Below, in pieces: positions 1 to 64,000 of a stretch of 64,000 nucleotides of DNA. The translations under genes were made by a program, and so were the position numbers. Positions within the stretch are counted from its first letter, which is position 1; the number at the start of each line of letters is the position of its first letter. Source of the stretch: Blepharisma stoltei ATCC 30299 (lineage: Eukaryota > Protista > Ciliophora); NCBI GenBank assembly GCA_965603825.1, contig CBFDEM010000058.1, positions 62,001-126,000 on the forward strand, in the 5' to 3' direction. Under the pieces are notes generated by a model. The model saw only the letters and a program-made list of their open reading frames with translations. It searched no databases and was not told the DNA's origin.

Positions 1-83
1 GTCCTAAAGAGAACATAAATGAACTCAATAATGACACTCATGCATTTCACAGGTCAAACACTGGTAAATAATAATTATTAATG

Positions 84-524
84 CTATATGAATTTCAAGC
101 TTGATAGTAGCTCAGCACGCTGCTTTGCAGTTTTTATTTTCATTTCTGCGATTTCTTTTGAAAATTTGGAGTTAAAAGACCGCAGCTGGTCTTCAAGCTC
201 TTTTTTCCTTTTTCTGGCGATTTCTAGCCTTAATTCAAGATTTTCATTGGTGTCTTGTTGTTCATTTCTTATGCCGTGGTCAGCTTTTCTTATATCAAGA
301 TTCAGCTGCTCTTGTCTGTCTTCTAGAAACGACAGTTCTTGACGAAGGAAATGGATTCTTTCTCTTTGAAGCTCGAGGACTGTCAGGACCAAGGCTAAGT
401 CTTCAAATTCTTGGCATTGGGCTTGTCTGTGCAGCTGTGTGAATTGCTTTTTAAGAGTTCTATTTTCTTGTAGCAAATGATTATTTTCGGCTTGGGTTAA
501 GGTTAAAGGATGCTTTGGGATCAT
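84..524 (-). CDS. hypothetical coiled-coil protein (146 aa)
   Basis: ATG-to-TAG ORF rich in heptad L/E/Q/K/R, flanked by AT-rich intergenic DNA. Confidence 0.7.
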   Translation of the reverse strand: MIPKHPLTLTQAENNHLLQENRTLKKQFTQLHRQAQCQEFEDLALVLTVLELQRERIHFLRQELSFLEDRQEQLNLDIRKADHGIRNEQQDTNENLELRLEIARKRKKELEDQLRSFNSKFSKEIAEMKIKTAKQRAELLSSLKFI

Positions 525-861
525 TTTTGTTTTAAAATATTACACTTTATGCAAAATAGCATTATTTTATGAAAATGTCTGAAAATATTTATTTAAATTA
601 TATTTTACTGTAAAATGATCAAATTACTTTTCTATATATAGAAAACACATGTAAATAATATAATATTTAGCTTAAAAAATTACAATTTTTCTTTATTAAT
701 TCTGCTTAATTATAAACCTATTTCTGAGAAATTTAATTGAATTAATAATTAGAAATTCTAGCACTGTTAATACTAGGATCTTATCTTACATCAAGTATTC
801 AATTTTCATTAATTTCCGTAAATAGGGTAAAAATACCTTAACGGACATTACGTATCTAGCA

Positions 862-1770
862 ATGCAAAAATCTCATACATGTGAGCCTACAATTGAAGAA
901 GGTTGGAAAATATGCCAAGACTGTGGGATTTATCTCCCAGCATCAAAAAATCAGTGCTTTCGAGAAAATAATCCTACATGCATCAAAATCTCTCATCAAT
1001 CGCTATTAAAAAATTACCGAGAAAACTCAGACTATAACCGAGGGTTTAACCCAAGTGCTACTTATCTTAAAGTAATTATTATTTAGTACAGAAAAATCTT
1101 GATTGACTGAATATGTGAAGTAGGGGAATCACTGCATCTTTCTCTTTTAACTATACAAACTGCAGCCTCTCTATATGACTCTTTACTATCCACAAAGGAA
1201 TTCTCAAAACCTCTCCTTCAGCCTATAGGTCTTATTGCTTTACTTGTAGCCGCTAAATCAGAAGAAGGCGACGAAAATGTGCCGAGATTCCACCAGTTAG
1301 TAAGATTCACACAAAATTCAGTAGCTACCTTAAAAAGACTTGAGCTGGAACTCCTAACAACCCTTAAATGGCAAATTGTGGTGGTTACCCCACTTCATTT
1401 TATATATTTCTATACTTCTCATGGCGTTGTTTTTATCAATGATGCTATAGGAGCGAGTAGAGTTAACGAAAGAACTGCTTCATATGTAAGAAAATATGCT
1501 GAATTTTTCGCTGATTTAGCATTGCAGGAACATGAGTTTATACAATTTTCTGCTGAAAATATTGCCTGTGCTTGCATTGCAGGGGCCAGAAAAGTGGTAG
1601 GGATTTTTAATATTTGGCCGGCAGAGCTAGAAGAAATGACTGGGAAAAAGCTGGAAAATACGTGCTTTGGGAAGCTGTGGAAAAATTACCAGGAAAGTTT
1701 TGTGGCGGATGGAAATTCGAAGGTGAAGCAGTCGAAAGAAAATAAAGAAAATGTAAGAAAAAATGTATAA
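862..1770 (+). CDS. cyclin (cyclin-box protein)
   Basis: Removing the 15-nt intron 1072-1086 (gtaattattatttag) and reading TGA 1108-1110 as Trp gives YRKILIDWICEVG...LIALLVAAKSEE...LELELLTTLKW...TPLHF, the cyclin N-box and C-terminal fold. Confidence 0.9.
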
Positions 1771-2063
1771 TTAGGGTGAGAAATTTTTTATATAAAAAAG
1801 GTTTATAGTGTTTATCTAAGAGACAAATATTTTGGATTTATAATATATTACAATCATTATTTATCTAGCAATAAGATAAAGCGTGCTAAATAATTATAGA
1901 AAATTATTAAAAAAATATAAGCTAAGCGGTTTCTTGATTTTTTAAATTTTATTGACCCATAATTTTCAGCCCATTTAAAACTCTTTTTATTTAGTCCCAT
2001 ATAATCCCTCCACTTCTTTTTCAATTTGCTAAATTCATTTTAACTTTCACTTCGTTTAAAATA

Positions 2064-5000
2064 ATGAAAAAGAAAAGAGCAAGTTTTGAAGAAAAGTTAC
2101 CTATGATTTTAGAATATCTCAACAATAAACTCCCTGACACTGCTTATCAATATCCTTTGGTAATTTCTCTGCCCAAGAAGAATCAATTAAGATATGCTGG
2201 AAATTCCAATAAAAATCCTATGAAGAAATTATTGATTGAAAGCACCCCAATGATACCTTTCATAGAGTCGATGCCAGATGACTATAGTAATGAAGATGAT
2301 TCATTATACTTTAAATGCTCCGATATGATTAGCTTTGATAGAGAATCTTTCGCGTCATTATCATATGAAGAACGATATCTCCCTGATATTCCGATTATGA
2401 AATCAACGAAACCAAAAGCTATTGAATCATCTTATAAGCCTTATCAAATAGAGCCAATTATTGACTCAAAAATAAGCAAAATAAAACCAAAAACAGCGAC
2501 AAATTGATTTTATCCTTCACCTAGAGAGATTTCGCCAGCTTCAAAAAATAGTTTAAATGAAAAATCAAAGCCTCCAATCTCCAATGACTCAAGCTGCAAG
2601 TCAGTGCTTCGCAAGCGAAAAATGAAAGCTAGACCTTGCTCAGGTCACCCGATCGCTACAAAAAATACCCCCTCAAAGCCTGAGCCCTTATCTATTGCAA
2701 ATGATATACAAATTAAATCTGGCCCAATTTTAAAGGACCTTGAAAAAAATGTGGTCCGCTCACAAAGCCCAAATATCCCAGCTAATCCTCAGCCAGCTAT
2801 AAAAAAAAGGTCTTTACCTAGAGAAACTCCAGTTATTTTTGACCCCAACCAAAAACGACGACCTTTAATGAGCGGCGCTTTAACAGATAAAGCTGATAAG
2901 CACAGAGAAAATAATCTTGACATTCTCCTTATGAACAAAAATAATTATGATCTCAAATTATTTATGCAGGAATATAACAGACGCCAAGGCCTGCCTGAAG
3001 GCTCTAAAATTTTTATAGTAACAGGACAGTTCGAATTTATTAGAAGAGAGCTTAAAGCTAGAGGTTGAATAGAAAACAAACAAAGCACGTCGCAGGCATT
3101 TCATTTGAAATGAATTTACAGTGACACAGATAATGATTATAAAGTGCTGAGACCTGGACAATTAATTAACCATTTTAACAACAATAGAGAACTGACCACA
3201 AAAAGTGGGCTATTAAAGAATTTGAGGAATTTTTGTGAAAATAATGTAAATATTGATACCTTTTTCCCAAGGTGTTATGATCTAGGAGATAATGTCCAAA
3301 TAAAAGAATTTATACAGGATTATCAAAATACGGCGATAATAAACATTGTTAAAAAACATGCAGATTTTTTTCAGTCAGACTATGATTTGCAGCCTGTTAA
3401 TTTGCGGTTGTTAAGCTTGGCTATTCAGCATACACAAATGATAGTTGGCAATATTTTTGATCAATGTGAAAAAATTCATGATGTAGTAAATAATGAGGAT
3501 TTTAACTATAATAGCTATATCAAGGATGAGGATATGAAAAGCTTATTGGAGTATAGTGATTTCGACTTTCCTATAAAAATACAGCCTGAAACATGGGATT
3601 ATCCTAACAAAGAATTGGTTCAAACTTGTATTGAGCTGAAAAACACAATTTTAAAAATTTTGCCTCAAGCGGAAATGGAAGGTGTAAAAAATATTTGAAT
3701 TATTAAACCTGGGCAAAATGCAAGAGGGTCTGGGGTTAGATGTGTGCATGGGCTTCAAGAAATTTTGGATTGTGGTAAACAAATGCAGTCACGTATAGTG
3801 CAGAAATACGTGGAAAAGCCATTTCTTATCCCTACAAGCTCAGGGCTATGCAAATTTGATATAAGGCAGTGAGCACTGGTTACAAGTTTTTCACCTCTTA
3901 CTATATATTTTTTTAATTCTTGCTATTTGAGATTATGCCAGCAAGCTTATAATTTGGATACATTAGACGCATATACTCATTTAGCTAACTATTCTTTGCA
4001 AAAAAATGTCGCGAAAGCCCAAGAAGACACTGTTTGGAGACTTTCTCAATTTATAGAATATTTGTCATCTAAAGATATTTCTTGAGATGAAGCAGTCTTA
4101 CCAAAAATCCACAGCATTATCACAAGAACTCTTCAAGCAGTTTCTGATAATATTGATACGCGGCCTGAGTGTTTTGAGCTCTACGGGTTTGATGTCATGT
4201 TAGACGAAAAATTAACCCCATGGCTACTAGAAACCAATTTAAGCCCAGCTTGTGCAGAAAGGACTGAGTGGCTTTCAAATATGCTTAACGCAATGGGGAA
4301 AGGACTATTTGATATTGTCATAGATGGAGCTGGAAATGATGACCCTTTATATTCACAGGATTTGAAGCAGCAGAAAAAAATATATGGAAATTCTCTTGAA
4401 TGGGTTTTGATATATAAAGGACTAGAAATTCCATCTGATATTGACCCGCTGAATTGCAATTTAGAAGTATGTGGGACAAAATTCAATGTTAAAAGGGAAA
4501 GAAAAATTGAAAGAAGAATTCAGGTAGAAAAGGCAGCGCTGGTTATACAGAGAGAGACAAGGAAATTTTTAATTAAGGTAAGGGCTGAAAGGGCAATGGA
4601 GCTAAAAAACTCTTTAATTGTTCAGCATTTTCTTAGAAGGAAGTTTGCTTATATGAGCTTGGCGAAACAAATTTTAATAGTTTCTGCTATTAAAATACAA
4701 TGCATTTATAGAGGATATAAAGCAAAAAAAATTGCAAAAGAATTAAGAAAAATAAGAGCTATAAGGCATATTCAAGCCATGATGAGAGGTTGGAAGTCAA
4801 GAGAAAATTTTAAAGAAAGAAAAACAGCCAAAGCAATTCTTCGGCTACAAAGAGGATTGAGGAGAAAATTTGCCTCTCTAGAAATAAATCGAGCTAAATA
4901 CTATCTTCAACAGATATCATTTATACAGCGTATGTGGAAGCGAAGATTTCGCTTATTAAACAAAAAAGCAATTATGATACAAAAATTATACAGAGGATAT

Positions 5001-5909
5001 TTAGGGAGAAAAATTTATTTTCGAGAAAAACATTTCCAGTCTATAATTATTACTATCCAAATTTCTATAAGAACTTTATTAGCCAAACATCATTTGAAAC
5101 ACATAAAAGTCGCTAGAGCATCCTCAATTATTTCTAAATTTGAATTTCAACGAAAAAACCTATCATGCATGGTATATTACAAAACCAATTCAGCTGCCCT
5201 AACAATCCAAAAACACATCAGGCGCTTTTTTGCACAAAAACTACTTGCTAATCTTAAAAACGAAAAAAAGATGCTTGTAAATGCTATCATGCTCATCCAA
5301 AAACATCTTCGAGGCAAAAAATCCCGCTTACAATATGAGAAAATCATAAGAAATAGAGCAGCCACAACAATTCAAAAATACATAAGAGGCCTCCAAGCAA
5401 GAGACTACTACAAAATCCTAAAACTTGTCAACAAATCGGCAATTATTATCCAAAAATATTACAGAGCTTATAGGGCACGACGAAAATTCCAAATGATGAA
5501 AAGAATCCAAAAGCAAGAGCATGAAAGAAGAAAAAGACTAGCAAAAATAAAAAAAGAACAAGAAGTAAGAGCAATAAAAGCATCAGAGAGGCTTTATAGT
5601 GGTAAGCATGGGCCTGAAATTCAGCAGAAAATTAAATCAAAAACGACAGAAAATTTTTTTGATGAAAAATTAAGTTTGAAAAAAGAAGAAACAAAAGTCA
5701 GCAAAGTCAGGGATTCAGTGGATGGAGAAGTAATTAATGCAAAACCTTTAAAAGGCCAATGGGCTAGCACCAAAACTGTGGCAAGTTTTGTTAAAGAAGA
5801 GCAGCTGTATTATAGGTCTGACTATATCGAGAAAAAACCTGAAAAACAAAAACTAAGCAAAAGGTTTAAAAAATTTTCTCCTTATGAGCAAGAACTCCTT
5901 CGACAGTAA
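2064..5909 (+). CDS. tubulin-tyrosine-ligase-like protein (TTLL3/TTLL8 glycylase type) with C-terminal IQ-motif array, ~1281 aa
   Basis: The four track ORFs share one frame and are separated only by TGA. Motifs: RG(W)IEN, HLK(W), INHF..NRELTTK, FFPRCYDL, NI(W)IIKPG, IVQKYVEKP, KFDIRQ(W), FELYGFD, PWLLETN. Many IQxxxRGxxxR repeats follow from ~4540. Confidence 0.9.
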
Positions 5910-6010
5910 TTCTCTATAATTTTTACCATAAAATATTCCAAAACCCAAGAAAAAATAAATGAAAGCTCCCTAATTTTATTTTAAATCTTATATATCCCAA
6001 TCCTATTAAT

Positions 6011-8242
6011 TTAGAAATTAGTTTTAATAAATCCTTGATGCAAGCAGATATTTATAATCATCAACAAAAACGTCAAAAAGCTCCCAAGTAGCATCATTGC
6101 AAATACAATCATCAAGCTCGGCATCGCATTATGGCAAACTGCTCTTTCCATATCTTGATACTCCCCATATAAATACCCACACACCAAATGGTTATAAACT
6201 CCTTGATTTTCCCCAAAAATTTCATCCATAAGAGAAGCTATATCGTTTCCAAAATAATTATTTACGGCTTGGGCCATACCAGCTGTATTGTCTACAAGTT
6301 CAGTAATTTTACCAGTTACCACCGCAAATGCTGTATTAATATTGTTGAACTTTGTCGTTGTGTCCTGCATAAAAGCACTAAAGCTGGTCTGGTACTGAAT
6401 AATGGCGTTAGGAATTGTATTGAATGGTGCTGGGATATTTGCACACACTAATTTTCCATCATAGCGGTTAGTCAAAAGATTACTACTCCACTCTGGAATT
6501 ACTAAGCAGGAAGGGGTGCCTACATTTGAATTTGGAGATGTCGCCGAAATATAGACATAGCCTACTGGACAATTGGCTAAAGAAGTGACAAATCTGTCCA
6601 TAACAGTGCTGGTGCATGTAGATGTCCGCTGATAAGACGAAGCATTAGAATAGTCACTGTAAAGGTTAAGCTGAGACAAACAGTAATCAGGGGTTTGATT
6701 ATTTTTTACTGTCTTTGCAGCAACATTTTGGAAACTGAGGGCTTGGTTTATCTATTTAAAAAATACAGCGTTTTGGTTAGCTGTCACAGAGGTGAAGTTT
6801 GATAAATAAGCTAAGCTGGAGTTAAGCTCAAGAAAAGTTTTATAATCAGCTTGCATTTGAGCAGCAAAAAATAAAGTTGTCGTAATATCAGTATAGTTTG
6901 CAAGGTTGGGGTCGCCATTTAAGCACTCATTAACTGATCCTGCGCTGTCTCTTGGAACTGCGATGTTATATTTATCTATATAATTTTTACTCAAGCCTTC
7001 AGTTGTAGGAAGATCTTCAGAAAACCTGCAAAAATCATTGGATGAGATACCAACTGCAATTACATATAAAAGTGCAAGGAGCCCAATGACAGAAAATAGT
7101 CCCATAAATCCCCAAAACCCAAACATTGCTTTGGCGTATCTTCTTCTGTTCATCATTATTATATAGACTACCAAACTAATTCCTCCAAGTAAAGTCCACC
7201 CAATAAGAACAGTTAAAAAGCTTGTGGCAAGCCAAATGTCTCTCACCTCATCGTCATGCTCTCTTATCCATTTGTGGACGTTCTTTTCCATCAATTTTGT
7301 TCCGTTTTTAAATGCTGTTAGTTTTTCTAAGGCAAGTTTAAGCTCATTTACAGTATTAGGAACATTCGTAACTTCTGTCGTTGTAATGGTGTTTAGATCA
7401 TTGTAAACACTTAATAAAGGAACTATTTTTTGGTTAATTTGTAGGTTTATCACTCCTGTATACGAATAAGTTGTCGTTGGAGGCCCAAGATTTGAAGTAT
7501 AATCAGTAGCTATTGTAGTTCCTGAATACTGAGGGTTTGGATTTGCAACTTGGCTATATAATTCTTACATATTTGAATAGGAGTTATAGTAATTTAAGAG
7601 TGCATTGTAGACTGGAGAAGTTCCTAAGGTCAAACTTGGCCATGCTTGATTATTCCACAGGGTATTTGTAGAGGTTATATATTGTTGTTGCATGTTTTCC
7701 ATAATATTCCCTGTATTTGTCACTGCTCGGTTAAGTCCAATCCAATTAGAATCTTCATACCCATTTAGCAAAGAATGAGGCATTCTTGATGTTCCACATT
7801 GAATCTGTTCCCAGGACTGATAGGCGTAGTCAGCGTATAATACAACTAATGCACAGCTCACTACCGCTCCTAATGTAAAGATTATTGAAGAGGCCAAGCA
7901 AGTTCTTCTTACTGATGTAAGCGTGGGAAAGTTTTTGCACAAATTTCAGTTAAATATCCTATAAAGAATTGCAATGACCCAAATTACAAAAACAACTGCT
8001 GCAATAGTTAGCCAAGGGAGCGCAAAATCTATTAAATCCTTCTCATAGTCATGCCAATTATAGCTATCACTTCCAGTCATAACTTTTTCAAGATGATTCT
8101 AAATAGTGTTTACGCTATTTGTGGAGATGTCTTTAAAAAATTTTTTTGAGTCAGAATAATAGTCAACGTCCATCAGCTTTTTAAACCTAATGTTGTGACA
8201 ATATTCCAGCGTGTCGCCAAAACTATCGTCTACCATATCCAT
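6011..8242 (-). CDS. multi-pass membrane glycoprotein, Tweety/prominin-like topology
   Basis: Continuous after removing 15-nt introns 8099-8113, 7554-7568 and 6752-6766 (possibly also in-frame 6976-6990). About 5 TM helices with two large Cys/Asn-rich loops (SNDFC, CLNGD, LVC..Y....AVC). The family call is tentative. Confidence 0.65.
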
Positions 8243-8647
8243 TTTTTAATTTCAACACATTTACAGCTTGTGATAAAAATATAAGGAAATTGTAAACTTG
8301 AGAGTTAATTTGTGTTATGTTAATTATTACAAGAAATTTGAAAAAAATTATAGCAATCTTGTGTTGTTTTTATAAATAAATTTGAGTAAATTAATAGTAG
8401 ATACCACTGATAAATAAAATAAATTTGCATGTATCTCTAAACTTATAATTTTGTTATTTATATTGTAAATATTTGAAAAAATTAATAATTTTATGATTTC
8501 TTAGAAGTAAAATGCATCTTAATTATAAATGAAAAATCAATATGTCAAAGCTTTTCTTATAAACTTCTTAAAATTCTAAATTTATAAAGCACCTGAAGCC
8601 CACTAATAATTATCATCATTATTAAATTATAAAAACTGAACAAAAAC

Positions 8648-11305
8648 TTACCTAATAGCACTAGCTTTAATTATCTCACTATTTTTTGCATTTAATGGCA
8701 TTATTTTTTTGGTCGTTCTCCACAGCTCTCCTTTCAATATTTCGCAATTGTCGCTTCTTTCTAAAATATTTTCCGAATTCATTTTTTGTTCTAATTTCAA
8801 CTCCATTGAATAATAAAAAATCCATATATCCCCAAGCCAACTTCCTTCTTTTAATGCTTTTTCAAACCAAATTCTAGATTTTTCGTACTTCTGATCGCTT
8901 AAAAATGTTTTAGCAATCGCTAACAAAAGATAAGGAGAATCCCCACAGCTCTCTAAAGCTTGCAATATTTTCGCTTTTCTTTCCTTTATGTTTGCCATTT
9001 CAATAGCAAGAGACCACAGTTTCCCATCTTTTAAAAACTCTTGCAGCCCTTGGCTCAACAAAAACGACGCCGCCTTTGAATTTCCTTTTTTATTTTCAAA
9101 ATTTACAGAAAAAACCCAAACTGATGCATCTTTGCTTAATTTTCTTCCTTTTTCAAGAAAATATCTCGCCCTCATATCGTTTCCTTTTTCCTCCTCAATT
9201 TTGCTTGCTTCAATCCATAATTTTCCATTATTAGGAATTAATTCTTGCCCTTTTTGAAGCAAAACAAATGATAGGTCTTTATTAGTGTCTTTAAGCAATT
9301 TGGCGCCTGCTATATAAAATGAAGGGACTGATGGGAACTTTTCAATGGCTTGATTGATAATTTCTAAAGCTTTTTCATTATTTGCAAGGCCTATATGTAG
9401 TTTTATGGCTTCTTTTCATAGGGCCCAGCCTTCACATTTAGCCATCCCAATGGCTAAAAAGTCTTGTGCTTCAGAAAACCTGCCTCGAGAAATTTCTTGG
9501 CTTACTATCAGTCTATACAAATTTTCAGAGTTTTCATGAATTTTAAGCGCTTCCATTGCTAAATTAGTAAATTCTGCAGGATAATGGACAATTGCAAACG
9601 ATAAAGCATCTTTTCACAGTTTTTTAGAGCTTGAGCATGCTTTGCATCCAGAATTCAATAACTTCCATAGTCTTTCTTGGTCACTCAGCTGTTTTTCTAA
9701 TTTAATTGCAATTTTCCATAGCTTTTTTTCTCTTGGGCAATACTTTAAGGCTTCATCAATAAGGCACCTTACAGATGTGAAGCAATTTTCTTTAAAAATC
9801 ATATCAATATCTTCAATCCATGCAAAAATTCTTTGGTCTTCTGATAAGCCTACGTTCATAGTAGATTTAATGATTGCTTTCGCAGTTAAAAAGCTTCCAG
9901 ACTGTTCAGCATTTATTGCTTCTTGAAGCCAAGTTTTTCTATTTATTTCGACTCCACTTTTAGAAAGAGTTTTGATGCCTCTGTCGATTAAAGTTTGGAT
10001 ATTGCCGATATTCCCTTCAGCTTCTTCTAATTTTGCAGCATTTATCCATATAAGTGGTTCATAAGGCATTTTTTTCCTTGCTTCATTTAAAATAGCCCTA
10101 GCATTTTTATAGCTCTCAATTTTTGCAAATGCAAGCCATAGCTCTAAATTGTGAGGAATACACTGAGACGCTCTTCGTAAATAAACTTTAGCTTGGTTCT
10201 CATCACATAACGATACTATTTCTTTCCACAGCCTTACAGAATCTGGGTTTAATTCTAGCCCTTTTTTCAGCACCCTAATTTTATTTTCATTATTTGTCTC
10301 ATTTTCACTAGCAGTTAGCCAAATTTTTACTGATTTCGGCAAGAATGCAGCTGCTTTAGCTAAAATTTTTTTCGCATTTTCATTATTTTCAAGCCTTGCT
10401 GACTCAATTCACAAATCTTCAGAGTCCGGGCATTTTTCACATCCTTCCCTAAGAAGTTTTCGTGCAGCTGCAATATTTCCATCTTTTTCTTCAATTCTGC
10501 TTGCAGAGAGCCACCCATGAGGCTGATGTGGATTTGTAGTGATTAATGATTTTACAATAGTCCTGATTTTTTTTAAATCTTCAACTTCATCGACAGAAAA
10601 TGGCTTCATTGATTCCATTTGTGTTATATATCCTTTTGGATCAACAGATGGGACGATACTTTCTGTATTCACCTTTTTTATCTGAGACGAAATCACAAGT
10701 CCTTTTGCTTCATTTAGGGTTGTAACCACTCCTGAGGATATTTGGCTCTCCTGATAAGATTCTTGTATAACTCTGTCTGAGATAGGGATATGATGGTCTT
10801 TTTTCTTTTTGGTTTTCATATGAGATTTTGCTTCAGGCAAATTCAATCACTCTTCTATATGAATATTACACTTACCATTGGAAATTGTAGCGAGATCTGG
10901 CTTTAAATCAGCGAAAATTTCAGCCGGGACTTTTCGCTTGTGGGTGGATAAAATTTCTTTTGCAGTGGTTTCTCGTTGGCGTTTTCTGCGAGTGTCCATA
11001 TAGTCATCAACATATTTGTAAGCCCTATCAGCTTCTTTGTCTTCTTCATCATAGGTTTCCTGGACAAATGGCTTGTCATCAAATCCTGACCATTTGTCGA
11101 ATAAAGTGTCAGAGTAGTCGCCTCGATCGTGCTCATGGCCTCGAGTTCCTTTGGTGGGGCTATATAAAAAATACTTTATGTTGGAGTTTGGAGAGGCAGC
11201 GTCACCTATATCAGAGCGGGTAAATATAGGGACAATTCCGCGGCCTATACCAGGGACATAGCCTGGAGGGGGAGGACCGAAGTTTGGTTTTTTGAATAAG
11301 TCCAT
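8648..11305 (-). CDS. PRP6: pre-mRNA-processing factor 6 (U5 snRNP HAT/TPR protein)
   Basis: N-terminal PPPGYVPGIGRG..FTRSDIG, YDEEDKEAD..Y..VD..MD.RRK.QRE, FADLK, VDPKGYIT, TNPHQPHGWLSASRIEE, followed by HAT repeats. One frame with TGA=Trp; probable introns 11160-11174 and 10855-10875. Confidence 0.95.
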
Positions 11306-11546
11306 TTTAGCTTTAGAGATTATATTAGGCTTAGTAGGATTAAAAGATCCTTATATTTTTAAAATCCCTAAAACTGTTCCAAATAAAACACAAATAAATA
11401 GTTTTATCATAAATAATTGCTCACTACAGCAATTATTATTTAATTTTCACATAAAATTCCTAGAAACAACTAAAAACCTTCAAATTTCCCTTCTAATTCT
11501 TAATTGTCCTGTGTGCTAATTTTTAATTATTGGATCATAATTATAT

Positions 11547-11900
11547 ATGGACAAATCATACTTGAGCGAGCTTACAGCTGCAGAGCAACAGTCAAATGAA
11601 ATCATAAGAGCAGTCCAGGAAGCCAGAGAAAGAAGACTGAAAGAAGCCAAGTTTGATGCTGAACAAGAGCTGGGAAAAATGAAAAAGGACTTGGAAGCTG
11701 AGTATAATGCTGCCATTGAAGCTGCTAATAAAGGACTTGGAAATGATATGAGTGGCATGCAGAAAGAGTTTAAGGACAAAGCAACTGCAGTTGAAAGAGA
11801 GTTCCAGTCAAATAAACAAAGAGGTATTGATTTCTTACTAGAGAGAGTTTATGATGTAAGAATTGAAATCCCTGCTGTTGTCAAAGGAGAGTTTAATTAA
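11547..11900 (+). CDS. V-type H+-ATPase subunit G
   Basis: L.AAEQ..NEII..VQEARERRLKEAK.DAEQE and C-terminal GIDFLLERVYDV match the V-ATPase G pattern. Confidence 0.85.
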   Translation: MDKSYLSELTAAEQQSNEIIRAVQEARERRLKEAKFDAEQELGKMKKDLEAEYNAAIEAANKGLGNDMSGMQKEFKDKATAVEREFQSNKQRGIDFLLERVYDVRIEIPAVVKGEFN

Positions 11901-12075
11901 GGACTTTTAGAATATAAAATAGGATAAATTAAAGGGAAATATAGGTACTGGCATATATTCTTTTGAAAAATATTAAAGAATAATTAAAACTGGTATGCAA
12001 AATTATTCTTCCTTTAAATAAATATTAAGTTTATATACTTTTGTAATTTTTAAACTTATTCAAAAGTTTAAATTA

Positions 12076-13458
12076 TTAAACCTGCTCAATAGAATCATCG
12101 AAAGTATCCGTAATATTCGTTGCTGTATTTATTTCGCTCCGGTTTACTTTGTTAAAAAGGTTCTCGTCCTCTCCAAAATTGCTTAGAACAATCATATTTA
12201 TTGCAGAGCAATCTCTTTTGCATAAGCAGCATGTCTATATATCGCTTACTGTATTAGCTTTAAACCATTCCTCAATGCAAGTAGAATGAAATAAATGAGA
12301 ACAATGCAGCTTTCGAACCCAAGAAGTAGGATGAAATGCATCAAAACAAATAGCGCACGTAATTTCTACCTTTTCCTTAGATTTCAGCTCATAATACCTA
12401 AAAGCTGGGTATTTCTTATTAATAAGTGAAGAAGACAGTCCAGGGGATTCTTCAGTAACCTTAACAAGATGATGCTCTTTGCATTTCTTTTTAAAGATAA
12501 AAAACAGCCCAAATAATACAGTAATCACGCCTACACAGCTTATTATTATGTAAATCAAAATAAACACACTTGCATCGTCTGAAGATTTTTCTTCATATCA
12601 AATCGTATAATTTGAAGCTGTAGATTTATAAGAGTCCAATGGGAAAGCTGCGACATATAGAAAATCGTTCATATCACTGATATCAATTGTAGCGGTTGTT
12701 GGATTTTTTAAGCCATTTAAAAATACTGATAAATAAAAATGATGGGATGAAGGCAAGGAGAAATTCCTGCATAAGAGTTACCCTGATCCATCATAATTTA
12801 ATAATAGTCTACAGTATGGGCCATCTCAGTTTATGTTTAAAACAATAGAACTTGATGATACTATATAAAAAATACTGTTCGCTAAGCTTATATAGCCATA
12901 GGTAAAGCCATTTATAGGGTTTTTTATATCGGTTTTGGAAGGTAAAATTTCAACTGCGGGAATTCCACAGGTTGGCTTTATGTAACCCGGATTGCAAGAG
13001 CATTGATTTAAGGCTTGACAGGCCCCGTTATTATTGCAGTCTTGTGGGCAGAGGAGGCTATCACTTGCATCGACCCTAAGTTTGTACTGAATAGCGCCTT
13101 CTTTATAATCGTAATTCCCGACGCTTATAATGCTAGGAAGGGTGCCGGAATTCTCCAATATTATCGAATGATAATTGAGATTTGAAAACCAGCCTTCATA
13201 GTCGATATAAGTAGCTTGGACATCAGTGGAATTCGCGCCATAATGAGGCTCAGTATCACTAAGTGCAAGAAGCGGTGAAGAGTCTTTGGGCTTGTCTATA
13301 ACTTCAACCCATATCCGAATATATTTTTCGTTGGCTATTTTGAAATCAATTTTCAAATGGTTTCATTGGGTAGTTTGAGTAAAGTAATAAAAATTGTTTA
13401 ATTCAATAGTAGCAAATGCTAAACAATTGAAGAGTCAAAGGGTTATAAAATATTTCAT
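12076..13458 (-). CDS. type I membrane RING-H2 E3 ligase with extracellular EGF-like domain
   Basis: Signal peptide, EGF-like CPQDCNNNGAC..CSCNPGY...C, TM helix, RING-H2 CAIC..LHCSHLFH..CIEEW...TCCLC. 15-nt introns at 12861-12875, 12767-12781 and 12235-12249; alternative in-frame ATG at 13473. Confidence 0.85.
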
Positions 13459-13822
13459 AATCGTGGCAGCCATATAATAATTTTCTGAGAAGTTTCCACA
13501 AAAGTTAAATTTAATGGATAAATTGAAAGAAATCAGGTTTACAAGTTAATATATGGACAGTTGAATTAATCATTTTTATTTAATTAGCTATTGCAGCTTT
13601 ACTTCAGCTTAAATGACATTTTCAGCTCCTTTAGCATTCAAAAATCATTTCAAATTTATAAAAAAACTTTAATTAAATAAAAATTATTAGATTATCACCT
13701 CTGCATTATAGAGCAATTTTCTATTTAAGCCTAAATATAAACCTAATGCTCAATTTAATTATTAAAGTCAGGGGAATGTAAGGTTTATTTTTAAGTCAAG
13801 CTATTTAAGTCTAAGAAATAAC

Positions 13823-14698
13823 TTATTGGTTAATTTTAACTCTAAGTCCAAGTTGCCAGTTAGGGTTTTCTGATGAGCAGAATGACTTAAGATTGAACTG
13901 ATTTGCAGTTGTGACACTCACATATTGATTGACTTTAGCTCTAAGATTCCACCCTACAGTTCCGTTCTTGCTAATTCTTCCTTTCAAAGTCTTATTATCT
14001 GACAAAGCATGCTGGAAACCTACAGTTAAATCAGATAACCCAGCGCTTGAGACAGTGGCTGCAGCTCCGAACTTGGTTTGGGCTGTTTGGACGAAATAAA
14101 ATGACCCTACTAAGTTTCCGAAGGTGTAAGCTTTATTATCAGTGCTGATGTGCTTTAAGACAGCTCTATATTTATCAGCGAAATAGTAAGCAGCTGCGTT
14201 ATAAGTTCCAAATCTCCAGGTATTCAAGTCAAAAGCAAAATCAATCCCAGCTCCGAAGCTTCCAAAAGACCTTACGATGCTAGTCTTGAAGAGGTGGTCA
14301 CTGCCTATAGCAACTTTTGATTTGGTTTTATCGCTGCTGCACTCAACAGAGGCTGTTTGTTTGCAAGCACCAGTTGCTCTGTTTGCTTCAACCTCAATCT
14401 TTCCTTTAACATTCTTGAACTTTTCAGGGGTGAACTCCAAAATGGTCTTATAAAGAAGAGAAGTCTGGAATTCTTGCTTAAGAGCGAACCTAGGGTCGGT
14501 GAACTTAAAATAAGTGGTTCCAGTGATGTTAGGAACATCTGTAGTTGATTTGACTTGTTTTAGGGAGGTCTTTGTGTTAAGTCCACTTTCGTGCTTGGTG
14601 TAGACTGCGAGAGCTGCAAGCTGTCCAAAGCAGTAACCTTTCTTGAGAAGATCTTCTTGAAGCTTGGTAAGGTTAGAATAGCTTTCGAGCTTTGCCAT
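13823..14698 (-). CDS. VDAC: mitochondrial porin (VDAC)
   Basis: 291 aa; N-terminal helix YSNL.K...DLL.KGY, amphipathic beta strands, LKGRISKNG, C-terminal beta-signal-like QLGLRVKI. Confidence 0.85.
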   Translation of the reverse strand: MAKLESYSNLTKLQEDLLKKGYCFGQLAALAVYTKHESGLNTKTSLKQVKSTTDVPNITGTTYFKFTDPRFALKQEFQTSLLYKTILEFTPEKFKNVKGKIEVEANRATGACKQTASVECSSDKTKSKVAIGSDHLFKTSIVRSFGSFGAGIDFAFDLNTWRFGTYNAAAYYFADKYRAVLKHISTDNKAYTFGNLVGSFYFVQTAQTKFGAAATVSSAGLSDLTVGFQHALSDNKTLKGRISKNGTVGWNLRAKVNQYVSVTTANQFNLKSFCSSENPNWQLGLRVKINQ

Positions 14699-14859
14699 TG
14701 AATTTATTGGTAAAATGGAGCTTTGGGATCTAATAGTGCAGATGTATAAGGATTTTTTAAGTTGAGAATAAAAGCGCGATTTAAGCTATAAAATCACATC
14801 AGCTAAAACAAGTAAATAAAGGTTAAATGGGATGAGAAATACGATAAATAAGAATAGTT

Positions 14860-15630
14860 ATGGAGCAAAATGATGCAGTAAAGGTGCAAATTAATAAAAA
14901 ACCCACAAATTCTAGCTCAACAGGTTCAATAACCAAATTAATCAAGTTTTTAAACCTTAACGAAAATTTTGCAATGAGAGCTTCACCTTTGAAATCATCA
15001 AGAATCCTAAGCAACCCAAAATTACATCGAACCCTCAATGAAAAAGTATTCGCTTTGCCTTCTTTAAGAAGCATTGTAAAGCATAGGCTATGTGACTCAA
15101 CTTGCCCAAATTCTACTGTAGTGTTCAATAAGATCAGCTCTTTATCTGATTTTGGAAAAATCAATAAACCGAATATAAAACAGAATCAGAAACCTGTCGA
15201 AAATAAAGCCCACACAGCAAAAGTAAGACCAATCCATCAGTTTTCAAACAAGATTAAGCGCCCAAAAAGAAGGTTTAATCCTAAATTGTGCATATATGGG
15301 AGCACAAAACCTATTAATGCCAATGAAATTACATGCACAGACCAAGATGACATTAGCAGTCCACCATCAACATATAGAAGCGATATGAAGATTTTGAAAT
15401 TAAAAAACTTGTCACACGATTTTGAGACTAGGCCGATTTTTGATATGGTTACTTATAGAAGCACTGAATACACCCAAAAAGTTTCGACAGCAAAAAAAAC
15501 CAAAAAAATAAAAAATCGGCTTGTGAGTAATTCTGAAGTAAAAGTGATGCTTCGAGATAAAAAAACTGAATATGACTATGAAGGCTTGCAGGGGTGGGGT
15601 GATAACTCTTCATTATCCAAAAGCAGATAA
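14860..15630 (+). CDS. hypothetical basic low-complexity protein (256 aa)
   Basis: Uninterrupted ATG-TAA ORF; no recognisable domain. Confidence 0.65.
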   Translation: MEQNDAVKVQINKKPTNSSSTGSITKLIKFLNLNENFAMRASPLKSSRILSNPKLHRTLNEKVFALPSLRSIVKHRLCDSTCPNSTVVFNKISSLSDFGKINKPNIKQNQKPVENKAHTAKVRPIHQFSNKIKRPKRRFNPKLCIYGSTKPINANEITCTDQDDISSPPSTYRSDMKILKLKNLSHDFETRPIFDMVTYRSTEYTQKVSTAKKTKKIKNRLVSNSEVKVMLRDKKTEYDYEGLQGWGDNSSLSKSR

Positions 15631-15695
15631 TGAAATTTTCATTTAAGCTGTTCATAAAAACTAATTATAATTATAATTTGTTATAATTCCAATAA

Positions 15696-16763
15696 TTATA
15701 TATTTCGTGGACTGTAATAATGCTGAAATTTGTCTTGTGGCGAATAAGGTGGCAATAGATAATCTCTTGCTAAAGGTGAGGACTCTGGGATTTTTAGTTT
15801 ATCGTACTTAAGGCTTAAGGAGTCTGGGCTTTTACAGCTTAACAGAGAATCTGAAAACTGATAGTTAAGTGAAGGAAGTCCATGGTCTCCTGAAGCAGGG
15901 TTTAAATATGTATCCCAATTAGGGTTGGTATTAATGTCATCTGGAAACTTAAAAAACCTGCTTCTCATAGGCGATTTTCTTAAAAATCCTCCTGTAGAAG
16001 TAGGAGTTATTGTAGCCAAAAGTTTTGACGGGCTAAAGCTTTCTAAGGTAGAAGGGCCGTTTATTATGTTTTCTTGAGCCTTAGTAGGCGAAGGACACAC
16101 AATAGGGGCGGGACGTTCTTTTTCAGCTGATTTTTGCAGCTCTTCAGCAGGTGAGATTAGCAGCTGTGGTACTGGCTGAGTTTTTTCCATATTTCCAGTA
16201 TTTTTAATTGGATTTTCTTTAGGAATAGGCTTGGATTTTGGCCTTCTTTTCCTTTGAGTTTTTTGTGCAGAATTCTTTCCTTTAATAAGTGACGGGTGAA
16301 ATACAAGTAATTTCGCAATTTCTGCATTTTTTAATAGTGTCTTTACTGAGCCTGTCAGCTTTTCTCCTTCTGGCCTTTGTCTATTGATTTTTCTAAGATT
16401 CCTCCTTATAGTGCTATAAAATTGATTTTTAATAGAATTGTCCGTTCTTCCAGGCAAATACTTGGCTATTTCAGATCATTTATTTCCATAAATTTTATGG
16501 TACTCAAACAGCTTTCTTTCCTCATCCTTGCTCCATGCTTTTTTGACAATTCCTGAGTCCAAATGATTATGCCACCTCTCCCTGCACTGTTTCCCAGTTC
16601 TTAATAATTATTACCTATCAGTGATCCCATATCTTTCAGACAGCAACTGTGCTAGAAACGTTCACCTTTTGACTCCAAATTCTTCAACGAGGCATCTAAT
16701 AGCTTCATCTTCCTGCTTATCTCTTACCTCTGAGCTCCAGGGCTTTCTATCATTTTGTGCCAT
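15696..16763 (-). CDS. R2R3-MYB transcription factor
   Basis: PWSSEEDE..., RTGKQCRERWHNHL, AWSKDEE..., NK(W)SEIAKYLPGRTDNSIKNQF; 15-nt introns at 16713-16727 and 16600-16614. Confidence 0.92.
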
Positions 16764-17271
16764 TTTAGATATTATTGCTTTATATAACCGCTGACAGTCA
16801 AAATATAAATGAAATTTAGTGATTTTATTTTATAATAAAGAGGATAGAGAAGATAATAATAATTTAATAGAGAAAAGTATGGGAAGGAAAACATTTAATC
16901 ATAAAATTAAATTTCAGACAGAAAAGAATAGTAAAAAAAATTAAAAGCGTGGGTATTTATTTGTCTTTTTGGAATTGAGACTTAGATTTGGAGTTTTTGT
17001 GAATAAATTAGCTCGAAAATAGATTTATTAGATGGGAAAGCCTTGGAGAAGAGATAGGCTTTGATTTGTTTAGGGTAAAGAAATACTGGGCTGATTTACT
17101 GTACTTGTAACCGTTAATAATAAAAATGTATTAATGCTATTTAAGAAACGTTAGAGTTAAATCTTGGTGTATTATTTATAAATAGAGAGAGGAAATTTCA
17201 TAAAAGATAAATAAAGAATTGAGTTAAGAGTTTGAGCTTAATTTTGTGTTTTTGAGAGTTAAAATTTTAAG

Positions 17272-19794
17272 CTAAAAATGAGAATTTGACTTATCTCTTC
17301 CAGAACCCACAAATAAGCTAGAAATCTGCGCAGAAACTCCCTCCACAAAATTTGTGACTTGATTAGAAATTTCTCTATTTTTGCTGCCTACTAACAAGCT
17401 ATTCAATTTTTCTCTTGAATTAGCACTACTCCAAAGTGTATTCAAAATATTCGGTCTACTCGCAATATGCCTTTCTCCTGCTTCTATTTCAGCTTGCTGG
17501 CTTGCATAATTCCTCAGCATATTCGTAGAATTTAGCTTTGGTGCCAACACCTCAGCTAATTTTTCTTTTTCCTCTTTTCCTCTTTTTCTTTCTACAAGGT
17601 TAAGCCACTCACTTCATCCTTCTTTTGCAGTTAAAGGATTATTTCTTAAATAATCTTCATTGAAATTAATTGCGCTGTCTTCATAATTATCATTTTCCCC
17701 ATCTTGGATAGGAATGTATGTAGTATTTAATTTTTTTAGGAAGCATTTGCAAGGTGCTAGGAAAATAACAAGGCAAGCACAGAGTCCGCCTAGAGGAAAA
17801 TATAAATTTTCTTTGTACATGATGTATTGGAAGATGCAGTTAGAGGTCTAAGTAAGGATTACGGCATAGGCAAGGATTAGGATTGGAATTCAGTTGAGCA
17901 TGTTTTTAGACATGGCATCACCGTAGGTTCGAGGCCTTGAATGTCTTCTTAATAAAATAATTTTATCAGTCCAATATTCAATAATAACTGAGCCAAGACC
18001 AATTGCAAGTCCTAATGGGAATAATGGTGCAAAGATAAAGCAGACAAGTAAGGTTTTCAATATATTTGAATATCTCTGAGCCATATCGACTTGAGGGTTT
18101 TCTCATATTTTGTTAGCTTCGATTTGAGTTAAGCCAATTATCCCTTTTTTGGCTTGATTTCTAATTTTCCTTCTTAAATAAACTTTATATAAATATAAAG
18201 GTGAAAAAATATAAGTAAGCGGAGATACAATAGCATCAGTCAAAAGCAAGAAAAGTATATCATTAACTAGCCCATAAGGCAAAAATAAATCTTTTTTTGA
18301 TTCAGAGTTAATCCAAATAATGATTCCAACTGTATTTAAAACAAGCGCCAATACAAGTTTATTGGTAACTGACTTATTATAAGTTGACCACGTATAATGC
18401 TTTTCATCAGCTGTAAAAATCCTCACAATAATCGCGATAGCCCTATTTATTAACACAATGCAAACAGATAACCCAAATGAAAAAAATCTTACCTGAAATA
18501 ATTCAGAATAAGTCCTCTTATCCTCAGATTTATCTTCATATGAACTATACTGATCTCTTTGAGCTTTTTTAGTTAAAAACACCAATAAAAAGCTCCCTGC
18601 AAGTAGAAAAGTAGTCAAAATGAAAGTCACAGCTCTTTTTGTATGCTTTTGGCAAGCTGTTGCATTTAGATTTTCCCATATAATATCAGACGGTTCCGGA
18701 GCTTTTTCAATTTTAAGAAACCTCCCATTAAAAAGAACATTATTAGTGTTCATACAAATTGATGACAAAAAATTTGAAAAATTCGACCAAAAACCATTAG
18801 GCCAAAATTGCAAAAATTCTTTTGAATTTTCTTGCCTAGTAAAAGTAACAAATGCGAACTGAGTTTGATGGTATCTTTCCTCAGTTTTTTCTTCATAATT
18901 CTTAATCCTTCTGTCTAGCTCATCAATTTGGGCTTGGATTCTCCCCTCAGCAGGGTATTTTTCTGAATAAATTTTACTAGAATAGCAGCATATCGAGAAT
19001 TTTTTTGGGTATTTGCCTTTATTTTTCTTTTGATAATCTCTTATATAAATAAGCTCTCCCTTCAGCTTATCTTGCTGTTTAGTATTGCTGACATATCTTC
19101 CTATATCATAAGCTATGCTTATACTATAAATATTCCCAGGAATTCCAAAATTTCTGCATCTTTCTTCAAGAAACGCTTTGAGATCCCTGTCAATAAAATT
19201 TTTATTTAAATTTTGGACCCAAATAGTAAAATCAGCTGGGGTGATATTGTCTTTGTCGACATTTCTGGACAATTTTGAAAGGCCTACAATTAGTCAATAG
19301 TAAAAAATAATCAAAAATCCGCAGTTAGCAGCGTGGAGAATGCCTTGGACTACTGTTGGATTTTCGCTTTTTCCGTAGCCTCCAAGAGAAGATGCTATAT
19401 ATCAGCTGTGGGTTCCTCGGCCCCAATCTCCTGCATTTCCAGCTTCTGAATTGGTATATATTGCGAATATACCTGCAAATAGGAAACTTCATAAAAATCA
19501 TAACATAATTCTTTGGACGAAGAAATAATACAAGGATATGCCGACACCTAGGTCGCCTAGATCTTCGGCAGAACAACATATAGAAAATAAAGGAGCGTCC
19601 TATATAGAAATTACAGCTGGCATGCTACAGCATGGACATAGCTCGCTACTCTCGTCAACTACATAAGATTTGATGTCCCTTGCTTTAGTTGCTTTCTAAT
19701 TATGCATTACTTGATGGATTTCAGCTATTTTTAGGTCAGCTTTTTCTTCAGATGCAATAAAGCGAGACTCAACTTCGAAAAGCTGTTGCTCCAT
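17272..19794 (-). CDS. OSCA/TMEM63 (CSC1)-like multi-pass channel, paralog 1
   Basis: GVGISLYYFF, ITPADFTIWVQNL, AFVTF, APEPSDIIWENL, DMAQRYSNIL..FAPLFPL..YWTDK..LLR. Introns at 19696-19710, 19600-19614 and 17848-17862; TGA=Trp. Confidence 0.85.
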
Positions 19795-19869
19795 TTAATA
19801 TCTCTACAAGGTGAATAAATGGAAATACTCATATTGCAGCTCATAACTATATAAAATTTTTGTTTCTTT

Positions 19870-20109
19870 GAATTTCAAATAAGCAAATTAGTCTCGTCAT
19901 ATTCGTAGTTTTAATATAAATTATAATTATACTTATTTAGTTAAACTCATTGCAATGATATAGATAATAATTCCCTGGATTTCCTAAAATATTTCTTTCT
20001 TCACTATAGCTATCTTCCATCGGTACATCCATAAATTGATTTCCTGCCACGGATTAATTGCACTGCCTCCTATCAAACTCGAAACGGGATTTTCCGCAAT
20101 CATCCTATA
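19870..20109 (-). pseudogene. degenerate duplicate of the 3' end of OSCA-like paralog 2
   Basis: 19964-20109 aligns by eye to 31650-31796 (taataattccctggattt..aaaatatttctttcttc..cttccatcggt..ttcctgccac..ggattttccgcaatc..cctata) with small indels; weaker similarity extends into the 3' UTR. Confidence 0.85.
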
Positions 20110-20177
20110 AATAATTATTTCATACCTAGAATTTAATCTAATCATCTTACAAAATCCAACTTTGGAATTAGATAATT

Positions 20178-20703
20178 GACTTCATATTTTAAACTAAACT
20201 TAAACTTATTACAGATGTGCTGGCTGCCATATTGGCTAGTTGCCACTATGCATCCTCTCAGAAAATTTTTACCGCTTTAAGACCAAGCTAGAGAGAATTG
20301 AATGAAATTGGAAAGTTAGCTCTGACACCTTTTCTTCTTCTTCTTCTTCTTCTTCTTCAGTAGTATCTGATGCCATTTCCACCTGAAGTGATTTCTATGT
20401 GATCGTCTTGGCTCCAGCGTTTATTGACTTCGCGCTTGCTGAAGAGTAAATATAAGTTACCTTAGAGGAAATTTGAAAACTCAGACCAGCTCCAACTTTT
20501 CTACCCATTCTTTTCATAATACAAATAATATAATTTAGAAATTAGGCTTTTGCAGGCTCTAAATCAGCAGAATTGTTTGCTTTGAATTACTGCTTGTTTC
20601 ATGAGCTCTTAAAGGCATAACAAATGATAATTAAAAATGTACTCGAAGCTTTCTTTGCAAAAATGCCATGTTTTATTCATTTTTTAAATCAATAATATTA
20701 AAA
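20178..20703. repeat. upstream segment co-duplicated with the AAA-nuclease gene (second copy ~24169-24746)
   Basis: Shared blocks: gacttcatattttaaa..aacttattacag, gccatattgg, tctgatgccatt.cca.ctgaagtgatttctatgt, agtaaatataagtt.ccttagag, atataatttagaaattagg. Confidence 0.85.
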
Positions 20704-23700
20704 ATGGACTTAAGTGAAAGTGAACTAATCAGTCGGATATCTCAAGCCAATTCTTTTAGAGTTGAAGGTGACATAGAAGAAATCTCAACTTTCAGCATCT
20801 ACACGATTTTGATGGGATTATATCCGAATAATCAAGTTTACATTATGATGGAAAGATTTTTTGGGAAGTCCCCTTTTGAATCTGACAGTGAAGATTCCCA
20901 ACTGTTATATGTAAAAGAAATTGAAAACTTGCTAAATCTACCAGGCGGCCCAATAAAACCAATTGTCTCCGTGCACAAAAACAAACCTGATGACAGTTGG
21001 GACTTTATGCTAATTTTGCCAAGTCAAGGCTTTATCCCGCCAAAAATATATTATAGAAATTCGAAGCACAAGCATCTCAAACTTCCACCTCTTATTTCAT
21101 TCTTATTAGAAAACAAGTTGAAGACTAATGAGATCGAAGAAAACAAGGAAAGCATCAGTGGAGGGATGCTAAAGACTTATCAAATTGTTGAAGAACAGGA
21201 TTTTCCAATAATGAACAGTGTGCAGCAAAATGAAGGGGGCTGGTGAGCTTTGTTTAGAATATTTCTAATTATATCTTCTAAATGTGAGGATTATCTTAAA
21301 AGAATGACATCATGGACTCCTACATTCTATGCTATGCAAAAATATTTCAAAGAAGCTCAGATAGATTTAAAACAAATTGGTTTACATTCAGATTGATCAG
21401 AGAGACAAGCTTGAGTAGAAGACCAAAAATTGCTTGTACTTCAAGCTTTAAATGAGAAAATTTCCATGTGAGAGGCAAACACAAATAAAGTGTGTGATGC
21501 CACTAATACATTTGCAGATCGATTAGAGTTTTGAAAGAGAATTATTAATACCTCAAAAGATAATGCCAATGCAACACCAAAAAAGCCATTTTCATATAAC
21601 AATATAGATACTTCGATACAAAAATCAAACGTTAAAATAAAGAAAAATTGAAAATTCTCTGCTTCAAAATTTACATTTAAAAATCTCATAAGAGATGAAA
21701 TAGTTTACGTAGATAAGACGCTATTTATAAAAGAAGTCTTAGACGATACAAGTGACGCTATTCTGATTACTAGGCCTAGAAGATGGGGGAAAAGCATAAA
21801 TATAGATATGCTAAAGACATTTTTGGGTAATAATGGGGACGAAAAAATAAATAAACAGAACAAGGCTTTGTTCACAGAGAAAAGAAAATTAATTATCAAC
21901 GGTTTTTCAAATAGTTCAGCTTCTCAGAAACTCGCAATTGCTACAGTAAATAATGGGGATTATGTTGAAATGCATGCTGGGAAATATCCTGTAATTTTTA
22001 TCAGCTTTCCGGAAGTGAGTATGGAAGTTGGTATAGATATTCGTGAAATAATACGAAAAAAATTTGGCGAGGCAATTCAATCAGCATATGTAGAGCACCG
22101 ATATGTTTTAGAAAAATTAATAGAGCGACTAAAAGATGGGTATGATGAAGATTTAGAGAAAGATATAAAAACATTTAGGAGCTTCTATAATGACGAGCCC
22201 AATGCAAATCTTGAAAAATCGATCAAATTTCTAAGTAGAGTACTTTGTGAATTTTATCATGAACAGGTTTTTATCTTAATAGATGAATATGATCGTCCAT
22301 TTAACCATTTATTTTCTACAGAGAGCTATAATACTGTCGTGAAATTTATGAGAGATTTGCTAAGTCCTGCAATTAAAGAGACTAAATATGCTAAAAAAGT
22401 AGTTATGACTGGTATTTTGAGATGCGCAAAAGACGATCTGTTTTCTGGGATAAATAATGTCTCGCTAAATAGCGTTACTAATCAAAGGTATTCGGAGTGT
22501 TTTGGCTTTACAGAGAGTGAAGTTGATAAAATTTTGAGAGAAGCCTCCGTTTGAAATACAGAAGAGGATTTGGAACTAAATAAAAGGCAAGTAGCTTCAT
22601 GATATGACGGCTATAACATTGGAGGACACAAAATTTACAATCCCTGGTCAATTATGAATTGCCTATATTATTCTCGAGAAGGGGAAGAAGACATATATAG
22701 AGCATATTGGATTGATACAGGTAGCCAGAATGAGCTTCAGTATTTGTTTAAAAATTTCACTTGCGAAGAAGAATTGTCTGAATTGCTGAGAACAGGATAC
22801 TTAATTTTAGAAAATCAATTACCGATTAAAATAAATATGGCAGATGTTTCAAATGACAAAGGACAATTTTTTTCACTTCTACTCCATTCAGGGTACTTGA
22901 CTCCATTCCAAGCGCCAATAGAAAAGAACTATGGAAGAAATATAATTCGCTCAGATTCGAGAAATAGAAAAGGGATTTATGTTATACCTAATAAAGAAGT
23001 GAAGAAATTCGTTTTTGATATTCTCATAAAAAATTGGGTTGAAAATCTAAATATTCCCAGTCCTGAACTATGCAAACTGATGAATCTTTTAAACGAAAAC
23101 CTTGAAAACACTTATGAATATATTTCGATTATCAAAAATCAAATTTTAAATCATTGGGGCGGTGACAATCATAAAGAAGTTGATTTTCAAAATCTAATAG
23201 GGTCGCCAAACCTTTATGCTGGAATTGCAGGTACAAATGAGCCGAGGCATAGATTATTAAGCGAGGTCAGAAATGAGGAAAATAAAAGATTAGATTCTAT
23301 GTATCTTCCTATAATCGGAAAAAGCACTTGTGTAGTGATTCATGAATATAAAAAGTTGTATAACACAGAACTTCCTCAAGTAAATAAGACAACTTTTGAA
23401 GCTATTATGCAAATCTATGACAAAGGTTACATGAATGCTGCATTAAGCATGTATGAATTAGATAATTACAATAATTATTACAGCCACATAATAGTGAGAG
23501 CTATGGTATTCTACCAATTGACTGCACAAACAAAGTGGAATTTAAATTTTATCTATCATATTCATGAAATAAGAGATGCGATAAAAATCAGAGATTATTT
23601 AAAGATGAATCAAAACGTGCTTGCAACCTGCAAAACAAAAAAAGAATTAAAAAATCTACTCAGGCTGATAGTTGGGCCAGAACAAGAAGAAGATATTTCT

Positions 23701-23778
23701 TATATTACTAAAGGCCTTAAAAGAAAACATTTGACTAACAAGAAGGGAACCAAACTTAAAAAAAGCGATAAGAATTAA
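20704..23778 (+). CDS. AAA-ATPase-like (PF09820-type) + PD-(D/E)XK nuclease (PDDEXK_9-type) protein, intact copy A, ~1024 aa
   Basis: Single frame with only TGA interruptions (gaps between track ORFs translated by hand). Motifs: YVDKTLFIKEVL, ITRPRRWGKS (Walker A), KYPVIFISF, VFILIDEYD (Walker B), VVMTGILR, FGFTESEV, (W)YDGY..IYNPWS, LLHSGYLT, IPNKEV; nuclease SEV..KRLD..IHEYKK..AIMQIYDKGY. Confidence 0.9.
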
Positions 23779-24746
23779 TATGCTAATAATTAAATTTTAG
23801 GTTAAAACATTATTAAAAATTCAAACTGTTTAGCATGAGATATTATATTGGTAATAGTTTAAATAAGATTCTAAATAATTTCTCAAAAGGTACGCTGACT
23901 TAAACCTAAAACTGGGTCTCAAACCTACAAAAAGCCGTTTAAAATTCCATTAGGACAGAGATCTTCTATTCCCATACCATATTTTTTTAACTAGAGCCCC
24001 ATTGTTTGGATCAAAGCTCTTTCAGTCCCCATAAGATTTGATCTATTAATTTCATTCAAATATTTTATCAGACAAAAATCTTTAGTCAAACATATCATTA
24101 GAAACACGCTGAAACCCTGAGTTTATAAAGCTCTCATTTCCTCAATTCTGCAGCCTGATTCGCTAAGGGACTTCATATTTTAAATAAAACTTAACTTATT
24201 ACAGTGCTCTAGCCGCCATATTGGTTCTTCCATCGCCAAGGATCCTGTTAAGAGCCAGGGATACTTGAATGAATTTGAAAGTCAGCTCTGGCACTGTTTT
24301 GCTTCTTTTTCGGTTTCTGATGCCATTGCCATCTGAAGTGATTTCTATGTCACTGTTTCCTCTTGCCAATTGGCTCCAGTTGCTAGTAAATATAAGTTGC
24401 CTTAGAGAAATTTAAAAATTCAGGCCAGCTTTAGATAAAAAAGAAAACTCGAAGCTGAGAGCTTAACTCCCAGTTTCATACAGGATTATTGTCCAATAGG
24501 ACCTTGAGTACTCAAACTTTGCTGAAATTATGCGTATCAAATTTTTCTACCTGTTCTTCCAATATGCAAAAAATATAATTTAGAAATTAGGTTTCGTTAG
24601 GCTCTGCAATCAACAGAATTGTTTACTTTGAATTTCTGCCTTGTTCCTTAGCTCCTAAAGGCTTAAGAGCTATAATTAATATGCACTTAAAACTTTCTAG
24701 CAGAAAAGCCATGTTTAATTCATTTTTTAAATCAATAATATTAAAA

Positions 24747-25354
24747 ATGGACTTAAGTGAGCGGGAGCTAATCAGACGGATATCTCAAGCCAATTCTTTA
24801 AGAGCTGAAGGTGACATAGAAGAAATCTCAACTTTCAGCATCTACACGATTTTGATGGGCTTATATCCGAATAATCAAGTTTACATTATGATGGAAAGAT
24901 TTTGTGGAAAGTCCCCTTTTGAATCTGACAGTGAAGATTCCCAACTGTTATATGTAAAAGCAATTGAAGACTTGCTATCTCTACCAGATAGCCAAATAAA
25001 ACCAATTGTCTCCGTGTACAAAAACCAACCTGAAATTGTTGGGACTTTATGCTAATTTTGCCAAGTCAAGGCTTAGAGCCGCCAAAAATATTTTATAGAA
25101 TTCGAAGCGCAGGCATCTCAAACTTCCGCCTCTTTATTTCATTCTTATTAGAAAACAAGTTGAAGGCTAATGAGATTGAAGAAAGCAAGGAAAACATCAG
25201 TGGAGGGATGCTAAAGACTTATCAAATTGTTGAAGAAATGAAAAATGAATGAGGCTGGTGGGCTTTGTTTAGAACGTTTCTAATTATAAGTTTTCAAGGT
25301 GATGATTGTCTTAAAAGAATGAAATCATGGACTCCTATATTCTCTGCTAATGCA
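24747..25354 (+). pseudogene. AAA-nuclease family copy B, frameshifted 5' fragment
   Basis: Near-identical to the start of copy A (MDLSERELI...); frameshift near 25040 and internal deletion near 25240; similarity stops at the TTAA at 25355-25358. Confidence 0.9.
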
Positions 25355-26700
25355 TTAATATAATGATAGTTATAAAAGCAATTTGGATGAAGGAGTATCT
25401 TAGATTCTGAACAAATATAAGGATTCCTTGATTTCTTTCCTTTTTGATAATAGCAGAAGATGCATTCTTTTGTATTTTCAATTTTTATTATCCAATCCAT
25501 TCCTGAAATTGCTTGATTTATTACAGTTTTATTTTGGTCGAACATATCAATACCTATCATAAACTGCCTATAGCGTTCAACAATTTCTGGGATTGCAATG
25601 ATTTCATCTTTGCCTCTTTTCTTTGTGATTATAGCTGATTTTCCTGAATTAGTTGCACAAACAACCATCCTTTTGTCATGCCAACAATATAAAAGTATCT
25701 GATATGCTCTTATAAACAGATATTCACTTTGATTTATTCCTGCAGTAATCTTTTTGAAGTACTTCGGAAGATATTTTCGATTTTGTTTTATTATGCCAGT
25801 GCATTCAATTCCAAATCCTTTCAATTTCAATAGCAATGGTATAGAATTATATCAGTTATCTATATAAAGATGAAAATTTTGATTTTCTAGTCCTCAAGCA
25901 AACGTTTTCAGGAGAGAATTCAGAAGATTCATTTTTCCCTGGGTAAATAATGAATCTATAAACATAACCGTTGCTTGAACCTGCTAAGACAAAATTTTTG
26001 AATCCTCATTTAGTTGGTTTCATTGGAAGATACTGTTTATGGAAACCAATCATAGATTCGTCAATCGCTATGCTTTGCCCTAGAAGATAATATTGTTGAG
26101 ATTTTGCTTCGATTTGGCTCATTAGTGGATTCAATTTTTCTAGTTTATCTTGTGAGTTTGATGAGTAGAAAGGATCAGAAAGATGAAAAATACTTCCAAT
26201 ATTTATAAATCTTTTGAGTCCTAAGGCCTTTGATATAAGACTACTCTTTCATAATCCATGGGTATTCCAATGCATATGATAATTTGGTTTCCTATCAATT
26301 CCCATCGCAATTATCACCCCAATGTACACTTCTAATTCAATCATATCTATTTCTTTGATTTTATTTGAACTTATTATTTTAGGAGTTTTTGATTCTTTCT
26401 CATCTTCTTTTGCTTCGTCCATTATCAGTTTGAGAATTCTTCATTCAATATATCAATTTCAGGGCTATTCAAATCTTTTTTCTGATAGCTTCTGAGTGTA
26501 ATATCTTCATGAATTAGTCAGTATTTCTCCCAAGACCTCACTATCAAAATAGATCTTGAAAAAGTCTATGGCCTTCATGAAGAATCAAATTCGCGTGAAT
26601 TTCTTCCAGAACTTGAGTTCAGTTGGTAGCTATTCATAGTAATTCCTTCTTCTTTAATTCAATGGAGAGCCGAAAGTTGATCTTCAATATAAATATTCAT
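25355..26700 (-). mobile_element. piggyBac-type transposase pseudogene (DDE_Tnp_1_7-like core plus Cys-rich tail)
   Basis: ELEVYIGVIIAMG, KRFINI..FHLSD, IAIDESM (D 26060-62), KQYLPMKPTK(W)GFK, LYIDN(W)YNS (D 25858-60), CTGIIKQNR, WHDKR, YRQFMIGIDMFDQ (D 25546-48), CIFC..YICSE..LHPNCF..YH. Frameshift near 25890; no terminal inverted repeats found. Confidence 0.9.
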
Positions 26701-26744
26701 CACTCTATTTATTTATTGCATAAAAGTTAAGTTGTGTACTATTG

Positions 26745-27250
26745 TCAGCATATATGCTGATTTGCACTAGAGATCGTTAATAATCACCTCAAAAGTTCAG
26801 TAATCTTTATCCTACTTTCTTCATATGCTTCACATTCTTCAATTGCATGTACTTCGTCTTCTACCGGTTTTCCACAGAATTTGCAATCAGGACTGTCGAT
26901 AATATGCCTAGTATATTTACATTGATTGGTGAAATTTGAGCCTGCCCTTTATCCAAAAATCATGCTGGTTGCTCCATTAATTGCTGAAGTGCCCCGCAAA
27001 TATAGCGGCAGTCCATCTTTTGGTTCGCTTCCTATCAGAATCCTGTATAGTCCGGTTGTTTTTCATGTTTCAGTTTACATTCTTTCTATTTTTTTTGTTG
27101 CATTAGATCTCATTTTTATCTTACTTCAATGATCATTGATACCATTATCAAGCAGCCCATATTTTTCTTGCACATTTCTGCATCTCATTTCCCATGTTAA
27201 TAATCATTGCTTATTAATTTGTAGTAAATCCTGGATGATCGCATTCCCTT
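26745..27250 (-). mobile_element. 3' fragment of a non-LTR retrotransposon ORF (CCHC zinc knuckle)
   Basis: Minus-strand frame reads ..RHIIDSPDCKFCGKPVEDEVHAIEECEAYEESR (26832-26885, C-x2-C-x8-H-x4-C), typical of the motif downstream of LINE reverse transcriptase; in-frame TAA stops upstream. Confidence 0.7.
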
Positions 27251-27258
27251 TAGTCTGT

Positions 27259-27644
27259 ATAAGTGATTCTATAAAAATAATAAATTATTTGAAAGTAAAT
27301 AAAGATAAGCTTAAAAAGTGCAATAATGAAAAGAATTTAAAAGATTTATTAGAGGGTATAGTAGAAGAAAAAGAACAAGAAGAAGAAAATGAAGAAGAAA
27401 ATGAAGAAGAAAATGAAGAAGAAAATGAAGAAGAAAATGAAGAAGAAAATGAAGAAGAAAATGAAGAAGAAAATGAAGAAGAAAATGAAGAAGAAAATGA
27501 AGAAGAAAATGAAGAAAAAGAAGAAAGAATATGGATCTGCTTACTTCAGGACAAAAAAGAAAGCATTTGATTAATGAGAATAAAAAGGAAAGCAAGCCTA
27601 AATTAAAAATAATGGAGGACAGTGAAGAAAGCAATGAGAATTAA
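27259..27644 (+). pseudogene. AAA-nuclease family C-terminal fragment with expanded acidic repeat
   Basis: DSIKIINYLKVNKDKLKKCNNEKNLKDLLEGIV matches copy A DAIKIRDYLKMNQNVLATCKTKKELKNLLRLIV; frameshifted KRKHL tail; same 3' flank as copy A. Confidence 0.85.
27379..27510 (+). repeat. perfect 12-bp tandem repeat (GAAGAAGAAAAT) x11
   Basis: Directly visible; encodes (EEEN)11 in the family reading frame. Confidence 0.97.
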
Positions 27645-27745
27645 TATTGAATAATTAAAATTTTAGTTTAAAACATTATTAAAGCTTCAAACAGCTTAAT
27701 TTGAGATATTTTATTTGCAAACATGTTAAATCAATAATATTAAAA

Positions 27746-29592
27746 ATGGATTTAAATGAGAGTGAGCTAATCAGTCGGATATCTCAAGCCAATTCTTTAA
27801 GAGTTGAAGGTGACATAGAAGAAATCTCAACTTTCAGCATCTACAAGATTTATATCCGAATAATCAAGTTTCAATTGTGATGGAAATATTTTGTGGAAAG
27901 TCCCCTTTTGAATCTGACAGTGAAGATTCCCAGTTATTATATGTAAAAGAAATTGAAGACTTGCTAAATCTACTAGAAGGCCGAATAAAACCAATTGTCT
28001 CAGTGTAAAAAAACCAGCCTGAAAACAGTTGGGACTTTATGCTAATTTTGCTAAGTCAAGGCTTAGAGCCGCCAAAAATATTTTATAGAAATTCGAAGCA
28101 CGAGCATCTCAAACTTCCACCTCTTATTGCATACTTGTTAGAAAAAAAACTGAAAGTTAATGGAATTGAAGAAAACAAGGAAAACATCATTGGAGGGATT
28201 CTAACGCTTTCTGATATCATTCAAGAGCAGGATTTTACAAATATGGAAAGTATTCAGCAAAATGAAGGGGGCTGGTGAGCTTTGTTTAGAACATTTCTAA
28301 TTATATATTCGAAAAGTGATGATTATTTTAAAAGAATGGTATCATGGACTCCTCCATTCTATGCTGTGCAAAAACATTTCAAAGAAGTTCAGATTGATTT
28401 GAACAAAAACGATTATGAGCCTGATTTAATTGACTGACCAAATTGACTAGGAGCGCAAAGATTGCTTACAAAAATCAAACATTAAAATAAAGAAAAATTG
28501 GAAATTCGCTGGTTCAAAATCTATATTTGAAAATCTCATAATAGATGAAATAGTTTACGTAGATAAGACGCTATTTATAAAAGAAGTCTTAGATGATACA
28601 AATGATGTAATTTTGATTACTAGACCTAGAAGATAGGGCAAAAGTCTGAATATAGGCATGCTAAAGATATTTTTTGTAATAATGGAGACGAAAAAATAAA
28701 CTCAAAAAAAGGCTTTGTTCACAGAGAAAAGAAAATCAACTATCAACGGTTTTTCAAATAGTTCAGATCCTCAGAAACTCGCAATTGCTACCTAAATAAT
28801 GGGGATTATGTTGAAATGCATGCTGGGAAATATCCTGTAATTTTTATAAGCTTTCCGGAAGTGAGAAATGAAGCTGGTATAGATATTCATGAAGTAATAC
28901 ACAAAAATTTTGGCGACGCAATTCACTCAGCATACTGAGACCACAAATATGTTTTAGAAAAATTAAAAGAGCGACTAAAAGATGGGTATGATGAAGATTT
29001 AGAGAAAGATATAAAAACATTTAGGAGCTTCTATCATAATAAGCCCAATTCAGATCTTAAAATATCGATCCAATTTCTAAGTAGAATTTTATCACGAAAA
29101 AGTTTTTATCTTAATAGATGAGTATGATCGCCCATTTAACCATTTATATTCTACAGAGAGCTATAGTACTGTCATACAATTTATGAGAGATATGCTAAGT
29201 CTTGCAATTAAAGATAACACTCAATATGTTAAAAAAGCAGTTATGACTGGAATTTTGAGATGTCCAAAAGACGATCTGTTTCCTGGAATGAATAATGTTT
29301 CGTTAAATTGTGTTGTGGATCGACAGTTTTCAGAGTATTATGGCTTTACTGAGAGTGAAGTTTATAAGATTTTAAAAGCATCCGTTTGAAATACAATAGA
29401 GGTTTTGGGACTGAATAGAAAACGAATGGCTTCATGATATGATGGCTATAACATTGGAGGGCTCAAAATATACAATCCCTGGTCAATTATGAATTGCCTA
29501 TATCGCGCTCAAGATGGCGAAAATAACATATATAAAGATTACTGGATTGATACAGGAAGTGATCATGAACTTAATAAAGCAATGAGAATTAA
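27746..29592 (+). pseudogene. AAA-nuclease family copy C (frameshifts, nonsense codons, nuclease half deleted)
   Basis: Homologous to copy A from MDLNESELISR to YWIDTGS; Walker A broken by TAG (agaagatagggc near 28633); then jumps straight to the family stop and 3' flank near 29577. Confidence 0.92.
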
Positions 29593-30330
29593 TATATTAA
29601 TAACTAAAATTTTAGTTTAAACATTATTAAAGCTTCAAGCTACTTACATGAGATCTTTTATTGGTAAATAGTTTAATAAGAGCTTAAATATTTAATGCCT
29701 TCTCTATTAAAGACTGTTAATAGCATTTTTATTATATCAAAATTATAATTTCTATCATCTAAGTCAAATTTTAATGAATTTATCTATAATAATTATTTGT
29801 AGTTATTCTGCTATAAATATCTATATAATATTAAATTTTTTGCCTAAAATATAAAATCTTGAGCAAGCAAAATCCATATAATAAACAACTTTAATATATA
29901 CTTATAATGAAAAAGCTAATTATAGCAGATTTGCAGCACAATTTCATAACTGAATTATTTAGCTTAAAGATAAAATTACTCTAAAAATTTTACCTAAAAT
30001 TTAAGCCTCCACAGAGTCATATAACCTTAGTCTTCCATTTTTGTTCAACAACTAATCGAATTTTCTATAGAGCTGAAAACAAATAGAATCTAAAATGCAC
30101 TGGAATTCAAATTTTTTAATAAAATTATAGCAAATAGTATTATAAGTCGAGCTTTATGGGTATACAATTTTTAATTTTAAATAGGCTTTTGCTAATTTTT
30201 GACGGTTTTTAAACAAAAAGGGAGGGTGGTTATAATGAATTATTGATATGAAACTATTAGTGACAAAATTATTTTATCGTTTCTCATTCATAAATAAGAA
30301 AGGTTAAAATAACAGCTAGTCTTAATAATA

Positions 30331-31242
30331 ATGGTGATTAGTAGCTTAAGTTTCAGATCAACAAAGCGATTTTTCGCAACTGTCCGCCAAAGCTTCTGGT
30401 ATCCAAGATCCCGATCTGATCTTGATACTGTAGATAAATCCTACGAAAATTTTGTTGAAAAGCTTGAAATTTCCTATCCAGGCTCAGACGACGTTGACTA
30501 TATGAGCTGGCTCAGATCAGTAAGAAACTACAGCACATCAGTCAATTCAGAAGTTCCTGACGTTTTCTACCCAGACCAAGCAAACAAAACCTGAAGCCTC
30601 CTCTATGCAAGGCTTAGAGAGCTTCATTACCTTTATGCTTGTGATGAGCATAAGTCAAACCTCAAAGATTTAGAAAATTTGGGGGTTTATACAGGAGAAA
30701 AGATACCACAGTTATCGCAAATAAACAACTGATTAAGCTCGAAAACTGGCTTCAAATTGATTCCAGTTGGAGGAATAATCAATGCTAGGTCCTTTTTATA
30801 TGGGCTAGCTTATAGAGTGTTTCTCTCAACGAGATATATTCGCCACATTTCGGTTCCTTTTTATTCGCCTGAACCTGACATTGTGCATGAGCTCATGGGG
30901 CATGTCCCACTCTTCGGGAATGAAGAACTTGCTGAGTTTTCTCAAGAAATTGGGAAGAAGTCACTGGGGGCAAGCGATGCGGACATTGAGAAATTAGCAA
31001 AAATTTATTTTTACTCAATCGAATTTGGGATCGTTGGCGATAAAATTTTGGGTGCAGGCATCCTTGGGTCTTGCAAAGAAATTGTACATGTAAAAGAAGA
31101 TAAATGTGATTTTATTGGCTGGGATACTAAAAAAATCTTAAGTATGGATTTTACCCTTTCTTCATATCAGCCTGCCTATTACAAGACAGAAAATCTCTCT
31201 GAGATAAAAAAATCAGTTATGGAGGCCTGCAACTTAATATAA
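30331..31242 (+). CDS. biopterin-dependent aromatic amino acid hydroxylase (phenylalanine 4-hydroxylase-like), ~303 aa
   Basis: One frame with two TGA=Trp; IPQLSQIN..L..KTGF, FL.GLA.RVF.STRYIRH, YSPEPDIVHELMGHVPL and YSIEFG supply the 2-His-1-Glu iron triad. Confidence 0.92.
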
Positions 31243-31622
31243 AATAAGATTTCATTTTTTGAAAATTTGAAATATAAATGGAAAATTTTAGATTTCATCA
31301 GCTATTACCCTCTTAAATTTAGTAAGGAAAAAAGAAAATTAATTCATAAATTTTATTATATTGATTTTAAAGTGTTTTTATAAAATCTTGGTTCAAAATA
31401 TCGATCAAATTTAATTATGCGTCTTATGAATTATTTCTTTACTTTATTTTTATTTAGCATTTGAAAATAATAAGTTTTTGGAGTGTAGAAATAAAGCTTG
31501 GCATTTATAGGTCTTAAAATTTTCAATAAAATCTAAAATTCCTTTTTTTGAATTTCAAATAAAATTTATCTCATTATATGAGTAGCTTTAATAAACTAAA
31601 ATATTATTTATTTAAATCACCA

Positions 31623-34127
31623 TTAATTAAGCTCATTTCGCTGATATGGATAATAATTCCCTGGATTTTCTAAAATATTTCTTTCTTCGCTATACTCATC
31701 TTCCATCGGTGCATCCATAAACGGATTTCCTGCCACCGGATTAATTACACTTCCCCCCATCACACTCGAAAACGGATTTTCCGCAATCGTCCTATACTGC
31801 CCACTTTCCAAATCTACCATCTGATACGCATAATTTCTCATATTATTCGCAGCGCTCATCACATTTGAAAATCTCGTCTCCATTTTCTTCTTTTCCGCTG
31901 TGCCTTTTCTATGTTCTACCAATTTCAGTCACTCTTTCCAGCCTTCTTTTGCTAATAGCGGGTTATTTCTCATATAATCCTCATTAAAACGTACTGCATT
32001 TTCTTCATAGTCATTTCTTTCATCTACATTAATTCCTTCTTTTTTTCTTTTTATTTTTCCTTTAATTCCACATAAAAACCTTATAGGAGACACAAAAAAT
32101 AAGGCAACTAATAAAAAGGCAGCGATTGGGATCAAAATATTGTGGTAGTCTTCTGATTTTAAAAAAAATAAAAAGGTGCAGTTTGAAGCCTATATAAAGT
32201 TTACAGAGTAAGCTAAAATAAAGAGAGGGATCCATTTGAGCATATTGTTAGACATCCCTTTGCCAAAGTTACGTGGCCGTGAATGCCGACGAAGGAGCAT
32301 AAGTTTGTCAGTCCAGTATTGCAGAAAAACTGATATAAAGCCGATAAGGAAACAAAGAGGGAATAATGGAGCAAAAATAAAGCAGATTATTAATGTCACC
32401 AAAATATTTGCATAACGCTGAGCCATGTCCACTTCAGGGTTTTCCCACAGTTTGTTAGCCTCGATTTGAGTTATCCCTATAATGCCTCTTCTTGCAAGTT
32501 TTTTTACTTGGCGTCTCTTATGGACTTTATATAAATACAAAGGAGAAAAAATATAGGTCAATGGGGATGAAATCCCGCTGACTATTAATAAAAATAAAAC
32601 ATCATTGACTAAGCCATATGGCAAAAACCAGTCATCGATTTTCCCTGAATTTACCCAGATAAGGATACCTACAGAGTTAAGCACCATTGCAGTCACTAAT
32701 TTGTTGGTAACTGCTCTATGATAATGCGTCCAGGTTATATGTTTTTCAGTGCTGGAAAAAATTCTGACGACGATAGCGAGAAAACGGTTTATGATAAGAA
32801 TACAAACAGAGAGTCCAAAGGAGTATAAACGGACTTGCAGCAGGTCTTGGTAAGTTCTTTCGTCTTTTGGCTTGTTTTCATAGTCTTTGTAATAGTTTCT
32901 TTGATATTGCTTAGTTATATACACTAAAATAAAGCAGCCTATAAGGAGAGCTAATGTTCATAAGGTTGTAATTAACCTTCTTAAGTATTTTTGGCAAGAA
33001 GTTGCGCTTAGATTTTCCCATATGATATCTGATGGTTCTGGAGCTTGCTCTACGTGTAGCCTGACGTTTTTAAATGTAAAAGGGCCATCATAGCACAGCA
33101 TGCATAAACAGCAGAAAATCCTTGTTGATGGATTTATTGCCCAATAGTCAACTACTAATTTAGCGTCTTCTTCTTTCGTAAATGTCACAAAGGCATAATG
33201 TGTCTGATTATAACTTTCCTTTGCCTTCAGCTCAAACTTGTTTATCCTTTTCTCCAAACTGTCAATTTTCTGTTTTATTACCCCTTCCTGTGGATAATAC
33301 GCTACATATTTTTTACATTTACAACAAAACCCACCTTTTTTGGGATAATTCCCATGATGCTTTTTCTGATAGTCCTGCACAAATAGTAATAGCCCTTTAA
33401 GTTTTGCGTGGTCTCTGGTATCTTTTACGTACTGATTAATATCATAAGCAACGCTTACACTTTCTACAGTAGTCGGAAAACCGAAGTATTGGGTCTGTTT
33501 TTCAAAAAATGCTTTGAGGTCTTGGCTGTTATAACTGTTCCTGAGGTTTTTAACCCAAACTGTGTAGTCTGAAGGAGTTATATGGTTTTTGTCGATTTTT
33601 TGGATCATTTTTGTGAGGCTTTTTCTGAGGAAAAAGAAAAAAACTACTAGAACAACGCTATTTGCGGCATGGAGGATTCCTTGGATTTCTGGGATGTCTT
33701 CATCTTTTCCAAAGCCACCTAAGGAGGCATCAATATATCAGCTTTCAGAGCCTTTACCTCAGTCACCAGAGTGCCCAGCATTATAGTCTTGGTAAGCACA
33801 ATAAGCTCCAGCAAAAATGAAACTCCAAAGCAGCCAAAGAATGACTCTTGAAACAAAGTAAAAATATAAAGGAACGCCGATGCCTAAATCCCCAAGCTTT
33901 TCTATTGAGCAGCAAAGTGAATAATAAGGGGCGTCCTATATCTCAATTACAATTGGTAAACTGCAGCAAGGGCATAGTTTACTTTTTTCAGTGACTTTAT
34001 AAGACCTTAGGTTTCTTGCTTTGCTTGCTTTCTGAATTTATTTTACTTGGTGAATTCGTGCTAATTTAAGATCTGCTTTCTTTTGGTTTGTTATCAACGG
34101 GTTTTCAACTTCAAATGATTCTTCCAT
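31623..34127 (-). CDS. OSCA/TMEM63 (CSC1)-like multi-pass channel, paralog 2
   Basis: Same motifs and same three intron positions as paralog 1 (34032-34046, 33936-33950, 32190-32204). Confidence 0.85.
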
Positions 34128-34153
34128 TAATTTCTTCACCTTTAAAAAATCAT

Positions 34154-34495
34154 TTTGGCTACAATATATTAAATCATACTTGCACCTTTTCCAATAATTT
34201 GGTTAAATAAATCAATTTTTATGAAATTTTATACAAAAGGATAGGAAAAAAGACTTATAGTAAAGTATTTTTTTATAAATAGGTAATAGCTAAATTTAAG
34301 GACTAATCGTTATTAATTTGATAAAATCTTTATTTGGCTACAACATATTAAAATCAGACTTGTACCTTTTCCAATAATTTGGTTTAATAAATCAATTTTT
34401 ATATAATTTTATACAAAAGAATAGGAAAAAAGACTTATAGCAAAGTATTTTTTTATAAATAGAGAAAAGCTGAATAAAATTACTAATTTGATAAA
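34154..34495. repeat. ~180-bp tandem direct duplication in the divergent promoter between the OSCA-like gene and POLD1
   Basis: tttggctacaa..ccttttccaataatttggtt..aggaaaaagacttatag.aaagtattttttttataaatag occurs at ~34154 and again at ~34333. Confidence 0.9.
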
Positions 34496-34537
34496 ATACT
34501 TTAGGTACTGCCCCCAAATTCACAATTAACAAATAAA

Positions 34538-37500
34538 ATGGAAGCGGGAAATAAATTCGGTGCAATCAAGCGTCCTGAATTAGCGCCAACTTATAATGAC
34601 AACTCAAGCTCAATTTGTTTTATGCAAACTGATATAGATTATTACACCGGCCGTTCCCCAGGCACCCATGAAGACGTTCCTATCCTCCGAATCTACGGTG
34701 TCACTGAAGAAGGCCATTCTGTAATGGTCCACGTCCATTCTTTCGCTCCTTATTTCTGGGCAGAATGCCCACAAGGTATGGACAACGAATTTTACTGTGA
34801 AAAAGTAAAGCAAGCCTTAAATAACCACCCCCAATGCAAAAATACAGTCGCCAGGGTCACTACAGAACTAAAAGAATCCATCATGTTTTTTACCAATAAT
34901 GGCGCCCTCCCCTATTTCAAAATTTTTACCTATGTCCCTAAATCCGTCTCCCAGCTCCGAGGCATTGTAGAAAGAGGCATAAGTATTGACGGAAATGCTT
35001 TTAACTGCCAAACTTATGAATCAAATATCCCTTTTGCCCTCAGATATATGATTGACGTAGGAATTGTTGGGATGTGCTGGCTTGAGCTGCCTGCTTTTCA
35101 GTACGATTTACGGTACGACGACAACGTATCGACTGCACAAATAGAAATTGATATAAATTACCAGAATATCATCGTCCATAAGCCAGAAGGAGAATGGAGC
35201 AAAATTGCGCCTTTAAGAGTCCTTTCTTTTGACATTGAGTGCAATAATAATGGACAGAATTTCCCGACCCCTGACAAAAATGAAATTATCCAGATCGGAA
35301 ATGTCTGCAAAATCCCAGGGACTGACAATGTGATCGCTAGGAATATTTTTACGTTAGGCGGGTGTGCAGATATAGCAGACGCTAAAGTGTTTTCTTATGA
35401 TAAAGAAGAAGATATGCTGATGGGGTGGAAAGAATTCGTCCTTTCTGTCGACCCAGACATTATTACAGGCTACAATATCTTAAACTTCGACTACGGCTAC
35501 ATTTTTAAGCGTGCCGAAAAGCTGAAACTCAAAAAATTCCCATTTTTCGGGAGAGTCAAAAATACAGAAACAAAAATAAAAGACACCACTTTTCAGTCAA
35601 AAGCCCAAGGATTGAGGGAAAGCAAAGAAGTAGGCATGGACGGCAGAATTCAGCTTGATATGTTCCAGCATATCCAAAGGGAGCACAAGCTAAGCCATTA
35701 TTCATTAAACTCAGTCTCGCTTACGTTTTTAAAAGAACAAAAAGAAGACGTCCATTGGACCACTATGAAAGATTTACAAGAAGGCTCTGATGAGACTAGA
35801 AGAAGAATTGCCGTTTATTGTTTAAAAGACTGCTATTTACCATTAAGACTGCTTGAGAAGCTGATGTGTATTTTTAATTATGCAGAAATGGCAAGAGTCA
35901 CTGGTGTCCCGTTTTCTTATCTGTTAACCAGAGGCCAACAGATAAAAGTGGCCTCACAATTATTAAGAAAAGCCCAGGAACATAATATGCTGATACCTAC
36001 ACAGGCGAGAAATGAAGGTGGAGAAAAATATGAAGGCGCTTTTGTGCTGGAGCCCAAAAAGGATTTTTATAATGTACCTATAGCCACTTTGGATTTTGCC
36101 TCATTATATCCGTCTATTATGATGGCTCATAACCTTTGTTATTGTACATTAGTCCCGCCGTCTATTCTTGGGAGGTTAGAAGAAGAAGACTATATAACTA
36201 CACCCTCAGGCGACCATTTTGTAAAAAGCAATTTAAGAAAAGGACTTTTGCCGATTATTTTAGAAGAGCTAATAGATGCAAGAAAAAGGGCCAGAGAAGA
36301 GATTAAAAGGACTGAAGACCCATTTATGAAAAAAGTACTGGACGGGAGACAGCTAGCCTTAAAAATATCAGCGAACTCTGTATATGGTTTTACAGGCGCA
36401 CAAGTCGGCCAATTGCCTTGCTTACAGATCTCGTCTAGCGTAACTGCATATGGCAGAATGATGATAGAAGGCACTAAACGGACCATAGAAGAATACTATT
36501 CTACCGCCAACGGTTTTCCTCACGACTCACAAGTAATTTATGGCGACACTGATTCCGTCATGATCAAATTTGGCCTTGAAAATCTCGAAGAAGTCATGAA
36601 GCTTGGCAAAGAAGCAGCACTAATGGTCTCCCAGCAGTTCGTAAAGCCAATCCGACTTGAATTCGAAAAGGCTTATTTTCCTTATTTACTTATGAATAAA
36701 AAAAGATACGCTGGTTTACTATGGACAAATGCAGAAAAATATGATAAAATTGATATGAAAGGCATAGAAAGTGTCAGAAGAGACAATTGTGCATTGGTCA
36801 GAGAGACGATTAATACGTGTCTTTATAAGCTGCTGATAGAAAGAAATGTAGAAGACGCTGTGGATTTCGTAAAAGGTGTAGTTTCAGCGCTGCTGCAGAA
36901 TAAAATTGATTTGTCCATGCTTGTGATTACTAAAGCCTTAGGCAAAAAAACACAAGCGGAAGGAAAAAGTAACAAAAATATTTATACAGCAAAACAGGCA
37001 CATGTGGAGCTAAGCAAAAAAATGCATGATAGGGATGCCGCAACAGCCCCTGGGGTAGGAGATAGAGTGGCGTATGTAATGATAAAAGGAGTCAAAGGCC
37101 AAAAAGCTTATGAGCTAGCTGAAGACCCAATTTATGCGCTGAAAAATGATTTGTCGATTGATTTTGACTATTATTTAGAAAAACAGCTGAAACTTCCCCT
37201 TTCCCGTCTTTTTGAAGCCATTTTGACTAACCCAAACTCTTTATTTGCAGGTGAGCATACCAGAAAAAGATACCAGCCCAAGTCCACAACTGGCGCTTTA
37301 TCAAAATTCATTAAAATCACCACAACTTGTATATCATGCAAAACACAAATAAAATCAGGAGCGTTGTGCCAAAGCTGCGAAGAAAGAGCGCCTGAGATTT
37401 ATTTGGAGAGAATTTTGCAGTCAAACCAATATGAAAAGAATTTCCAAGAGCTCTGGGCTGAATGCCAAAGATGCCAAGGGTCTGTACATCAAGAAGTCTT

Positions 37501-37603
37501 GTGCACAAATAGAGATTGCCCTATTTTTTATAGGAGGGAAAAAGTGAGGAAAGATATGTGCTATATAAAAGGAGAACTGGAAAAATTAGCATTAAATTGG
37601 TAA
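34538..37603 (+). CDS. POLD1: DNA polymerase delta catalytic subunit
   Basis: SFDIEC (ExoI), GYNILNFD, DFASLYPSIMMAHNLCY, RQLALKISANSVYGFTGA, YGDTDS, C-terminal CysA and CysB (CQRCQG..CTNRDC). Confidence 0.98.
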   Translation: MEAGNKFGAIKRPELAPTYNDNSSSICFMQTDIDYYTGRSPGTHEDVPILRIYGVTEEGHSVMVHVHSFAPYFWAECPQGMDNEFYCEKVKQALNNHPQCKNTVARVTTELKESIMFFTNNGALPYFKIFTYVPKSVSQLRGIVERGISIDGNAFNCQTYESNIPFALRYMIDVGIVGMCWLELPAFQYDLRYDDNVSTAQIEIDINYQNIIVHKPEGEWSKIAPLRVLSFDIECNNNGQNFPTPDKNEIIQIGNVCKIPGTDNVIARNIFTLGGCADIADAKVFSYDKEEDMLMGWKEFVLSVDPDIITGYNILNFDYGYIFKRAEKLKLKKFPFFGRVKNTETKIKDTTFQSKAQGLRESKEVGMDGRIQLDMFQHIQREHKLSHYSLNSVSLTFLKEQKEDVHWTTMKDLQEGSDETRRRIAVYCLKDCYLPLRLLEKLMCIFNYAEMARVTGVPFSYLLTRGQQIKVASQLLRKAQEHNMLIPTQARNEGGEKYEGAFVLEPKKDFYNVPIATLDFASLYPSIMMAHNLCYCTLVPPSILGRLEEEDYITTPSGDHFVKSNLRKGLLPIILEELIDARKRAREEIKRTEDPFMKKVLDGRQLALKISANSVYGFTGAQVGQLPCLQISSSVTAYGRMMIEGTKRTIEEYYSTANGFPHDSQVIYGDTDSVMIKFGLENLEEVMKLGKEAALMVSQQFVKPIRLEFEKAYFPYLLMNKKRYAGLLWTNAEKYDKIDMKGIESVRRDNCALVRETINTCLYKLLIERNVEDAVDFVKGVVSALLQNKIDLSMLVITKALGKKTQAEGKSNKNIYTAKQAHVELSKKMHDRDAATAPGVGDRVAYVMIKGVKGQKAYELAEDPIYALKNDLSIDFDYYLEKQLKLPLSRLFEAILTNPNSLFAGEHTRKRYQPKSTTGALSKFIKITTTCISCKTQIKSGALCQSCEERAPEIYLERILQSNQYEKNFQELWAECQRCQGSVHQEVLCTNRDCPIFYRREKVRKDMCYIKGELEKLALNW

Positions 37604-37651
37604 TTAAATAATTAAGAACTGATTATCAATTAACCTAGATATAAGCATAAT

Positions 37652-38530
37652 CTAAGAATTCTCGGGAACAAGCGGCATCCTGCACAATGGACAAATTGCA
37701 TTAACTTTCAACCAATTTTTAATGCAGTTTTCATGAAATATATGTCTACCGTCACAAGGCAAAGCACAGACTTTATCACTTATCTGGAATTCTTCAGAGC
37801 ATATAGCACATGTTCTATCTCCTGTATGCTTTGAAGGATCATATTCTTCTGCTACTAATTTCTCAAGCATTTCTTTGGTAGCTGGAGTCTGAGATCCCCT
37901 TCCAAATACCGCTAAACCTAGTATAAGTACAGGAATGCATAGACAAAGGCAGCAGCAAAATAGCACAGGCCAGCAAAAATGAAGGTACCCAAAAATGATA
38001 TAAATCAAAGACAAAGTCGTCAATTCTACAGCATCATCCCAACAGTCATCACAAGAATAAAACCACACATTTCCTGTAATTTGCCAGGCAAAGTAAAAAC
38101 TATATATATCTTACAGTGCAAGTAGCGTGCTGAAACCCCCAATAGCACGTTTAAAGCCATCTGAGGCTGGATTTGTATACATATAATGTTTGGAGCCATT
38201 GATAAAAATATTGCAAATATCGATTGCAATTAAAACGATAATAAAGGTCTTTAAAGGGGTGTCAGTATCAGTATCACATAAGGCAAGGATGAGAATTGAC
38301 GTAAGAATTCTGGCAAAAATAAATAGCATGGAGATGGTCAGAATAGATCTTGAGCCATTTAAACTGCGCAGAATGGCTTCTTCGACTGCATCTCTAACCA
38401 AAGAACGAGAAGAACCGCGGTCTTGAGGAGCTAGTAAAGGGTCTGACTCAGCATTTTCATTAGGGTTAGAGTTAGAGTTGGGGTTGTTAGCTGAGGGGAC
38501 GAGCTGATCTTTCTCTTGAGGAGCTTCCAT
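37652..38530 (-). CDS. multi-TM RING-H2 E3 ubiquitin ligase
   Basis: TM helices, W...GNVWFY, CCCLCLCIP, CAIC..LPC..RHIFH..CI..WL..NAICPLCR; 15-nt intron 38100-38114. Confidence 0.9.
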
Positions 38531-38754
38531 ATTATCATCTCATAAAACGATTACTATGAATTTTTTGTTTAAAAATAAAGATGATATTTCTATGCAGGTT
38601 ATTGATAATAAAATAGATTAGTAGGCTTTATTGGATAGGCGGGATTTATTAATTTGTAGATAGCTTAATTAAGATATTTCATTTTTCTATATAAATAGAC
38701 AATAAGCCTTATGCAATTAAAGATTTTATATACCAAAAAATAATAAAATTAGTT

Positions 38755-39399
38755 ATGAGGTTTACAAGTATTGGGAAGAAAATTATTGCAATAAACAGCT
38801 TAGCCTTTGGTTTTGGTGCACTCGAAAACTACTTATATTATGACTTTCTCCCCAGCCTAATCAAACAAAACTTCAAAAGCACAACCCTCCTTGACAAACC
38901 TGAGTACGCTGACCAAGTTCTGATTGTTTTAGACGACCATAAGTTTGTATTTAATCACAGAGGAGGCTCACAAGCTGCAGAAAGTGTCATAATCGACACT
39001 TTTACCAACAATAAAATGATGCGAAGAGCCATTGCATTGCAATGGATCTGCACAGTGACTTGTTCAATAGGATTTTTAAAGCATAGGAAAAGATTTGGCC
39101 TCTTTGCTGGGGCAAGTATTCTGGGGTGTGGACTGTTTTTGTGCCCAATTCTGATGAGCGGGTTTAGGCTTTATTTTTTGAGCGAATTGGTTAGTGAGAA
39201 TAATGAAGAAGTCTGAGAAAATTTAAATGAGGCGAGATTTGCACAAAGAATGGAGGAGTTTACGAGCCTTTGATTTTTGGGGCCAAGATTTGCTGGGCTA
39301 GGGTTAGTCGCAATTTCTACAGCCTATTTCACCCCATTTCTCGGCTTCCTCCTCGGCATGCTCACCCTCGCTACAAACATCCACATGAAGAACTTTTAA
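38755..39399 (+). CDS. hypothetical membrane protein (~214 aa)
   Basis: Track ORF extends through two TGA codons to TAA at 39397-39399; several hydrophobic segments. Confidence 0.6.
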
Positions 39400-39488
39400 C
39401 TAATCCTTTCTTTTTCTCTTTCCCTTTGATTCATATCTTCATCATTGAGCATTCTATTTTTCCCGTTTCTTATAACTTAAAAATACCA

Positions 39489-40895
39489 ATGGAAGAGCTG
39501 AAAGTATCTCAAAGTGACTTCGTCGTCGAAAACCAAGGCAAGCTCCGCGACACATATAGAATCGGTTCCAAGCTCGGTGATGGTGCTTTTGGCAGTGTCC
39601 GAAAAATCACCCACAGAGTAACTGGAGAAATTCGAGCCGTCAAGACAATCCACAAAAAAACCCTGCGAACTGAAGAAGAAAGGCAGACTTTTTTTAACGA
39701 AGTCTCAGTCCTACGTGCTTTAGACCATCCCAATATCCTTAAGCTTTATGAGTTTTTCCAAGACGAAAAGAACTATTATTTGATAACTGAGCTCTGCTCT
39801 GGAGGCGAGTTATTTGATAGAATCATCAATAATGGCTCGTTTTCAGAAGCAACTGCAGCTGAATACTTGAGGCAAATTCTGTCAGTCCTGGCTTATTGCC
39901 ATGAGAGAAATGTAGTTCATAGAGACCTGAAGCCTGAAAACTTCCTTTTGGATACCACAGATCCAGACGCAAATTTAAAAGTCATTGATTTTGGGACTGC
40001 GCAGTTTTTCAGGCCAGGCGAAATTTTGACACAGAAGTTTGGGACACCGTATTATATTGCCCCAGAAGTGCTGAGGAAGCATTATGATGAAAAATGTGAT
40101 GTCTGAAGCGCTGGAGTTAATTTATATATATTTTTAGCTGGGTATCCGCCGTTTGGAGGGAATACGGATGAGCAGATTTTGAGGAAAGTCAGCACTGGGA
40201 GGTTTTCTTTTCCGTCACCGGAATGGGACTCGATAAGTTTTGAAGCAAAAGATTTGATTTCAAAAATGCTGACGATTGAGCCAGGACGAAGAGTTTCTGC
40301 AAGAGATGCACTGAGGCATCCTTGGATGAGTAATGCTCCAAGAGTGCCTATTAATCCAGCACTTGCAAGGACTATTTTTTCTAATCTTCAAAATTTCAGG
40401 GCTGGGAGAAGTTTGCAAAAAGCTACTTTTTCTTTTATAGCTTCACAGTTGTCTACTAAAGAGGAAAAAGAAGAAATGCTCAGTTTATTTAAATCTCTAG
40501 ATACTGATAATAGTGGAACTTTGTCTAGAGCTGAATTAATTGAAGGCTACACTATGCTTTATGGTAACCAAATTGATGATATTCAAGGAGAAGTCGAAAG
40601 AATAATGAGCCAAGTGGATACTGATAAGTCTGGGGAAATTGATTATACTGAATTTATTGCAGCTACTTTGAATAAAAATAGGCTTTTGTCGAGGGAAAGA
40701 CTCGAAGCGGCCTTTAGAGCGTTTGATTTAGATAATAGTGGGACGATTACTGCAGAAGAATTAAAGGTAATTCTGGGAAAACATAATACATATGACGAGG
40801 ATATGTGGCAGGAGATTGTGAATGAGGTAGATTTAAATGGAGATGGGGTTATTGATTTGAGAGAATTCACTGAAATGATGCTAAAACATACATAA
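39489..40895 (+). CDS. calcium-dependent protein kinase (CDPK)
   Basis: GDGAFG, HRDLKPEN, DFG, GTPYYIAPE, CDV(W)SAG with TGA 40104-06, junction domain and four EF-hands. Confidence 0.96.
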
Positions 40896-41124
40896 ATTTA
40901 ATAAAATTATAAAAAGTAATTAATTAGAGAATAAATATATTAATAAAAATAATCTTAAACCATGCTGAATTGATTTTTAAATTATCATTTTTTAACATGA
41001 CTCTTTTTGCAAATATTTAACTATTGCAGCTTTTCCTAAATTATCTCTCTATAGAAAATTAAGACGCCTCGGGCGTGATTAAACTGATTTATTATTATTA
41101 TTATTATCTCTCTATAGAATACGT

Positions 41125-41853
41125 TTATCCTTTCCCAGACCCAAATGCAGTTTCACACGCCATACTTGACAGTTTATTTCTAACTGAATTAATCGCAGTC
41201 TGCTGAGGCTGAGGCTGCTGTATTATATTAGTCTGATTTGACCCTAGCTCATAAGCACTAAAAATATGATCAGTTTCGTCTTTGTTTTCTAGTTCACTTT
41301 CATCATAATTTTCTTCCATATCCACCTCCCCTCCCTTCTTTTCCTGTATCAAAATTGTGATCACGTCACTCCCTTGTGGATGTTCTCTTATAGCTTTTTT
41401 AATCATGCTTTTTCATCTATTTTTTACACTATTTTCTGTCCTCCCAGGTAGCTGTTTTGCAATTTCGCTTCACTTGTTACCGTGGACCCTCTGCTGTTCT
41501 AGTATGAAAATGTCTTCTTCCGCAGTCCAGTTACCTTTTTTTAAATTTGGGTCTACATGGTTATACCATCTTTCCCTGCATTGTCGGCCTTGTCTTACGT
41601 TATTGCCTGCATAAATTATGGAATTAAGTTCTCTAGCTATGGCGCTTCAGACTTTGGTTCCTTTAGATTCTACTATTTTTAGAAGCATCTCGTCTTCTGC
41701 TTCACTTCAGCCTTGCTTTTTTGAAGAAGAATCATCAGAGATCCCTGTGCCCATGGGGATTGCGAGTGGCTGGAATTCATTTTGGTTATAATTTGCTATG
41801 CATGGGACAAGTCAAACGTCGCCTTCTAGATGATAGATTTGAGGGATATTCAT
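41125..41853 (-). CDS. R2R3-MYB transcription factor
   Basis: G(W)SEAEDE..KV(W)SAIA..RQGRQCRERWYNHVDP..WTAEED..GNK(W)SEIAKQLPGRTENSVKNR(W); several conserved MYB Trp residues are TGA-encoded. Confidence 0.92.
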
Positions 41854-41987
41854 CGTTTGATTATTATTATGTATATAAATTTGGCATTATGTTAATATTA
41901 TTTATATGGATGGATTTTGAATTATTTAAAAGAAGATCTTAGATTAAAATATTTTATAACTGCTATAAGCTTATATTTATCCAATTT

Positions 41988-44132
41988 TTAATCCCAATCC
42001 CAGTTATTGATTTCTTCTTTAGATGGCTGGATATTGGTTTTCTCCTGATAAGTGGAGTGCCCTTTAAATGAAAACGAATTTAACGTCATGCCAGCCTTGT
42101 TCATCCCAGGGTTTTTCTTAATTTTCATATTAAAACTTGGTTTCGGCTCCTGATTTGCTGATTCCATGCTCTGGTTTGGAGCTTTGAAATTTTTCCTGAT
42201 CAGTCCTTCTTGTCTTATTTCTGCTGGCCTTTGAGCTTGTGTTGCCGGTCTTTCATTGTAGAACGTCTGAGCACTGATTTCTTCATTTGTTTGAAAATTG
42301 ACTGGTTTTCTTGCTTTATTTGTAGCGGACATTCTTGGTCTGACTTGGACTTCATTTAGTCCAATTTTATCGAAATCGTCAAGAAGGTCCATCATCCCGG
42401 TCTGCGTTTTAAAAGACTCCATAAATCTTGGGTTCGGACTGACGTCTTTATTGAGAGAATCTGATCTTGCAAAAGTAGAGATCATATGCTCTGTATCTGC
42501 TGTACTTTCAGGCCTTGCAGGAGATGACGACTCATTATCAAATTTTAGCTTGCTGGCAGGCTGTTTTTCTTCAAGCCTGTCCCTTCTGATTTTTTTTACG
42601 TCTTCTTTGATTCCTACCGTCAATTTGTATTGGTCTACATAGTCAATTCGGCTATTTTTTTCTGGTGGTCTTTGAATTTTATCTTCTGGTCTTTCTAGGT
42701 CTAAAACAATTTTTTTTTCATAAATGCCTCCTGAGTTTATATAGTCTTGGTGGGTTACTGGGTTTGTGGCGTACTCAGATCTGTCGATTTTGTGCTCAGA
42801 TAATTTTTCGTGGACTCTGACAGGCGAAATTATAGGCTCGTTTGGCTGTCTGGGAGGATAATTAGGCTCTGGATATCTTTCTTCAGCTCGGGTGTTTCGA
42901 GATGGAGAAACTGGGCTTGAGCTTTTTCTTGGGTGCTTTTCTTCAAGGACTTGATAATGTTCAGTAGCTCTGATGGGGGAATCTCGGGTTCTTGTAGGAG
43001 AAATCCTGCTTCCGCTGCTTTTTCGAGGCGCTTGCTCATATTGGGAGTATTCAGGATTTCTCAGCTCAGCGTTTTGGCTCCTTTGTTCGTACTCATCAGG
43101 GGTTTTAGAGCCTGTTCTAATTAATGGCGGAGGTGGCGGTATATTTAAGTCTTCTTCTTGTTGATATTGTTGTGGATAGCCCTGCTGAGGGTATTCTTCT
43201 CTGCCCCTCTCTGCCTGTCTAAACGGATTTTCATTTCTCTCATTATAATTTATAGACCTAAGTTCATTTTCATTTCTATGGCTATCAGCTTCCCTTGCTT
43301 GGGTATAATATTGTCTCGGGTCAGCTTTTTGAGGCTCTTGCTCTCTAGGGTTATCTGACAATTTTCGCTGTGGCATTGGATCTTTTGGGTAATTTTCTTG
43401 AAAAGTTTGAGAATCCTTTCTCTGGTGAACTGGGACAATTGGGGTAATTTCTTTTGCGGCAGGATGTTTTGGGGTTTCTTCAAATATAACTTCGTCAGGG
43501 TGACTCGGGAAGCTTGATTTTTCAGTCATCGACGACCTTCTTGCTAATCCAATGCTATTTTTTTGCTTGTTTTTTAAATTTGGTTCTACTTCTCCTTGAT
43601 TTTCATCAGGATTTGTATTGTTATACTCATTGCCTTGATTTTCAAAAGAGTTTCTTGGAGCCAGGTCTAACCCTTCTTGATGATTTTGCGGTGGTCCTGC
43701 TCCATCTCGAGAAAAGGCAGTCAAATTTTCTGAGGGCAGATTCGCTAATGTCCTTGTTAATAAGGCTTTAAAGGCTATGCATCATTCGCTATGTATAGAT
43801 AATGTATCTGTATGCAATGTATATGTTCTCGTATTGAATTCAACTGAAAACACGAATTTTCAATCAGAAACCATTGTGACTCGAGGGTTAGGGTCAAAGC
43901 CGACTAAATCATTTACACTGTGAGTTTCCACAGGCTTTTTGTCGCCTTCTTTCTTGGTATAAAAAAAGATCCCTGAAGTCAAATTCAAAGTAAACCATCT
44001 CTTAGTGAATTTTGATAAAAATCGGGCTTTCGCTTTGGCACTTTTAAGTTTCTTTAGGTAGGATTGGATTAGCATGGGACCCTAAATGTAGGTTACATTG
44101 TAATTAGGATTCAGGTAAAAACTGGAACTCAT
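41988..44132 (-). CDS. PH-domain protein with long disordered tail
   Basis: SYLKKLK..FTKRWFTL..FFYTK..FSVE..RTYTL..E(W)CIAF; 15-nt intron 44082-44096; in frame with the 578-aa track ORF. Confidence 0.85.
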
Positions 44133-45388
44133 TTTATTATAAAACCGATAAAATTTCAATTAATATGTGGGAGAATGCTGAAAATTGAAATTTTAAAGGG
44201 AAAATGTAGACAGATTGGGAAAAAGAGGGGTAAGAAATAAACAGACAGTAAATTTTGAATTTGTACCAGATTGGTGAATTCCCATTTTCGTGTTGCCAAA
44301 TTTAGCAGCATTTGCTAAGGAGAGAGGATTTTTAGTTTTAAGAGATTTTCACGTATTTTAAGATAGCAAATAAAATATGTTTTGAGTTAATCATTTTAGT
44401 AATTATTATGGATTGGATAATAGAAATGTTCAGTAATGAGCGACATTCAGAACTTTACTCTTGATTATAAAAAGGCCTTTATGCTTATAACATTTGTTTA
44501 ATTTAACAGAAATAATTTTATGCAGCTGGAAATTTGAACAGACTATGAAGGGATGAAATTGAAGAGCTGAATAGGAATATTAGGACCTGCATTGGAGAAA
44601 TTTTAAAGACTAGAATAATTCTAGAGAAACAAGTTGGCTTAAAAAGTGGTGATAACTATAATTTATTTATTATGGTTATATGTGTACTGATGCTTTTAAA
44701 GCACACTCGTATTGCAAATTAAAAAGAATAGATAGTCGTTCCATTTGAAAAGGTCCAAATTCAGAAAATATATAGAATCAAAACCAAATCAAAACGATGT
44801 ATCCCTAATTAATAAATTGATCCCAGATTGTCAAAGATTTGTATTCACTATCATGAAATGGCCTCAAACAATACTAAGATATGATTTAAAAGCAATAAAG
44901 AATTTGCCTAAAAGTGCACACACTAATTTCATAGATCCTTTTTTTCAAGAACAGAAAAGATTTGAAAAATTATCAAGAAAGGAAAGCACATAAAAAACAA
45001 CTTTAACAAAATTTTATTAGATATAATTATAGGGTTTTAAGCTCTTCAAAAGGTATAGCGCTCAAGCCGAAGTAAGTAATTTATTCTTAGTCAAGAAAAC
45101 TTAGATAGAGAGTATTACTTTTGATAAATTATAAATCTATGCATAAAAAGCACGTAGAAGTGATACGCCAAATGATATATTTTCAATTTAGCATCACAGT
45201 TATTTTTTTAAAATTGATTCAATTTTTTTTTTATTGGCAGTTTTATAAAATTATCTTAAAAAGAGTACTTTGCACATGTAATTATACTTTGAATCCTTAA
45301 TTAATTAGAAATTTAGGTTTAACAAGAGGTAAATAAATTTTCCTAGTAAAGAGTTAAATTGTCAGTTTTTGATGCTCATGGTAAATAA

Positions 45389-46159
45389 ATGGTTACTTTG
45401 ATCTCAATTTTTCTCTCAATTCCACTGATAGTCTCAGGGACAATCAGCTATTGCAGTCACGGAACTGATTGGACAGACATCTGCTCTACAGGCTCAAAAC
45501 AATCCCCAATAAACATCGTCACATCGAGTGCCACAAAAAAAGAAAAATCAGAGGGCATTAATTTTAACTTCACATCCCATAAAGTAGAAGGAGAATTCAC
45601 TGACCACAACTTTGAAATTGAGGGAAATTTCGTCGATGGGAAACTAAAAGTCGGCAGTCTTAAGAAGGGTTATGGAGTCCAGTTTCATTTCCATGCTCCA
45701 TCTGAGCATCAGATTGATGGAAATAGCTATGACCTCGAAATGCATGTGGTTCAGAAAGATTCCGCTGGAAATTACCTTTTTGTGGTAGGAATTTTGTTCA
45801 AGAAAGGCAGCAGCAGTAATGACTTTATTGAGAAAGTCATTGATTCAGAAACCGAGGAAACTAAAATTGACCTTACTGACATTCTTGACGACGATTTGGC
45901 GAACTTTTATTATTATGAAGGGTCCTTGACTACTCCTCCATGTACTGAATCAGTAGAGTGGTTTGTGTGGGAAGAAATCCAAGAAATAAGCGAGGAACAG
46001 TTGGAATTTTTCACTTCTAAGTGGGCTGGAACCTCGAGCTTTGGGTGCGGGAATGGAAATAATAGAGCTGTCCAGAATTTGAACTCAAGAACGGTTACTT
46101 ATTATGAAAGCTCTAATCTTCTTGTATTGGGGCTATCAGTAATCGCATTTATCTTTTAG
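45389..46159 (+). CDS. alpha-carbonic anhydrase, secreted and probably GPI- or tail-anchored
   Basis: Signal peptide, C..G.KQSPINI, QFHFH..SEH..EMHVV, YYYEGSLTTPPCTESVEW, NNRAVQ, hydrophobic C-terminus. Confidence 0.95.
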   Translation: MVTLISIFLSIPLIVSGTISYCSHGTDWTDICSTGSKQSPINIVTSSATKKEKSEGINFNFTSHKVEGEFTDHNFEIEGNFVDGKLKVGSLKKGYGVQFHFHAPSEHQIDGNSYDLEMHVVQKDSAGNYLFVVGILFKKGSSSNDFIEKVIDSETEETKIDLTDILDDDLANFYYYEGSLTTPPCTESVEWFVWEEIQEISEEQLEFFTSKWAGTSSFGCGNGNNRAVQNLNSRTVTYYESSNLLVLGLSVIAFIF

Positions 46160-46561
46160 TTAACGAATTTATTAGCTATGATTCATTTTAATATAGCCAT
46201 GAAGGTTAATAAAAGCAATTAAGGCTTTGAAATTAATTATTTTGAAGCATTAATTATGAAAATTTGTATATTTAATCAGCAATAACTTAATTCCTAGTTT
46301 TGACAGAATTAACTATATGATTAACTTATGCATGAGCATTGTAATATTACAGGCGCATTCTTTTCGATAATGGAAACGCTTTCTTATAAAAATAAATTAC
46401 TTTTGACGGTTCATTTCAAAATTGAAAAATCTTATAATTGTAATTAAACATATCAGACTTCTTTCACATTTTGCCGCTTCAGATCATTTCCACAAGCACT
46501 GATGTATTTTTCCTATTTTAATGTTATTTGGCTATTTACTTTATTTAGCAATCAACATAAT

Positions 46562-47791
46562 TTACTCTTGCAATACTCTTGATGTAAATAAATTTCTGCA
46601 AAATACTTCGAATCCTCCAAGAGCAATAATAATCGCTGTCAAATTATCTGAGCTTCTTTTCCTCATACTTTCAGATATCACTGCTTCAACTCCTTTTCGG
46701 CAGGCATTTGAGACCATATTTTCCTCTTCAACACTGCTTTTTCATATAGTTTCAATTACTTCTTTGGTAGATAAAACATCAAAAATTCCATCACAGCCCA
46801 TCATAATGAAATCGTGATCATTTTTTATCTTTAAAGTCCTTATTTCAGGCTGAGAGCTAATAACGTTAGGAATTCCTCCATGCTCTTCTATTTTCGCATT
46901 CAAATCCCCAATAGTCCTACTAACATTTAATCCTCCAGGAAAGATCCTATAGGCTTTATGATCTTTAACGTTCAATTTAGAACTAATATATACTTGGCCT
47001 CCTGCAGCTCTGATTCTATTATGTTCAGCTTCGTCAGCTGGCCTATGGTCACGAGATAAATTATATGTTTCATTCCCTTTTTGCGTACTTAAAATAGCTC
47101 TTGAGTCTCCAACATTTGCAATATAACACTTTTTGCCTACAATTAAGACGACAAGGGGACACGACCCTGAATTATCTCCTTTTAATTTAGCGAGCTCTGT
47201 GAATTTTGCTTCTGCTTTTTCGAAGCCATGAATTATAGCTTTCTTTGGTGATAAAGGGAAATGATGGTTATCAAGAATAAAATGGTGCAAATTCTCTTTT
47301 AAGAAATTGGAACACAAATGACCTCCATGCCCATCATAAAGGCCAAAAAAAGAACAGTCTGGTCAATGCTGATATTTTTCATTTATGTCTTTGTGTTGAA
47401 TTCTAAGGATAATTAAAGCTTTATCTTCATTATAGGTGCGGACAAGCCCTTGATGGGTATTTGCAGCATAGCCTCTTACTTCTCCAAATGAGCCTGTTGA
47501 TACAGTAGAAGGCAGAAGCTTTGGGATTGGCCTTTCTGTAAAATTAAATGTTCTCATTGAATTAGAGGATTTATAGCTTGAGGCTTTTGAGCTCCCTAAC
47601 TCTGGGAAATTAATAGGTTTTTCGCTCTCTATGTTAAAATTAAAGGTATTTTTTCTGAAAAAGTCCATTGCTAATGGGGTTACGGGGCTTGATTTTGCCT
47701 TTTTATTGATAATTGGAAGATTTGAATAAGATTTTGATCTCCTCTTTAGCTCAAAAAGTTGCATTTTAATGTTTCCATTTTTGAGATTCAT
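46562..47791 (-). CDS. protein phosphatase 2C, tandem paralog 1
   Basis: RTYNED, (W)PDCSFFGLYDGHGG, ANVGDSR, LSRDH, VSRTIGD, GCDGIFDV, SSDNLT; TAA at 46562-64. Confidence 0.93.
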
Positions 47792-48226
47792 AGAAGAAGC
47801 GTGGTTCCAATTAAAATGTTGACATAAAATGTTATGTTAATATTTAAATTTTTATATAAGATAATATAATTACCCGAGCAAAATCTAATAGTTAAATTAT
47901 TTCAAAATAATATTATTTCTTAATCTATTTAAGAAAATTATGAAAATTAGGGCATTTTATAGGTAAATTATTAAAAATTACATCAAGGGAATTTCACTAA
48001 TTGCTGAGCATTCATCTGTTTTAAAAGTTTTTATTTATACTAGTAACCATCATTTTGTGAGGAGAATCATTATTTTATTAAGATCTGATAAATAAAATAA
48101 CGAATTTAATAATTTTTAACCTAGATAATCAAAAATATGACAATCAGAAAAAGTTTCTTTAATTTTCATTTTTATCAGAAAATGGTTATATTATCATTTT
48201 ATATCTAAATATTTCATTGTTTATAC

Positions 48227-49402
48227 TTACAATCTTTTAGAATTAAAAAAGCTTTGGCAATTCATTTCAAAACTTGAAAAAGCGATCATTATTGCAGTCA
48301 AATTATCAGAGCTTCTTTTTCTCATACTTTCAGATAGTACTGTTTCCACTCCTTTTCTGCAGGCTTGCGATACATTTTCTTCATCAACTGTGCTTTTCCA
48401 GACTGTTTCAATTGCATCTTTTGAAGACAAAACGTCAAAAATTCCATCACAGCCCATCAGAATAAAGTCGTGATCTTTTTTAATCTTTAAAGTCCTAATA
48501 TCAGGCTGTGAACTGATAACGTTAGGAATCCCTCCAAATTCTGCTAACTTAGCATTTACATCTCCAATTGTTCTGCTTACATTTAGCCCACCTGGAATAA
48601 CTCTGCATGATTTAAAATCTTTAGTTGAACAAAATACTTGTCCACCTGCATTTTTAATTCGATTTTGTTCAATTTCATTAGTAGGCACGTGATCTCTAGA
48701 TAGAGAATAGACCTCTTTGCCTCGTTCTGTGCTCAAAATTGCCCTAGAGTCACCTATATTAGCAATATAGCACATTTTCCCAATAATAAGCACTATAAGA
48801 ACGCATGAGCCTGACTTATCGCCTGTAGATTTTGCAAGATCTATAAATTCAGACTCAGCTTTCGCAAGTCCATGAAAAATAGCTATTTTCGGTAACGAGG
48901 GAAAATGTGGGTCACCTACAATATAATGATGCAGATTATCTCTTAAGAAATTAGAGCACAAATGGCCTCCATGCCCATCATATAAGCCAAAAAAGGAGCA
49001 GTCAGGTCATTTTTGTTCCCCACTTGAAACTTGATTTTTTATTTTTAGTATAATAACAGCTTTATCTTCGTTATAAGTACGGGAAATTCCTTGATGAGTA
49101 TTAACAGCATAAGCTTTTACTTTCCCACACGAATTGTTAGAAATGTTGGATGGGAGTAGTCTTGGGATGGATATTTCTATGGAGCTGCTGGTCTCAGCTG
49201 GACTGTGGTCTTCACTTTTATGCCTAAAAGTCGTAATTTTTGGTAATCGTAAAGTATCGTAACCTGAAACTAGCTGAGAAAATGTAGTCTTTTTGACTGA
49301 TTCCACTGGTGAAAGGAGAGCTGGAGATAATTCCCCTTTCGTCTTTAGGAAAGGGAACACTGAATAAGAGTTAGATTTTCTATTGTGCTTGGTATTGTTC
49401 AT
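48227..49402 (-). CDS. protein phosphatase 2C, tandem paralog 2
   Basis: Same PP2C motifs; TGA 49007-09 read as Trp joins the two track ORFs. Confidence 0.93.
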
Positions 49403-50199
49403 TCAATTAGTTTGAATTTTAATAATTATTGATTTGGCCATCAAAGAATAACATAAAAAAAAGAAACTAACTTTTACTGAATATTTTAGATTTTAGTATA
49501 GAAGAAATAATTTTTCATTGCTATCGAGCTCGAAAATTATTATTAAAAATTAAATAATTGTAGTAAAATGCAAATTTCTAGAAAATTCCACCCGATCCAC
49601 TTTTCCTAATAATGGTATATTCTTTAATATAAGTTAATATGTCCTGATGTGATTATATAAATATTATTTAGCTAAAAGAATCTCGTTATTTTGCAAAATC
49701 GTTTACTTCTGGATAGATTTATAGTCTAGTATAATCAAAAGTGGCGATAGAAAATATCAATTTTATTTACTTTAATAGGAAAGGCTGTAGAATTATAAAT
49801 TCTTTGCATTAATTTGTTTATTGCTCGCTTTGTGACATAATTCTTGAGATAAATAAAAGCTGCTTTGATCAATTTACGCAGAGAAATCAATTTTCTTACC
49901 GTAATCCAAGTAATTCTGTAGATTTGCCATAGATATTTCCTAAGGAAATATCAAATAACTAATGAGAGTACGTAGCCTTTAACTATATTTTAAAAACATT
50001 AACAAATAGATAAAATAGTAATTAGCATGCTTTGCAAAGGTTTTAAGTTCCAGTTATTTTTATTTTTCTAATCAAATTCTTACAAAAAAATGCTTCGGCC
50101 TTATTTAATAGACAAAATCGGGTAATTTATTTACCTTAATTAATTCTTTTTATATTTTATAACAGCTTCGTCATTTTATAAATAAAAAGAGTGACCTAT

Positions 50200-51168
50200 A
50201 TGCTAGAATTCATTGTTGAGCTTTTTGAATTTTTAGAAAAAAGAAGCAAGCCCTCTGAAAAAGGCAACAAAAATTTTCACATATCTCAAGGTGTGACAGA
50301 ACAGCTGAAAAAGCAGCTTAATACTAAGAAAAATGCGCGAACAGAAGCAAATAGACTGCTTATAGCAGAGATTACAGAAATAATTGAAGGATGTGAGCCA
50401 CTTTTACTTGAAAAGTGGTATATAGAAATCAATTTAGCAAAAAACAATATAAAAATCCCTTCGAAAAAGACTGGTTATGATTTCAAAATTCTGATGAGTT
50501 CCTTGATGAGCGCAAGCCTACTATTTCCTTCAGCTTATGCAGCTCAAACCTCAATAAAAATTGGTGATCTTCAATCTTTTTCAAGAAATTCTCTGTGGGA
50601 ATTATCAGTTTCTCGAAATGAAATTTTGAAATTCCCACAAAGCCCTATTGAGGTACAATTTCCAGAAGGAAATTTAAAGGCTTATGTAGAATATTTAGGA
50701 AGCCCAGCCAAGCCAAAGATTTCACCTCAGCAGCTAGGGAGCAGACCAAGGTTGGTTTCTATTGGAGACGAACTGGATTTTAAAGAGTCTCAAAAACCTC
50801 TTAAAATTCACCAGTCGTTACAAAGCACAGAAACATCCCAAAAATTCCAAAATAAAGAAAATAGCCGATTTTTATCCCTAATTGAATCAGAGAGCTTTTA
50901 TGATGAAAATGAGATTGGGTTTAAGCCGATTTCTAGTGTTCTTTTTACAGAAGAGCTACAAATTGAGTCAGATGAAGAAATTAATGAATTTGAGACAGCA
51001 GAAGAAATTAATGAAGGGGAAATGCAAAATGACTCAAAAATTTCAGTTTATTGGAAAAAATGTGACGAGGTATTAAATTTGAAATTATTCAATGGGAATG
51101 AAAATTCGAATATTCTGGCGAGGGAGCTTGTATATAGCTGGAAGAATAAAAAATCAGAAATAAAATAG
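50200..51168 (+). CDS. putative ATG13-like HORMA-domain protein
   Basis: LLLEKWYIEI..YDFKILMSSL..LLFPSAY..GNLKAYVEY resembles the Atg13 N-terminal HORMA pattern; acidic disordered tail. Confidence 0.5.
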   Translation: MLEFIVELFEFLEKRSKPSEKGNKNFHISQGVTEQLKKQLNTKKNARTEANRLLIAEITEIIEGCEPLLLEKWYIEINLAKNNIKIPSKKTGYDFKILMSSLMSASLLFPSAYAAQTSIKIGDLQSFSRNSLWELSVSRNEILKFPQSPIEVQFPEGNLKAYVEYLGSPAKPKISPQQLGSRPRLVSIGDELDFKESQKPLKIHQSLQSTETSQKFQNKENSRFLSLIESESFYDENEIGFKPISSVLFTEELQIESDEEINEFETAEEINEGEMQNDSKISVYWKKCDEVLNLKLFNGNENSNILARELVYSWKNKKSEIK

Positions 51169-51456
51169 GAGATGTAATTGTTATGTAAAATAAATTAAAT
51201 TTATTATTAATCTTGATTTCTTATTAAAAAAGTTTGAAAATAATAATTAAACCTCAAAATGTTTTAATAATTAGTGTAGCTTTTTGATCAAATATTCACA
51301 AAATCGTACACAAAATAACTCATTATCAACATAAAACACTGCTAAATAGACATTAAACTTATAATAGCACTATAAACCCCTATATATTTTCAAATCTTTT
51401 GTTGAAATGGCACATTGATATTAAATTCTAATCAAATTCATTATGAATATTTAAAT

Positions 51457-53133
51457 ATGAGCAAGTACAAACCAAACTTGAGACTTAATTTAAGCCTCGA
51501 CAAGAAAGAATATAAAAGTTCTGGATTAACTAAAAAGAGCTCAGCCCATTCTACACCAAGAAGACCACTAGAAACATCTAATAAGCCAATCCAAAAATCA
51601 GTCAAAAATAAGCCAAATGTCCCTATCCTCGCACTTGAAAACTTCCAGAGTGAGTTTAATAGTATCAATGCCTTATTAACGACATCAAGAGCTCGCTCAT
51701 CATCTAAAAATATAGCAAGCGAAAACATTTCATTAAATGCCACTAGCACATCAAAACCTGGAAATATCGTGAACTCTGCTTTACTAGCACCTAAATCCTT
51801 TAATCAGTCTCCAAGGCTTCCTACAAAAGCTTCTGAAATCGCTTCAAGTATTTCTAAAGAAAACATTGACCAGAATTTTCAAAATTTTAAACCCCCACTT
51901 TCGGCGGGTACAGTACTTAAAAATTTAAAAAATAGCTTAACTGAGTATGAGCAAGGCGAAATTTTAGCATATGAAGAAATTTATTTTATTGGCAGTATTG
52001 CTAGCAAACTGAATTACAGTGAAGCTAATTATTCATATGATGATGAAAAAGGAGACTACAAAGCAAAAATTGGCGATCAAATGCATTACCGCTATGAAAT
52101 CGTCCAAAAAATAGGAAAAGGATCTTTTGGGCAAGTTTTCAAAGTATATGATCACAAAGATAAACAATACGCAGCGCTGAAAGTAATTAAAAACAAAAAA
52201 AGGTTCCATCAGCAAGGCTTTGTAGAGGTAAAAGTTTTAAAAACCTTAAAGCAAAACGACCCCCAAAATAAATATAACGTCGTCCACATGCTCGAAAGCT
52301 TTATATTTAGAAAACATTTATGCATAGTCTTTGAACTTTTAAGCACAAACCTCTACGATTTCATGAAAAGTAATCACTTTCACGGTCTTTCTGTCCCATT
52401 AATCAGAAAATTTGCTTTCCAAATGCTGCAATGTTTAAAGCTTTCTAAAAGGCTCAATATAATCCATTGTGATTTAAAGCCAGAAAACGTGCTACTTAAA
52501 CAAAGCAATAGGTCAAGCATAAAAGTCATTGATTTTGGCTCAGCTTGTTTTGAGGAACAGAAATTGTATACATATATACAAAGCAGGTTTTATAGGGCGC
52601 CTGAAATAATATTAGGGATTCCGTATAGTCCTGCAATTGATATGTGAAGCTTAGGCTGCATTTTAGTGGAGCTTTATACAGGGTATCCTCTTTTTCCAGG
52701 AGAAAATGAGAATGATCAGCTGCAATGTATGATGGAATTAAAAGGGTTACCTCCTTATCAAGTTTTGCAAAGAGCTTCGAGAGGGAAGGTATTTTTCCAT
52801 GCGTCTGGGAATCCTATTTTGCAAGCAAATTCTAGAGGAAAAATACGATATCCAGGAACCAAAGCTTTAAGTGAAATATTAAAAGGAACTGAGCTGAATT
52901 TCCAAATTTTCATAGAAAAATGCTTAGATTGAAATGCAAGCACCAGGATGACGCCTGAAGAAGCTTTAGCTGACCCTTGAATTCTTGATGGTCTCTCCCG
53001 GGTCCAAGCAGTTTCCACTCCACGAGCTGAAATAGCCCGTGCGAACTCAAACCGGGCGCTCCAAGCCCACTTTGAGCCTTCCAAATACGCCCAATCCACC
53101 CGTCACAGCAATCTTGGAAATTTTGCATTTTAA
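51457..53133 (+). CDS. DYRK (class 2-like) dual-specificity kinase
   Basis: DH box YDDEKGDY, GKGSFGQV, HCDLKPEN, DFGSAC, YTYIQSRFYRAPE, IDM(W)SLG; three TGA=Trp; TAA at 53131-33. Confidence 0.95.
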
Positions 53134-53177
53134 TAATATAAATTATTGCTTCTATCTTAAAGAAATCGAAGTTACTT

Positions 53178-53645
53178 TTACTTCTTCTTGGCGACACCAA
53201 CAGTTTTTCCTCTTCTTCCTGTCGTCTTTGTCTTTTGGCCTCTACATTTGACTCCCCACCAATGTCTTAGACCTCTATGCAGCATCATTTTCTTCATTCT
53301 TTCGAGATCTTCTCTCATCTTGGCGTCCAAAAAGTTAGCAACAATTTGTGAGTCAGTTCCAACAACAATATCTCTTCTTCTATTTAAAAACCAAGTCGGG
53401 ATATTGTATTCTGTAGGCTTGTTAATAATTGTGACGATTTTTTCAATTTCTTCTTCTGTTAATTGTCCAGCTCTTTTAGTAAGGTCAACTCCAGCTCTTT
53501 TGAGGATCAAATTGGAGAAGCGACGCCCAATTCCTTTGATTGCGGTTAAAGCGTACATTACTTTGCGACGTCCGTCGATGTTTGTGTTGAGAATACGCAA
53601 GATGAAGTTAAACTCACTTTCTTGAGTCACAACTAAGCTTGACAT
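53178..53645 (-). CDS. RPS18: 40S ribosomal protein S18 (uS13)
   Basis: [30 protein letters not shown]...[15 protein letters not shown]. Confidence 0.98.
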
Positions 53646-53939
53646 TCTGTGGCTTAAATATTATCAAAATGGAAGATATAAAACTAAAGCGGAAAGAAGG
53701 GAAATAGATAATTGTGTATAATGGTTCTGATAGAAATAACAAGATAATTGAGGAGAAATAAAGGAAGGAAAGAAAATTGAAAAAAATTTTATAAGTTTAG
53801 GAGAAAAAATAGTAAATAAATAGAGAGGAAGAAAAGGATAGCGGAGATAGTGATGATAAAGAGGAATAAAACGATTTTTGAATAGAAAATGCCTGATTAA
53901 AGTGTTAAAAAGCTAAAATAAACATGACAAGACTGAACT

Positions 53940-53983
53940 GACTGTTTGGCCGAGTGGTCTAAGGCGGTAGCTTTAGGCGCTAT

Positions 53984-54014
<31 letters not shown>

Positions 54015-54019
54015 AGTCA
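53940..54019 (+). tRNA. tRNA-Leu (anticodon TAG)
   Basis: Acceptor stem GACTGTT/AGCAGTC, D arm GCCGAGTGGTCTAAGGC, anticodon loop TT-TAG-GC, long variable arm, T loop TTCAAAT, then a T-run Pol III terminator. Confidence 0.96.
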
Positions 54020-54048
54020 TTTTTAAAAATTTAAAAGATTACTATTAA

Positions 54049-56724
54049 TTAGGCACACAGTTTCCTTAACACATATGGCAAAATTCCTCCATTCTTGAAA
54101 TACTCTACTTCTACATCTGTATCAATCCTCGCAATTACCTTAAATTCAGTCCCTTTATCAGTTTTAACAGTCAATTCTTCTTTTACCATAATGTCTCCTC
54201 CATTTAAATTAATTGTGAATTTTTCCTTTCCTGATAAGCCAAGCGACTCAGCGTTTTCTCCTTCTTTAAACTGTAAAGGCAAAACCCCCATCCCTACCAA
54301 ATTCGACCTATGTATCCTTTCATAACTTTCTGCAATCACTGCTCTGATACCTAATAAAAGTGTCCCTTTAGCAGCCCAGTCCCTCGAAGACCCGCTGCCG
54401 TATTCTTTTCCAGCCAAAATTACCAAATTTTCATTATTTTTTCTATATTCTTCACTGACGTCAAAAACTGACATTTCTTGGCCTGATGGAAAATGAATGG
54501 TGCTTGGGCCAGGTTTTTCGACAAGCTGATTAATAAGCCTTATATTGGCAAAAGTCCCTCGTTTCATTATTTCGTCATTTCCTCTTCTAGCGCCATAAGT
54601 ATTAAAATCAGGCTGTGAAACCCCTTTTTCTTGTAAAAACCTAGCTGCTGGAGAAGTTTTTCCGATATTCCCAGCAGGGGAAATGTGGTCAGTAGTAATA
54701 GAGTCTCCTAGTTTTAATAAACAATAAGCCTCAGTTATATCAGGGATTGCAGGCAGCTCACGGGTTAAGTTTTGGAAATACGGCGGGTTATGGATATAAG
54801 TGTTATCAGTCCAATTGTACATTTCACCAGTCGGTGCTTGCAGCTGGTTCCATTTTTCAGTGCCTTGTGCAATTTTTCCATATATTTCTTTAAACATTTG
54901 TGGCTTTATAACGGTATTTGTCAAGGCTTGCATATCTTTTCGGCTTGGCCATACGTCTCTTAAAAATACATCAGTCCCATTTACAGTGCCCAGGGGTTCT
55001 TTTTCAAAATCAATGTCCATTCTTCCAGCCAGGGCATATGCGACTACTAGTGGTGGAGAGGCTAAATAATTAGCCCGAGTAAAAGGATTGACCCTGCCTT
55101 CAAAATTTCTGTTTCCTGATAAGACAGCTGCAGCTACTAAATCGCCTTTTGTAATAGCGTCTATAACTTCTTCGTCTAAATCCCCACTGTTGCCAATACA
55201 AGTCATACACCCGTATCCTGCATGGTAAAATCCGAGCTCATTTAAATAAGGCTGGACACCTGCAGCTTCAAGGTATTTACTGACGACGCCTGAGCCTGGG
55301 GAAAGGCTGGTTTTTATATATGGTTTTACTTTTAAGCCTTTTTCGACTGCATTTTTAGCTAGAACTCCGGCGGCTAACATAACGTCAGGGTTAGAGGTAT
55401 TTGTACAAGACGTGATGGCTGCTATGACGACTGAGCCGTTATTTATGGTATATTCGTGGCCTTTGTAGGTAAAATTTTGAGGATTTGAGGCAGATTTTAA
55501 GCCGAAACCTTTAAAACTGACAGGGCTGGTTAAGCAAGATTTGAAGTTCTGTTTGGCAAGAGAGAGTGGGACTTTGTCTTGTGGCCGCTTTGGTCCTGCA
55601 ATACAAGGCTGGACTTCAGAGAGATCTAATTCCATGATATCTGAATATTTAGGATCTTTTCCGGTATAGTCTCTAAAAAGTCCTTGGGCTTTTAAATACG
55701 CACTGATATATTGGATTTTTTCTGGGTCTCGGCCAGTTTGTTCTAAATATTTCAAAGTTTGGTCATCTGCAGGGAAAAATCCCATGGTAGCTCCATATTC
55801 AGGAGCCATATTAGCGACTGTCGCTTTGTCAGCTAAACTTAGCTTTCTGCAGCCTTCTCCAAAGAACTCCACAAATTTACCGACCACGCCTTTTTTCCTT
55901 AACATTTGTGTAATTGTAAGAACTAAATCGGTTGAAGTAGCTTCTTCAGGTAATTTTCCAGTCAGCTTGAAGCCGATAACTTGAGGCAAAACCATTGATA
56001 TTGGCTGCCCTAACATGACAGCTTCAGCTTCAATGCCTCCAACTCCCCATCCGACGATTCCTAATCCATTTATCATCGTAGTATGACTATCAGTTCCAAC
56101 CAATGAATCTGGATACAAAATTCCATCATCATTAAAAACTCCTCTTGCCAAATACTCCAAATTGACTTGATGCACAATTCCAGACCCCGGTGGCACAATC
56201 TGCAGGTTTTTAAATGCATTCTGCCCCCATTTCAAGAATTCAAACCTATCCCGATTCCTCCTAAACTCCATTTCTTCATTTATCCTCAATGCTTCTGCCG
56301 ATCTGCTCGCATCTACCTGTACAGAGTGATCAATTACCAAATCAACAGGACACAGTGGGTTAATCAGCCCAGGCTCTTTGCCTAATTTTACAGTGGCATC
56401 CCTCATAGCTGCAAGATCTACAACAGCTGGGACTCCTGTGAAATCTTGTAAAACAACTCGGGCAGGCTTAAAAGGAATTTCCACATCTTGTTTGCTTTTA
56501 TTGGTCCAATCCAGAATATTCTCTACGTCTGACCCTTTAATTGAAAATTCATCACAATTTCGAACAGAAGATTCTAATAGAACGCGGATGCAGTAGGGGA
56601 GTTCGAGAAGGCGAGAATCTTGTAAAGCGGTTAAGGAGAAGTATTGAAAACGTGTAGGAAGGTTGAGGTCTTGAAGAACGTGCTTGAAAGGGTTTTTTGA
56701 CAAAGAAGAAATCCTTCGCAGCAT
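54049..56724 (-). CDS. aconitate hydratase (AcnA/IRP1 type) with mitochondrial-like presequence
   Basis: [78 protein letters not shown]; N-terminus [10 protein letters not shown]. Confidence 0.97.
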
Positions 56725-56911
56725 TAATTATGGAGCAATTAAATCAGAAGTAATTTAAGAAGGAATGGAGATGATAATAAGTGTACTGGTATTAGGGATA
56801 AATATAAACAGAAGATTTCTATTATATAGGAAAAAGAAGTAAAGTAAAAAGAGAATTTTTTATGATTTAGCCTAATTTTTAGTTATTAACATCTTAGTTC
56901 TTATAATTTCT

Positions 56912-59900
56912 TTATTCTTCCTCAATTCCTTTAATTGATTCCGGTTTAGGTCTCTTTGTTTTCACATCTGTGTCAATCAAAGACTTTCTTTTTAGGTTTA
57001 TCTCAACTAGCCCCATCTCTTGTTCAATTTGTTTTTCTTCTTCATTGATTGGACCTACAATGCTTTCTAACAATTCATCTAAATCCGCTTCATTTTTGCA
57101 ATTTTTAAGCTGTATTTTGTTTAATTTCAAAGCATTTCTTATCTCTATAGCATCGTGAATTCTGTGTACACGAAACATTATTTTGAGGTTCCAATTTGGA
57201 TAGCCCTCCATTTTATAAAATACCATCACTCTAACAACTATGTGAGTATAATAGCTACAATAACTATTAGTTTCATACATATTTAATGCATCGTCCATAT
57301 ATCCTTTTTCATAAATTTGAATGAGAGCATTGAAAGTTGTTTTTTCTACTTCATAAGTTGTTGTGCTAATTAACTTTTTGTGTTCGTGTACGACTATGCA
57401 TGCACTCCTATTTCTGATTGGAAGATATATCGCTTCTGAGTTCTCTTTATTAATGACCTTGCTTAATAGTGTATGCCTTGGCTCTTCTGCATGTGGAATC
57501 CCCGTAATAAGGCTATGTCACTCTATCAGAATTTGAAAATCAATTTCATAATGATCATCATTATCAAAATAATTCAAAATTTCATTTTTTATTATCGATG
57601 CATATCTCTCTGATTTTTCAAGATTTTCGTTTAGACCACTTATCAATTCGCTTAGTTCAAAATCAGGGATTTTATTTTCCAGATTCCCAAGTCAACTTTC
57701 TATGAGAATATGAAAAACGAATTTTTTGACTTCTCTATTGGGCATGACATAAATTCTTTGTTTGTTTATTGATTCTGAATAAACTATGCGCCTTTCAGTG
57801 TTCTCTTTTTTTGACTTATGAAGGGGAGTCAAGTATCCTGAATGGAGTAGGAGTGCAAAAAACTGTTTTTTATTATTTGAAACTCTTGCTATATTAACTC
57901 TAGTTGGTAATTCGCTTTCTAAAGTTAAATATCCTGTTCTTAGTAATTCAGACAATTCTACTTTGCAAGTGAAATTTTTAAGCAAACGCTTAAGCTCATA
58001 ATCGTTTCCTCTATCAATCCAATAATCTCTAAATATGTTTTCTTCTCCAGATTGAGCTGCAAAAAAGCAATTCATAATTGACCAGGGATTGTAAATTTTG
58101 AGTCCTCCACTGCTATAGCCGTCATATCATGAAGCTATTTGCCTTTTATTTAGTTCCAAATCCTCTTCTGTATTTCAAACTGATGCTTCTCTTAAAATTT
58201 TATCAACTTCACTCTCTGTAAAGCCATAATACTCTGAAAAATATCGATCCACAACACTATTTACCATAAGATTATTCAGGCTAGGCAAATCCCATGTTAA
58301 AACTCCAGTAATAATTGCCTTTTCAACATAATCAGCATTGTATTGTATTCAGTAGGTAAGCATATTGTCCATAATTTGCACAATTGTATCATAGCTGTCC
58401 TTAGAGAATGAACAATTTAATGGACGATCATACTCATCTATTAATATAAAAACTTTTTTTTGATGAAATTTATAAAGCACTTTACTTAGAAATTGTATTG
58501 ATACAAGAAGCTCTGAATTTGGATCATTATTGTAGAACTTATAAAACATTTCTATTTCTTTCGCTAGCTGTTTGTCATAATTTTCTGCTAGGCGCCTTTT
58601 TAGTTCATTAACAACATATTCGTGCTCCTTGAATGCATAGCTAATAGCACTGCCAAAACATTCATGTATTTCTTCTTCAATATTTTCATATATTTCACAT
58701 TCCAAAAAACTAAGAAAAATGACAGGATATTTTCTGGCATGATTTTCTATATATTTCCCATTGTCTACAGTTGCAATTGCTAGCTTCTGAGAATCAGAAC
58801 TATTTGAAAGACCATTGATAATTGATTTTCTTTCCTCTGTGAACAAAGCCTTTTTCATTGAGTTTATTCTTTCATCTTTTTCATCACTCAAAAATGTCTT
58901 TAGCATGTCTATATTTAAGCTTTTACCCCATCCTCGAGGTCTAGTGATCAGAATAGCATAATCTGTATCATCTAAGACTTTTTTTATAAATAGTGTCTTA
59001 TCTACATAAACTATTTCATCTCTTATGATATCTTCAAATGAAAATGTTGAACAAGCGAATTCTCAATTTTTCTTTATTTTAATGTTTGAGTCTTGTTTGG
59101 AAGTGTCTATAATTTGGCATGAAAAAGGCTTTCTTGGTGTTATATCCAAGCTGTCGCTTGAGGTATTCATAATTTTAGTTCAAAATTCTAATTGATATGC
59201 TATTGTATTAGTGACATCACACACTTTATTTGTGTTTGCCTCTCACTTGGAAATATCCTCATTTAAAGTTTGGAGTACAAGCAATTTTTGATCTTCCATT
59301 CAAGCTTGTCGGTTTGATCGATCTGGAGGTAAATCAATTCTGCTTAACTCTATCCGCTTTTCTTTGAAGTACTTCTGCATTTCATAGAATGTATAATTCC
59401 ATGATGGCATTAATCTGAGAAAATCCTCATTTTTAAAAAGTATAATTAGAATTGCTCTAAACAAAGCCCACCAGCCCCCTTTATTTTGATGCACACTGTC
59501 CATATTTGAAAGATCTTCTTGTGCAACAATTTGAAAAGGCTTTAGCATCCCTCCAATAATGTTTTCCTTGTTTTCTTCAATCTCATTAGCTTTCAATTTA
59601 TTTTTAAATAAGAATTCAATGAGAGGTGGGAGTTTGAGATGCTCGTGCTTCGAATTTCTATAATATATTTTTGGCGGGACACGGTCTTGGCTTGGCAAAA
59701 TTACAAGCAAGTCCCAACTGCCTTCAAAGTGGTTTTTGTACACAGAGACAATTGAGTTCATTCGGCCATCCGACTGGCCTAGTAAGTTTTCAATTCTTTT
59801 TACATATAATAACTGGGAATCTTCACTGCCAGATTCAAAAGGGGACTTCCCAAAAAATCTCTCCATCAAAATTGAAACTTGATTACTCGGATATAGTCAC

Positions 59901-60010
59901 CCCAAAATTTTGTAAATGCTGAAATCTGAGATTTCTTGTACTTCTCCTTCAGGTTTTAAAAAATTGGCAAAAATTATCCGACCGATTAACTCTTTATCAC
60001 TTAAACCCAT
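56912..60010 (-). CDS. AAA-ATPase-like + PD-(D/E)XK-like protein, intact copy D, ~1032 aa
   Basis: ATG at 60010; all gaps between track ORFs stay in frame with only TGA. YVDKTLF, ITRPRGWGKS, ILIDEYD, (W)YDGY..IYNPWS, LLHSGYLT, VHEHKK..ALIQIYEKGY. Confidence 0.88.
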
Positions 60011-60243
60011 TTTTAATATTATCTATTTAAAATATGAAACTTTTTACGAATGCATAAGTGTTAGATTTTGTATAATGAAGCTTGGAAATTTATATAATTA
60101 TACCCAAAATTAAATGCCTTCTTGATGCTTTAAATTTAACTTAAATTCAAAATTACTGACTTAATTTTTTTAAATATTACTGTATTATAAAGCTTTCATT
60201 CAATTCTATTTAATAAATCAAGCAATAATTATTATAGATTTAT

Positions 60244-60720
60244 ATGAGCAGCAATTTTGACACTGACCAAGCTTTTGAAGTCATGAAATGATTAAAAGGC
60301 GAAGATGATGGAGTCCAGAGATATGAGGAATGCCTTTTGCGAATGCAGAATAATGATTTATCATTGGCAGTGTTTAGCTGAAAAAATGAAAAAAGATCGC
60401 AGGGTTTTTACAGGAAGATTTAGATGTCCAAAGTCGATAACTTTGATTTAATTGATAATAGTGATGACTTATGAAAGGAAAGATGTGAGATTAGGTTAAA
60501 AACCTCTAGCATTAGGCATTAACTATGAAATTATACCTAGAAAGGCATGGAAATATTTATCTGAGAAATATGGTTGTAAAGAAAGATCAGAAATTTCCAG
60601 AAAAAACATAGAAATCTCAGGTTCTAAAATGCAAGTAGAAATTAGGTATAAACCTATTAAAACTATAGTGTGAAGAGGAAATAATTGGAAACTGATAGGC
60701 CAACATATATCAAAAATTTT
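60244..60720 (+). pseudogene. frameshifted DUSP-domain (USP4/15-type deubiquitinase N-terminus) remnant
   Basis: Fragments KVDNFDLID..IRLK and LALGINYEIIPRKAWKYLSEKYG..EISRKNIE..QVEIRY match the DUSP pattern; frameshifts, no catalytic domain. Confidence 0.6.
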
Positions 60721-60786
60721 TTTGGCGCGCCCTACTAACTCAAAAATATTAAAATCTTAGATGCTAATGGCCATCTTTTAATTACT

Positions 60787-63700
60787 TTATTCTTCCTCAA
60801 TTCCTTTAATTGATTCCGGTTTAGGTCCCTTTGTTTTCACATCTGTGTCAATCAAAGACTTTCTTTTTAGGTTTATCTCAACTAGCCCCATCTCTTGTTC
60901 AATTTGTTTTTCTTCTTCATTGATTGGACCTACAATGCTTTCTAACAATTCGTCTAAATCCACTTCATTTTTGCAATTTTTAAGCTATATTTTATTAAAT
61001 TTCAAAGCATTTCTTATTTTTATAGCATCGTGAAATTTGTGTACACGAAACATTACTTTGAGGTTCCAATTTGGATAGCCCTCCATTTTATAAAATACCA
61101 TCGCTCTAACAACTATGTGAGTATAATAACTAAAATAACTATTAGTTTCATACATATATAATGCTTCGTCCATATATCTTTTTTCATAAATTTGAATGAG
61201 AGCATTGAAAGTTGTTTTTTCTACCATATAAGTGGTTCTGCTACTTAACTCTATATATTCGTGTACGACTATGCATGTACTCCTATTTCTGATTGGAAGA
61301 TATATCGCTTCTGAGTTCTCTTTATTAATGACCTCTTTTCATAGTGTATGCCTTGGCTGTCCTGCACGTGAAATTCCAGTAATAAGGAAATGCCACTCTA
61401 TCAGAGTTTGAAAATCAATTTCATAATGATCATCATTTTCAAAATAATTCAAAATTTCATTTTTTATTATTGATGCATATCTCTCTGATTTTTCAAGATT
61501 TTCGTTTAGACCACTTATCAATTCCCTTAGTTTCAAACCAGGGATTTTATTTCCTAGATTCTCAAGTCAATTTTCTATGAGAGTATCAAAAACGAATTTT
61601 TTGACTTCTATATTGGGCATGACATAAATTCATTCGTTTATTGATTCTCAAAGAGAAATGTACCTTTCAGTGTTCTCATTTTTTTGGCTTATGAAGGAGA
61701 GTCAAGTATCCTAAATGGAGGAGGAGTGCAAAAAACTGTTTTTTATTATTTGAAACTCTTGTTATATTTACTGCAGTCGGCAATTCGCTTTCTAAAGCTA
61801 TATATCCTTTTCTTAGTAACTCATACAATTGATTTTCGCAATTGAAATTTTTAAGTTCATAATCGCTTTCTCTATCAATCCAATAATCTCTATATATGTT
61901 TTCTTCTCCAGATTGAGCTGCAAAAAAGCAATTCATAATTGACCAGGGATTGTAAATGCTGAGTTCTCCACTTCTATAGCCGTCATATCAAGAAGCTATT
62001 TGCCTTTTATTTAGTTCAAAATCCTCTTCTGTATTTCAAACTGAGGCTTCTCTTAAAATTTTATCAACTTCACTCTCTGTAAAGCCATAATACTCTGAAA
62101 ACTGTTGATCCACAACACTATTTACCATAAAATTATTTAGACAAGGCAAACCGCATTTTAAAACTCCAGTAATAATTGTTTTTTCAACATAATCAGCATT
62201 GTCTTTTATTCAGTAGGTAAGTATACTGTCCATAGTTTGCACAATTGTATCATAGCTATCCTTGGAAAATAAACAATTTAATGGACGATCATACTCATCT
62301 ATTAATAGAAAAATTTTTTTTTGATGAAATTTATAAAGCACTTCACTTAGAAATTGTATCGATGTAAGAAGCTCTGAATTTGGATCATTATTGTAGAACT
62401 AATAAAACATTTCTATTTCTTTCGCTAGCTGTTCATCATAATTTTCTGCTAGGCGCCTTTTTAGTTCATTAACAACATATTCGTGCTCCTTGAATGCATC
62501 GCTAATGGCACTGCCGAAACATTCATGTATTGCTTCTCCAATATTTTCTTTGATTTCACATTCCAAAAAACTAAGAAAAATTACAGGATATTTTCTGGCA
62601 TGATTTTCTATATATTTCCCATTGTCTACAGTTGCAATTGCTAGCTTCTGAGAATCTGAACTATTTGAAAGACCATTGATAATTGATTTTCTTTCCTCTG
62701 TGAACAAAGCCTTTTTCATTGAGTTTATTCTTTCATCTTTTTCATCACTTAAAAATGTCCTAAGCATGTTTATATTTAGGCTTTTGCCCATCCTCGAGGT
62801 CTAGTGATCAGAATAGCATAATTCGTATCATCTAAGACTTCTTTTATAAATAGCGTCTTATCTACGTAAACATTTTCATCTCTTATGAGATCTTCAAATG
62901 AAAGTGCTGAATAAGCGAATTCTCAATTTTTCTTTATTTTAATGTCTGAGTTTTGTATGAGAGTGCATATTTCGTAGCATGAAAGAAGTTTTCTTGGTAT
63001 TATTATAAAGCTGTCGCTTGAGGTATTCATAATTTTTGATCAAAATTCTAATCGATTTGCAATTGCATTAGTGGCATCACACGCTTTATTTGTGTTTGCC
63101 TCTCACTTGGAAATATCCTCATTTAAAGTTTGGAGTACAAACAATTTTTGGTCTTCTACTCAAGCTTGTCGGTTTGATCGATCTGGAGGTAAATCAATTT
63201 TGTTTAACTCTATCCGCTTTTCTTTGAAATACTTCTGCATTTCATAGAATGTATAATTCCATGATGGCATTAATCTGAGAAAATCCTCACTTTTGAAAAG
63301 TATTATTACAACTGCTCTAAACAAAGCCCACCAGCCCCCTTATTTTGATCCACACTGTCCATATTTGTAACGTTTTTAAAAGGCTTTAGCATCCCTCCAA
63401 TAATGTTTTCCTTGTTTTCTTCGATCTCATTAGTTTTCAACTTGTTTTTAAATAAGAATTCAATGAGAAGTGGGAGTTTAAGATGTTCGTGCTTCGAATT
63501 TCTATAATATATTTGACTTGGCAAAATTACAACGATGTCCCAACTGCCTTCAGATTGGTTTTTGTACACAGAGACAATTGGTTTCATTCGGCTATTTGGC
63601 TGGTATAGCAAGTTTTCAATTCTTTTTACATATAATAACTGGGAATCTTCACTACCAGATTCAAAAGGGGACTTCCCAAAAAATCTCTCCATCACAATTG

Positions 63701-63836
63701 AAACTTGATTATTCGGATATAGTCTCTCCAAAGTCTTGTAAATACTGAAATCGGAGATTTCTTGCACTTTTCCGCAAGCTTTTGAAAAATTGGCAAAAGC
63801 TATCCGACGTATTAGCTCTTTATCACTTAAATCCAT
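60787..63836 (-). pseudogene. AAA-nuclease family copy E, near-full-length pseudogene closely related to copy D
   Basis: Collinear with copy D; 1-nt deletion near 63340, TAG at 62399-401, further frameshifts near 62320, 61680 and 61340. Confidence 0.92.
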
Positions 63837-64000
63837 TTTTAATATTATTTATTTAAAATATGAAACATTTTACAGAATGCATAAATAAGTGTTAAATTTT
63901 ATAAAATAAAGCTTGGGAATTTTATATCAATGCCTTCTCGATGCTTTGAATTTTAACGAAAGTTCAAAATATTGACTTAAATTTTTGAAATATTACTATA

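Follow-up and report, generated by a model that had tools for sequence, protein, structure and literature searches.

Proteins of the DUF1703 class join an AAA-ATPase_like domain (PF09820) to a PDDEXK_9 nuclease domain (PF08011) and occur in bacteria and archaea (Knizewski et al. 2007, PMC1913061). They are expanded in intracellular bacteria such as Cardinium cCpun, with 25 paralogues, Rickettsia and Simkania (PMC6387759). In the beetle Tribolium, a DUF1703 homologue of the Medea element lies within a composite Tc1 transposon with a drive phenotype (Lorenzen et al. 2008, as cited in PMC6387759). An earlier note on the DNA studied here had described the family as mainly bacterial, with members among arthropod endosymbiont toxins, and had named the Medea-associated gene; PMC6387759 bears this out, including an expansion in arthropod endosymbionts. 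A comparable layout is known from the Crinkler (CR) effectors, in which a header is followed by a P-loop NTPase, an HTH and a restriction endonuclease (REase) domain (Zhang et al. 2016, as reviewed in PMC5289972).

Here we describe DUF1703-class genes in the ciliate Blepharisma stoltei, which reads UGA as tryptophan (PMC9942806). The window is the whole stretch of 64,000 nucleotides that was analysed, and its contig is most probably somatic. The ciliate genes share with DUF1703 proteins a colinear ATPase, helical linker and nuclease, together with the arginine-rich Walker A, the DEYD Walker B, the YNP motif and nuclease motifs I–IV. They differ from DUF1703 proteins in carrying an extra header of about 316 residues, one insert within the ATPase and another behind nuclease motif IV, and a C-terminal extension of 70–110 residues; they also use TGA for Trp and give no PF08011 match. 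The expansions in intracellular bacteria resemble the locus in being multi-copy, in their divergent and recombining paralogues and in their tie to intracellular life. Those genes, however, are in bacterial genomes, and their products are short, at about 550 residues, some with signal peptides, whereas the ciliate copies are host nuclear genes without a signal peptide.

Copies, clusters and genetic code

The locus holds five copies, two intact and three decayed, in two tandem clusters (Table 1). The clusters lie about 33 kb apart in opposite orientation, with host genes between them and on their flanks; DNA polymerase delta, aconitase, kinases, PP2C and ribosomal protein S13 are encoded in the same sequence. 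Two intact copies and four decayed pieces in two oppositely oriented clusters had been proposed. The coordinates and strands of the copies confirm the two orientations, and A and B are open at the proposed positions when TGA is taken as sense. Decay was also recognized correctly, but not the count, as there are three decayed copies (F, C and D).

Table 1 Features of the DUF1703-class locus (positions in the window).
Feature	Position	Strand	Description
Copy A	20704..23778	+	Intact; 1,024 codons plus TAA; public protein P0119
Header of A, aa 1-316	20704..21651	+	Orphan N-terminal region
AAA-ATPase_like domain of A, aa 317-633	21652..22602	+	Walker A RPRRWGKS, Walker B IDEYD
YNPWS hairpin and helical linker of A, aa 634-810	22603..23133	+	
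PD-(D/E)XK nuclease domain of A, aa 811-955	23134..23568	+	Conserved E, D, ExK, Q
C-terminal helical extension and basic tail of A, aa 956-1024 plus stop	23569..23778	+	
Upstream flank of A	20491..20703	+	Co-duplicated with the gene; recurs upstream of F
Downstream flank of A	23779..23880	+	Repeated 3' of F and 3' of C
Copy F	24747..27644	+	Decayed; 5' piece and 3' remnant around unrelated DNA
PiggyBac-type (DDE_Tnp_1_7) transposase remnant	25219..26464	-	Nested in F
Copy C	27746..29593	+	Decayed, with internal deletions
Repeat Y	19863..20109	+	Direct repeat, 81% identical to Y' (31543-31796)
Repeat Y'	31543..31796	+	Partner of Y; Y and Y' bracket cluster 1
Copy B	56912..60010	-	Open frame, 1,032 codons plus TAA; public protein P0150
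Copy D	60787..63836	-	Full length, frame-broken; tandem duplicate of B

Copy A contains 8 in-frame TGA and 9 TGG codons and zero internal TAA or TAG, copy B contains 10 TGA and 9 TGG, and both terminate in TAA. By our own estimate TAA or TAG would be expected at about 5–6% per codon at 33% GC, so open frames of some 1,000 codons are not due to chance. TGA is common to A and B at 6 positions, and one further TGA in each copy aligns with TGG in the other. One of the TGA codons encodes the Trp of the conserved WY(D/N)GY motif. The suggestion that about half of the Trp codons are TGA is correct (18 of the 36 TGA plus TGG codons), as is the description of the genes as host-recoded: they depend on the host code with TGA as Trp, and TGA positions are conserved between A and B. 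TGA use is above that of host genes (18/36 vs 32/108, p = 0.04) and GC3 is 0.27–0.28 vs 0.33 in host genes. The base composition of the family is host-like, and the genes are long naturalised to the host genetic code.

Direct translation of A and B reproduces proteins P0119 and P0150 except for a W at each TGA; A and B are therefore publicly annotated as intronless full-length genes. The idea that these genes are hidden holds for a standard-code reading but not for the public annotation. Two fragments of copy C are also annotated, as the short proteins P0117 and P0118.

Domain architecture and predicted structure

A search with PF09820 gave 118.3 bits for A (E 5e-34), 88 bits for B and 110 bits for full-length P0119, above the gathering cut-off of 26.1 bits, and this bears out the proposed identity of the ATPase. 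The PF08011 match that had been anticipated was not obtained: the C-terminal parts of the two intact copies gave none up to E = 5, and for P0119 and P0150, too, PF09820 is the only family in the precomputed Pfam annotation. The C-terminal domain is nevertheless homologous to PF08011-bearing nucleases. The span from the ATPase to the nuclease is colinear with bacterial PF09820+PF08011 proteins throughout, and BLASTP against the Babeliales protein P0012 gave E 3e-18, with the alignment reaching the PF08011 span of P0012. The nuclease residues E, D, E-x-K and Q occupy positions with at least 90% conservation and are kept in A.

We defined 62 near-invariant positions as those at least 90% conserved in the bacterial forms. 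Copy A retains 56 of them, among which are those of both Walker motifs and the E/D/ExK/Q residues of the nuclease, whereas copy B deviates at 12. In B, Walker B is kept, one Walker A arginine is lost and the nuclease motif aspartate is replaced by a different acidic residue. Only A is therefore clearly predicted, from its retained residues, to be competent for ATP binding and nuclease function.

The AlphaFold model of the ATPase domain has pLDDT above 90. Foldseek related this module to BrxC, Cdc6/Orc1, CED-4, MalT and NLRC4 at E 1e-4 to 3e-3, with a TM-score of 0.15–0.21 on the query, and the best matches (BrxC, Cdc6, Orc1, CED-4, MalT and PAB2304) had E 1e-4 to 9e-4 with probability 0.99–1.0. 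At the level of fold the module thus matches the ORC/Cdc6-STAND clade of AAA+ ATPases, in agreement with PMC1913061. The closest structural matches of the ATPase are STAND and ORC-Cdc6 ATPases with effectors, namely BrxC of BREX, CED-4/Apaf-1, NLRC4 and MalT, which share the logic of an ATP switch coupled to an effector. The likeness is at fold level only, however, and the ciliate proteins have no repeat-type sensor domain. The models of PADLOC-DB 2.0 matched neither pieces of A nor its bacterial relatives. In the AlphaFold model, the core of the putative nuclease has a PD-(D/E)XK-type topology at high confidence. Nearly all top Foldseek matches of the C-terminal part are PD-(D/E)XK nucleases, though weak (best E 7.8e-3, none reaching 1e-3); they include CidB, CinB, SwaI, HincII, Cas4-like, R2 and MGME1. 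The helical extension and basic tail that follow are absent from the bacterial short forms.

The header was without a match in Pfam (E up to 5), NCBIfam, PADLOC and PDB, its model has low confidence (pLDDT 24–72), and searches of 1.84 and 5.8 billion proteins found no relatives beyond the copies of this locus. Crinkler-type NTPase+REase effectors had been named among the known occurrences of the architecture, but the header matches neither the Crinkler type (ubiquitin-like, LxLFLAK) nor another family. This bears on the possibility that the proteins are delivered effectors of the Crinkler kind, directed against prey, competitors or symbionts, which we regard as very unlikely. The three-part layout is that of CR proteins, with a variable N-terminal header, an NTPase and then a restriction-endonuclease-fold domain of proposed prokaryotic origin, as PMC5289972 describes them. 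Among the bacterial relatives, secretion is predicted or ankyrin repeats occur, and A and B have a common basic LKRK-containing tail, which might direct the protein to the nucleus. The header, however, lacks a Crinkler or other Pfam match and a confident fold, the NTPase is of the PF09820 type, and by hydropathy neither a signal peptide nor a transmembrane or hydrophobic segment was found in copy A.

Duplication, decay and selection

The duplicated unit spans the gene and its flanks, and the copies are tandem. Adjacent copies with shared flanks form a pattern of segmental duplication. The 5' part of F is 85–91% identical to A at the nucleotide level and carries five indels, 4 of them frameshifting and 1 in frame, and a single premature stop; its centre is replaced by unrelated DNA, and the 3' remnant and 3' flank are still recognizable. 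Copy C, about 86% identical to A in nucleotides, has 7 frameshifting indels, two of which are large deletions, as well as 2 that keep the frame and 2 premature stops. At 90–92% nucleotide identity to B, copy D has accumulated 3 frameshifting and 4 in-frame indels together with 2 premature stops. These tandem duplicates and decayed copies with counted breaks agree with the birth-and-death turnover proposed in the earlier note. "Expanding" was an overstatement, with three of the five copies here dead and B deviating at family-invariant positions. Along the gene, A and B are alike in a mosaic fashion, and such mosaic similarity between the clusters suggests recombination.

The dN/dS of A vs B is 0.49 overall and 0.27 in the nuclease, compared with 0.93 for A vs the dead copy F. 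An overall value near 0.5 is also compatible with relaxed constraint, and the genes might be mere leftovers from an old gene transfer, without function and drifting towards pseudogenes. We consider this unlikely. The dead copies, the deviations of B at 12 of the 62 invariant positions, the overall dN/dS of 0.5, and the TGA use above and GC3 below those of host genes all point in that direction. Against it, A keeps all catalytic and nucleotide-binding residues in an open frame of 1,024 codons, the nuclease has a dN/dS far below that of the truly dead copy, and the genome still holds divergent full-length paralogues at other places.

The transposase remnant nested in F matches PF13843 (E 6.5e-11 on 25294-25833) and the piggyBat transposase (E 1.2e-3) and is rich in in-frame TGA codons. 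Its presence inside the cluster would fit a self-mobilising, transposon-like unit that uses its own nuclease as the cutting enzyme; some transposons do make use of PD-(D/E)XK nucleases, and prokaryotic mobile elements have been linked with NTPase+REase modules (PMC5289972). The remnant, however, does not belong to the repeat unit and lies in one decayed copy only and on the strand opposite to F. No copy is bracketed by terminal inverted repeats, the inverted matches around the copies being AT-rich and at chance level, and the adjacent copies share gene flanks as in segmental duplication; the header search of 5.8 billion proteins returned this locus only. Since terminal inverted repeats and dispersed copies are lacking and the unit has no transposase, the self-mobilisation that the earlier note had envisaged is not indicated, and we hold it to be highly improbable.

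Another reading is that of a selfish toxin or a Medea-type toxin-antidote pair, whose nuclease would harm cells or progeny without the locus. The DUF1703 homologue of the Tribolium Medea element (PMC6387759) is likewise a bacterial-type gene in a eukaryotic nuclear genome, and the copy turnover and elevated dN/dS at the locus would also fit. The ciliate copies, however, have no transposon context. The repeat unit and spacers contain no conserved second ORF as an antidote, only chance-sized ORFs of 50–59 codons, and the copies form tandem arrays in place rather than a spreading element. The selfish-toxin proposal therefore lacks support, and we rate it as quite unlikely, although a single-gene toxin without a linked antidote would be compatible with the sequence.

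Relatives, proposed origin and role

We believe, with a probability of about 0.7, that the locus belongs to an old, horizontally acquired nuclear family of the DUF1703 class that undergoes birth-and-death turnover and encodes an ATP-gated nuclease with a role in genetic conflict. Members of this class couple an AAA+ ATPase of the ORC/Cdc6 or STAND kind with a PD-(D/E)XK nuclease, and the ciliate form is lengthened by the orphan header and the helical, basic C-terminal extension. Its origin may lie in an ancient horizontal transfer from intracellular bacteria, or in the opposite direction, and at this locus the family has grown through tandem segmental duplication, after which copies decayed. 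The protein would be soluble, and nucleotide-dependent switching or assembly of the ATPase might license cleavage. It would act in conflict, for example as a defence that targets foreign DNA or intracellular bacteria, and not as a housekeeping enzyme.

Further B. stoltei paralogues, P0124 and P0002, are on other contigs. The nearest bacterial relatives come from intracellular lineages, namely Midichloriaceae, Tisiphia, Rickettsia, Wolbachia and Babeliales. P0162, a protein of 1,824 residues with ankyrin repeats from the Midichloriaceae-binned contig L081, shares 33% identity with A over residues 380-977 and 58% with the ENA relative P0003. It is a long form like the ciliate proteins, with a region beyond the nuclease, but differs in that its ankyrin repeats are C-terminal, it uses the standard genetic code and its N-terminus is different, with a sub-threshold Ulp1-protease match. 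The Midichloriaceae contig could be mis-binned. A rough neighbour-joining tree has a ciliate-type clade that includes the Midichloriaceae sequence, with support of 76/100; its position as sister to an alphaproteobacterial clade is poorly supported.

A more tentative extension, which we find possible but doubtful, is that ciliates and Rickettsiales-type endosymbionts exchanged long-form DUF1703 genes, which would now act as NLR-like immune or conflict receptors with the header as a variable sensing or targeting module and would persist across ciliate codes. If true, an NLR-like family would span ciliate lineages with differing codes, TGA being Trp here and TAA/TAG being sense in contig L075. 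The relative on that contig has 19 in-frame TAA/TAG codons in the matched stretch and no TGA across 482 codons; judged by these codons, the contig reads TAA and TAG as sense.

Gene copies and their host region

The GC content of the window is about 33%, and it encodes ordinary eukaryotic genes, including DNA polymerase delta with a C4 zinc finger, aconitase, an IQ-motif protein, an aromatic amino-acid hydroxylase, a calcium-dependent kinase and a second kinase, a carbonic anhydrase, ribosomal protein S13, a porin, two CSC1/PHM7-like channel paralogues and two PP2C paralogues. Many of the long frames in it are open only if TGA counts as a sense codon. In Blepharisma stoltei UGA encodes tryptophan, the somatic genome is gene-dense and the introns are 15-16 bp long (PMC9942806). 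The window is most probably a somatic contig of this species.

Read in this code, copies A and B of the ATPase-nuclease family are open from end to end, which bears out the earlier claim of two intact intronless copies. TGA is the only internal stop in either. Six TGA positions are common to both copies, and one further TGA in each stands opposite TGG in the other; the tryptophan of the WY(D/N)GY motif, conserved in the bacterial relatives, is encoded by a TGA. Translating A and B directly, with every TGA as W, yields the public proteins P0119 and P0150. Therefore both copies are publicly annotated as intronless, full-length genes, under the automatic label 'AAA-ATPase-like domain'. Scans in the standard code miss such genes. 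We masked TGA as X in the sequence analyses and used P0119 and P0150 for analyses of the whole protein.

A translated search together with nucleotide self-comparison detected three additional copies, F, C and D, all decayed. The earlier note had counted four decayed pieces; the decay holds, while the number falls to three copies because F had been taken as two pieces. Nested inside F on the opposite strand is the remnant of a PiggyBac-type DDE_Tnp_1_7 transposase, its frame rich in TGA codons. The somatic genome of B. stoltei is reported to encode eight homologues of PiggyBac, some of them short and barely expressed (PMC9942806), and the remnant may be one of these or an unlisted relic. The 3' remnant of F also contains a GAA/AAG-rich short tandem repeat.

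Coordinates of the family copies, of neighbouring features in the window and of two relatives on other contigs
Feature	Position	Strand	State or content
Copy A	20704-23778	+	open frame, 1,024 codons, TAA end; 8 internal TGA, 9 TGG
Copy F	24747-27644	+	5' part with 4 frameshifting indels, 1 in-frame indel, 1 premature stop; centre replaced by unrelated DNA
Copy C	27746-29593	+	7 frameshifting indels (2 of them large deletions), 2 in-frame indels, 2 premature stops
Copy B	56912-60010	-	open frame, 1,032 codons, TAA end; 10 internal TGA, 9 TGG
Copy D	60787-63836	-	3 frameshifting indels, 4 in-frame indels, 2 premature stops
PiggyBac-type remnant	25219-26464	-	Pfam-supported part 25294-25833
GAA/AAG-rich repeat	27367-27533		
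CSC1/PHM7-like paralogues	17567-20109; 31543-34079		65-67% nucleotide identity
Direct repeat, 250 bp	19863-20109; 31543-31796		81% identical
PP2C paralogues	46562-47836; 48227-49492	-; -	72.5% nucleotide identity
DNA polymerase delta	34538-37603	+	TGA in 0/8 Trp codons
Aconitase	54049-56724	-	TGA in 0/7 Trp codons
P0162, Midichloriaceae-binned protein	L081 (CAZJPD010000027.1) 504-5978	+	1,824 residues; PF09820, region beyond the nuclease, C-terminal ankyrin repeats
Long-form relative	L075 (JACCDV010898447.1) 3-1448	+	matched stretch with 19 in-frame TAA/TAG and no TGA for 482 codons

The use of TGA for tryptophan differs strongly from gene to gene; DNA polymerase delta and aconitase lack it, and the other genes of the window use it freely. 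TGA makes up 18/36 of the tryptophan codons of the family versus 32/108 in the host genes (p = 0.04), and the GC3 of the family is slightly below that of the host genes. Measured by TGA share and GC3 against the host genes, the composition of the family gives no sign of recent arrival.

Anatomy of the encoded protein

The earlier note had named PF09820 for the ATPase and PF08011 for the nuclease. PF09820 is matched by A at E 5e-34, with a 300-residue TGA-free piece covering nearly the whole model, and by B at E 1e-24. The Pfam nuclease model PF08011 gave no match on the C-terminal pieces of A and B; the C-terminal piece aligns into the PF08011 span of a Babeliales protein at E 3e-18. In the alignment with natural relatives, ATPase through nuclease forms one colinear span that holds the Walker A motif RPRRWGKS, the Walker B motif IDEYD, a YNPWS motif and a helical linker. 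Walker A, Walker B and YNP-type motifs with a helical linker are the defining features of DUF1703 (PMC1913061). The E, D, E-x-K and Q of the nuclease motifs occupy columns with at least 90% conservation, and all are present in A. Among the 62 near-invariant positions of the bacterial short forms, A retains 56 and B 50; the departures of B include one Walker A arginine and a conservative substitution at the first acidic position of the nuclease motif.

Structure prediction gave a pLDDT of 80.9 for the C-terminal piece; for the whole protein the value is 75, mostly 82-98 across the ATPase-to-nuclease span. Foldseek placed the ATPase with BrxC, Cdc6/Orc1, CED-4, MalT and NLRC4. For the C-terminal part its top matches are weak, none reaching E 1e-3, and nearly all are PD-(D/E)XK nucleases, led by the nuclease domains of Wolbachia CidB and CinB. 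A viral fold library returned weak giant-virus ATPase matches only. No match was found in PADLOC or NCBIfam, nor in sequence searches of the PDB that used individual pieces and profiles. From the residues retained and the established behaviour of AAA+ switch ATPases fused to effectors, we infer that the protein would act as an ATP-gated nuclease.

The header (residues 1-316 of copy A) matches no family, PDB entry or defence model and has no confident predicted fold. Searches of 1.84 billion representative proteins and of 5.8 billion clusters recovered only the copies of this locus, and the header occurs in none of the 80 loci, at about 26-34% identity, returned by a metagenome scan. Two of these loci (L038 and L054) come from human-gut metagenomes and are taken as bacterial contigs. 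Pairwise comparison showed faint similarity (E about 1e-4) between the header and the N-termini of two related proteins of the long form, P0123 and P0124, and hhalign found no similarity between header and nuclease region (probability 0.3%). The header carries neither a signal peptide nor a hydrophobic segment. The reading as a delivered effector, which fails a tested feature, is improbable. At the other end, A and B have in common a short basic tail containing LKRK, a putative nuclear signal.

Relatives and possible exchange with intracellular bacteria

DUF1703 proteins are widespread and have expanded in obligate intracellular bacteria; we know of no function for them. Among 185,579 prokaryotic species genomes, the best match lies on a contig binned to Candidatus Midichloriaceae. 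The N-terminus of the encoded protein (P0162) gives a sub-threshold match to the Ulp1 protease family Peptidase_C48 (E 0.004; 17.4 bits against a cut-off of 20.7), and its domain combination recalls the CidB-type factors of Wolbachia. Other close bacterial relatives belong to Tisiphia, a Rickettsia endosymbiont, Wolbachia, unclassified alphaproteobacterial bins and Babeliales/Dependentiae.

On other contigs B. stoltei itself encodes at least two further divergent paralogues, P0124 (1,013 aa) and P0002 (559 aa). The long form, extended beyond the bacterial short forms, is also found in ENA and JGI proteins 800-1,030 residues long, and further database entries are labelled fungal (Spiromyces) and chrysophyte (Chromulina). 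The in-frame stops of the long-form relative on contig L075 face Glu most often in the relatives, followed by Lys and Gln. With the 19 TAA/TAG codons and the run free of TGA, this suggests that its organism reads TAA/TAG as sense, best taken as a second ciliate genetic code. A rough neighbour-joining tree sets the long forms beside an alphaproteobacterial clade with weak support.

The literature searched contains no paper on this family in ciliates. On the evidence of recoding to the host code, added end modules and tandem turnover, a naturalised nuclear DUF1703 gene in a ciliate would offer a case in which the exchange of genes between a protist and intracellular bacteria can be dated. With data on expression and distribution, the locus also offers a tractable place to ask what the pairing of ATPase and nuclease is for.

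Duplication, recombination and possible roles

B and its tandem duplicate, copy D, show 90-92% nucleotide identity, and their alignment takes in about 170 bp upstream and extends to the edge of the window. C and F share 85-91% identity with A, and 213 bp upstream of A are repeated before F, as are 100 bp downstream of A after both F and C. The flanks recur with the copies, and therefore the duplication unit comprises the gene and its spacers and was copied locally. The proposal of a self-mobilising unit is unlikely, as no copy is bracketed by terminal inverted repeats. A toxin-antidote system also appears doubtful, since the spacers contain no conserved second ORF as a partner.

A and B have 60% protein identity. 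Their nucleotide identity is a mosaic, at 79-84% in the first 1.2 kb and 62-73% thereafter except for one bin of 87%, and their synonymous divergence ranges between 0.31 (header) and 1.4 (nuclease). These two features suggest that the clusters have recombined with each other, as has likewise been reported for Cardinium paralogues. A versus B gives a dN/dS ratio of 0.49, with 0.27 over the nuclease; the ratio is 0.56 for B versus D and 0.93 for A versus the dead copy F.

The identity of the family and its mode of evolution are well supported. The expansion of DUF1703 proteins in intracellular bacteria (PMC6387759), together with the tandem birth-and-death, moderate dN/dS and recombination mosaic, suggests a possible role in genetic conflict. 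Published work agrees with the earlier note on the expansions in endosymbionts and on a Medea-associated homologue. The kinship it proposed with Crinkler effectors is valid as an analogy of layout, but membership in that group is unsupported.

The CSC1/PHM7-like channel paralogues flank cluster 1 (copies A, F and C), and the direct repeat brackets this entire cluster together with the hydroxylase gene. The order of the repeated blocks does not agree with a simple tandem duplication. The two PP2C phosphatase paralogues stand in tandem, and thus local tandem duplication here is not peculiar to the ATPase-nuclease family.
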